A stretch of 64,000 nt of DNA from Octopus vulgaris (taxonomy: Eukaryota). This document shows, piece after piece, positions 1-64,000 of the stretch. Within the stretch, counting starts at the first letter, position 1; every line of letters begins with the position of its first letter. The position numbers and the translations under genes are program-made. The DNA is taken from the NCBI GenBank assembly GCA_951406725.2, contig OX597818.1, positions 47,678,001 through 47,742,000 of the forward strand. Reading direction: 5' to 3'. The notes under the pieces were generated by a model, which was given only the letters and a program-made list of their open reading frames with translations, did no database searches and was not told where the DNA came from.

Positions 1-265
1 CACTGGGTACACAATATGGAATTTCTTCTGTCCATTTTCCTAGAACTTTGGTCTTTGCTAAGTTAACTTCAAGGCCCTTTGATCCCAAGTTTTCCCAAGC
101 CCTGCTGGACTCATACCTTGCTACCATGTCAGCAACTGATAAGCTGTTTGTTCTTGGAGATTTTAATGCAAGAACAACCCCCCACATGGACTATGCACCA
201 AATATGATCTGGCCATGGCTACGAACATCTTTTTCTAGCTTTTTCCAAAGAGGTTTTTACAGCTG
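1..265 (+). mobile_element. LINE AP-endonuclease fragment
   Basis: LFVLGDFNAR motif in a decayed frame. Confidence 0.6.
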
Positions 266-382
266 ATGTCCTCTGTAATTTAAGCAATGTTGGACTACAT
301 ACTTAGCTAATTGTCTTGTGTGTGTGTGTGTGTGCACGTGTGTGCATGTGTGTGTGTGTGCATACATGAAGTTTATATGAAA

Positions 383-705
383 CTAGCACTATGACCCGGC
401 AACGCTAGGTCATAGTGCTAGTGCATGCATATACAGCTGCGTGTGTGCGCATATACACGTGAGTACTGTCCAAATCTCTGACCAATCACATACAGCTAGC
501 TGGCATTCAATTGGCGTATCAAGTTTCGGGCATTTTGATTGGGTTTTGGATAGAAAATTCACAAAAAAGTCACTTTATTGATTTTTTTAATGGCTTTGCG
601 GGGTGACTGGGGAAATGTAAAGATGTGCACGACCACCCTTGGACAGTTTTGAATGACCATAGAAAGTGCGAGCCCTCTAACTGAAAAATTGTGGACTTGT
701 ATAAA

Positions 706-753
<48 letters not shown>

Positions 754-788
754 ACAGACAGACATTTTGCCGTTTATAAATATAGAGA
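383..788 (-). mobile_element. Non-autonomous Helitron (family E, copy 1)
   Basis: On the minus strand: A|TC start, (CTGT)/(GT)n near the 5' end, GC-rich 3' hairpin, CTAG|T end. Five near-identical copies in the window. Confidence 0.8.
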
Positions 789-825
789 TGTGTATATTTA
801 TGACATATTTAACAATTTGTTGTAG

Positions 826-1622
826 GTTCACAAGACTGTGCTAATGGTGGCTAGTCCAACGTTGTTGGCGTTGTGTCAGAATGGACCTTGTGAAGGACAT
901 CTTCAAGTTCAATTACCAATTAATCTCCGTGGCGTGGATGCTCTTCACTGTTTTATAATGTATCTTTATGAAGGACTCCTAAATTTAAATGAAGAGAGTG
1001 TAATGGAGGTGCTTAATATAGCATCTTATCTTCAAGTAGAAACTGTAGTAAAATTTTGTCTCTCTTTCTTGGACTCTGCAAAAGAACAAAACGTTGTACT
1101 TAAAGCTGCTCTCTCCTCTCCATATGACACCTGTTTGTATAAAGTACTTAATGAATCATTATCCAAATCATCAGAATCAACCACTAATAAAAATAGTAAT
1201 TGGGTTTACCAACCTGAAAGTACCAATATCAAAACTAAAATCATCCATAAACCTCTCAGTTTGTCCTCATCAGAAACGAGCATTGTTATTTCCGAACGGA
1301 AAGATAAAAGCTTCTATGTTGAAAATTTAAATTTCAAGGGCAACTCACTTTCCTCTTCTCAGGCTGGAGAAAGTTCTTCATCTAAGAATATTTCTGAAGC
1401 TTCTAATGAAGCCGTCCAAATACAGTATAATATAATCGATGATGAAATCAAACCAAATATAGCACCCCAGAATTCTTCAACTTCTGAAAACTTTGTAGTA
1501 CAAGAAATATCAGAAACATACTCATTTTCACAAAATAACAATCATTCTTCTCCCTCGTCTGATTCTCATTTATTAAAATTAAAAGAAACCAATGATAAAA
1601 TTGACTCAAAATTGCATCATAG
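826..1622 (+). CDS. Internal coding exon of a BTB/POZ zinc-finger transcription factor (C-terminal BTB part plus Ser/Asn-rich linker); upstream exon(s) not found in the window
   Basis: Acceptor ttgttgtag|G at 825/826 opens in frame as VHKTVLMVASP...FIMYLYEG.L.LNEESVMEVLNIASYLQVETVVKFC, which matches the BTB consensus (HkxVLaaxSp...YlYtG...A.yLqv..v...C). Ends at a consensus donor AG|GTAAGT (1622/1623), phase 2. Confidence 0.92.
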
Positions 1623-1682
1623 GTAAGTACACGTTTTCTAAGAAATGACTAGTTTAAATGAATTGTTTTCAGCATTATAATT

Positions 1683-2130
1683 TCAAACCAAAATCAAACC
1701 AAATCAAAATAGATGAACATCAATGGAATTTGTATCTTTGTGGTACCAGTGCCGGTGGCACATAAGAAAACCATCTGAACGTGGCCGTAGCCAGTACCGC
1801 ATCGACTGGCCTCCGTGCTGTGGGCACGTAACAAACACCATCCGATCGTGGCCGTTTGCCAGCCTCGTCTGGCACCTGTGTCGGTGGCACATAAAAAACA
1901 CCATCCGAGCGTGGCCGTTCGCCAGCCTCGTCTGGCACCTGTGTCGGTGGCACATAAAATCACCCACTACACTCTCGGAGTGGTTGGCATTAGGAAGGGC
2001 ATCCAGCTGTAGAAACACTGCCAGATCTGACTGGCCTGGTGCAGCCTTCGGGCTCCCCAGACCCCAGTTGAACCGTCCAACCCATGCTAGCATGGGAAGC
2101 GGACGTTAAACGATGATGATGATGATGATG
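1683..2130 (+). mobile_element. RTE-LINE 3'-end-derived repeat (family D) with (GAT)n tail; other copies at about 9378-9673(-), 10888-11295(-), 13730-13988(+), 19903-20382(-), 33307-33880(+)
   Basis: Repeated GTGCCGGTGGCAC..AAAAGCACC units, GTTGGCRTTAGGAAGGGCATCCAGCTGTAGAAA motif and GGACGTTAAACGATGATG tail. The same 3' sequence ends the RTE fragment at 6550-7915. Confidence 0.8.
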
Positions 2131-3096
2131 AATTTCAGAAGCTGCTGTCATCGTAAATCATAAGTACTCTTCAACCTTTTTGATATCAATCTGCATGAGA
2201 TCGCCCTTAGTTTTTTGATAGACATTTCCTATTTTAAAATGGTCTGCATTAAGGTCTTCCATCAAAATTTTATGTTAATTTTATGTTAATTTATGTTAAT
2301 TTATGCCAACTTCATAATGACAGTTATTTTACTAAATTCGTCATTATTTTCAAAATTAATTGAAACAAAAGTCAGTGAATTTCATCAGAAATATGGCAAT
2401 GAAAGGAGATAAGGAAATAGAAAAAGAAGTACAACTGTCTCTAAGAATAAAATAATTAAAATTCTGATAGTTTGTTAATGCCATGTTGAAAATGATGCCT
2501 CTCTGTTTTTAATATTCATTCAAGCATAAATCGTTCTGATTGAGTTTGAAAGATGAAAATTTGTTTTGGTAAGCATTTAATAAAAAAAAAAAAAAACATT
2601 TGTTCGGAAACCCTTTCCTGTCTCTCTCTGTCGACATCCTTTGTCCATTTTCATAAGGTGTAGTTCATAATGCACCATAAATGATGACATGCAAGATGCA
2701 CTTCTTGTCTAAAAATGAAAGGTTTCAAAAAATCCACCCTGGGTCCTGTATGCAAAGCTAGGTTTCCCATAAGCTAGTTTTGTCTCTGATGCTAGCTACT
2801 ATTGCAGACTTATTTTAATCAAGACAGTCTCTTCTACCTAACCTATCTATTACTTGTTTCAGTCATTAGACAGTGGCCATGCTGGGGCACCACCTTGAAA
2901 AAATTTTAGTTGTATGAATTGATCACAGTTTTTAATTTTTCCATTAAAGCCTTGTACTTATTCTATTGGTCTCTTTTGCGGAACCAATAAGCTATGGGGA
3001 TGTGAGCATATCAGTGCTGTGTTAAGCTGTGATGGGTGACAAAAGACAGATACGTGTGTGTGTGTTTATATATATAGTAATAATAATAAATGTAGC

Positions 3097-3336
3097 CTTT
3101 TAAAGCCTAGCCAGGCTCATGGGCTCAGTTTCCCTGTTTCTATGGCGTATGTGTTCTCCCACTGGACGGGACGCCAGTCCATCGTAGCCCGACTCATTTT
3201 TGCCAGCTGAGTGGACTGGAGCAACGCGAAATGAAGTGTTTTGCTCAAGAACACAACGCATCGCCCAGTCCAAGAATTGAAACCACAATCTTACGATCAT
3301 GATGCCGACACCCTAACCACTAAGCCACGTGCCTTC

Positions 3337-3338
<2 letters not shown>
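3097..3338 (-). mobile_element. tRNA-derived SINE family C; other copies at about 7950-8195(+), 10456-10700(+), 12490-12735(+), 27577-27900(+), 41464-41790(-), 46680-46915(-), 57581-57836(+)
   Basis: Box A-like TGGCTTAGTGG and box B-like GTTCGATTCC. Conserved body GTGTYCTTGAGCAAxACACTT..GTTGCTCCAGTCCACTCAGCTG. Confidence 0.8.
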
Positions 3339-3374
<36 letters not shown>

Positions 3375-3979
3375 CCATGCTAGCATGGAAAGCGGACGCT
3401 AAACGATGATGATGATGATGATGGTCTTCTTTCAGCTTCTGTCTATCACATCCACTCACAAGGCTATAGTGGAAGACACTTGCTCAAAGTGCCACACAGT
3501 GGGACTGAACCCGGAACCATGTGGTTGGGAAGCAAGCTCTTTTACCACACAGCCACACTTGACTCCATATTAATAATATTCAGTTAGAATGACATTTTTA
3601 TTATTACTTGTATTGCTATTAAAACTGAAGTGCTTTTGTAATGTTTTGCAATGTACTGCTAGATTGCTTTAAATATTTACATGTTTTAAGCACTTAAAAC
3701 TTCTTTTCTTGAATATATGCTGCTGAAATTGGGGATGTGTCTAACATGCCCATGCATCTTTTATGCCATCAAATACAGCATTTGATGTTGTGCACTCAAC
3801 AGTGATCAATCTGCTCTACTTTAGCCATTGGTCTCTGTGGCCGTATCATCATTAACTTATATCTTTTACAAAGCTCTTTTAACATGATAACATTTTGTAG
3901 CTTGATTTTTGTGTTTCAGAAATGTGACTAATTGGCCTTTTTATAGTATGTGCAATCAAAATTAATCATTTTAAATATA

Positions 3980-4385
3980 GGCATAGGAGTGGCTGTGTGG
4001 TAAGTAGCTTGCTTACCAGCCACATGGTTCTGGGTTCAGTCCCACTGCATGGCAACTTGGGAAAGTGTCTTCTACTATAGCCTCGGGTCGACCAAAGCCT
4101 TGTGAGTGGATTTGGTAGACAGAAACTGAAAGACGCCCATCATATATATGTATATGTATGTGTGTATGTATATGTTTGTATGTCTGTGTTTGTCCCCCCA
4201 ACATCGCTTGACAACTGATGCTGGTGTGTTTACATCCCTGTCACCGTTAAATGACGGGGACGTAAACTGATAGAATAAGTACTAGGCTTACTAAGAATAA
4301 ATCCTGTAGTCGATTTGCTCCACTAAAGGCGGTGCTCCAGCATGGCTGCAGTCAAATGACTGAAACAAGTAAAGGAGTAAAAGAG
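3980..4385 (+). mobile_element. tRNA-derived SINE family A with internal (TA/TG)n
   Basis: GGAGTGGCTGTGTGGTAAG...GGTTCAGTCCC head and GAAACAAGTAAAAGAG tail. Many copies in the window. Confidence 0.85.
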
Positions 4386-4889
4386 TATAGAATTATATTA
4401 GCTGAGAAAAAAAAAATCTATGCACTTGCAATTAGCCATGTATTATTATTGTTGTTCGTGGAAAATTATGGATATTATGAAAGAGAGTGATGTACATCTT
4501 TTATTTTATTTGTTAGAGTTCCAGTTTGTTGTTCATGCTTTACAGAACAGAACTGTTCCAGTTCAAGTATTGAAAAGTAGCATTTTAATTTCACCATCAT
4601 CATTATTTAACATCGTCTTTTCCATGCTTGCATGAGTGGAATGGAATTTGTTGAAGCTGATCTTCTATAGGCAGATACCCTTCCTCTCATCAACACATGC
4701 CTGTTTCCAATTAAAATGATATTTCCCCAGGGCCAGACATGTTTTCATGGAAGACTGGAAACGAGCAACATCATCATCATCATCATCGTTTAACGTCCGT
4801 TTTCCATGCTGGCATGGGTTGGATGGTTTGATTGCGAGCTGGCAGAAATGTTAGCGGTATTTCATCTGCCGTTATGTTCTGAGTTCAAA

Positions 4890-5085
4890 TTGGCCGACCG
4901 GTTCACGGAACACCTCTGAGACATCCGATTTGGCATTGACACCTTGGTCTCACACCATTTCCTCTCTACCAGTCACTCTTTGCAACACCTGTCCTTGCAC
5001 AGGGGCCATCTGGACTCCCATTTTTGCTGTGAACGGGGATTAATCTTCTCTCTTCACTCCTTTGTGCCACATGGGCTCAACTCTC
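4890..5085 (+). mobile_element. Penelope-like GIY-YIG endonuclease C-terminal fragment
   Basis: Decayed LADRFTEHL.DIR....VSHHF....HSLQHL...E.GLIFSL....PHGLN pattern. Confidence 0.65.
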
Positions 5086-6549
5086 CTCCCCACTTCATCT
5101 AACCTCTCCTCTCACACCTACTTCCTCCCACCCACCTTTCCTTTCTTGCTCGGACTCCTAACTTCTCTTCACTCCTACTCTCCTCTCTTCACTCCTAGCC
5201 ACCTTCTCCATTCCCCCTCTCCCTTCATTGTCACCCCTCCCTCTTAACCCTACCCCTACACAATCTTTTACTGGTTGATGTGCATATACATATATGTATG
5301 TTCATTTGTGCATACATGACATTGCATGGCCATGTGGTTAGGGTGCTGCACTCATGATTGCAAGATCATGGTTTACTCTGTAAATTGATTGGTGTTATGA
5401 AGGGCACCCAGCCATAGAAACCATGCCAAAACAGACAGCACCTGTCAAACCGTCCAACCCATGCCAGCATGGAAAACAGACAATTAATGATAATGATGAT
5501 AGCGAAGCTTTTTTTTTAGTTGTCCTATCTTTTAGTTTTAACTTTACTATACTTTGGATTTCTGAACTTGTGAAAAAAGCTGTTCTTGATTTTCTTTTAT
5601 CAAATTGTTTTAGTCATTTTTTTTTATACCTTTTTACTTTACAGCTTTTTGATAAACACATCCTCTTTTTTTTTCCAGTTTTGTATGTTTTGTCTTATGC
5701 TTAATTCTTTGTAAATTTTATAAATAATTTTAAAAGAAATCCTGAATGGCCATACTTATAATCTTTAAATTCAGCCTTAAACAGGTTAGGGTGCTAGAGA
5801 GTAGTTTGATGTTTCACTTCGTTCATGTATGTTGCATGCTTTCAACTGGCTCCAGTTGTCTGTTTTGGCATGGTTTCTATGGCTGGATGCCCTTCATAAC
5901 ACCAATCAATTTACAGAGTATATAGGCACAGGAGTGGTTGTGTGGATAGTAGCTTGCTTACTAACCACATAATTCCGGGTTCAGTCCCACTGCGTAGCAC
6001 CTTGGGAAAGTGGCTTCTACTATAGCATCGGGCCGATCAAAGCCTTGTGAGTGGATTTGGTAATCCATCCATCTTGATTACTTGCTATTCTTGGGAGGGT
6101 CATGGGAGTAGAGTCCTCAGGCTCCTTCTCTGTAGAGTCCTATCAGATGCAGCTGTCATTAGACCTTCTTGCAGGATTCCCAACCATCCAACCATCTTGT
6201 TCTTGGTCTGTCCCTGGTCACCTTCCAGTTGGCTTAGCTTGAAGAATCTGTCTTTCAGTTCTTTACTGTCACATTCTAATCACATGTCCATAGTACCAGA
6301 GCGGTGACCTGTCTGTGTAGAAACAGCAGCTCGACTTGGAGAGATTCCTTGATCTGTGAGTTATGCTGCACCATGTTGAGTAACATTATTTCAGAGATCC
6401 TTTGGAGGAATGCCATTTCTGCTACTTGCATTCCTGATTATACTCTTTTGGTCATTACTCAACATTCATGAACATAGGTGAGTATTTGGTAGTAGTGGGC
6501 ACTTTAAATTGAGAAGTTGAGCAAAGTCAATGGTATCTAAGGAGCTAGG

Positions 6550-7915
6550 AGTCATCAGGGGTCAAATAAATTGACAGGTCAGAGAGTCAGTCAGAAATTT
6601 TCTCTGTGTGTGTGTGGCATGTGTACAGGTACGATAAACACTGAAAATGTACAGAAAATAGACTCCATCAACTGCCAGAGAGGTAAGCAAGAGGTAGTAA
6701 ATAGCTTCCGTTATCTAGGTGACCAAGTTAGTAGTGGTGGTGGGTGCTCCAAAAGCGTAGCTGTGAGAATAAGATTATGCTGGGCAAAGTTCAGAGAGTT
6801 CCTACCTCTGCTGGCAACAAAGGGCCTCTCCCTCAGAGTGAAAGGCAGATTGTATGATCCCTGTGTGTGAACGGCTATGCTACAGAGCAGTGAAACCTGG
6901 GCTGTGACAGCTGAGGACATGTGTAGGCTTGAAAGAAATGAAGCCAGTATGTTTCGCTGGATGTGCTGTATCAGTGTGCATGTTTGACAGTGTAAGTTGG
7001 GCAGAAGAGGTGTCATATGTGATGTACAAGAGAGACAATTGTGCTGGTATGGTCATGTGATGCATATGGACGAGGTCAGCTGTGTAAAGAGGTGCCGATC
7101 TCTAACTGTGGAGGGAACCTGTAGTAGGAGGTAGATCCAAGATGACATGGGGTGAAGTGGTGAAGCACGAACTTTGAACTTTGGGCCTCACTGAGGCAAT
7201 GACTAGTGATTGAGACCTTTGATGATATGCTGTTGTTGTTGTTAAGCAACAAGACGGGTAAGGGTGATTAGGTGATGGTCTAGGGCTTAGGGGCAGGAGA
7301 CCCCAGACCTTGGAAAAAAAAAAACTTTGGTCGTCTTGTTGTAGTCGAGGGCTCTTCGTTGACGCCCAACACCACTGGGAGGTGGCCCTCAAAGTTGCTG
7401 GAAATGGAGATTTCCAGGTCCAAATTCTTGGATGGCTGATGATATGCTGTGTTTTAGAAGACTCGTCAAGCCAAGTGAAATTGTAGTCGTGGCTGATGCT
7501 GGTGTCACGTAACTAGCATCCATGCCAGTGGCATGTGAAAAGCACCTTTCGAGCATTGGGCTTCACGGAGGAAAGTAGCTGATACTGGTGGCACATTAAA
7601 AACTCCTTTTGAGTGTTGGGCTTCATGGAGGCAATGACTGAGACCTTTGGCATTATGTTGTGCTTGAAAAGCAGCCCCATCAAGCCAAGTGAAATCACAG
7701 TTGTGGCTGATACCGGTGTCATGCAAATGGCACTTGTGCCAGTTGCACGTAAAAGCACTCATTACAACTCTTGGAGTAGTTGGCATTAGGAAGGGCATCC
7801 AGCTATAGAAACCATGCCAAATCAGACCGGAGTCTGGTGCAGCCTTCTAGCTTGTCAGCCCTGGTCAAACCATCCAACTCCTGCCAGCATGGATAATGGA
7901 CATTAAATGATGATG
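6550..7915 (+). mobile_element. 5'-truncated decayed RTE-clade LINE with 3' UTR; related fragments at about 14220-14710, 15840-16280, 21490-22310 and 33890-34200
   Basis: VVNSFRYLG...AVRIRLCWAKFREFLPLL..KGLSLRVKGRLY...ETW, typical of the RTE post-RT region. Followed by the family-D UTR and (GAT)n tail. Confidence 0.8.
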
Positions 7916-10900
7916 ATATATATATATCATTTACCATCCGTTTTCCATGTGGAGGCACGTGGCTTAGTGGTTAGGGTGTCAGCATCATGATTGTAAGATT
8001 GTGGTTTTGATTCCTGGACTGGGAGGTGCGTTGTGTTCTTGAGCAAAACACTTCATTTCACATTGCTCCAGTCCACTCAGCTGGCAAAAACGAGTAACGC
8101 TGCGATGGACTGGCATCCCGTCCAGCTGGGGAACACATACACCATTGAAACCGGGAAACCAGGCCCATGAGCCTGGCTACGCTTTAAAAGGGCGCATTTA
8201 TTATATATTATTTATCCGTTTTCCATGCTGGCATGGCTTGGACAGTTTTACAGGATCTGGCAAGCCACGGGGTTGTACTGAGCCCCAGTCTGTTATATGT
8301 TTTTTACAATTGAATGCCCTTCCTAATGCCACCACCTTACAGTGTGCAGTGAGTATTTTTTTTTTCCCTTGTCAAGCAATGGCATGCAACCTCATTCCTC
8401 ATTGAATTCACCTACTGCAGTTTTCCAGGTCGACCAGAGAGCCATCTCAAGGAGATTGGCACAGCAGCTGAAACCAACTCAAGGTGGTTGTGATTGATTA
8501 GAGATTGCAAGTGGAATCTTTCTGCAGGTGAAGACTAGATCAGTTCTTGCTGCCCTACTCAGGTAATGTGTACAGGCTAAAGGGCAAAACACTTGTGACC
8601 CTGAGATACCTGTTGATGATAGTGAAGGATTACCAGCATTGAGGTGGATTTAGAAGAATTTTCAAAACCTCTGAGTAGCTCCTGCAGTTTCTTATTTCTT
8701 TACTGCCCACAAGAGGCTACACACAGAGGGGACAAACAAGGACAGACAAACGGATTAAGTCAATTATATCGACCCCAGTGTGTAAGTGGTACTTATTTAG
8801 TCGACCCCGAAAAGATGAAAGGCAAAGTCGACCTTGGCGGAATTTGAACTCAGAACGTAGCAGCAGACGGAATACTGCTAAGCATTTCACCTGGTGTGCT
8901 AACGTTTCTGCCAGCTTGCCACAGTTTCTACATGAGCAAAGCCTCTCTGATGTTACTTCACCCGAAGAAAGGATTGCCTCCCTTATACTAACTGTAACCA
9001 GTAGATAAAAGATGTACAAAATTGCTTTATCATCACCGAAATACCAACATTTGGAGAGAGCATACACATATACAAATATTATTTTGATGCCAAAATTCCA
9101 TCAGATTTTACATTTGTGATCATCTTGTTACTGAAGATCATAAATATGGCACTAGTGGTTGTATCTTATCTTCCAACCTCAAAATAAAAACTATAAATTG
9201 AGTACCTTTTTCTCCAGTTTGTAAATACAAGCATTTAAAGAATTATTCACACGTGTCTCTATTTTTATATGTAAACCCATTTGTCTGTATATTTGTATAT
9301 TTGATGAAGATGGAGAGCAAGCAGAATCATTAGCATGTCAGACAAAATGCTTAGCAGCATTTCTTCTGTTTTTACATTCATCATCATCATCGTTTAACAT
9401 CCGCTTTCCATGCTAGCATGGGTTGGACGGTTCGACTGGGGTCTGGGAAGCCAGGAGGCTGCATCAGGCCCAGTCTGATCTGGCAGTGTTTCTACAGCTG
9501 GATGCCCTTCCTAACACCAACCACTCCGTGAGTGTATTGGGTACTTTTTACGTGCCACCGGCACAGGTGCTAGGTGAGGCTGACAATGGCCACGATAGGT
9601 TGGTGCTTTTTATGTGCCACCTGCATGGAGGCCAGTCGAGGCGGCGCTGGCAACGGCCACGTTCGGATGGTTCATTCTGAGTTATAATTTTGTTGAGTTC
9701 AGCATTGCCTTTCATCCTTTCAGGGTCGATGAAATAAGTACCAGTCATTCACTGGGGTTGATGTAATTGACTAGCTCCCTCCCACCAAATTTCAGGCCTT
9801 TGCTTATAATAAGATATTTGTATATTTGATTACTAGTTTTACTCTCATGGTGAAGAATGGTGGAAATAATTTATAGGAATTGACTCTGATTTCTTTGTCC
9901 TTCCAGACTGGATGACACTTGTATTGGTTGTATTCTGAAGTTTGTATTACAAATGAAAATATTACTTGGATTCATGACTCTTATCCTTTCTACCATGTGC
10001 ACAAAGCCTGAAATTTGGGGGTGGGGGCTAGTCAGTTACATCAACCCAGTGTTCAACTGGTATTTATTTCATTGACCCTGAAAGAATGAAAGGCAAAGTT
10101 GAACTTGGCAAAATTTTTAACTGTTAAGTGGGGTTTCAGCTATTTCAACATTTGACCCCTCACCCAGATGATCCAGCCAGGGTTGATCATATCCCAGTAT
10201 GCAACGCTGTAGCAGCTAACCACTGGTCTGTCCCCTTTATTCAGATCCATCTAGGGGCCGCCCTCTCTGCACATTTTTGTGGTTGAATCTGTGTTCTTCC
10301 TCTTTGCTAGACCTGTAACTCCAAGTTCAGCCAGAGCTTTGCAGAGTAAATTCCTCACCAAATATTGCAATTTTTTTTTTTTGCCTTAGTTGTTTCTCAT
10401 TTGTAATCTTAAAACAGTTCTTTCTACTTCTTAAGGGTACATATGTGGACTAGTGAAGGTATGCGGCCTAGTGGTCACGGTATTGGACTCATGATTATAA
10501 GATTGTGGTTTTGATTCCTGGAGCAGGCAATACATTATGTTCTTGAGCAAACCACTTCATTTCATATTGCTCTGGTCCACTCAGCTGGCAAAAATGAGTA
10601 ATCCTGCTATGGACTGGTGTCCTGTCCAGAGATGAATATAAAATCCACATAAACTGGGCAACTGGCCTTAAGAGTCTAGATGACTTGGAAGGAGTTTTAT
10701 ATATGAGGACTATAAACGGAATCTTGGAGTTACTATGATATTTCCTCTCACAAACCTAATTGGTATTATCTCACACCCTATGAGCCGCAGAAGAATGCTT
10801 CTAAGTGTTTGCTCAACTTGTTGGAAATAGCACCCAAATCTCTCTTAATTCACACTCTACCATCTTAAAAAGAAAAGAAGGACATTGTCATCATCATCAT

Positions 10901-11672
10901 CATCATCGTTTAACGTCCGCTTTCCATGCTAGCATGGGTTGGACGATTTTGACTGAGGGCTGGCGAACCAGCTGGCTGCACCAGGCTCCAATCTTGATCT
11001 GGCAGAGTTTCTACAGCTGGATGCCCTTCTTAACGCCAACCACTCCGAGAGTGTAGTGAGTGCTTTTTACGTGCCACCGGCAGTGCGGCCAGTCAGGCGG
11101 TACTGGCAACGACCTCGCTCGAATCTTTTTACACATGTCACCAGCACAGGTGCCAGTAAGGCGATGTTGGTAACGATCACGCTCGAATGGTGTTTTTTAT
11201 GTGCCACTTGCACAGAAGCCAGTTGGCTGCTCTGGTGACGATCATGCGCGGATGGTGCTCTTGGCACCCTACTAGCACGGGCACAAGTGCCAATGTTGGA
11301 CTACATTGCATAAATATAATGTCTGGGAATAAGACAGGATAGTCTTCACAGGAGTGCCATTGATCATAGGTCAACCTGATCAGGACAACCCTGGGGCTAA
11401 ACAATAACAACAGCAACAACCACAACTTGTCTCTCTGCTACCAGTAATACTCAGTTTCTCTTGCAGTTTCAACACTTCCTTCTGTTTATATTTATCTTCT
11501 TTACACAGTATTTCCGCCTTACTTCAAACTTAAAACAACTGTTTGCCTACACACTACTGCTGCTACTGCTCCTGCTGCTACCTCTTTCCTTGTTTCCACT
11601 TTAACATCAACAAAGCTGAAACTGATGAGTTCAATAAAAGAATCTGGTGCTATGAATTGATAATCTTTCATA

Positions 11673-12163
11673 CTCTTTTCACTCTTTTACTTGTTTCAGT
11701 CATTTGACTGCGGCCATGCTGGAGCACTGCCTTTAGTCGAGCAAATCGACCCCAGGACTTATTCTTTGTAAGCCTAGTACTTATTCTATCAGTCTCTTTT
11801 GCTGAACTGCTAAGTTACAGGGATGTAAACACACCAGCATCGGTTGTCAAGTGATGTTGGGGGGGACAAATACAAATACACAAACATACACACACATGTA
11901 CATATATGTATATATATATACATATATATATATATGTATATATATATACATACACACACACACAAACATATACACACATATATGTATGTATACATATATA
12001 CAACAGGCCTCTTTCAGTTTCTGTCTACCAAATCCACTCACAAGGTTTTGGTCGGCCCGAGGCTATAGTAGAAGACACTTTCCCAAGGTGCCACACAGTG
12101 GGACTGAACCTGGAACCATGTGGTTGGTAAGCAAACTACTTACCACACAGCCACTCCTACGCC
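11673..12163 (-). mobile_element. SINE family A
   Basis: Full-length reverse copy. Confidence 0.85.
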
Positions 12164-12830
12164 TTTATGTATCTTCACACCGTTACCATATTTAGTGTGT
12201 ACAACACAGGCTCAGTATTTTATCATCATCATCATAATTTAATATCAGTGTTCTTTGTTGACATGGGTTGGGCAGTTCGACAGGATTTGCCTAGCTTGAG
12301 GGTTGTGTTGGTCTCCAATGTCTGCTTTGGCAAGGTTTCTACAGCTTGGTGCCCTTCCAAATTCCAGTCTTTACAAAGATCACTGGGTGCTTTTTTTTTT
12401 GTTTTGACACTATCATATATCTATGGTTTTATTGCATAATTTGTTGTAGTGCATATTGGATTTCGTCTTATGGCTAACTCCCTTTTCCAGGAGACACACG
12501 ACTTAGTGTTTAGGGGATTGTACTCATAATCGTAAAAATGTGATTTCAATTCCTGTTACAGGGCAATGTGCTGTGTTCTTGAGCGAAACACTTCATTTCA
12601 TGTTGCTCCAGTCCATTCAGTTAATGAAAATGAGTATTCCTGTAACAAACCAATGTCTCATCCAGATGGGGGGAATATATGTCACAGAATGCAGGAAACT
12701 GACTTTATGAGACTTTGACTTAGGAAGGAACTTTTTTGATACTCTGATCTTTTATAGAATAAATCATTGTGATAGAATGATTATGATTTTTGTTGAACTT
12801 CCACTGCTAAGATTGTCTTCTATATATCTA

Positions 12831-13342
12831 CTGTAAATCCTCGAGTATAGCCTGCCCTTGAGTATAATACGCAAGGGATTTTTAGGGGGCTGTACCTCTG
12901 ACAAACCTAAACCTTGTGCATAATATGCACCCCTTCTCTAACTTGAGTCAAGGAGGTCTATTTAACGTGCTTGGTTTGTAAAAATGTATACGGTAATGTC
13001 CTTCATTATTATTATAGATATAACGTAATGCAAACATAACATTTTTGTGCATTTTGTTTGCAGAAAATAAAGAAATAACTGTAATAATGTTTAATAAATG
13101 TTGCTTACTGCAAGTTATGGATGATTCTTTTATGACTTCATTGCTTTCAGGCTTAGCTTAAGGTATTTTCGTGCCCGACATCACAAAATGCGTCTGAATA
13201 AACTTTGCCGGACAGCAAATAGAGACTCGGACATTGCTTAGAAAATAATTTTCATTTTTAACCTTGTATATAATACGCACTAGGGATTTTGACCTTTAAA
13301 TTTTGGGAAGAAAAAATGCGGATTATACTTGAGGATTTACAG
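12831..13342 (+). mobile_element. pogo/Tc2-like MITE; copies at 23506-23994(-) and 42491-43007(+)
   Basis: TIR C(C/T)GTAAATCCTCGAGTATA flanked by TA. Three homologous ~500-bp copies. Confidence 0.8.
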
Positions 13343-15167
13343 TATATCTGCTGTCACTGTATCATAAACTTTGCAAAAGAGAAAAGCAGGTGGCAAAAGA
13401 AAATTAGCGAGAAGCTTGCTTTGAGATTCATTGTTATTCAGCAAACCTATTATTTTCAGATCTGCATGGTTTATATCATTCCTAGTTACACAGTTAACCA
13501 ACATTTGAACATTTTTCTTTCATATAAATTTGTGTGATGGGTTGTTTCACTACTTAAGCCCGTGACCAAGCTGTGTAGGTATGTATATTATGACTGTAGC
13601 ATTTGAGAGGTCATTGTCTCATATAAGGCTACATAAGTAGTTTTATTTGCATTTGAAGAGTAAACTATCACTTCATTTGGGATACTGTGACATTTGTATT
13701 GGTTACATTACCAACATTGAGTTCCTACATTAGAGTGCTGGTGGCATGTAAAAAGCATCAACCGATCATGGCCACTGCCAGCCTCCCCTGGCTCCTGTGC
13801 TGGTGGCATGTAAAAAGCACCCACTACACTCACGGAGTGGTTGGCATTAGGAAGGGCATCCAGCTGTAGAAACACTGCCAGATCAGACTGGAGCCTGGTG
13901 CTGCCTCCTGGCTTCCCAGACCCCGGTTGAACCATCCAACCCATGCTAGCATGGAAAGCGGATGTTAAACAATGATGATGATGATGATTATTTCATTTCT
14001 GAAGATCTCTGCCATTTCAACTTAGCCATATCACTCTTTGACTAGAGTTCCAAGCTTTAAAGCTTCATTTTAATTTTTCTCTCAAAGATAACCGTAAAAT
14101 GTACTCTTTACAATGTTTGAAAAGTTCTATAGAAGTAGTTGAAAGTCTGTTATCTATGCAATGCAATTAACAGTGGTGGAGGCTACTCTGAAATCATACT
14201 AGTCAAAATAAGAATAGGGTGGTAAAAATTCAGGGAGCTATTTCCTCTACTGACACCAGGGGATTCTCTGTTTGTGCAAAGGGTAGATTGTACAATGATT
14301 GTGTATGAAGTGTGATAATGCATGGTAGTGAGACGTAGATACTGAATGTTGAGGATATACAAAAGCAGGAAAGAAATGAAGCTAGCGTTCTCCTCCATTG
14401 GATGTGTAATGAAAGTGTGCATGGACAATGGACTGAGCAAAAAACAAGGTATGAGATGAATTGGATGTTTTGCAAGAGAGTCAATACATGGGGATGTTGG
14501 TAATTGGGTAAAGAAGTACCAGGAGATCCATGTGGAAAGAAACAGTGCAAGAGGAAGATGAAGGGAGATTTGGGCAGAAGTGGTTGAAGTTGATCTCAGG
14601 ATGTTGAAATCACGAAAGAAATGACATTGGAATGGAACAAATGGTAGGACATGAAATGGGAGAAGACCTGTACAGTGTATTCAACTGTGGAAAATGTGAA
14701 TGTAAAAATGATGTTGAATTAGCATTATTTTGACAAATAACTAGAAATGTTGGAAAATATTATAAGCTTACTATGGGCAAGGGTTGTGCTTGTTCAAAAG
14801 TCATGGTCATCTGTAGCTAAAAAATATTTGAAAGAATTTTGTTTATATATTAGGTAACATAAGTAAAATTCAACTTCTGTAGAATGAGGCTACTAAGGTT
14901 TGACTAAAATAGAGGTTGGAAGAAAATGGATGTTGTAAACTATTTCAGCCTTAAGTTGAGTCAGAAGAAATTTCAGTCTCAACTGATTTAGCATGATGTA
15001 ACCCTTCACTTGAAATGCTAATATAATATGAATATAACTTTAGGTAATACTAGTTTAACTTAATAGACTACTAGTATAACTTATTGACACCAGCAACAAA
15101 ATACGTTTCAATGAATATTAAAAAAGAAAAACAACCACCAACAAAATCCCAAAATAATATACATACA

Positions 15168-15567
15168 GGCGCAGGAGTGGCTGTGTGGTAAGTAGCTTGT
15201 TTACCAACCACATGGTTCCAGGTTCAGTCCCACTGCGTGGCACCTTGGGCAAGTGTCTTCTACTATAGTCTCGGGCCGACCAAAGCCTTGTGAGTGGATT
15301 TGGTAGACGGAAACTGAAAGAAGCCCGTCGTATATATGTGTATATATATATATGCGTGTGTGTGTTTGTGCGTCTGTGTTTGTCCCCCTAGCATTGCTTG
15401 ACAACCGATGCTGGTGTGTTTATGTCCCCGTTACTTAGCGGTTCGGCAAAAGAGACCGATAGAATAAGTACTGGGCTTACAAAAGAATAAGTTTCGGGGT
15501 CGAGTTGCTTGATTAAAGGCGGTGCTCCAGCATGGCCGCAGTCAAATGACTGAAACAAGTAAGAGAG
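15168..15567 (+). mobile_element. SINE family A (subfamily with cctagcattgc / actgggcttac diagnostics)
   Basis: Full-length copy about 0.8 kb upstream of ZnF exon A. Confidence 0.88.
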
Positions 15568-16341
15568 ATTTTGCCGTTTATATATACATACATATGTACT
15601 ATTGGATACAATATTAATTTAGGTTAGGCAGTGAGCTGGCAAAATGCTTAGTGGCATTTTGTCTGTCTGCACATTCTGAATTCAAATTCTATCCAAATTG
15701 ACTTTGTCTTTTATCCTATGGAGTAGGACTTTGCTTTTAGAACTGTTACCTCTACTGGCAACTTCATAGCTTTTAGAAGTAATAGTACCCTGAATATAAG
15801 TAATCTGTCCTTCCCTAGTTTTGAGTGAAGGGGAGATTCTATGATGTTTTTGTACAAAGTATGATATTGCATGGCAGCAGACTTGGTTAATGAGAATTAG
15901 CAATTAACAATTCACTGGAGAATGTGCAGAGTCTTGAAAGAAATGAAGTAAGCTTGTTTTGCTTATTGTGTAATATTACTTCATGATTAATGGAGCACAA
16001 ATGAGCCAAATTTGGTATAAGTGGAATTAGCTGTAGCAATAGAAGACAGAAGACTGCTGGTGTGGACACACAATTTCATTTGGAGTGATGACATGTATGT
16101 AAAGAAGTGGCAAATGGTCCAAGGGGAAGGAACTGAGGAAGACTTTGGAATACATGGGAAGAATTGATGAATGCTGATCTCAAAATGCTGATGATCACAG
16201 AGATGACATTGTAACATTTGGAAAGACACTATTGGAAAAGACTCACCTAACCCATACAAACATGAAAAAATAGCTGTAAAAAGTACGAGAATAGATCCAC
16301 TACTAATTTGTATTTATTTTTTTCTGATATCTTTTATTTAG

Positions 16342-17107
16342 ATATTTTCTTTCTTTTATACTAGATTTATTGTTTTCTAAACCTTTCACGCAGTCTCTAG
16401 TTTCAAAGCCTAATACATGGCTAAATTCTTTCATTGACAGTGATCTGGTCCATGACAAGCAGTCTAGTCCACTGTTGGATCAAAAGGGTGAAGATGGTCA
16501 GAGTATTGCTGATTATTCTTACAAAATATCCTCATCCCCTGAAATGTCAAGGCAAGTACATATAAATACATTAGATGGAAGTGACTGTAACACTGAAGAA
16601 GTACTTTCATTGGAGCTTAGTGGCTGTGATCTTTTACCATCTCAGATACAACCAAATTTGCCATCCTCTGTCAATTTACTTGAGTGTCCGACATGTAAAA
16701 AGACATTTTCAACTAAGGGGAACTTGAAGACCCACCAGAGGAAGCATGAAGGAACACTTTTCAAATGTCCCCGATGTCCACGAAAATTCTTCAGCCAAAG
16801 TCTTCTGAATGAACATCTTAAAATTCACGATGGGAAAGTCTACAACTGCGATCACTGTGGGAAAGAGTTTTTCACCAGATGGGGTGTAAGATTGCATCAG
16901 ATGTCTCATGAAGGCCACTACAAAATGACTTGTAAGATATGTGGGCGTGGTTTCAATTCCCGAAGTACTTTCGAAGCTCACCAGAATATGCATGAAGACA
17001 ACCGACCTTATAGGTGTGAACGTTGCAGGAAATGTTTTTATAACAACCGTTATCTTAAAAAACATTTAAAGATTTGCAACATTCCCTTAAAAAAATTACA
17101 AATGTAA
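16342..17107 (+). CDS. Terminal coding exon A: five tandem C2H2 zinc fingers (last one C2HC)
   Basis: Fingers: CPTC..HQRKH, CPRC..HLKIH, CDHC..HQMSH, CKIC..HQNMH, CERC..HLKIC. Pyrimidine tract plus tttag at 16340-41 gives a phase-2 acceptor with an open frame. A second AG at 16363-64 would be phase 1. Stop TAA at 17105-07. Confidence 0.88.
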
Positions 17108-17187
17108 TTTATCATCGAGAAAATTCAAACGAAAATTTTACTCTTGAAGAACATTTGGAGAGTCACAACAACCTAGACAAGTATCTT

Positions 17188-17268
17188 CAGCTAGCAGGCC
17201 TTGCTACTCTTGACTGATGAGGAGCAAAGACTCAGAAACATGCATGTCTCTAGATGCAGGCCTAGCTG
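17188..17268 (+). ncRNA. Type I hammerhead-ribozyme-like motif (Penelope-type, palindromic stem III)
   Basis: CTGATGA (17214-20), gGAG-caaaga-CTCa, GAAA (17235-38), CATGCATG, then TC, giving a GTC triplet at 17246-48. Extended stem I: cagctag..aggcc.tgc..tcttga pairs with tctaga.gcaggcctagctg. The 10.1-11.1 pair is G-A (non-canonical). Confidence 0.65.
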
Positions 17269-17570
17269 GTGGGGGCTGCTTGTCTCCCCTTCGTAAATAT
17301 AAAGCACTGACTGCCTTCTCACATTTTATTTTTTCTATCGTTTTCCAGAGTTCCATCTAATTTCTTTCATATTCTCAAAAGACTTAATATCATCAGAAAA
17401 CTAGAGCTAACTCTTAGCTCCCCTGTTCTGTTTGCATCTCAACATCCACACAACATCCCCATCTTAAGGGGTCACACTCGATAACAAGTACAATCTCTCC
17501 TCTCCTATACTCTCATTAGCTCTCCTTTCTGTTCTTGTGTATTCCAAAAGCACTAATTTAACTTATAAAA

Positions 17571-17576
17571 AATAAA
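17571..17576 (+). promoter_or_regulatory. Candidate poly(A) signal for ZnF exon A
   Basis: AATAAA about 465 nt after the stop, followed by GT-rich sequence (gtgtgccttgtgt). Confidence 0.5.
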
Positions 17577-17618
17577 TTAGTGTGCCTTGTGTATAATTGG
17601 TTATCAAATGTGGAGTTA

Positions 17619-18007
17619 CTCTCTTACTTGTTTCAGTCATTTGACTGCGGCCATGCTGGAGCACCGCCTTTAATCGAGTGACTCGATCCCGGGACTTATT
17701 CTTTTTGTAAGCCCAGTACTTATTCTATCGGTCTCTTTTGCCGAACCGCTAAGTAATGGGGACATAAACACACCAGCATCAGTTGTCAAGCAATGCTAGG
17801 GGGACAAACACAGACACACAAAACACACACGCATATATATATATATATACATATATATACGACGGGCTTCTTTCAGTTTCCATCTACCAAATCCACTCAC
17901 AAGGCTTTGGTCGGCCCGAGGCTATAGTAGAATACATTTGCCCAAGTGGGACTGAACCCGGAACCATGTAGTTGGTAAGCAAGCTACTTATCACACAGCC
18001 ACTCCTG
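17619..18007 (-). mobile_element. SINE family A (same subfamily as 15168-15567)
   Basis: Reverse copy just downstream of the exon A poly(A) signal. Confidence 0.88.
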
Positions 18008-18724
18008 ATGATTTTATTTATTAAACATTCCGTTACTGTATTTATTTTGAGATGTTCTGTGTTTCTTTTAGTTACTTTAATTGTAACAAAGAATTTAGTA
18101 AGATAACAGTTATCATTCAACTAGTGTTAGGAACATAAATTGTGACTAAGGTTTGGTGGTCATTTGTACTCAGAGCCAGAGCCAGTTTCAGCCAGGTTGG
18201 TAACAAAAAGGTTTATTTTATTATAATTCTTTTTAATATGTTTATGAGGATACTTAGTATAATCGGTTTTAATCATGGGTATTTATTGATTGCAGTGTAT
18301 TATTATATTAGTATAGAATAGTTTAGGTGAAGCATTGTGTAATTATTAAATTAGATTAAAACTTGTTAAAAGGCTAAAACAATAGAAAATAAATGAAATA
18401 TAGAAGTGTATTTCTTTGATATTTTGGGGTTAGAACCTCTTCATCAGGACATGGGGAGACTTGGGAGATGGTATAAAACTATTATCTTTGTTCAGAACCA
18501 CACAAGGCAGACTGGTTACAATAACACCACCAGTCTATGCATGCCACTCACTTCTCACATACCTAAGCAAAGATAATAGCTCTATACCTTTTCCATTTCT
18601 AACCAAAAAATTATGAAATACAAGGAAAAACATTAGCTGTTTTGTTTCCACACTTCTGTATTTCATTGTTTCAGCCTTTAAACAAGTTTTAATCTAATTT
18701 AATTATGTTAATTATTTATGTATA

Positions 18725-18885
18725 GGCATAGGAGTGGCTGTGTGGTAAGTAGCTTGCTTACAAACCACATGGTTCCAGGTTCAGTCCCACTGCATGGCAC
18801 CTTGGGCAAGTATCTTCTACTATAGCCTTGGGCCGACCAAAGCCTTGTGAGTGGATTTGGTAGACGGAAACTGAAAGAAGTCATA

Positions 18886-18924
<39 letters not shown>

Positions 18925-19152
18925 ATGTGTGTGTTTATGTTTGTGTGTGTGTATGTTTGTCCCCTCCAACATCGCTTGACAACCGATGCTGGTGTGTTTA
19001 CGTCCCTGTAACTTAGCGGTTCAGCAAAAGAGACCGATAGAATAAGTACTAGGCTTGCAAAGAATAAGTCCTGGGTTGATTTGCTTGACTAAAGGCGGTG
19101 CTCCAGCATAGCTGCAGTCAAATGACTGAAACAAGTAAAAGAGTAAAAGAGT
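18725..19152 (+). mobile_element. SINE family A; further copies at about 20712-21383(+), 26651-27117(-), 47556-48145(-), 49861-50262(-), 57949-58617(-), 58757-59330(-), 61963-62375(+)
   Basis: Homology to the other family A copies. Confidence 0.85.
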
Positions 19153-19399
19153 GTGTTAATTTTTTTTTTTACTTATCACGAAATCAAATTGTGTAAGGAA
19201 AGGAGTTTCATTGGTTCTTAGTATTTGTTTTACTGAATGTAGATTGGGCCCATGGAGTGTCAAGGTTAACACTTGTTAAATCAGAATATAGATAAAACTA
19301 AATTCTATGCAGCACTTAGTTCAATATTCAACCATTTCAGTCAACATCTTATCCTTGCCACTATCATAAATATGCTGTTTATTGATATTTTAAATCTTA

Positions 19400-19771
19400 C
19401 TAGAACTATGACCTGGAAACGCTGGGTCATAGTGCTAATGTTTGCATATACAGCTGCGTGCGTGCGCACATACACGCAAGTACTGTCCAAATCTCCGACC
19501 AGTCACGTACAGCTAGCTGGCATTCAGTTGGCGTATCAAATTTCGGGCATTTTGAATGGGTTTTGGATTGAAAATTCACTAAAAAGTCACTTCTATTGAT
19601 TTTTTAATGGCTTTGTGGGGTGACTGGGGAAATGTAATGATGTGCACGACCACCCTTGGACGGTTTTGAATGACCATAGAAAGTGCGAGCCCCCTAACTG
19701 AAAAATTGTGGATTTGTATAAAGGGCACGCACACAGACAGACAGACATTTTGCTGTTTATATATATAGAGA
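19400..19771 (-). mobile_element. Non-autonomous Helitron (family E, copy 2)
   Basis: Homologous to 383-788 with the same termini. Confidence 0.8.
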
Positions 19772-22387
19772 TATATCAATTTGTGGTCTGTGTGTGTGTG
19801 TGTGCATGCGTGCGTGTTAAATCATATTGAACATGCTCGAGTGCACTTGGATGTGAAAAGACCTGCTGAAGAGGTAGCCCTGGGAGAAAATTCTCTTCTT
19901 AGACATCATCATCATCGTTTAACGTCCGTTTTCCGCGCTAGCACGGGTTGGACGGTTCGACCGGGGTCTGGGAAGCCAGGGGCTGCACCAGGCTCCAGTC
20001 TGATCTGGCCGAGTTTCTATGGCTGGATGCCCTTCCTAACGCCAACCACTCCGCGAGTGTAGTGGGTGCTTTTTACGTGCTACCTGCACAGGTGCCAGGG
20101 GGGGTCCGGCATCGGCCACGATCGGTTGGAGCTTTTAACGTGCCAGCGGCACGGAAGCCAGCCAAGGCAGCGCTGGCAACGTTCGGATGGTGCTTTCTAT
20201 GTGCCACTGGCACAGAAGCCAGTTGGAGCGGCGCTGGCATCGGCCACGTTCGGATGGTGCTTTTTATATGCCACCGGCACAGAAGCCAGTCGGAGTGGCG
20301 CTGGCATCGGCCCCGTTCAGATGGTGCTTTTTATGTGCCACCGGCACAGAAGCCAGTCAGGGCGGCGCTGGCATCGGCCACGTGTGTATCATTTTATATC
20401 TATAGCTATTGATCGATCTATCCATCCATCTATTCACACACACATACACACAGCTATCTCTCTGTATATTTATGCTTTCATTTTTATTTTTTAAATTTAA
20501 TCTAATAAAATAGGAGCTGATCCCTAAATAAGACACAAAGCTCTATTGAAATTATTTTGGTTATTTTGTTCTTGTTCTCCACCTGGTTTCATGGAACACT
20601 TGTTATTTGTCTTGACTAATTGAAAGTAACTTGGTTGTCACATTACTAACAATCTCCTTTGAATCTGCATGAAGTATTTTCCTGTGATAATTTTGGTTTA
20701 TATATAATGTAGGCGCAGGAGTGGCTATATATATATATATTACTCCTGCGCCTATATATATATATATATATATGGCTGTGTGGTAAGTAGCTTGTTTACC
20801 AACCACATGGTTCCGGGCGCACTGCGTGGCACCTTGGGCAAGTGTCTTCTACTATAGCCTCGGGCCGACCAAAGCCTTGTGAGTCGATTTGGTAGACGGA
20901 AACTGAAAGAAGCCCGTCATATATATGTATATATATATATCATCATCATCATCATCGTTTAACGTCCGCATATAATATTAATTCGAGACAAAACCACTAT
21001 TTTGCAAAACAAACAAGGAAAGACTTAATCAATACATAAAAATTTTTAATAGAAAGAAATAAACCCGAATTAATATTATATAATATTTTACTATAAAATT
21101 GGATTTAATCCTAAATCTGATTTTTTCCCTGTAAATTTGGATTTATTCCCTAATATTTATTATATATATATATATATATATGCGTGTGTGTGTTTGTCCT
21201 AGCATTGCTTGACAACCGATGCTAGTGTGTTTATGTCCCCGTTACTTAGTGGTTCGGCAAAAGAGACTGATAGAATTAAGTACTGGGCTTACAAAAGAAT
21301 AAGTCCCGGGGTCGAGTTGCTCGATTAAAGGCGGTGCTCCAGCATGGCCGCAGTCAAATGACTGAAACAAGTAAAAGAGTAAAAACAAAAAAGAGAATGT
21401 CCTCCTATTAAACTCTCATCACTTCTCTCAACCCTTATAACCGTACTTAAATTTAGTTTGGCCTTTTGACAATTCAGTGAAAATGCAGAGAACCTCAAAA
21501 GTCTTAGTGACAAAGTTCAGAGAGTTACTACCTCTGTTAGTAATGAAGGGCCTCTCCCTCAGAGTGAAAGGCAGATTGTACAATGCCTGTGTATGAACAG
21601 CTATGCTACATGGCAGTGAGACATGTGCTGTAACCACTGAGGGTATGCAAGGACTTGAAAGAAATGAAGCCAGTATGCTTCGGTGGATGTGCAATGTCAG
21701 TGTGCATATATAACGGTGTAAGTGATTTGAGAGAAGAACTGGATATATGAGGCATCTGATGTAGTGTGCAAGAGAGAAGACTGCACTGGTATGGTTATGT
21801 GATGTATTTGGATGAAGACAGTTGCATGAAGAGGTGCCGGTCTCTAATTGTAGAGGGAACATGTGGAAGTGGTAGACTCAGGAAGATGTAGGATAAAGGA
21901 TCTATAGATGTTGGGACTCACAGAGGGGATGGTAGGGGACTGAGACTCCTGGTTGTTTGCTGTGCTTGAAAAGGTGCCTCAAGCTAAGTAAAAGCAGGGT
22001 TGTTTTTGCATATAGGCTGGCCCCCTGCAATCCTCTTCAGCTGAGCATCCCTAATCTTGTGAGTTCATAGGGGCTGGTGCTACATAAAAAGCACATGTAC
22101 TGGTGCCACATAAACGTACAAATGCCGGTGTTGCGTGAAAGCACCTGGTACATACTATAAAGTGGTTGGCATTAGGAAGGGCATCCGATCATAGAAACCA
22201 TGCCAAAACAGATGACTGGAGCCTGAACAGCTCTTCAGCAGGTCAGCTCCTGTGAAACCTGTGCCAGTATGTAAAATGGATGTTAAATGATAATTATGAT
22301 GATGATGATGAATAAAAAGGAGCAGGCATGGGTGTGTGGTTAAGAAGCTTACTTGGCAACCACGTGGTTTTGGGTTCAGTCATATTG

Positions 22388-22616
22388 CACCTTAGGCCAG
22401 AGTCTTTCTTGTCTTGGGCCACCTTGGACCAGAGTCTTTCTTGTCTAGGGACACCTTGGACCACAGTCTTTCTTGTCTAGGGACACCTTGGACCAGAGTC
22501 TTTCTTGTCTAGGGACACCTTGGACCAGAGTCTTTCTTGTCTTGGGACACTTTGGACCAGAGTCTTTCTTGTCTTGGGACACTTTGGGCCAGAGTCTTTC
22601 TTGTCTTGGGACACCG
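22388..22616 (+). repeat. 32-bp minisatellite, ~7 copies
   Basis: Unit gacaccttggaccagagtctttcttgtctagg, directly following a SINE-A head. Confidence 0.9.
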
Positions 22617-25397
22617 TAGGATAGTTAAAAATAAACTATGTTCATTATTTGGAAACATGGATCATGGAGAATTTTACAAGTTGAATTTGCCAAGCCCCAA
22701 GATTATGAAAAAAGGAGGGGAAGAAACTCATAATTTTGAAATCAAGGCAGTTACGGAATATCAGAAGATATCTGAAAGTCTGTTGGTTCACTGGTATTCA
22801 ACACTGAAATTAAGTTGTAAATAAATTGAACCGAAATATATATATATATAAGTTATATACAAACAAAATTTACACATTAAAAGAATTTACCTAAACTATT
22901 TACAAAGGTTGTAATCTAAAAGAATAGATGGCTAGAATCAAAAATAATTTCTGTTATCTGTCATGAATTTGGTGCTAGTAATTGTCCAGTAGCTATGCTT
23001 TCCAAGTCTTTTGACCCTTTAGGATTTTAACCATACTTAGGAAAAATAAGTACTGGAGTCAATTTGTTCAACTAAAACCCTGTAAAGCAGTGCTCCTGTA
23101 TGGTCCCAATCCAATGATTGAAGCCAGTAAACGATAAAAGATGATGAAAATACCAAACTCTAACCATGACCTAAATGAAGTAAACCACACATGCACGCAT
23201 GCATGTATACACACACACACACACATACACACACACACACACACACACCAAATTTACCAAAAGCAGCAGTTCAACCTAGTTAGCAAATTCTAGAGACTAT
23301 TTTGAAATATAGCCATTTCAGAATTAGATTGACTCACATATTATTAAAAAAATCTGGAAGATTTTGTAGAACACAATAGTTTCCTTATAATCAGGCCAAT
23401 TGTGATCCTAAGTTTTACCATTGTTGTTTATAGATTCCAATGTTGAATTAAGTATTTCATTGGAGAAATTATGTTTATACCAGTCAAGTCTTCTTTTATG
23501 GTTTACCGTAAATCCTCGAGGTCAAAATCCCTAGTGTGTACTATATACGAGGTTAAAAATGAAAATTATTTTCTAAGCAATGTCCAAGTCTCTATTTGCT
23601 GTCCGGCAATGTTTATTCAGACGCATTTTGTGATGTCGGGTACGAAGATACCTTAAGCTAATCCTGAAAGCAATGAAGTCATAAAAGAATCATCCATAAC
23701 TTGCAATAAGCAACATTTATTAAACGTTATTACTGTTATTACTGTTATTTCTTTATTTTCTGCAAACAAAATGCACAAAAAAGCTACAAGTTTGCATTAT
23801 GTTATATATACAATAATAATAAAGGATTTTACTGTATACATTTTTACAAACTAAGGATGTTATATAGACCTCCTTGACTCAAGTTAGAGAAGGGGTGCGT
23901 ATTATGCACAAGATTTAGGTTTTTCAGAGGTACAGCCCCCTAAAAATCCCCTGCGTAGTATACTAAAGGGCAGGCTATACTTGAGGATTTATGGTATTTC
24001 CTTTTTTATCCCCCTAGATCTGTGGTTCTCAGCCAGGGTCCACATGACCCTTTGGAATCCATATAAGATTTTGTTGTTAAAATCTATTTGCAATAAATTA
24101 GTTATACTTCTACAACCCACAAAATATTTTAATTTTTGTTTTATATAATTCCTAATAATATTTAATTATAAAAATACAGGAGGATTTTTTTTTATATACA
24201 TGAATGGCTGTGGAAGTCTAGTTTGCATAAAATAAGAATCAAAGGGTTCCATAGGCATAAAATGGTTGAGATGAAGAATAAGATATCTCTGCTGTGACCA
24301 AAGAAAATTTTAAACTCATTTTCACCTCTCGTAGCTAAAAGTTTCCCAGTGCTTCTGTTTCATGAAATTTTTCTGTAAATCTTTCATTAGTCATTATCAA
24401 ACATCCACCTTCTATGCTGGCATAGGTGGGACAGTTTGACAGGTGCCGGCCAGATAGAATCCTGCACCAGATTTCTGAGACTGTTTCAGCAGGATTTTTA
24501 CAGCTGGATGCTCTTCCTAATCCCAATCACCCAGCAGAGTGGACTTAGTATTTTTTACATGGCAGAAGCACAAATGAAAGTGGTGAGCTGGCAGAAATGT
24601 TAGCACGCCGGGTGAAATGCTTAGCGGTATTTCATCTGCCATTACGTTCTGAGTTCAAATTTCGCCTAGGTCGACTTTGCTTTTCATCTTTCGAGGTCTA
24701 TTAAATAAGTACCAGTTACGCACTGGGGTCGATATAATCGACTTAATCCATTTGTCTGTCCTAGTTTGTCCTCTCTGTGTTTAGCTCCTTGTGGGTAGTA
24801 AAGAAATAGGTATTTCGTCTGCCATTTCGTCTGAGTTCAAATTCCACCGAGGTTGACTTTGCCTTTCATCCTTTTGGGGTTGATAAATTAAGTATCAATT
24901 ATGCACTGGGCTCGATATAATCGACTTAATCCCTTTGTTCTTGTTTGTCCCCTCTATGTTTAGCCCCTTGTGGGCAGTAAAGAAATAAGAAGCACAAGTG
25001 AGGTCAGTTTTGGCAAGGTTTTTACGGCTGGATGCCCTTCCAAGCACCAACCACTTTACAGTGTGGACTGGATGCTTTTTAAGTGGCACCTGCACTCACG
25101 GGGTCACCAAGTAACCTACAAGACAAAAATCTTTTGAGAAGGGAGGGGGAATTGAAGGAGGTGCTCTTGTGTCAGATGATGAAAGGTTGTAGTTGATACA
25201 ATAAATTCTGTTTGAGATATTCACTAAGAAAACAGCTGAGAATTACACCAAAATATATCTAGAGGTAATACTCCTGAATACAGGAATACTCACAGGTAAT
25301 ACTCACAGTCATTATTTTTAAGTTGCCACACAAGTTTATGTTGAGTTACTGTAAATCTTTATATCCCAGAATTCTTGGATGTGGCAGGCACTATTAA

Positions 25398-25618
25398 CCC
25401 TTTCATTACCAACCCAGCTGAAACCAGCTCTGGCTCTGTAGTACAAATATCTTGTTTTCATAAGTTTTGAATTAAAATCTTCCACCAAATCTTCTTCACA
25501 ATTTATGTTCCTAACACTAGCTGAATGATAACTGAGTTATTTTACTAAATTCTCTGTTATATTTAAAATGAATGAAAGAAACACAGAGCATCTCAAAATA
25601 AATACGGTAACAAAAGGG
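25398..25618. mobile_element. piggyBac-like MITE; related copies at about 2172-2405, 18025-18213 and 26436-26550
   Basis: TTAA|CCCTTTcaTTACC...GGTAAcaAAAGGG|TTAA. Confidence 0.7.
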
Positions 25619-28004
25619 TTAAAACGCTTAAGTATATCTAGTATTGTCACCATACTTGTCTGCTAAATGTTCATTCAATTTTGAAGTTGTCTCCCCTGCT
25701 TTGACCAGCGTTAATAATTCATTAGTTTCTTTTCCTTTCACTATGGGTAAATTAAAATTAGAAATTTTTTTTTTTTGCTTTCTGCATTATGTTATCTCCT
25801 ACTTATATATTCCAGGTGTCATCTCTGGCATATTTCTCCACAGTCATTAATTTATGCAGGTGTTTTGCTAGTTACTTAAAAAGTAACTCAGGAATGTTAT
25901 TTTGAAGTGGTGGTTTGCCTTAGTGTTGGTCAGCTGGAATAAACTGTTAGTAGGTCTATGTGCTCGCTCCTAAGTCATATAACTGGTACAACTACTACTA
26001 CTGCTAATATTATTGATAGCAGTCACTGCTCTTTAGCATCAAAATAAGGTGTAGGCATGGGTGTGTAGTTAAGAAACTTCCCTTGCAACCACATAGTTTT
26101 GGGTTCAGTCCCTCTGTGTAGCACCTTATGCAAGTGTCTTCTACCATAGCCCTGAGTTAACCAATGCCTTGTGAGTGTATTTGATTGATAGGAACCCGTT
26201 GTATGTGTGTGTGTGAGTGTGTCTGTGTAACTTAGTGGCTCAGCAAAAGAGACAGACGGAATTAGTATCACACTAAAAAAAAAAAGAAACAAACTACTTG
26301 TGTTGATTTGTTCAATTAAACTCTTCAAAGTCCCAGTCTAATGACAGAAACAAATAAACAATAAACGAGAACGTCACAAATTAATTCCACCACATTTAAT
26401 ATCAATTTTCTGTTTATTCATTTTGTGTTGTTTAACCCTTTTGCTAGCAAACAACATATCTAAGACCACCCCTGGTTCTATAGTACAAGTTGTTTTACTA
26501 AATTTAATATATTCAGAATTAATTGAAACAAAAATATATTAACAAAAGGGTTAATGTATGCTGTCCATGTTAGCATGACAAGGACTGGTTCAAATTTGAG
26601 GCAAGATTTTTATGGTTAGATGCTCTTCCTGTTGCTAAACCTTATTTATTCTCTTTACTCTTTTACTTGTTTCAATCATTTGACTGCGGCCATGCTGGAG
26701 CAACACCTTTATCATCCTCATCATCATCATCATTTAGCGTCCGTTCTCCATGCTAGCAAATCGACCTCAGGACTTATTCGTTGTAAGCCTAGTACTTATT
26801 CTATCGGTCTCTTTTGCCGAACTGCTAAGTTACAGGGACGTAAACACACCACCATCGGTTGTCAAATGATGCTGGGGGGGGGGGGACAAACAGACACACA
26901 AACATATACACACACACATATACATATATATATATATATATATATACACATATTCGATGGGCTTCTTTCAGTTTCTGTCTACCAAATCCACTCACAAGGC
27001 TTTGGTCGGCCCGAGGCTATAGTAGAAGACACTTGCCCAAGGTGCCACACAGTGGGACTGAACCTGGGACTATGTGGTTGGTAAGCAAGCTACTTACCAC
27101 ACAGCCACTCCTATGCCATGTTTTTTTCTTTTTTTCTATCAGTGCTCATGTTATATCAAAGGTGTAAACAGCTTATGAGAAGCATTAATATTGATGTGGT
27201 ATTGTATTTCAGAGTGTGTATATTTTGAAAGGTCAAATAATTCAACAAAATAGACAAATTTATTTTGGGTTACCACTTCATAATTTAGTAAATTTAAGAG
27301 ATTTAGTGTCCTTCCAAACACTTCAATGATTTCATGCAAGCATGCCACCCACCATGGTCCCACATGCATGTTCTTAATTTGTCAATATTTGCCATTCCAC
27401 TGTCCTGAAGCAAGCTGTCCACATAGATTAAGAAGTAATATTGGTAAATATCATTATGTGCAGAGTGAACAGCAAGAATCAGAACATTAACTTCTATAAA
27501 TAATAAAAAGTTTTGAATGGTACAACAATGCTCTATAATACAGACAATGGGCTATATACCTGTTGTAATTTAGTCAAGGCACGTGGCTTAGTGGTTAGGG
27601 CATTCGACTGACGATTGTAAGGTCGTGAGTTCGATTCCCGGCGACGCGTTGTGTCCTTTAGCAAGACACTTTATTTCACGTTGCTCCAGTCCACTCAGCT
27701 GGCAAAAATGAGTTGTACCTGTATTTCAAAGGGCCGGCCTTGTCACACTCTGTGTCACGCTGAATCTCCCCGAGAACTACGTTAAGGGTACACGTGTCTG
27801 TGGAGTGCTCAGCCACTTACACGTTAATTCCACGAGCAAGCTGTTCCGTTGATCATATCAGCTGGGGCCCTCGTCGTTGTAACCGACGGAGAGTGCTCCT
27901 TTAATTTAGTCAACCATAGTCTGATATGATATTTCGGAATAATATTCCTTCTTCAGATATTCTTAGATGAAGTTGCTGCTATAATCGGTTTTCAAGAAAA
28001 CCGA

Positions 28005-28515
28005 TTGTCTGTATTATAGTGAATTGTCCATATAATAATTGTCCATATATAGCCCATTGTCTGTATTATAGTGCATTGTCCATATAATAATTGTCCATAT
28101 ATAGCCCGTTGTCTGTATTATAGTGAATTGTCCATATAATAATTGTCCATATATAGCCCGTTGTCTGTATTATAGTGCATTGTCCATATAATAATTGTCC
28201 ATATATAGCCCATTGTCTGTATTATAGTGAATTGTCCATATAATAATTGTCCATATATAGCCCGTTGTCTGTATTATAGTGCATTGTCCATATAATAATT
28301 GTCCATATATAGCCCGTTGCCTGTATTATAGTGCATTGTCCATATAATAATTGTTGACTGTATTATAGTGAATTGTCCATATAATAATTGTCCATATATA
28401 GCCCGTTGTCTGTATTATAGTGCATTGTCCATATAATAATTGTCCATATATAGCCCGTTGTCTGTATTATAGTGCATTGTCCATATAATAATTGTTGACT
28501 GTATTATAGTGTATT
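28005..28515 (+). repeat. 52-bp minisatellite, ~10 copies (two shortened)
   Basis: Unit ttgtctgtattatagtgcattgtccatataataattgtccatatatagcccg. Confidence 0.9.
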
Positions 28516-28888
28516 GTTGTACCATTCAAAACTTTTTATTATTTACAAACAATACACAATGCTTCAAGTGAACTACAGTACTCTCCTATTAAATTCCGTA
28601 TTTATACTTAATATGTTCTGGCAGATTTGAATGTTATGCTAATCACTGTTGTATTTCATTATTCGAGAACAGTTTCTCTTTTTAGATGAATGTCTGATTA
28701 TAACACACTAAATTCATTAACATAAGCCCCAAAGATCCCTTATGGATTCCTCTGAAAGTTATTCTCCAATGAAGATATACAAAAGTGATTAGCATAATCA
28801 TGTTTGAATCTGCTGGAATGTATTAAAAATGAATTTGTAAGTCATCATTAGTTATTTGAATTATTTTTTTTATTAATAATTATTAGTT

Positions 28889-29461
28889 ATTACCTCCACA
28901 TTAAAGAAGGCAGAGGTATTGTTTCAGTCGTATTTGTTTGTCAGTGGACAAGATTTCTCCAGAACTGCTGGATGGATTTGGATGAAACTTTCAAGGATGT
29001 TTGGCCTTGTGACTGGCACAAAGTAATTAGATTTTGGGATTGATCTGGTACCGGACAAGGATTATTTGTTATATTTACTTTACATGATTATGATCTTATG
29101 TTAACTTTTAAGGTTCTCAATTATCTCCCTTTAGGCTGTAACTATTTTGAATGGTGAATTTGTTAACTTTGGCTTATTTTAGATAAGGATAAACTATTTA
29201 TTAGTGTTACTAAATTTTATACTGCCACCTTCACATTTCATGACTACCATTGGGATCGATTAGGTACCAGACAAGGAGTTTGCATTATTTTTCCGTTTTT
29301 TTTTTACTTAATTTTTGAGAGTTCATTTTTAGTATTCTTGTTTGTGAGAGCAGTCAAGTTCATTTCAGATATTCTCATTTTAAAAATCATCTCTGGCTAA
29401 TCGTTGAGAGGACATTTGTGTTGCCTTGGTGGAGATTTGCACATTCTGAGTGCTCTTGTTT
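28889..29461 (+). mobile_element. Non-autonomous Helentron (HINE)
   Basis: Starts ATTACCTCC..gaggtattgttt and ends ccttggtggagatttgcacattctgagtgctcttgttt, the typical HINE subterminal motifs. Related to 43182-44136. Confidence 0.65.
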
Positions 29462-29562
29462 AAATTACTTTTTATTCAAAGCTGTGTTTTGAATTTTTAA
29501 CCATTTTGAAGAATAACACTTATTCTCCTTGATTAATTTTTTTTTTTCCTCTCTCATTTCAG

Positions 29563-30346
29563 CAGCAGTCCTATTGAGGTGGAATTAGAGAGTAGTTCAT
29601 CTCCAACTGTCTATGAAATTGAAGAATGTGATTCTCAGGAAAAGATGGTTATTGGACAAATCGGTGCCACTGCCTCCAGTGATAAAGTGGAATTCATCTG
29701 TACAATCTGCCATACCTCATTCCTATTTGCCGAAATCGTTGTGTCACATTTGAGAAATGTGCACAATGTTCTCTTAGATGATATTCCAGAATTTGTTGTA
29801 GTTGGTAGTCACTCCAGTGGTGAGAATATTGCCAATAGCAACTCTTGTATAGAATGTGGTTTCAGTTCTCAGAATCCTGATTATTTACCGTTTCATCGAT
29901 ATTTTCAGCATGCTGTGCCATTGCCCGCTAATTGCACCCTCTTCAAATGCGAGTTCTGTAATGCAGAATTTATAAGGAAACGTGGCCTTACTGAGCATAT
30001 ACAACAGTTTCATAAAGATGAAGCACATTTCATGTGTGAACATTGTGGCCGGACATACAAGATCCAAAACTGTCTTCAAAAGCATATTTATAATTGTCAT
30101 AATAGTGAGCGCAAATGGTCATGCCTTTATTGTGGACGGACATTTAAAAAACAAGACCATTTGAAAGTTCATATTCGTTTGCACACTCATGAAAAACCAT
30201 TTGCATGTCATGTCTGTGACTATAAAAGCACAACAAAAGGTAACCTAAAAGCACATTTGATGAGACGACATTCCATAGATATTGATACTGTCGAACATTT
30301 TAAAATTAATAAAAACAAAACAACTCCCATTGAAATCAGTCTATAA
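29563..30346 (+). CDS. Terminal coding exon B: six C2H2 zinc fingers
   Basis: Fingers: CTIC..HLRNVH, CIEC..HRYFQH, CEFC..HIQQFH, CEHC..HIYNCH, CLYC..HIRLH, then a THEKPF linker and CHVC..HLMRRH. Long polypyrimidine tract plus cag at 29560-62 gives a phase-2 acceptor. Stop TAA at 30344-46. Confidence 0.9.
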
Positions 30347-30812
30347 AAGTTCTTTGTAAACCCCACTTGGCCAAACTTGGTGTTAGCTTTTAATGTCTAA
30401 TGAATTTTCTTAGCACCCATCTACAAACAAGGAACACATTTTTAAATTTTCACTTTTCTATAAAAAGTAAATAATTTTTGTAGCTGTTACAAAAATAATA
30501 TTATAACCATTGCTGGATGTGGTTCCAAATGAATTAGCTACTGTAAGGAGGTTCAAGAAGCTGTTATCTCAACAGGTGATATAGAATTTCTTAACTCATA
30601 CAAATGTATGTATGTAACGTATGTGCATGCATATGTCTGCGCATGCATGTGTGTGTGTGTGTGCATGTGTGTATGTGTGCATATGTGTGTGTTGAATAAA
30701 AGTGTATAAAATGATATCTTGCCTTTACATAACAATATTTTCCAAAGAAAAAATGTGAAAATGTTTATTAATAATTTTTGTTTTGATTTGTAAATGTTTG
30801 TGAAAATACAAA

Positions 30813-30818
30813 AATAAA
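30813..30818 (+). promoter_or_regulatory. Candidate poly(A) signal for ZnF exon B (a second AATAAA lies at 30695-30700)
   Basis: AATAAA followed by T/GT-rich sequence, about 470 nt after the stop. Confidence 0.5.
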
Positions 30819-30857
30819 CAATTTATGAAAGGATTCTTTTCAGTCTGTTATTTATAA

Positions 30858-31238
30858 CTAGCACTGTGACCTGGCGTTGCCGGGTCATAGTGCTAGTGCA
30901 TGCATGTACAGCTGTGTGCATGCGCACACACACACGCGAGTACTGTCCAAATCTCTGACCAATCACATACAGCTAGCTGGCATTCAATTGGTGTATCAAG
31001 TTTCGGGCATTTTGATTGGGTTTTGGATAGAAAATTCAGAAAAAAGTCACTTCTATTGATTTTTTTAATGGCTTTGCGGGGTGACTGGGGAAATGTAAAG
31101 ATGTGCACGACCACCCTTGGACGGTTTTGAATGACCATAGAAAGTGCGAGCCTTCTAACTGAAAAATTGTGGATTTGTATAAAGGACACACACACACACA
31201 GAGACAGACAGACATTTTGCTGTTTATATATATAGAGA
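30858..31238 (-). mobile_element. Non-autonomous Helitron (family E, copy 3)
   Basis: Homologous to 383-788 with the same termini. Confidence 0.8.
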
Positions 31239-34200
31239 TAAAATCTCATATAAATTTTGTTTGGGGGTTAATGTAGAGGTTGAAAGATTCCACTATAGAA
31301 GATAACTTTCAAATAGAAGTTTAGACAAGAAATAACTGAAATAAAACAAATTACAACTTAAGGGACCAGTAGGCATTCTTCTTCTTAGTCTATAACACAT
31401 CACTCATGGATGCTGACCCCAACTTGAGAGCAAATTCCCCTCCAGGTTATGCAACATGGCATTGCATGGGACAACTCTGAGACAGTGCACAGTTCTGTAT
31501 CCTGCATAAGTTCATGGACATACATCACGTGGGCCTAACCATGAGGCTTGAACACTTCCTCAGTCAAAGTAAAGTGCAGTCAACACAAGATTCCTCCAAA
31601 GGAACACTGTAGCTCCTTTCCTTTTCATTATAGTCTTGGACTATGTACTAGGGCGCTCTATGGTATCTGAACTAGGTGTAACTCTCTGTCCCTCCCTACT
31701 GGAGGAGAAAATGTGTTTGAAAAGTCTCATTAATGTAGTTTTAGCAATGACAGTGGAAAAGAAAGACTTGGAAGAATATAAAATGGATAGAGGGAGTCTA
31801 CCACTGGTGGTACCAATTGTGGCTTTTGGTTCTTTTGGTAAGACCAATTGTAGTAGGAGGATAGTTACTCCTATAGTCCTATATATTTCTTTACTGCCCA
31901 CAAGGGGCTAAATATAGAGGAGACAAACAAGGACAGAGAAAGGGATTAAGTCAATTACATCGACCCCAGTGCGAAACTGGTACTTTAGTTATCGACCCTG
32001 AAAGGATGAAAGGCAAAGTCGACCTTGGCGGAATTTGAATTCAGAACATAATGACAGACGAAATACCGCTAAGCATTTCGCCCGGCGTGCTAATGTTTCT
32101 GCCTGCTCGCTGCCTTCCTATAGTCCTATATACTCAGCAAAAAGTCCTGTTGTTGTTTCTGCCTACCTTGCTACTTTGGTTTTGGTGCGCCCTGATCAAT
32201 TGGTGACTCTTTGACCCTGTATACATTTTTATTGCATAATATAATTTGTACCAACCACACACAGACGACATGTTGGAGCAGCTGTAGTCTATTGAAGCAA
32301 ATATAGTAAATATTTCCTGCAGATCATTGCTGGGATAAAATGCAAAGCTAAAGCTAACTGGTGGGATTTAAATTTGATCATTATTCAACATTACCATCTG
32401 TGTCACCCTTACAGACTTGATAATATCGCAATAAATTGTATTTTAGTTTTTTTAGTCTGTTATATTCTACCTTTGTCAATCAATTTCTGCAGGAAGTTAT
32501 TATCTTCAATACAAGAAATAACAGAGATACACTTGAAATGGGAAATTACAACAGACTCACATTAATGGATCTGGTTATGAAAGAGGAAGAAACCGCAGCT
32601 ATGTTGGGGCACCTCCTTGATGGATTTCAGTCTAACAGGTTGATCTCAGTACTTGTTTTTTTTTTTTTAGCCTGGTCTCTTTTATTAAACTGGTTACACG
32701 GACATAAACAAACCAACACTGGTTATCAAGTGGTGGGGAGAAGACAACCACAGAAACACGTGCATATATACGAAAGACTTCCACAGTTTCTTATTTCTTT
32801 ACTGCCCACAAGGGGCTAAACACAGAGGACAAACAAGGACAGACAAACGGATTAAGTCGATTATATCGACCCAAGTGCGTAACTGGTACTTATTTAATCG
32901 ACCCCGAAAGGATGAAAGGCAAAGTCAGCTTCAGCGGAATTTGAACTCAGAACGTAACGGCAGACGAAATACCGCTAAGCATTTCGCCCGGCGTGCTAAC
33001 ATTTCTGGCAGCTCGCCGCCTTCCACACAGTTTCTGTCTACCAAATTCACTGGCAAGGCATTAGTTGGTTTGGAGTTATAGTAGAAGATACTTGCCCAAG
33101 CTCCCTAGACCACGTGGTTACAAAATGATCTTCCTAACCACACAGTCGTATACCCTTATCTGTGCCTATACCTTTACCTGCACCTGTTGTATAAAATTTA
33201 GACTTGTATTAATGCGAAACCATATAAGTTTTAGAGTCTGGTGACATAACTTCAATATAGTAGTAACCCTCTAGATTTAATGATGTAATGAAGGCTTTTT
33301 TTTGCATAAATCAAAAATCAAAATCAAATTCGATGACTAGCGTCCGTGCTAGCGTGGTGCAAAGAGCACCTTCCAAGCGTGATCGTTGACAGAGCGGCTA
33401 ACCGGCTTCCGTGCCAGTGGCACTTAAAAGGCACCATTCGAGTGTGATCATTATCAGCGTCGCATTACTGGCACTCGAGCCCCGTGCTAGTTTGGTATTA
33501 AGAGCACCTTCCAAGCGTGATCGTTGCCAGAGCGGCTATCTGGCCTCCGTGCCGGTGGCACATAAAAGACACCATTCGAGCGTGATCGTTATCAGCATCG
33601 CCTTACTGGCACCCGTGCCGGTGGCATGTATAAAAGATTCGAGCGAGGTCGTTGCCAGTGCCGCCTGACTGGCCCCGTGCCGGTGGCACATAAAAGCACC
33701 CACTACACTCTCGGAGTGGTTGGCGTTAGGAAGGGCATCCAGCTGTAGAAACTCTGCCAGATCAAGATTGAAGCCTGGTGTAGCCATCTGGTTTGCCAGC
33801 CCTCAGTCATTCATCCAACCCGTGCTAGCATGGAAAGCGGACGTTAAACGATGATGATGATGATGATGACGATGATGATGCTACCACACATGGTAGACTA
33901 GTGAGCACTGAGAAATCTCAATTTATACAAACGATTTGTCAGAGTAATTGATATGATGTATGAAGATTCTAGAAATAAGGAGGCTTGGGTTGGCAGTGAA
34001 TACGAAGAAATTAGCATGCAGGTAAATGGCCATCAGGGCTCTACTTCCAGTACTCTTCATTATAGTAGAGAAGAGAATTCTTCAGAAGTTCACAAAGGAG
34101 TGATTTTAGAAATCTTTTATTTGCAGATATGTTGAAGAACTGTACGAAATTTGTAGCTCAAAAGAACGGCTTATTGCCAGAGAGTCTCACTCTGTTGTAG

Positions 34201-34446
34201 AGTATATGGAGCAGACAAAAACTCAATATTGTCTTCTAAATGCCCCAAAAATGATTGATGTTTAAAATGCATAAATATGAAGCAAAAACTACATACAGGT
34301 TACGGATTTGTTTTAGCTCTATGTATTTCAGATTATTAAGTATAAACAACTACATATTTTTATACACAAGCGCATGCACGTGCACACAACTACTAATGCA
34401 TTTTATTAGCTTTTAATTTCTATACTGTAAAAAAACAAAACATGTC

Positions 34447-35015
34447 TATGATTAAGAAGTTTGTTTCGCAAGCACAGGGTTCTGGGTATGATTCTACTGC
34501 ATGGCAACATGGCAACGTGTCTTCTATGATAACCTTGGCTCGACCAAAAAGTTAACTAGAATTTCATATTGTCTTTTGTTCATAAGTGGTGTTAGCTGGT
34601 TCATGATATGTTTTTCAGTTAAACATATATTGCAGAATTTTTAGCCGTTACAAAATGGGATAGTTTTGACTAATATAAACCATGTTGTATTGGTAGACTT
34701 ACCATTATCTTTGTTTTCTAGATATATTTCTAGAGTTTAAATGACGATTATCATATCATAAACAAATCCATGTCAATAACGCGTTTATATTAGTTAAAAT
34801 AACCCCAGTCTGTAATGGCGACTGCAATATATGTTTAACTGAAAAATATATCATGTCATAAACTATTCAACACTGTTAATGAATAAAAGACAATATGAAA
34901 TTCTAGTCAACTCTTTGGTCGAGCCAAGGTTATCATAGAAGACACTCGACCATGTTGCAATGCAGTGGAATCATACTCAGAATCCTGTGCTTGCGAAGCA
35001 AACTTCTTAATCATA
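34447..35015. repeat. ~570-bp imperfect palindrome with SINE-A-like heads at both ends
   Basis: tatgattaagaagtttg...ataaac is mirrored by gtttatat...caaacttcttaatcata. Confidence 0.85.
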
Positions 35016-36078
35016 CAACTGGAAAAGGTAATTTTACGTTTTACATTTCATGTCTTGGTTGAAGTTCACGTAATTTTAGTGCACTTTAAATGCAAAATTA
35101 TAACTTCTTAATTCAAAACAACATTGCTTATTTGATAATGACGTTTGTAAGTGGAATCCAAAATAAAAAGTCACAGAAAAAAAATCACTTTAATCTTAAC
35201 GTCGTACTTTGTAAATAAATGACTAAGAAATTTTATCTCCCATTGTTTTTATTTAAAAAAAAAAGCTGAATGAAAATGTTTTCATTGATGTGTAATGCCG
35301 TTATAGCAGTGTTTAGTATTCGAAACCTTGTCGGTCCAGTAACGGACGAAGGCCATGGCGTATCTAGTGATCTTAGCATATATTTCAGTCAGTTGTTGTT
35401 CTGGTGCATTTGTATGGTGGTGTAATCAAACGGAAAATTCCATGCAGTTTCGCCCCAAATCATAGTTATAAACCAAGATGTGCGTCAAATACAACACGCA
35501 CGCACGCACAAGAGAGCACTCACAGAGGACGGCAAAAGTTTTCTTGGTCACATGGCAGTCATGCAACTGATTTCGTGTCAAAAGAACTCTTTTCGCCAAA
35601 CATACATTATCACTTCTAGCTGAACACAAACGCATTTTCTCCTCTCACACACTAGCTGCTGGTATTCGGTAAAACGTCTTATGTAAAGTAGCTAATTGTA
35701 ATATGTATCTACGAAAAAGACATTACGAAAATCAAAATATCGTACTTGGTTTTATTCGGGAGCAGCGCAGAGCCAGATCAAATAATACAGCTCCCAGTTA
35801 AACAAGTCCATACCATCATACGTTAAACGTGTATAAGTCACATATTGTAACTTAATAATTGATTAAAAATATTTTCGCGTTCATTACTTTAGTTGTTTAT
35901 AATATTCAAATAAAATGTGACTTTTTTCTAATTAAAATTGTAGCTTTTTCAGTGAGCTTTTTCCACTGACGTTTTCACCGGACATCTTGTGAAATGCATT
36001 ACATTAAGCACAATATAAAATGGTGGACTTTTTATTTTGAATTTTGCAGGTAGATGGCTGTTATTGTTTACAAATCTA

Positions 36079-37143
36079 GGATCTTTTCTTTTTGAAAGCC
36101 AGATTTTCCTAGTTAACTAAACAATTTGAAACTTCGTATACTGGTAGAATGTGTCAAAAGAAAACATAATTGTAAACCAAAATGAAAACGGAATTGTAAT
36201 TTCTAAGTTTAACGTTGTTTAAAAATTCGAATTTTAACCAATGATATTCTTTCTTTCGGCCTCATATTATTTACTGCTTCTCAAAATATTGTTACTGTGA
36301 CGTAAACAGCTATTTTGTGACGTAGTTAACGTAAACATGTAAATAGCTAAAATGTAAACATCTCCGCTTATCGTAAACTTCGTGGAGTATATATAAAATT
36401 TGTGTAGATCCTAAATAGCTACACACACATGTATACAAACATATGCATATATATATATATATATATATATACACCTATACACACATATTCTAATGCATAT
36501 GCATATATGTGTATATATTTATAATGTGTGTGTATTATAGATGCATACATTATATATATATAAAAGATGTTTACATACAATATATATATGTTATATACAT
36601 CTACATGTATATGTATGTATGAATATATAAGTACCACAGAATTTGAATCAAACTGTTTTGATCCATACATACACACACATACACACCAACACTACCATCC
36701 ATGAGACATCCTAACATAATCAATGCTACTACTACTATCATCATCATTATCATCATCATCCACTGCCGCCACCACCACCACCACCTCTACAAAAACACCA
36801 ACACTATAATTGCTGCCATCATACACATCCACTGTCACCACTACCACCACTGCCATGATAACCACATCTACCACAGCTGTTTGCTTACTGCTTACCCACT
36901 CACAAAATAGCTATCTACGTTACATTAACACTATGCAGCTAATAATTTCAAATGAAAACAGTAATACGATTGGTTAAAATTCGCAGATTTAAACTACGTT
37001 TAAACATATAAAATACATTTTTGTCAAAAAAACTAGTTGAAATTATTGTTTTCTTTTGACACATTCTACCAGTATACGAAGTTTCAAATTATTTAGTTAA
37101 CTAGAAAAATCTGAAAAATCTGGCTTTCAAAAAGAAAAGATCC
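36079..37143. mobile_element. Foldback DNA element (MULE/Merlin-like) with long TIRs and 8-bp TSD
   Basis: GGATCTTTTC...GAAAAGATCC termini. TSD caaatcta at 36071-78 and 37144-51. Low-complexity interior. Confidence 0.8.
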
Positions 37144-37147
37144 CAAA

Positions 37148-37700
37148 TCTATTATATAAAATCCGTTCTGTCTGTCTGTTGGTGTGTCTTCTAGGATCTC
37201 GGGCATCTTCCATCCGATCGCGCTCAAATTTGATAAGTAGATACCGACGGTATCAGGGCGTGTATAAGTCTTGAAAAAATTACAAAAATCGATTCCAGGT
37301 GAGAATGCAATCGATAAAGCCGTTTTGGTCCTGCTTTTCGTCCGTCAACCTGTACATAACTGCACCTTCCATTTTTTGTTGTTTTTGTACTGCTTAAAGG
37401 CACGTTTCTTTCCTGCCAAGCTTACTGTTTAAACCATATTTGTGTTCTCCCAGTCAACAGCCTTATCATTACTGGTACTTTAAACTCTTCGGTTGCATAT
37501 TTGTGTGAATAAAATCGTTTTTCTTTGGAATAGAAAAAAGTCTATCTTTATTTCTTCTTTTGCTGGTGTCTAAAATTTAGGTTAAATCAGTGTTTCTGAA
37601 CGGGGAGACCTATGGGACGGTCGGACAAGTTGTTTTGAGAAAATTTGGTTTAAATGTTTGACAACTCAGCATTGGACGGGGGGTGTGTGTGTGTGTGTGC
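37148..37700 (+). mobile_element. Probable Helitron 5' portion
   Basis: a|TCTATTATATAAAA..(CTGT)n start. 3' end not identified. Confidence 0.4.
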
Positions 37701-38294
37701 TCGTCTACCATATATCACGGATGTCAAGGGACAACGAAAATATTCAACACAAAAGCTAGAATTTATATGAAAGTCAAATGAATACGAGAGAGGAGTTGTG
37801 AAATTGAAAATCAAGTATGGATGGGAAACAAGAGGAATTCAAATATTGATTGAAGATTAGAAAAAAAAACACAAATAAAGGAAATATTTGGTGATTCAAC
37901 ATATTGATCTCACATCGCCTGCAAATGTAAAATCTGGTGACGAGATATTTTCATTACAACTAGAAACCTGGATATTGCTTTCGTCTATGTTGAAAATTGC
38001 TTGACATACAATAAAAAGACAGGGACACTGCTGTTCGAGGACATTTTTCACTGATCGGAATAGCTAATAGATTATGTTACATAAGTCATAGGGTTGATTT
38101 GGTCCATACATATCAATATTGTATCGAATATATATAAATAAATAAATAAAAGATATTTATTCTTTTACTTGTTTCACTCATTTTGACTGCAGCCATGCTG
38201 GAGCACCACCTTAAAGGGTTTTTAGTCGAAGAAATCGATCCCACAACTTATTCTTTGTAAGTCTAGTACTTATTCTATCAGTCTTTTTGGTCAG

Positions 38295-38817
38295 CTGAAA
38301 GTAGTTTTGGCACAAACTTGGCAGACACGCGTCTCATCTTCAGTGATAATGGGCTGAACCGAACCGTAATCTATCTGCACATCCTCTGATAACTCACGGA
38401 TGGTGATTCGACGATTTCCCCTCACAGCTGCACGCACATCTGCGATGTTTTTCTCAATTCTGCAGGTTGCGAGTCTTCCAGAACGTTCGCCAAAATCGAC
38501 ATTTTTCGGCCATCTTGGAAACATCTGAACCACTCGTACACCTGCGTGCGGCTCATACACTCCTCTCCATACACTTTGCGTAGACTTCTGAGCAGATATC
38601 ACCATGGCGACTGTCTCTGTCATGGTCAATGCGACGATCACCCGCAACACACTTTCCTTCCAAGCACTGCTGTAAACAGCGAAAGTGAACTAGAACGTTA
38701 AAACTTAGTACGCATGCACAGCAGAGTTCAAAGTCAATCTGTGCCAAGTGGCCTCACTCTGAGTGCTTTAGCTTCGTTACTATGGCAACAGTACATATAC
38801 TTATTGATCAGACCTCG
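38295..38817 (-). mobile_element. Mariner 5' fragment (TIR plus N-terminal HTH)
   Basis: TA|CGAGGTCTGATCAATAAGTA TIR. Decayed ERSGR...NIADVRAAV..NRRITIRELSE. Confidence 0.75.
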
Positions 38818-38836
38818 TATATGCATATACATACAT

Positions 38837-38875
<39 letters not shown>

Positions 38876-39436
38876 CACATATATAAATAATATATAAATA
38901 TATGCATATATACATACATATATGTACATACCTACATATATATATATGTATATATACATGCATATATGGGTACAGGACATCAAAAAAACGTTGAACACAA
39001 TGGGACACGAAAGCATAAAAACAAAAACGTAGAAACGAACTTTTTTTTTCGAACAACGAAACAAACAAACAGAGAAACGAGACATACAACATAAAGAATA
39101 TCTCCTTCTTCAGTTGTCCCTGTTTCATCTACTCCACTTTTCGAAGGCAAAGACAAGACGCGACTTCGTTGAAACAATCTTTCCTGCAAAGCAAATTAAA
39201 TAAAATTTGGGATTTTTTGCGGAGGGTGAAAGTGGTAAGAAGAACAGGACTGTAAGAACAAAACACTAAAAACAAACGGTGAGGGTTGTTAAGCCAAGAC
39301 GATAGAAAAATTATTATGAACGCGAGGAAGACGAGCTTATGAAAGAGAGAGTATAAGAACGTTTTTTCTTTACGAAGGTTGTGGGCAGAAAGACAGATTA
39401 TCTTTCGTCACGTGTATATATTTATACATATATATA

Positions 39437-39802
39437 AGAAAAAGAGATGACACAGGGAAAACGATGGTTATGTCATGAACTACATTAGCTTACAACTGTT
39501 TCTGCAATTAGATGCAGTGACACGTAGTTGAGTGCCTGAATAACACCCTATAGTTTGAAAGGAGCCTCGAATATAAAGTGCAATTTATTTGGGAAAATAT
39601 AATTACATTTTTAATTCTATTTATTTGGGAAATTCTATTTTCCGAAATGAATTGTACTTCATATTCAAAATTCTGATGAAGCTACACAGGGTGTTGGTCT
39701 GGCGCTCAACTACGAGTCCACTGCATCTAATTGCTGAAACAGCTGTAAGCTAATTAACTTCGTTACATAACTATCATTTTTCATGTGTCATCTCTTTTTT
39801 TT
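39437..39802. mobile_element. Inverted-repeat Penelope-like pLTR remnant with hammerhead-like core at 39673-39747
   Basis: Arms of ~170 bp are imperfectly inverted. Contains CTGATGA-agc...gct-GAAA-CAGCTG-TA. Confidence 0.6.
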
Positions 39803-39903
39803 GTTACCGCTCTATGCTCGTCTAACACTTTGTTCTGTAACAAAGTAATACACCACGTTATTAGTCTCGCAATGCCTAAGTGAAATATATTTACACATAC
39901 GCA

Positions 39904-39984
<81 letters not shown>

Positions 39985-40747
39985 GCGGGAGAAATTGATT
40001 AGTAAACGATATTATGAAATGTCGGAGTTAGCAGTTGTAACGATAAAAATTTGTTGTTATGACGGCAAGTTGTAAGATGTGAAAGATGAACAATGCAGGA
40101 ATTATTTATTTACCGTTACGTTACAATAACTTGTCTCGACAGGCAGGTTATGATAAATCCAAAAGCATGCGAAGTAAAGTTTGTGTTTGGGTCCTCTTCA
40201 TTGTTTCGTAGTGGTTATATATAGAGATAGAATGATGTTGTAAGAGAACAGAATTAGAGCTAGTGAGAGTTGTAGGGTGTGGGACATTGTCTCACAGTTG
40301 CTGACAGCAAACTTCATTTTTCCCTCTGACCAAGGTTCTAGCTGGTTAGCCAGACTTCGTTGTCACCTAAGTTACTACCTGGTTGAGTCGTCACCGGCTG
40401 TTTTCGCTTGGGGTATTCTTGCTTTTATAACTATCCAGAAGGATAGACATATTATTGAGAACAATAGATTTAGTTGGTGGTCTTGTTATCTCTATTCTAG
40501 CTTTTGGTGAAGTAGAAGAGGTTAGAAAGGGTCAAGTGGTGAAGACATTATTTCGGCCTAGTTAAAGGCCTCTGGAAAATGTAAAAACTGCTGTCAGAGA
40601 AAAACCATTTTTCCATCGTGGGAAAAGTTCTGTTGCAGTGTTAATTTAAATTTGGGTATGGTGGATTGAATCTACTTTATGCATGCAAGATCCACTACAT
40701 ATATATGTATACACACACAGAGACACACAGACAGACAGACACACACA

Positions 40748-40809
<62 letters not shown>

Positions 40810-41860
40810 TATACATACACGGCTGAGCACCACATGACATATTGCGTGTACAATCACGATTTTAATTCAGTATTCATCACAACTGGCCGGCGAACGGGAA
40901 CGTGAAACTATGAGTTAACAGTTCTGTGATAGTTTTGCAGCTTTGATAAAATGTATATGTGTGTGTGCGTGTGTGTGTATTTATTTACAGGGAGAAAAAG
41001 AGATAAATATATACATATATGATGAGACTGATTATATAATCTCTTTATATAATTGCCAGTGTTTTTTCCTTTAACTGATTCTATCTCATTGTAACTTCTA
41101 TGTTTTCCTTTGTCATCTCATTGCTACTTTGTCCTTATAGCTGTTATTTGCTTTTAGGATCACAGCCAATTAATTATACAGCGCTTATCAACGTTCATCT
41201 AATTATTTTATTTCATTGTATTTACAATGCTTTTATCTATAACCCTTTCTGTTCTCTGTCAATCTTGTATTGGCAACATTTTATGTACTGTTTTTCTTTA
41301 TAGCTAAATTATATTTACTCAATACTATTCCCATCTTACTCTTGTACATCCCACTCTTGTCCAATACATCTCACTTGATATTTATTTCAGTGTACACATA
41401 TATTGTAGTGTTGTAATAAATGCAGTGCGCGTGTTTGCATGTATTGTATAATTGTAGGTAGGTAGGAGCACTCCATCGGTTACGATGACGAGGGGTCCCA
41501 GCTGATACGATCAACGGAACAGCTTGCTCGTGAAATTAACGTGCAAGTGACTGAGCAATCCACAGATATGTGTACCCCTAACGTAGTTCTCAGGGAGATT
41601 CAGCGTGACACAGAGTGTGACAAGGCCGGCCCTTTGAAATACAGGTACAACTCAATTTTACCAGCTGAGTGGACTGGAGCAACGTGAAATAAAGTGTCTT
41701 GCTCAAGGACACAACGCGTAGCCGGGAATTGAACTCACGACCTTACAATCGTGAGCCGAATGCCCTAACCACTAAGCCACGCGCATTCACTGTACAGTTG
41801 TAGGAACTGTATTAATATAATATATTAATGGTTGTGTGGCTGTTGTGGTTATAATACATA

Positions 41861-42224
41861 CTAGCACTATGACCCGGTGTTGCCGGGCCATTGTGCTAGT
41901 GCATGCATATACAGCTGCGTGTGTGTGCACATACACGCGAGTACTTTCCAAATCTGCGACCAATCACATACACCTAGTTGGCATTCAATTGGCGTATCAA
42001 GTTTCAGGCATTTTGATTGGGTTTTGGACAGAAAATTCACAAAAAAATCACTTCTATTGATTTTTTAATGGCTTTGCGGGGTGACTGGGGAAATGTAAAG
42101 ATGTGCACGATCACCCTTGGACGGTTTTGAATGACCATAGAAAGTGCGAGCCCTCTAACTGAAAAATTGTGGATTTGTATAAAGGACACACACGCAGACA
42201 TTTTGCCGTTTATATATATAGACA
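41861..42224 (-). mobile_element. Non-autonomous Helitron (family E, copy 4)
   Basis: Homologous to 383-788. Confidence 0.8.
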
Positions 42225-43181
42225 TATAACTTTACTTCCTTAGTGGATCCAGCAATATGTGGGCTAGGCAGAAACGCATGTCTTTTTCTGGTTTCTAGTT
42301 GCTCAGAATTATGATTCCAGGCAGATCTATTTCAGGAATGTCTTGGGAAAGGATTTTTACGTTTACCCAACGAATGCCTTTTTCAAACGAATCGCATTTT
42401 TCATATATGTCATGAAAGAAAAATTGTTTTGTCATCGAGCAGAGAAGGTGGTATGTTTTGAAATTACGTTATACTTTTGTATTTCAGGCACATGGATCTT
42501 CGAGTATAGTCCGCCCTTGAGTATAACACGCAGGGGATTTTTAGGGGGCTGTACCGCTGAAAAACCTAAACCTTGTGTATAATACGCACACCTCCTCTAA
42601 CTTGAGCCGTGCGTAATTAAGCCAGCAGCACCTAGTCGAACAAACACTTCCGCGCATGCGTAATACAATAATGGTGATGTTCTTAACTGTTATATGGAAA
42701 TGTAAATATGTTTGCAAATTGTTTTTGTTACATGTTATTCTGTGTTCTGAATACTTATATTTTAATAAATGTTGCTTACTGCAAGTTATGGATGATTCTT
42801 TTAAGACTTCATTGCTTCCAGGCTTAGCTTAAGGTATTTTCGCGCCCGACATCACAAAATGCTTCTGAATAAACATTGCCGGACAGCAAATAGAGATTCG
42901 GACATTGCTTAGAAAATATTTTTCATTTTTAACCTAGTACGCACTAAGGGATGTTGACCGTTAAATTTTGGAAAGAAAAAATGTAGATTACACTCGAGAA
43001 TGTACGGTATACGATAAACATTAATAAACTCAACGGGCTCATCAAAATAATCATCAGATTTGCAACTCCCACGTTCTTACAATTCAAGCGATGGAAGAAT
43101 TTTCTAATTTTGCTTGGTGTCGTTCAAGTAAAAGTTACAATTTAAACAAGATAGATATATTAAGGCAAAGAATCAATCAAT

Positions 43182-44136
43182 AAACTGGAAAAGCACTCGG
43201 AGACCGCAGACCTCCGCCAAGCAGCTCATTTCCACCCTTATACACGCATGCTGAAAATCGCCCAATTTCCCAAACCAACTGCGGCAAAAACATAAACTCC
43301 TTGGCGGGGTTAAAAAAAAATAATACAGCTATATGATTAAAAAAAAACCCCTTTAAAAACAGGAATCATCTGAAGCAGTTATAATGCACCAATGACAACA
43401 GCAAGCTAGTTTCACCAAACAGCTAAAAAGAAACAACAATTACCTAAAACTTGAGTGATACACACACAACATCATGGTTGGAAAAGTAACAGTCGGTTAC
43501 GGTGACATGTGGACGCCGATCCTGGTTCACATAAACATGATCTAGCAGGCTTCCATAGTCGGTGGTGGGTTTTTGGACTAGTTGGTCGAACCCATACTGG
43601 TTCATAGTTGTCAAGTTCTCATGGTTAGGGGAACCAAGGAGATCCATGTTGAAATCACCAAGGACAATGGTCAGATGGTTCCTTGGCAAAGATAACAGAG
43701 GTATCTGTCTATTTACGAAACTAAACCTACCTACCTACTTTACATCCCTCTGTGGTCAGTATAGTACCAATCATACCTCAAGAGGCCATAGATGCGCGAG
43801 TAAACTTACTAATAGAGAAACAAAAATAAACTTTGCAAACAGCAACGCTACCGGGTTACGTTGAAACGATGAACGTGTTTTCATGGGAGATAATCATAGA
43901 ACGTAACATTGTAATACTTCATGTAAAGTAAATATAACAAATCATCCTTCAAGAATCCATAAAAATTCCCAGATCACTACCAAAATTTCATCATCTGTTC
44001 CTTGTGTCATTACCAACTTTTTCTGCAAGTTTCATCAAATATCGTTCCCAACTTTTTGAGTTATTTTGCGCACAGATGGACAGACGGACAAATCAACGCC
44101 GAGAAAAACATAACCTCCTTCATTTACGGAGGTAAT
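43182..44136 (-). mobile_element. Helentron deletion derivative retaining the C-terminal AP-endonuclease coding remnant (43444-43700)
   Basis: HINE-type ends ATTACCTCC..AAGGAGGTTATGTTTT and CTTGGCGGAGGTCTGCGGTCTCCGAGTGCTTTTCCAGTT. Internal IVLGDFNMD...QLVQKPTT..GSLLDHVY...YFSNHD ends in a stop codon. Confidence 0.75.
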
Positions 44137-44379
44137 TATATAATTTCGATAAGAATTTTGTTTTCGTGTCAATTAGATAGCCAAGAGAAGTGAAAAGTGA
44201 AAAAAATATTCAGTTAGCATCTTATGAGACGTCATAATCCTCTTGTTGATTATGACGTATCTAATTCAGAAATCCGTTACATTCTATTATTATTTTGAAC
44301 AGTGAATTTTCAATTTACCTGGAAAGAAACAATGCTGTGATTAATAAGAAGAGTTGAAATTAATGCGTGCAAGATTTTA

Positions 44380-45670
44380 CGAGGGGCGTTCAATAAGTAA
44401 TGCCCCTGACCCACTTCCCATAGCAGTAGAGCAACGAAACTTGGCACGGTTATTAGTCTTTTTCTACATAGGAACCACCCAGACTTACGCATTTCTCCCA
44501 TCGTTTGATGCAGCTCTGAAGACCGTTTTTGTAGAAGACCCCAGCTTGGTCCTCCAACCTGAACGTGACTTCAGAAATCAAGGCTGCATCATCTGGGAAA
44601 CGCTTTCCTTTCAAAAACAACTTCATGACTGGGAAGAGGTGAAAATCAGAGGGTGCAAGGTCAGGAAAGTAGGGGGATGGGGGAGGAGTTCATAGCCATA
44701 CGCCTGTGCTTCTGATCTGGCGACAAGCGAGTTGTGGACCGGAGCGTTGTCCTGCAGGAGGAGGATGCCTTTGCTGATCTTGCCCCGCCTCTTGATTTTG
44801 ATAACTTCTCTTAATTTCCTCAAAAGTGAAGCATAATAGGCTCCTGCAATTGTGGTACCCTTTGTCAGGAAATCTGTCATCACTACTCCGTCCTGGTCCC
44901 AGAAGACTGTGACCATGACCTTGCCAGCGGAGGGCTGCACCCTTGCCTTCTTTGGAGGGGGTGAGTCATGGTGCTTCCACTGCATTGACTGGGCTTTGGT
45001 CTCTGGATCATCGTGATGGACCCAGGTTTCATCCTGTGTAATCAGTCTTTTGAAAAATTTTGACTCATCTTCTTGGCACATCTCCAAATTCACCCTTGAG
45101 CACTCGACGCGTTCTTGCTTCTGGAAAGGCGTGAGCAACCTGGGAATCCATCTGACAGACACCTTTTGCATATGCAAATGGTCATGAATGATAGTTTCCA
45201 CAGACCCAGTACTAATCTTGACCTCATGGGCTATTTGACGAATAATTATGCGTCGGTCTTCCAAAATGGCAGCCTCAACATGACGGACAGATGCCTCATC
45301 AATGGCAGAAGGGGGCGACCAGATCTGGGAGCTGTTTCCACAGAGTTCCGACCATATTTGAATTCACGATGCCAGCGTTTTACAAGGTCATATGATGGGA
45401 CATCATCACCATAATTTACTTTCATTTCATCAAAAGTCACCCGTGGTGTGCGTCCTTTCAAATACAAAAACCGGATCACTGCTCGACACTCAACAGGCTC
45501 CATTTCACACTTGACTCGGTTCAAACACCTGTACATCAGAAACCACAATTAGTTCAGAGCTGTAATTTGCCACTTACTCTATAGAGATATAAATGATTGC
45601 ACATGCAAAATTTCAGCTAGATCCAACAACTGCAAGTGGGTCAGAGGCATTACTTATTGAACGTCCCTCG
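44380..45670 (-). mobile_element. Full-length (1291 bp) mariner transposon, TA TSD
   Basis: ~37-bp TIRs CGAGGGGCGTTCAATAAGTAATGCCCCTGACCCACTT at both ends. TA at 44378-79 and 45671-72. Confidence 0.93.
44455..45503 (-). pseudogene. Mariner DD34D transposase with two frameshifts
   Basis: MEPVECRAVIRFL...SGRP / ...WIPRLL...QDETWVH...QDNAPVH...HPP / PDLAPSDF. Frameshifts near 45310 and 44670. The 3' end coordinate is approximate. Confidence 0.88.
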
Positions 45671-45867
45671 TATAGCCCTAGCATCACTATGAACGTTTCA
45701 ACCTGTGACCTTTTCAGTCCACCCTCGTATGATATCGATAAGAATTTGATTTTTGCATCAATTGGATGGCTAAGAGAAGAGAAAAGTGAAAAAAAAGAAG
45801 AAAAAGAAGCTCAGTTAGCATCTATTGATACGTCATAATCCTCTTGTTGATCATGGCGTATTTAATT

Positions 45868-46276
45868 TTCGTCCCCAAAGTCCATCCCCTCGTCACCGTG
45901 GTGGGGACGCTGGCAACGGGTAGTGCCTGAGCTATGCCGTCGGGAACTTCGGTTCCTGGTAGGGCCACCCAGAGCGGATTGGTCTGACACCGAGTGGTAT
46001 TAGGGCCACAACCCGGCAGACGGGGCTCTAGTGAAAATCCTCGGAATGTGTCTGTTTCGGAAACCGGCGGCTCCTCGGTCGTTCTGTCCCTGCGTCTGCG
46101 GACAATCTGTGGCAAACAGGATGTCTCTACATGCGGGATTGTTGGGACCGCTTGTGAAATCCATATATTCCCACGAAACTTCTTCCATGAATTCTCAATG
46201 GCGAATACAATGGCGAATACAGAAGATGCCGACTCAACCCGCCCAGGGTGAATGTCACCACAAGTACAAGTAAGTA
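45868..46276 (+). mobile_element. 5'-truncated LINE (RTE-like) 3' fragment with 11-bp TSD
   Basis: GC-rich insert ending in caagtacaagtaagta. TSD cgtatttaatt at 45857-67 and 46277-87. Confidence 0.65.
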
Positions 46277-47019
46277 CGTATTTAATTCAGAAAATGGGGG
46301 CTAATTGGCAGAATCTTGTTTCCGATGTACGTTTTGCTGCTTTCGTTCATATTCTTTGCTTCCTGAGTTCAATTCGTGACAACTTCAGTTTCATCTTTTA
46401 TCATTTCGTAGTCGACAAATAATAAGAATATACCCCAGTCTAGATCTGGGGTAAGTATTCTTATCGCTAACTGTCTATCTGAATTGTAATGGACTTTCAA
46501 TGGCGCAGCTTTGTCCCCTAGCGTCACACTGTTTTGGCTGAAGAATTGCGTCAAAGGAACATTTGTTTGGAGGAAGGGACAGTGCCTATGGTCTTCGCAG
46601 GCCATGTTTTTAGACAGGTTTGACCGATGCAATTGAAGTTTGTGAGTCAAAATCCTGAGGGAAGGACATGAGCAGAGAGAGAGTTTTTTGTTCCTTCTCG
46701 AGCCATGCCTGGCTCATTAGGGCCGGTTTCCCGGTTTCTTGGCGTATAGGTTCCCCACCTGGATGGGACGATGGTCCGTCGCAGGTAAGCTGCAAGCCGC
46801 GTGGAGTTAAGGTGTTTTTGCTCATAAACACACACATCATCCGGTCTGAGATTCGAACCCGCGATCCCTCGACCGCGAGTCCGCTGCTCTAACCACTAGG
46901 CCATGTGCCTCCACAGAGAGAGAGAGAGAGAGTTTTAGAGAGGGCTGACGTTCTGGGAAGGTCTGGGCTCAGTGATTAGCGCAGGGACTGGAGGGAGGCA
47001 GACATAGTAAGAGTGGTGG

Positions 47020-47260
47020 AAGGAGGAAAGACAAACGTGTCGGGAATGTGTGAATGCTAATGGTTTAAGTTGAGTTAGTTCCGATGAGCAGGGGCTATTA
47101 TAATGGCAATGGAAAAGACAGACAGAGAAAACAACATGTCTGTGGACCAGAGGCTGGTACGTATCTGTGAGTGACTCTACAACAGTCTGTCGGGTAGCCT
47201 CTTTCTGGATGTATCTGGGGCAGGCACGAGCAACCCTTTTCGAGAAGTGGGCTGCATAGC
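47020..47260 (-). mobile_element. LINE ORF2 C-terminal fragment (jockey/CR1-like)
   Basis: IQKEATR...LTDTYQPLVHR..V.S.CLF...YN..CSSEL pattern. Confidence 0.55.
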
Positions 47261-47512
47261 TCATCAACAGGCGAGACGCACTACTATAAAATTTCAAGGC
47301 AATTTCTCGATAGGCCTACCATTCAGAGAATCCCGCGGGCCACAGGTTGCCCTTGACTGATCAAGGACGTCTGTATGCTAGTCGAAACTGACGAAGATCC
47401 ATTTACATTTACATATTTTAGATATGTGATTATATGAGGAGCTGAGTATAGGAATATCAGTATGTCCATGTGTATATGTATGTGTATCTGTGTTTGTGTG
47501 TGTGTGCATGTA

Positions 47513-47553
<41 letters not shown>

Positions 47554-48321
47554 TATTCTTTTACTTGTTTCAGCTATTTGACTGTGGCCATGCTGGAGCA
47601 CCGTCATGAAGGGTTTTAGCCGAACAAATCGACCCCAGGACTTATTTCTTAAGCCTAGTACTTATTCTGTCGTTCTGTTTTGCCGAACCTCTAGGTTACG
47701 GGGATGTAAACATACCAACACCGGTTGTCAGGCGGTGATGGAACAAAGACAGACACAAAGGCACACGCATACATACATATTTAGATACATACATACATAA
47801 TACTTAGATACATAATACATACATACATACATACATACATACATACACACAAACAAAAATATCCTGTTATTGATGTTGAAATTCCAATGAAGAAACCTTA
47901 GATCTAGGTTAGAAACCAGCTCTTTCTCTATTGGGGAGAAATTTTGAAATAAAACTGAACAATGACACACACACGCACGTATGTGCACACGGCGGGCTTC
48001 TTTCAATTTTCGTCTACTAAATCCATTCACAAAGCTTTGGTCTGCCCGAAGCTGTAGTAGAAGATGCGTCACAAGGTGCCATATAATGGGACTAAACTTG
48101 GAACTATGTGGCTGGAAAGCAAATTTTTTAGCACACAGCCACTCATGTGTCTATGTATCTCTGTGTGTTTGTGTGTATACATACATATATCTGTGTATGT
48201 TTGAATTTAGAAACATTGTAGGCCTACCCTTCGCATCAAATTAAAAATGGCGTAAAAGATCCAGAGAACACATAAGTGTCACATGTATAGATACCCACAT
48301 ACACATACACATGTAGATACG

Positions 48322-48353
<32 letters not shown>

Positions 48354-48716
48354 CATACATACATACATACATACATACATACATACATACATAGAGACAG
48401 ATAGACAGACAGGCCGTCAGACAGAAATTTACACAGACATAAGCAGACATATCATGCACTCATAGGTATACACATACACATATGGACACACAGACATATA
48501 CACAGATACATGCATACACACACATTCAGATATGCACAGGCATACACTCGTAATGCACGTACACACACATACATGTTACATACACACATACATGCACATA
48601 CACACACGCGTCTACACGCACACCCCACACAGGTACACACAAGTATACACAACTACACATACAAACACACGAGCCCTCCTCCAAGAACACACTCACACAG
48701 GTACACACGCACGCGT

Positions 48717-48780
<64 letters not shown>

Positions 48781-48969
48781 CAGTACAGTTAAAAAATCAT
48801 CTTAAAAGCTTTCCGGGTCGGTTGCCAAATGTGAATTAACACGGGATAATTGGAAAGATAACACATCTTCATATATTCTCATCCTCTCTTTCCCTCCTTC
48901 TCATTATTTATCGTATTATTTTCCTCTTGTCTCCCTGGTGAAATCCACAATTAAAAAAGTTAAGTCTTT

Positions 48970-49335
48970 GGAAAAAGCACTTTCTTTATAGACGTACCAG
49001 CCATGACCCTCCAGTATAAATATTTGTTCCTTCGAGAATATTGTACTCCGCACTACCTTATCTTATATACTTTGAGCCCTCAATTTCTGATGGAGTCGTC
49101 TGGTGCAAATCATAGCCTGCAGCGTATCTTGTTGTTCCACCTCCTCTTCCTCCGCCTCCTTCTTCTGCGAAATTTGTTGTCCATGGGGAGAGCCATGGAA
49201 AATATAGACGTTCAATGTCGGTTTTAGGATGGTGCATATTTGTGAGACGTGAGGAGTTTTCTGGTTTTCACACCCATCCTTTTGGTGTCTTGGAAAATCC
49301 AATTAGTTACGCTGAAGCTATGTTTAACAATTGGT
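48970..49335 (-). mobile_element. R4/Dong-like LINE fragment
   Basis: KTRKLLT and MHHPKTDIERLY in adjacent frames, then a GGRG-like segment. Confidence 0.55.
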
Positions 49336-49386
49336 AGCGCCAGATTATTTATTGCCTTAAATCGGTTTTGTGAGTTAAGCTATATA

Positions 49387-49755
49387 TCTCTCTATATATA
49401 AATGGCAAAATGTCTGTCTGTGTGTGTGTCCTTTATACCAATCCACAATTTTTCAGTTAGAGAGCTCGCACTTTCTATGGTCATTCAAAACCGTCCAAGG
49501 GTGGTCGTACACATCTTTACATTTCCCCAGTCACCCAGCAAAGCCATTAAAAAAATCAATAGAAGTGTCTTTTTTGTGAATTTTCTATCCAAAACCTAAT
49601 CAAAATGCCCGAAACTTGATAAGCCAATTGAATGCCAGCTAGCTGTATATGATTGGCCGGAGATTTGGACAGTACTCGCGTGTATGTGCGCACGCACGCA
49701 GCTGTATATGCATGCACTAGCACTATGACCCGGCGTTGCTGGGTCACAGTGCTAG
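49387..49755 (+). mobile_element. Non-autonomous Helitron (family E, copy 5)
   Basis: a|TCTCTCTATATATAAA...actagcactatgacccggcgttgctgggtcacagtgCTAG|t. Confidence 0.8.
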
Positions 49756-50370
49756 TTTTAAGGATAAAACTTATTCTTCTGTAGTTATCTTTTCAATATT
49801 TTCCTTCATCTGAGAGTGTTCACCTTGGTTGACATCAAGGTATTACTCTTTACAATTTACTCTTTTTCTCTTTTAATTGTTTCAGTCATTTGCCTGCGGC
49901 CATGCTGGAGCACTGCCCTTAAGTCGAGCAAATAGACCCCAGGACTTATTCTTTGTAAGCCTAGTACTTATTCTCTCAGTCTCTTTTGCCGAACCGCTAA
50001 GTTACTGGGACGTAAACACACCAGCATCAGTTGTCAAGCGATGTTGGGGGGACAAACACAGACACACAAACATATACACACACATACACATACGTATATA
50101 CATATATACGACGGGCTTCTTTCGGTTTCCGTCTACCAAATCCACTCACAAGGCCCAAGGCTATAGTAGAAGATATTTGCCCAAGGTGCCAAGCAGTGGG
50201 ACTGAACCCGGAACCATGTAGTTGGTAAGCAAGCTACTTACCACACAACCACTCCTACGCCTTGTTCAAGATCTCTTATGGTGGTTGGATATGTCAAAAT
50301 CAATGGGAGATGTGAGGGTAACTCAAGTGCTACCTTTGCACATTCATCTTTATCAAAGTTCATATCACTG

Positions 50371-50460
<90 letters not shown>

Positions 50461-50490
50461 TTGCTACTACTGCTAGTGCTGTTGCTGCTT

Positions 50491-50584
<94 letters not shown>
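50371..50584. repeat. (TAC)n/(TGC)n microsatellite
   Basis: Read directly from the sequence. Confidence 0.95.
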
Positions 50585-51128
50585 GTCCAGTGGTACCCAT
50601 ATATTGATTTAAGAATATTCTGAAATACACTTCAAAAGAATCAATGTTGTGTATCAAAACAATATTCTGAAACCAATAGTAACCTGCACTTGGGATCTCG
50701 TTAAAATAACTTAAATGTACTTAAATTGATTAAATCGATATTAATGCCACCCAAAAAATACAGCGTTCATATTTTCTCTCGAAAACCTCGAACGCACCAC
50801 TAAAAGATTATATTTTTCGTATTTTATGAAAGTTAGAAATGTTAATTTTATCTAAGTGTTTTGAAAACAATTGAAATCCTTGTTTTTGCTGTAATATAAT
50901 TTCAGTATAATTAGTTAAACGATTTTTGATTGCAACATTAACTGGGTTAGTATTTATTGGGTTGTCCGGAAAGTTCGTGCCGATTTTTATTTGCGCATGC
51001 GTATACCTCTATGTGTGTTTATGTTTAGTTAGCGTGTGTGTGTGGGGAAGTGCCTGTAATATTTGTATCTCCTGTTTATACACGTTCGTGTAATTTGTTT
51101 TTGTTTATTTTGTTCGTGTTTACACCTA

Positions 51129-51206
<78 letters not shown>

Positions 51207-51297
51207 TTGGTTGTATTTAGTTAAATTAATTTGTTTGTTAATGTATATAGTTATTTACTTCCATTTGTTTATTTATCTGTGTATTTTATTATATATA

Positions 51298-51863
51298 TTG
51301 GGTTGTCCGGAAAGTTTGTGCCAATTTTTAAAGGAAAGGAAAAGGTCAATAAATACTTGCCATTACATTTTTAATCAATCAAATATGAACCATTTTGTTG
51401 CACAATGCGTCTCCATCTTTCCTTTAACTTGAAAATACCCTCTTCCCAGAATTGAGGTGGTTTCATGGCAAAGAATTCATCAAGGTCTCTTTTTACGTCA
51501 TCCAAGGAATTGAAATTTTTACCATTAAGGCTATTCTGCAGAGACCTGAATTAGTGGAAATCCGAAGGAGCAATATCTGGTGAATATGGAGGGTGGGGTA
51601 ACACATCCCGGCCGAGCTGCAGCAATTTTTGTCTGGTTCCCTAAGCACCAAGTGCCAAAAATGAACTTTCTTATCTTCCATTTTAAAGGGTTACAAAATT
51701 AACACAGGTCATAGGAACATAAACCTCCTTCCACGAAAAGATAGCTTAAACTGTGCTCTAAATGGAGGTGTAGTCAAATCCTATTTCATGGATTGAACCA
51801 TGTTCTAAGTTAAGTCGAAATGTAAGCTACTATAAATCGGCACAAACGTTCCGGACAACCCAA
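51298..51863 (-). mobile_element. Internally deleted mariner (mellifera-like); extra left TIR at 50957-50988
   Basis: TIR TTGGGTTGTCCGGAAAGTTYGTGCCRATTT with TA flanks. Retains the MEDKKVHF start and the HPPYSPDIAPSDF C-terminus. Confidence 0.85.
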
Positions 51864-51999
51864 TACAATGATTCGTTTTGATTAAGATTTCGTAGTTTTG
51901 AGTAAGATTTTTATTGTAGTTGTTTCATTAAATGTTATGTGAGAAAGTACCAGCAACATACATAAATGTTCCAAAGTGCAATAACTCCAGAAATGATTT

Positions 52000-53270
52000 C
52001 ACCCCATTAAATATAAACTCAACAATTCAACTCTCACGAATTGCTTAAATACACCCGTTCTCCTCAAAATACCAGTGTCCACCATGCAATTTATTTTCTT
52101 CATAACCTTTAGAAAAATGAGAACTTCGTGGCCTTCACGGCTAAAAGAAGGTAGTGGGGATCTCACCAAGGACTCAGCCAAACAACTACTGATCGACGTA
52201 TTTGCACAATACGTCGAGCACAATACGTCCGGGCTTTAAATTAGTGCGTGCAGAACAATTTCGTCACTCTGCGCGCACTAACGGCATTTCCGAGCCCGTG
52301 CAGTTTATCTCGAACTTGGAATACCTCCACTCCTGTATCACTAACAGACCATGGACTAACGGACGTTATCCATAGCCTTCAGGTCGAAAGGTCTCCGGAA
52401 CAGGCGAACCAGTTGATTGTCGTCGATGTCTAGATCTTACCCAAGAACGTCGTCGCTCTTCCCTAGACTTTTATAGGAATATTTGTCATCGTTTGATGTA
52501 AGACTGCAGCTCCATCAAACAGACCAATGTTGGAAAAGGTGCATGACAAACAGCGATTAAACCTGCTCACCATCTAGAAATCTCTGCAGATGTCTTAGCC
52601 TCAGTGCATGTCAACGAATCATTAGCCACAGAATACTGAAAGCCTCCATGCTGTGAGAATCGTTGGCAGATTGACCGCCTGACCTGTGAAACGTATCCCT
52701 TTTACAATATATGGAAGGGTAGACGCTCTAAGCGGATCATATGGAAGCAAGTGCAAGGTATGATAGTCAGGTTGTGATATATAACGGAAATGATGTTCTT
52801 GTCCACTACCTTTGCTCAGCCTTCTAATTATAGCTTACTCTGGCTGAGACTGGCCACTCTGCCTTTACCTTGTTCCAGTCCGTAGCAGTCCGGACTGAAC
52901 TAGAGCTAAGCAACTTAACCAGTTCATCAGCCTGGCAACCCACAAGGGAGTCGACAGCATGAATGAATTTTCTTGTCCAGATGGCAAACTGTAAGCCTAC
53001 CGACTTATCTAGGTTAATCTTTGTTTCTGTCACCGTCTCATGTACAATACCGTAAACTTTGACTTCTGTGCTGTCCAATACCATTACAGCTCTTTCGAGC
53101 CCAAATTTGCACAAATGCTCCTCATAACCTCCAGTTTCCACGATAGGAAAACAAGAGACAATATATACAGCAGAAGTAACAGGGTACGCTCTTGACAGAC
53201 CGCACGGATGATTCGAAATAGTTCTGATAAATGACCACTTACTCTGACCATTGAGCAGATTCCGCTATAC
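52000..53270 (-). mobile_element. Decayed L1/Tx1-like LINE RT and C-terminal fragments
   Basis: LSELFRIIRAVCQ...LLLYIL resembles the VRQGCPLSPLLY RT motif. Many stops. Confidence 0.5.
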
Positions 53271-54718
53271 ATTGAAGCGGCAGTCTCTGGAAACGACTGC
53301 TCTGACGGCAGCCACCAAGTAACGATGGTTACCGATATCGAAATATTTTGATAGATTCAAATTGATGAGATTCCCACTGAAGTCAGGTTTGTTACTATTT
53401 CCATGTGGTATTGGTTTGCTACTACTCGCAGTATTTATTATTACCATCGTTTATATTTATATTTTTACCATTTAACTTAGTCTATAATATCAGCAATCGG
53501 ATACTTTATTATCTGCATATGAAATCACTTTTGAAAATATCTCCTCAGCATTATGATATAGCACTAAAAGATAATGGATTCTTTGAGAAGATACTGTAGC
53601 GGCACAAGCAGTCAGCGCCATATTGGATGAGATCTCGCGGCAGCCATTGCAATCTCCGAGACTGGAGTGAGACCTCACTCGCATCCATTTGCCATGCACG
53701 AGATCACAAAGAGGCTTGCGACGGCAAACTGTATATAAGGGCAAGACAGAAACAGATTCAGCTTTTTTTTTCTGCCTCTTAGCAGCAGCGCTTGCTGATT
53801 GCACTCCATTGGTTGGGCCTGTCTGTATGTTGTACCTCCAGAGACAATGTGTCCGCACTAACGGAGCTACTACACAACGCACACAGCTAAAGATGGTTGC
53901 TGAGAGCAGCACACTTCACCTGTCTTGTGAAACCTGTAAATAAACCAGTTGTAAATTGCATTTGTACTCGAGGTCTTCTCTCTTTGCCTGCCGGAGCCTG
54001 AACCACACGAAGAACAAAAAGAGATAATGGAAGAAGGCGATATTCTCCCGATATCGCAAACCTTGCCATCCATTATAATACGATATATGGTGCACATTAA
54101 TGTACCAAGACTTGGCGGGGAGAAAACGCAAAATATTATAGGACAATCTTGTTTTCAACTTAGCTGTAAAAAGGTAAAATAACAATGAAGTTTTTTAAAT
54201 TACTCTCTTGCCATTTCCTGAAGAACCCCAGGTATTATATGATCCTCAAAAGGGAATATTGTTTAAGTCAGTTACTCTGCATATAAACCTTCATAACCAT
54301 AATCAGAAGACTGTCACAATGCTAAAATACTACCTCAAACAACTCGAATCTAAACCCCGCACTTATTTGTAACTGTGCTGATACAAATAACTACCTGCTT
54401 GAAGTTGGTATTTCACGTAGTTTCCCTAGCGATGGCAGCTATTAGAAGGGAGATAATTATTTCTTCATAAAAAGAGGTGGGGTTAGAAATTTGAATTTGA
54501 AATTAAGGAATTATGAGAAATAATATGCATTAGAATTCACATATTTAATTTTTTTTGATTACTTATTACGAAGTTCTTACAATTGTTATTATTTTACGCT
54601 AAAGTGCATTTGAGCAACAACTCTGAACTGAAATTTTAAATTGGATTAACTGAGCAAAATTTTGAACGCGAATCTACAACATTTTCTTTTTTTCTTTTTT
54701 GTAACCATTAAAAATATT

Positions 54719-55349
54719 GGGTCTTTTGACCTACAGATTTAAAAAGCAATTTTTTGTAACTAAACACTTTCAAACTTCGGGTACTGGTAGAATGTGTCGT
54801 ATAAAACATGTGTTACTCTTAGCATTTTTGAGAAAAAACTTATATTTACGTAGTTATTTCACCTTAAAGTTCTCATATTTCGGTAATTTCAACCAATCAA
54901 TGACGTGTATTTAGCTGAATAAAATTACTGCTGTTGTTTGTCAACAAGGACTTCCGGCAGTGTATATTTCGTTTGTCACTGTTATTTACGACAACCCTAA
55001 CCCTAACCCTAAAACCTTAACCCTAACCCTAATCCTAAAACCTTAAAACCAGTACAAACGTACGAACGATGTCATAAATTACAGTGACAAACGAAAAATA
55101 CACTGCCGATAGTTGTTGTTGACAAACAACCGCAGTAATTTTATTCAGCTGAATACACGTTATTGATTGGTTGAAATTACCGAAATAGGACAACTTTAAG
55201 GTGAAATAACTTCGTAAATATAAGTTTTTCTCAAAAATTTTAAGAGTAAAAGATGTTTTATATGACACATTCTACCAGTGTCCGAAGTTTGAAAGTGTTT
55301 AGTTACAAAAAATTATTTTTTAAATCTGTCGGTCAAAAGGTAAAAATCC
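54719..55349. mobile_element. Foldback DNA element with ~275-bp inverted arms, central (TAACCC)n and 8-bp TSD
   Basis: GG...CC termini. TSD aaaatatt at 54711-18 and 55350-57. Shares AAACTTCG..ACTGGTAGAATGTGTC with 36079-37143. Confidence 0.82.
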
Positions 55350-56035
55350 AAAATATTTTGCGACCGCTTTATCGAGGTACATTTGGTTTCTAAAAGAAAC
55401 GATAAAACACACATACAAACAATATTGCTAGATATATCCTCGATCACATACTTTATCGCCATGGCAGATTTATATCTAGATCTATTCCCATTTCTGATTA
55501 ACTCAGAGAATGCTTAACTTGTAACAAGATTCCATTGGCTTGAATCTAAGATCAGAACAATATGTTTGCATAGACACCTACTGAAATAATTTTTTACTCA
55601 TTTTAAATCACCTAAATGCATAATTATGCATTAAGGTGGTTCAAAGTTTGTATAAGTTGATTATAATCCTTTGTTGTGAATCAATGTCGCTTTATGAAAT
55701 ACTGAATCTGGTTTTGTTTATTTTCCTACCTATGGCATTGAAGAATTCACGCCGCAATTTACATACATACATACATACACACATACATGTACACACACAC
55801 ATACATGTGTGTGTGTGTGTATTGCACTCTTGCACTTTCTTTCCTTCTTTCTTCATAGCAATTTCGCCTTCTACCTGGTATGTTTTTATTTCCGTCACTT
55901 CATATTGCCGGGTTTTGTTTACGAACCGATTTTCGCTCGAAATCATTAAAAAAAATAATAATCTTTATATTTTCTATATTGTATGCCTGCGCACGTGCTA
56001 CATAAATGAATGAAATTGTGTTTATATATCTGGAG

Positions 56036-56101
<66 letters not shown>

Positions 56102-56409
56102 TATGTGTGTGTGCATGTGTGTGCACGCACGCGTAACTGCATATACACGTTTATATACGTATGTCTGCATACATCCGAGTATGTATGTATAGGGTGGTCC
56201 GAAAGTCATGTCACCCCTTATCGAAAAAGAGGAACAATATAATTATATCAAACACATACTGGTTTCAGTATATTCACTCTCATTGACACTGACACTGTTA
56301 CACATCGAGAAAGTATGTATGAACACCATAATTTTCGTGGCACAAATGATGCGGGGTCGATTAAATAAGTATTAGTTACGCACTGGGGTCGATATAATCG
56401 ACTTAATCC

Positions 56410-56660
56410 TTTGTCTATCCTTGTTTGTTCCCTCTGTGTCCTTGTCTGTGTCCCTTTGTCTGTCCTTGTTTGTCGCCTCTGTGTCCTTGTCTGTGTCCCT
56501 TTGTCTGTCCTTGTTTGTCCCCTCTGTGTCCTTGTCTGTGTCCCTTTGTCTGTCCTTGTTTGTCCCCTCTGTGTCCTTGTCTGTGTCCCTTTGTCTGTCC
56601 TTGTTTGTCCCCCCTGTGTCCTTGTATGTGTCCCTTTGTCTGTCCTTGGTTGTCCCCTTT
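56410..56660 (+). repeat. 45-bp minisatellite inside a SINE-B 3' region
   Basis: Unit cttgtttgtcccctctgtgtccttgtctgtgtccctttgtctgtc, ~5.5 copies. Confidence 0.9.
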
Positions 56661-57003
56661 AATGTGTAGCCCCTTGTGGGCAGTAAAGAAATTAAAAAAA
56701 TGAGTTGTACCTGTAATTTAAAGGGCCACCCTTGTTTCATTCTGTGTCACGCTGAATCTCCCCGAGAACTACGACTTGTACGTTAATTTTACGAGCAGGC
56801 TGTTCCACTGATCGGATCAACTGGAACCCCACTGTCGTAACCAACGTAATGCCAGTTGTACATTGTTCAAGTTTCTGCTCTGCAGAGAACAATTTGCATA
56901 ATTAAACAGTTTACTAACCTCTATCTTGGATGGAGTGTTATGTTTAGAGATGAAAAGCTTTTACATTCTCATAAATGTCTTTTCTTTTGTTTGTGAAGGC
57001 GCG

Positions 57004-57577
57004 TGGGTTGTTCGGAAAGTTTGTACCGATTTTTAAAGGAAAGAAAAAGGTCAATAAATACTTGCCATTACCCAAGCTCTACCAGGTGCTCATGAACGGC
57101 GGATTTTGATAGGTTGAGGCTTTCTGCCAATTGTCGGGTTGTACAATGTGGGGTTATTCTCAATTAATGACTTCATTTGGACATCATCTGAAGTGGATGG
57201 TCTGCCTGATCACTCTTTATCAATAAGGCTACAATCTCCAGCTCGGAACCTTGCGAACCACTTTCGTACAGTTCTTTCGGATAAAGAAACATCACTGTAA
57301 ACTACGCATATTTTTTTGGTTGCTTGCGAGGCATTTTTCTCTTTACGGAAAAAGAAAAGCATCAAGTGCCGAAAATGAACTTCTTCATCTTCCATTTTAA
57401 AGGATTACAGAATTAACACAGGTTATAGGAACATAAACCTTCTTCCACGTAAAGATAGCTTAAACTGTGCAGTAAATGGAGGTGTAGTCAAATCCTATTT
57501 TATGGACTCAAACACGTTCTAAAATAAGTTGAAAGGTAAGCTACTATAAATCGGCACGAACTTTCCGGACAACCCAA
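57004..57577 (-). mobile_element. Internally deleted mariner, same family as 51298-51863, interrupting a family-C SINE head
   Basis: Same TIRs. Retains MEDEEVHFRHLMLFFFRKEKNASQATKKIC...WFARFRAGD. Confidence 0.85.
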
Positions 57578-58078
57578 TAGTTAGGGCGTTGCATTCACGA
57601 TCGTTAGACCCTAAGTTCGATTCCCGAAAACACTTCATTTCTTGTTGCTCCAATCCACTCAGCTGTAAATGGAGAACCCTGCGACGGACTAGAATTCTGA
57701 ACGGGTGGGGTGGAGATGGGGGATATCGTCCTGCTCTCCTAGCCAGCGGGGTGGCATCATTCGAAAGCTAAAATGATGCAAATCGCATTGTGACCAGCGA
57801 TGTATAACAACATCCAATAGTTTGGTCGATCATGTGATAAATGTTGTTTTAGCCTTATTCATTTTTTGTTCAACTTTATCAGTGACCTTCCTGATTTATT
57901 ACTTGTCCTAAATGTTTCACGTTTTTTTTAAAAAAACTTTTTCAAGTTCAGGACTTATTCTTTGTAAGCCTAGTACTTATTCTATCGGTCGCTTTTTGCT
58001 GAACCGCTAAGTTACGAGGACGTAAACACACCAGCATCAGTTGTCAAGCGATGTTGGGGCGGGGGCACAGACACAGAA

Positions 58079-58203
<125 letters not shown>

Positions 58204-58976
58204 AAGTTAATCCAAACAAGAAAACACAAAAAAACACAGCAACGCGAAGACGTGGAACAAATAAGGTATTATTGGACGCTCAGGAAAGAAGGGAAGAAGG
58301 AGGGTTTAACGTTTCGAGCGGAGCTCTTCGTCGGAAACAAAGGACAAGGAAAGATCCCGAGAAGGGAAGACAGAGGAAAAAAATTGCTGGCGGTGCTCAC
58401 GAGGTCACATGTTGAAAGAACGGAAGTTGAAAGGTAGACGAATCAAGTTTTTTATATGTATATATACGACGGGCTTCTTTCAGTTTCCGTCTACCAAATC
58501 CACTCACAAGGCTTTGGTCGGCTCGAGGCTATAGTAGAAGACACTGGGACTGAACGCAATGGGACTGAACCCAGAACCAGGTGGTTGGTAAGCAGGCTAC
58601 TTACCACACAGCCACTACCAAAATATTGCAAAACTTTTGACTTAACGCAATAGTAATTTAGAAATTAACTTGAAAAGGAACTGCTATATGTTCCACTTCG
58701 ACGCCTAGGAATATCCTGCAGGAAATTTACCAGGAATTTCTACTTTTATTTTTCATATTTTACTTGTTTCAGTCACTGGACTGTAATCACGCAGCGGAAC
58801 AGTCTTGGAGTTTACCGACGAACAAATCGATCCAAGAGTTTATTCTATGTAAGACTGGTATTTATCTTAACGTTTTCTTTTGTCAAATTGCCAAGTTTCG
58901 GAGACGTAAACAAACGAAGACTGGTTAACAAGTGGTGTGGAGTCAAACACAAATACACACACATACACACACGCAC

Positions 58977-59040
<64 letters not shown>

Positions 59041-59043
59041 GCA

Positions 59044-59078
<35 letters not shown>

Positions 59079-59094
59079 GCACGCACACGCACGC

Positions 59095-59129
<35 letters not shown>

Positions 59130-59692
59130 CACGCACGTATACTCACACACGCACACGCACACATATATATATACACAACGGACTTTCATACATTTTCCGT
59201 CAGCCAAATTCATACACAAGGCTTTAGTCGGCCCAGGGGGCCATAGCAGAAGATACTTGTCCAAGGTGTCGCGCAATAGGACTGAACCTGAAACCACTTA
59301 GATACGAAGCGCGAACTTCTTGGCCGCGCAACGAGAACTATATTACAATTAGCTCCTCACGTTTCTTCTTAGTTACGTTATTAAGCTTTTAAAAACCTCA
59401 ACGACATGCTACACGGTTGGCATTGATAGTTTTGAAGCACTGCAAACAACAAGAACAAGAAGAAGAAGAACAACAACAACAGCAGCAGCAACAACAATAG
59501 CAAGGTCGATGGAAATGGCTATCAAATGAACAAAATATATTCAATAGTCTGTGCTTGTCATCTTATCAGCTCATTTGTTATTTACTTTGAATAAATGACA
59601 CTTAGGTGTGAACGTAAGATTCTCTTTTGCTATGTTGATGGGCTGAGTGAGCTGAAGTTTTTGCTAAAGCATGAAACTTAAGCTGTTTAAAC

Positions 59693-60038
<346 letters not shown>

Positions 60039-60792
60039 CAGAGGAATCTTAATAATAGAATATCTAGAAACACTGCAATCATTATTGATGCAGAAGAATA
60101 TGAATGAACCACTTAAGAACGCAAGAAACGAAATCATAAGTTGCTCATACATATTTTGAAAAAGATTTATTGTCTAAATATTTTCACATTTGCAAGCAAA
60201 TTTTTATTTCCTTTACAGCTTTTCTTGTTCTTGCAGCAAATTTAACTGGTTTAGATGGAAATATATACGAAATTTATTTTATATGTTAGCAGGTGTTAAA
60301 TGACGTAAGCCAGTCGTAAAAGCATTGTTGAACAACACGGAAACTTCATATATGTCAAATTTGTCGCATTGATGACATGAATGATTTCCTATTGGACGTT
60401 GAAGTTTAATCGTATTGCTAAACTGTCTGTATGGTGAACAAGTGGATCCGGGTTCAGTCCCGTTGTGCATTACTGTGGGCGAGTGCCTTCTGCTAAAGTT
60501 CCGGATCAACCAATGTCATGTGAATGAATTTGGTAGACAAAAACTGAAAGAAGACCGTCGCGTACGCGCGCACACACACGTGTGTGTGTATGTGTGTGTG
60601 TGTGTGTATGTATACATGTAAATATGTGTGTGTGTGCGAGTGTGTATACATATACCTGTGTGTGTGTGTGTATGTGTGCCTTTGTGCTTGCGTTTGTTCC
60701 CTACAACCGTTCCACAATCGGTATTGGTTTGTTTACACCCACGTAACTTAGCGTTTAGTCAACAGTACAGCTAGAATAAGTACCTGCCTTAA

Positions 60793-61018
60793 GGCGGCGA
60801 GCTGGCAGAAACGTTGGCACGCCGGCGAAATGCTTAACGGTATTTCGTCTGCCGTTACGTTCTGAGTTCAAATTCCGCCGAGGTCGACTTTGCCTTTCAT
60901 CCTTTCGGAGTCGATAAATTAAGTACCAGTTACGCACTGGGGTCGATATAAACGACTTAATCCGTTTGTCTGTCCTCTCTGTGTGTAGCCCTTGTGGGCA
61001 GTAAAGAAATAAGAAATA
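60793..61018 (+). mobile_element. tRNA-derived SINE family B with 20-bp TSD; other copies at about 8690-8920(-), 24581-24990(+, partial dimer), 31887-32115(-), 32790-33020(-), 56354-56695(+)
   Basis: GGCGGCGAGCTGGCAGAA...GAGTTCAAATTCC..GGTCGACTTTGCCTTTCATCCTTTCGG. TSD agaataagtacctgccttaa at 60773-92 and 61019-38. The 31.9-kb copy has TSD tcctatagtcctata. Confidence 0.88.
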
Positions 61019-62408
61019 AGAATAAGTACCTGCCTTAAAAAATTAGTACTGGGATCTATTGGTTTGACTAAGTCCCCCCGGACGGAGCCGCATTCCAATG
61101 ATGGCAGCAGGTAAAAGATAAAAGATAAAATACAAAGAATATTTTTGCTTTACCTGCGTCGTTAGAGCGTTAGATAGAAATCCTTGCAGTATTTATTGTA
61201 ACTGTCTGCACCTTGAGTTCAAATCCCACCGAGGTCGTTTTGCCTTTCCTCCTTCAGGGGTTGTAAAATAAAGGATCAACCCAGAGGAGTAGATTGATGG
61301 AACAATCAGACCATCGGACAAGATGTCTTGTGATGTCTATTTCGGCCCTTTGCGTTCTGACGGCAACGCCTGCGACGGCGTTGCTGCTAAGCTGGACAAA
61401 CCCTTAAGCAGTGGCCTTTCTCTTTAGCAACATCAATGACATGGGGGAATTTCAGCAATGGGCAACAGGTAGTTTTCCACAAAAAAAGATGCTCAGGCCA
61501 GCTCTTACAAGTGCTAACATCATCAAATCTGACCAACAAGCTCCACCATACAGAAATATTTATATAATATAGTTTATATGTATAGGTATACACATACACA
61601 TAAACACACATTATTTATACAACATCATAGTATCATAACAGCCAATTAATGTTACCGAAAGGTTTCATGCGGGAAACGTTCCACCCCGACTCTGGAAGGT
61701 TATCAGCATGACACCAGTTGGTGATATGCTGATAACTGGATGTTATAGGACTACAATATTACAATAATTAATTACAAAACTAAGTGGATGTTATAAGACT
61801 ACAATATTACATAAATAATAATATACCTACTCTTTTACCTAATAACCGAGAGCCTAATTATTTTCTGACTCATAAAACTTATTGAAGAACTGGACCATTG
61901 CCCATATATGTATGAAAATACAAAATATAATACGAAAACAAAAAGTTTGAAACGATTGCGTTGGAGTGGCTGTGAGGTAAGTAGCTTGCTTACCAACCAC
62001 ATGGTCCCGGGTTCAGTCCCACTGCGTGGCACCTTGGGCAAGTGTCTTCTACTATAGCCTCGGGCCGACCAAAGCTTTGTGAGTGGATTTGGTAGACGGA
62101 AACTGAAAAGAAGCCGTCGTATATATGTATGTATATATATTATGTGTGTGTATATGTTTGTGCGTATGTGTTTGTCCCCTAACATCGCTTGACAACCGAT
62201 GCTGGCGTATTTACGTCCCCGTAACTTAGCGGTTCGGTAAAAGAAACCGATTGAATAAGTACTAGGCTTACAAAGAATAAGTCCTGGGGTCGATTTGCTC
62301 GACTAAAGGCGGTGCTCCAGCATGGCCACAGTCAAATGACTGAAACAAGTAAAAAAAAAAGAGTAAAAAGAGTAAACAAGGAAAAGCACAGAATCACAAA
62401 TGGAATGA

Positions 62409-62483
<75 letters not shown>

Positions 62484-63089
62484 CACACAGCATACGTTTG
62501 CTTTGAACATTTTAATTTTAAACCTTGGATAAATAGCAAGAGTTTCAATATATTTACTTTGATATGTTTACTATCAGACGCTAGTATACAGTAAATTGTA
62601 ATGGAATGAAATTTCATACAGACAGAAGATTTAAAAAATGTGGCTTCAGATCCTCCAATTTGCAGTGAGAGACTCTAGGAAAAAGAAAATATTCTAAACA
62701 TTTGCCAAGTATTTCTGTCACTATCATGTTTAGTAATCATCTTTATTTGCCGGCTTCCAACAGCCGGCGGACATCCATCGGAGACAAATGTAGAGGTGGG
62801 TTATGATTTCGTATTTTCCTTAAGTCCATGGAGGTGTCTTTTTGCCGAGTATGCTCTAAAACGGAGGTCATGACATCCATATTATCCAAACCAGCGAATC
62901 CTGGGGAATGAAAAAGAAAAGAACAAAAAATGAAAAAGGTAAAATTATTTGAAAATTTATGAATAAAAAGAAATCAATGAAACATTTATGAAATCACCGT
63001 CGGCAAGACACACGTGACCTTCTGACTCATTGGGCCAGTTACATTTTTGTCTTTATACCTGATGAAGCAGAACGACTTGAGTTGTGAAC

Positions 63090-63141
63090 CATCATCATCG
63101 TCATCATACTTATAAACAACAACTGCATCATCATCATCATC

Positions 63142-63173
<32 letters not shown>

Positions 63174-63349
63174 CATCATCATCATAATCACCACCACCAC
63201 CATCATCATCATCATCCTCACCATCATCGTCGTCGTCGTCGTCGTCGTCGTCATCATCATCATCATCACCACCACCACCACCACCACCACCGCCACCATC
63301 CTCCTCCTCCTCCTCCTCCTCGTCGTCGTCATCGTCGTCGTCGTCGTCA

Positions 63350-63390
<41 letters not shown>

Positions 63391-63630
63391 ATCATCATCA
63401 TCATCCTCACCATCATCATCGTCGTCGTCGTCATCATCATCATCATCATCACCACCACCACCACCACCACCCTCCTCCTCCTCCTCCTCCTCCACCTCCT
63501 CCTCCTCCACCTCCTCCTCCTCGTCATCATCGTCATCATCATCATCATCATCATCCTCACCATCATCATCGTCGTCGTCGTCGTCATCATCATCATCATC
63601 ATCATCATCATCAGCTGCTGCTGCTGCCGC
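63090..63630. repeat. Compound trinucleotide microsatellite (CAT/CGT/CAC/CCT)
   Basis: Read directly from the sequence. Other simple repeats include (TAT)n 51129-51207, (AG)n 56034-56099, (AAT)n 62410-62481 and (TATC)n 63955-64000. Confidence 0.95.
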
Positions 63631-63737
63631 ACGATTTTAGGTCTGTTTGAATGGCGTGCGAGTGACTGAGATTACAATGCTCCCTCACTCCTGAACGAGG
63701 CATCGGTTCGTCGTAGGATTAGCTTCCTAGCTGTATA

Positions 63738-63952
63738 TGAGGGAACGTTGAAAAGTTCCCGGCTTTAGTGGTATCGTAAAAGGCCTGGCTGGAGGCTCCA
63801 CCTCCCAAATTCTTTCACAGGGCTTAGAAAAATTGAAGGAGCGCTGCAATAAGTGTGTGAATCTGAGAGGAGAATATGTTAAATAAAATCATAATTAACT
63901 GATCCTCCTATATTTTTTTACCCAAAGCAAGGAACTTTTCAGCACCCCTTCG
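63738..63952 (+). mobile_element. Mariner-derived MITE
   Basis: Imperfect TIRs GAGGG..GYTGAAAAGTTCC. Interior encodes the transposase tail GLEKLKERCNKCVNLRGEYVK*. Confidence 0.7.
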
Positions 63953-63956
63953 TGTA

Positions 63957-64000
<44 letters not shown>

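Follow-up and report, generated by a model that had tools for sequence, protein, structure and literature searches.

An octopus BTB-zinc finger gene with two predicted alternative last exons and its placement in a molluscan ZBTB family

Results

The window analysed in this study comprises 64,000 nucleotides of Octopus vulgaris DNA and contains a constant BTB exon and, downstream of it on the same strand, two zinc finger exons termed A and B (Table 1). The first coding exon, in which the BTB domain begins, is located 3.4 kb 5' of the window and consists of 42 codons (MVYEQ...YKIK) ending in a phase-0 donor; N-terminal heads such as those of paralogues were ruled out by an in-frame stop upstream of its ATG. 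An ADAR-like gene is also located upstream. The constant exon is preceded in the window by TTGTTGTAG, matches the Pfam BTB profile (PF00651) with an E value of 4.7e-11 and terminates in a single phase-2 donor (CATAG/GTAAGT), as had been predicted. The combination of an N-terminal BTB domain with a C-terminal C2H2 array, without BACK or Kelch domains (Pfam PF00651, PF00096), represents the ZBTB layout, and the constant BTB part at the N-terminus, which runs into a sole donor, agrees with the layout of lola and mod(mdg4).

Table 1. Features of the locus (window coordinates unless stated otherwise; a slash marks a splice site)
Feature	Position	Strand	Basis and remarks
First coding exon	G000:C5:47674626-47674751 (upstream of window)	+	Alignment to database protein P0001 and upstream sequence
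Constant exon: remainder of BTB domain and Ser-rich linker	826..1622	+	Sequence, Pfam; 100% to P0001 residues 43-307
Stretch of 99 nt previously taken as start of A	16342..16440	+	Open frame, plausible TAG acceptor; missing from all models found
Exon A, coding part: 81-aa linker and 5 fingers (last C2HC), stop TAA	16441..17107	+	Acceptor TTGACAG/TGATCTG; O. bimaculoides P0016 97% over 220 aa, same junction
A' cassette: 115 nt, weak internal donor CAA/GTACAT	16441..16555	+	O. sinensis RefSeq XP_036359106.1 (P0015); rebuilt from window sequence
First AATAAA 3' of exon A (candidate only)	17571..17576	+	464 nt past stop, just 5' of repeat at 17613
Exon B: 45-aa acidic linker and 6 fingers, stop TAA	29563..30346	+	P0001, P0006, P0007, P0008; strong acceptor, 21/22 pyrimidines
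First AATAAA past B stop (candidate only)	30695..30700	+	Window scan

Pattern analysis bore out the predicted arrays of five and six fingers, with five C2H2/C2HC motifs in ORF A (16328-17107) and six in ORF B (29537-30346), while Pfam zf-C2H2 (PF00096) recognised five stretches in A and only three in B. Each finger exon has its own TAA stop codon, again as predicted. The B acceptor (29562/29563) was confirmed by the sequence and by database isoforms of 568 and 567 aa, which arise from a NAGNAG twin at 29566. Two further arguments of the original prediction were discarded as evidence for the structure of the locus. The phase match of A and B with the BTB donor exists but is close to chance expectation, as four phase-2 YAG sites precede the first finger in ORF A and five in ORF B; candidate AATAAA signals likewise exist past both stop codons, yet at a frequency of 0.92 per kb in the window they constitute a weak argument, and the AATAAA nearest to B (30308) falls inside its coding region.

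The acceptor of exon A had been placed at 16341/16342. All three database models that reach A (P0015, P0016 and P0002) instead join at 16440/16441, 99 nt away, with junction residues HH-S-DLVHDKQ in P0015 and P0016 and QH-S-DLIHNKP in Argonauta P0002; none contains the YFLSF motif specified by the earlier acceptor, and this motif was absent from every database protein displayed in homologue searches. On the basis of these junctions 16342 was dropped in favour of 16441, and the intervening 99 nt are most likely intronic. The deduced BTB-A protein then comprises 529 aa. Use of the internal donor at 16555, which conforms to four of seven consensus positions, would splice A' to B with a frame shift and a stop after QQSY, yielding a BTB protein of 350 aa without fingers, a third form that had been overlooked.

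Exon A has an open frame in O. bimaculoides, with six differences in 219 aa relative to the window, compared with 5/307 in the constant part and 3/260 in B, and its zinc ligands are unchanged between the two. In Argonauta, the A linker is identical at 34 of 80 residues, the similarity beginning at the same residue.

BTB-B models (567/568 aa) were found for O. vulgaris, O. sinensis and O. bimaculoides, in addition to a 55%-identical relative, P0003. BTB-A models (527-529 aa) use the acceptor at 16441, the only full BTB-A protein being the O. bimaculoides UniRef model P0016; for O. sinensis and O. bimaculoides, the RefSeq models retrieved specify B or A'-B rather than full A, and in Argonauta P0002 the A linker continues in frame into B and the A fingers are missing. 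The claim that A and B cannot both be translated from one mRNA thus applies to their fingers but not to A as a whole, part of which is joined to B in two models. Contigs from four sequencing runs on 16000-17600 listed no joints, and since 16000-16539, with both candidate acceptors, was uncovered, the junction was unobserved. In three of these runs, taken only by guess to be RNA, contigs extend over parts of A that lie past the internal donor (16563-17264), although cover at 17190-17300 stems from a repeat. Their eight coding variants comprise four silent and four missense changes and no stop, a 4:4 ratio that is no test of selection.

The sequence and the database models present alternative last exons on one donor, each of which encodes a separate DNA-binding domain and has a stop codon. 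The proposed constant BTB with two alternative zinc finger endings is supported by models from three Octopus species, albeit by no junction read, and the two endings are likely to be selected by alternative splicing. On its own, the locus amounts to a modest example of alternative last exons, already represented in part in public annotation.

A check of the flanking DNA for further phase-2 zinc finger cassettes had been suggested. A six-frame C2H2 pattern scan of 264 kb (the window and 100 kb on each side) identified no third cassette and no opposite-strand cassette array: eight frames were listed, only A and B being finger arrays and the other six consisting of one or two pattern matches in repeat-like sequence. 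Among the 118 other plus-strand ORFs of at least 75 aa between 10 kb upstream and 60 kb downstream of the window, 116 were searched with Pfam and contained no DNA-binding family, the matches being one reverse transcriptase and one sub-threshold DUF.

The BTB domain was placed using a tree of 33 family rows and nine outgroup rows (Kelch-type and vertebrate ZBTB-type) without TTK sequences. The octopus gene falls in the 33-row clade (support 100/100) together with scallop genes carrying 3' arrays and abalone and octopus genes carrying 5' arrays, and the matching split among 132 rows received an SH-aLRT of 95. As judged from these sequences, the octopus BTB belongs to a molluscan ZBTB family with variable-exon arrays. 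Scallop genes of this family possess up to 29 distinct tails among the listed models, with C2H2, BEN and transposon-type domains, while its abalone and octopus genes swap front ends. The free BTB tree groups the octopus gene neither with P0227/P0233 nor with the scallop array clade, and neither placement was rejected (p-AU 0.13 and 0.32).

Tail B aligns finger by finger, over about 203 aa, with the BTB proteins P0227 (37%) and P0233 (35%), with bit scores of 165 and 162 compared with 88 for the best generic array. Since its identity to the tails of two such distant BTB proteins amounts to 35-37%, tail B is old by sequence comparison. Tail A was seen only in octopods among the matches found. 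It resembles B only at the level of generic fingers, and the recognition residues of the two differ. A recent duplication was rejected as the source of A, the best other octopus array being only 42% identical (150 of 8,948 candidates scored) and B having no other match at 1e-20. Homology of A to a scallop tail was not supported, given that the best scallop match (33%, P0084/P0061 type) lies below generic octopus arrays (39-41%). In a reverse search with a similar scallop tail, A was not among the 25 octopus matches listed (150 of 8,863 candidates scored), and ESM Atlas searches with P0227 and tail A returned generic ZBTB or C2H2 clusters only.

Discussion

We consider it probable, from sequence and gene models, that this locus is one octopus BTB-zinc finger gene in which the constant BTB exon is spliced in cis to either last exon A or last exon B. 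Cis-splicing would suffice, as both tails lie in order on one strand. The BTB-A and BTB-B proteins are predicted to pair through the same BTB domain and to read different DNA sites, and BTB dimers could combine different forms. B would represent the ancestral and usual ending, and A an exon inserted later within the last intron and carried by octopods. Use of A with cleavage after it would exclude B, while use of the internal donor of A would generate a fingerless BTB that may dampen its partners.

Alternatively, only the front of A may function as an exon. It would then be a frame-shifting cassette of 115 nt, or in Argonauta a linker insert that keeps the frame, by which a single BTB-B gene is tuned, and the fingers of A would be a read-out of failed splicing or a fading remnant. 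The RefSeq model P0015 does use the internal donor, the Argonauta model likewise exits A ahead of the fingers, and database searches found no RefSeq BTB-A protein. However, this reading is rendered unlikely by the full BTB-A model P0016, by the poor consensus match of the internal donor and by the A fingers themselves, which are intact and, when the window is compared with O. bimaculoides, have not changed faster than the linker of A (three of the six differences).

It is still less probable that A is a separate nested zinc finger gene with its own promoter and a start at Met 16544 (MSRQ...), the BTB-A model being an annotation fusion. An in-frame ATG is present at 16544, stand-alone finger arrays number in the thousands in the octopus (about 8,900 candidates), and the O. 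bimaculoides model P0009, in which B has its own first exon, indicates that such annotation splits occur. Against this, coding similarity to Argonauta starts at the acceptor, 34 codons before Met 16544, models from three species (P0015, P0016 and P0002) join the BTB donor to 16441, and a search with the A linker among proteins of 121-387 aa returned one match in 14 candidates, which carries a BTB, and no stand-alone A protein. Separate promoters for the tails, with trans-splicing to the BTB RNA as in mod(mdg4), are very improbable. The layouts do resemble each other, and an ORF of 103 codons, unique and with a phase-2 donor at 22793, is annotated as the B first exon in P0009 and might mark an internal promoter. 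Against this, the tails lie downstream, in order and on the same strand, the 264 kb hold no opposite-strand cassette array, the A'-B form requires read-through from A to B, and mod(mdg4) uses five promoters and variable exons located on both strands (PMC13490949).

The preferred cis-spliced arrangement invites comparison with known systems. In Drosophila, tramtrack, broad and fruitless also join an unchanging BTB at the N-terminus to C-terminal C2H2 exons used in the alternative. The same holds for lola, which has 20 isoforms, 17 of them differing in their C2H2 ends (PMC11426971); the octopus gene differs in having two tails of five and six fingers rather than many tails of one or two, and shows no sign of a need for trans-splicing. 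Its core with alternative 3' exons is shared with mod(mdg4), described as one BTB core with alternative 3' exons encoding distinct C-terminal domains and as 31 isoforms obtained only via trans-splicing, from five promoters or promoter clusters and variable exons on both strands (PMC13490949), whereas the two octopus exons lie in order on one strand and both encode C2H2 fingers.

The Tramtrack group is defined in PMC11426971 by an FxLRWN motif in the BTB N-terminal extension; the same paper reports TTK-type BTBs from arthropods only and states that hexamer modelling gave nothing reliable for the ZBTBs of O. bimaculoides. FxLRWN is absent from the octopus BTB, whose N-terminus is MVYEQAYLDQDHGS, and the pattern F.L[RK]W occurred in one of the 298 proteins compared, which is not from this gene. 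As its BTB lacks this motif, the octopus gene is not a member of the lola/fru/mod(mdg4) family. The original description as lola/fruitless/mod(mdg4)-like therefore stands for the layout but not for the BTB type, nor for array size, with two tails here rather than the about 20-30 ends of a large array. The layout is likely to have an origin separate from that of the fly Tramtrack-group genes, within a family of molluscan ZBTB genes that would have built exon arrays repeatedly.

Classical dimeric ZBTB proteins (BCL6, ZBTB17/MIZ1, myoneurin) provide the best solved-structure matches (BCL6 E 4e-11) and share a BTB with five or six C2H2 fingers, but the octopus gene exchanges whole finger arrays. 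The best 60 of 78 PDB matches of the relative P0014 were BCL6, KEAP1, BACH, ZBTB and Kelch-type, TTK-type not being among them.

The multi-isoform BTB genes of scallops (RefSeq, e.g. Pecten maximus LOC117336493 and Mizuhopecten LOC110459952) share with the octopus gene the BTB family, an N-terminal BTB, a long low-complexity linker, alternative terminal DNA-binding-type domains and, by an indirect sign, the same intron within the BTB. In contrast, the listed models give each of these genes 4-29 distinct tails, with isoform numbers up to X37, their tails include non-C2H2 domains, and their junction is in phase 1 (first variable residue G/D/E/V/A in 119/119) rather than phase 2; the likeness is one of family. 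In scale and domain mixing these relatives equal mod(mdg4). No description of the 3' arrays of this family was found in the literature searched.

It is conceivable, and we propose it tentatively at somewhat less than even confidence, that in molluscs a separate counterpart of the lola/mod(mdg4) system evolved around a BTB of non-Tramtrack type, with a single ZBTB family gathering exons for DNA binding either downstream of the BTB (dozens in scallops) or upstream of it (abalone, octopus). The gene in the window would then be an array at its start, namely an old six-finger gene with a second finger exon gained in octopods and a splice switch to a fingerless, dampening form. If so, the swapping of DNA-binding ends on a BTB core is not confined to the Tramtrack-group genes of arthropods and evolved anew in molluscs, from a classical ZBTB. 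Transcription factors hidden in this manner would be overlooked by gene counts in which only the longest isoform of each gene is retained, as in PMC12513265. With an old tail beside a younger one, the two-tail locus offers a simple place to study how arrays begin, and the scallop genes a place to ask whether trans-splicing is required for large arrays. The original prediction had missed that the large lola-like arrays of the family sit in scallop genes.

Structure of the locus and its predicted isoforms

The locus is real, and we consider it fairly probable that, with one acceptor corrected, it gives rise to cis alternative last exons together with a fingerless form. The window corresponds to G000:C5:47678001-47742000 in a 2.8 Gb genome. 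Its BTB exon is 100% identical to P0001, a database protein from Octopus vulgaris/O. sinensis, and the cephalopod origin guessed in the original prediction therefore holds. The phase-2 donor of this exon (CATAG at the exon end, then GTAAGT) was verified, as were the five versus six fingers and separate stops of A and B, the two probably alternative zinc-finger exons whose products are here termed tails. Two further arguments carry little weight: phase-2 YAG sites are frequent 5' of the fingers (four in A, five in B), making a phase match weak evidence, and AATAAA has a density of 0.92 copies per kb, the one nearest B falling within its coding region. The helix TKGNLK is common to the first A finger (near 16715) and the last B finger (near 30230), beyond which the tails exhibit no broader similarity.

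Coordinates and identifiers of the features described (bare positions refer to the window)
Feature	Position or identifiers	Strand	Description
First coding exon	3.4 kb upstream of window		42 codons; in-frame stop 5' of ATG
Constant BTB exon	826-1622		most of BTB domain, Pfam E 4.7e-11
Finger ORF A	3' of BTB exon		5 fingers, fifth C2HC; TAA stop
Finger ORF B			6 fingers by pattern, 3 Pfam-scored; TAA stop
103-codon ORF	22513-22824	+	donor 22793
Broken transposase frames	44623-45548; 38291-38689	-	mariner-type
751-codon open frame	G000:C5:47587344-47589596 (L020:9344 to L019:1596)	+	Z-alpha domain, PF02295, E 2e-7
Tandem BTB paralogue clusters	G000:C3:148.96-149.17 Mb; 151.33-151.38 Mb		at least 5 and at least 4 matches
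Paralogue exon copy L004/L034	G000:C10:34402766-34403017	-	in-frame TGA in BTB domain
Scallop models	P0004, P0017-P0135, P0137-P0140		Pecten, Argopecten, Mizuhopecten, Ylistrum
Mirror-layout proteins	P0192, P0194, P0285-P0297; P0206, P0222		Haliotis rufescens LOC124116851; Octopus

Database models of the BTB joined to tail B exist for O. vulgaris, O. sinensis and O. bimaculoides (567 or 568 aa, the difference being a NAGNAG acceptor), and this form is also present in a relative, P0003. The BTB joined to tail A is represented by one O. bimaculoides UniRef model (P0016, 527 aa, 97% identical to the window), in which the junction lies at 16441 and not at 16342, the acceptor originally proposed and now replaced. 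The O. sinensis RefSeq model P0015 also enters A at 16441 but exits at a weak donor (16555); the frame is lost on joining B, resulting in a 350-aa protein without fingers, the C-terminal end of which exactly matches that derived from the window sequence. RefSeq variants generally rest on RNA alignments. In the Argonauta model (P0002), A is entered at the matching residue and the A linker is followed by an in-frame junction to B. Direct support from RNA is thin. Contigs from three of four sequencing runs, whose RNA nature is a guess, match parts of A situated 3' of the internal donor, while no joints were observed among the contigs of the four runs compared with region 16000-17600.

A single-copy 103-codon ORF is located behind a 32-bp tandem repeat. 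In O. bimaculoides, annotation uses the corresponding ORF as the first exon of a B protein that lacks the BTB (P0009). The ORF has no Pfam match and may represent an internal start or else an artefact of gene prediction.

Number and age of the tails

Further zinc-finger cassettes, for which the original prediction had suggested checking flanking DNA, were not found: scanning the window and 100 kb on either side for C2H2 motifs in six frames revealed no third array, and Pfam analysis of 116 of the 118 other plus-strand ORFs revealed no DNA-binding domain, so that the tails number two, in order on one strand. Each finger of tail B can be aligned with those of P0227 and P0233, a pair of distant BTB proteins (identities of 37% and 35%, respectively, across about 203 aa), with scores twice those of generic arrays, and tail B has no other genome match at 1e-20 (150 of 9,399 candidates scored). 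Tail A has no close genome match (best 42%; 150 of 8,948 candidates scored) and was found in octopods alone, squid and cuttlefish genomes being outside the search. From these comparisons we infer that tail B is ancestral and that A was inserted into the last intron. Residue differences between the window and O. bimaculoides amount to 6/219 in A, 5/307 in the constant part and 3/260 in B, while identity to Argonauta is 34/80 in the A linker, 82/145 in the constant linker and 195/256 in B. The run contigs contain eight coding variants in A (four silent, four missense), a ratio uninformative about selection.

Molluscan relatives

The significance of the locus lies mostly in the molluscan BTB family to which it leads. 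The first protein search with the window gene returned, among its matches, two bivalve proteins labelled isoforms, and a search with one of these yielded 389 proteins among 811 candidates. Of the 120 listed, 119 form nine groups from four scallops, each group combining, among those matches and as database models, a common front of 555-650 aa with 4-29 distinct tails; isoform numbers reach X37. The tails carry C2H2 arrays, PF10523, PF13842 (which we take to be BEN and a transposase zinc ribbon, respectively) or PF12012 (DUF3504), and a further Argopecten gene joins one front to six fingers or to a CENP-B-type helix-turn-helix. The variable part opens with G, D, E, V or A in 119/119 models, implying phase 1 for the scallop junction, whereas that of the window gene is in phase 2. 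Three Pecten genes lie on equally long contigs, as do four Argopecten genes, suggesting that, within each species, these genes share one chromosome.

BTB-domain trees were built from rows gathered by searches with the window gene, a quick one (132 of 149 rows) and a careful one (LG+G4, 42 chosen rows), Tramtrack sequences being absent from both. With Kelch-type rows and two vertebrate-type ZBTB rows as outgroups, the window gene falls inside a 33-row group with scallop and abalone array genes (support 100/100). Within this group, the gene was joined neither to the scallop array clade nor to P0227/P0233, and neither arrangement was rejected (p-AU 0.32 and 0.13, respectively).

Other relatives reverse the layout of the window gene and scallop arrays, with variable heads (FLYWCH, THAP, CENP-B HTH or C2H2-like in Haliotis and Octopus) on a shared BTB-bearing end; database models of the Haliotis rufescens gene comprise 12 isoforms with different heads before a common 638-aa end that includes the BTB.

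Comparison with fly genes

The original prediction of a lola-like system stands as regards the constant BTB/variable-finger layout, in which the gene resembles a two-tail lola; the gene is not a member of the Tramtrack group. According to PMC11426971, this group is defined by FxLRWN and found only in arthropods, and Drosophila BTB-C2H2 genes outside it each encode a single isoform; the motif is absent from the BTB protein of the window gene, and the nearest solved BTB structures are BCL6-type (relative P0014 as query, best 60 of 78 PDB matches). For mod(mdg4), PMC13490949 describes 31 isoforms, trans-splicing only and promoters on both strands, whereas the features of the window gene do not call for trans-splicing. 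The scallop genes are the best case of mod(mdg4) scale encountered, in database models, and the two-tail locus is a fresh variation on an already known design.

The article listings and abstract openings searched contained no paper on molluscan BTB alternative 3' exon arrays. In the passages covered, PMC10027918 notes BTB-bearing octopus THAP and CENPB proteins and not their isoforms, and PMC12513265 keeps one isoform per gene and does not mention BTB; isoform models of these genes are already in public databases.

Octopus paralogues and neighbourhood

Most octopus paralogue exons examined also belong to the relatives with reversed layout: they begin at the same intron position and reach a stop codon without encoding any fingers. 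In those examined in the two tandem clusters, a P-[VI]-x-L-F-type motif precedes the stop codon. A BTB paralogue exon on contig C11 (L003) has a near-identical, interrupted copy (L004/L034), likely a recent pseudogene.

The 751-codon open frame about 90 kb upstream of the window is probably the large exon of ADAR1 and represents a serviceable synteny marker for the locus. Within the window, two minus-strand frames were judged from translation to be broken mariner-type transposases.
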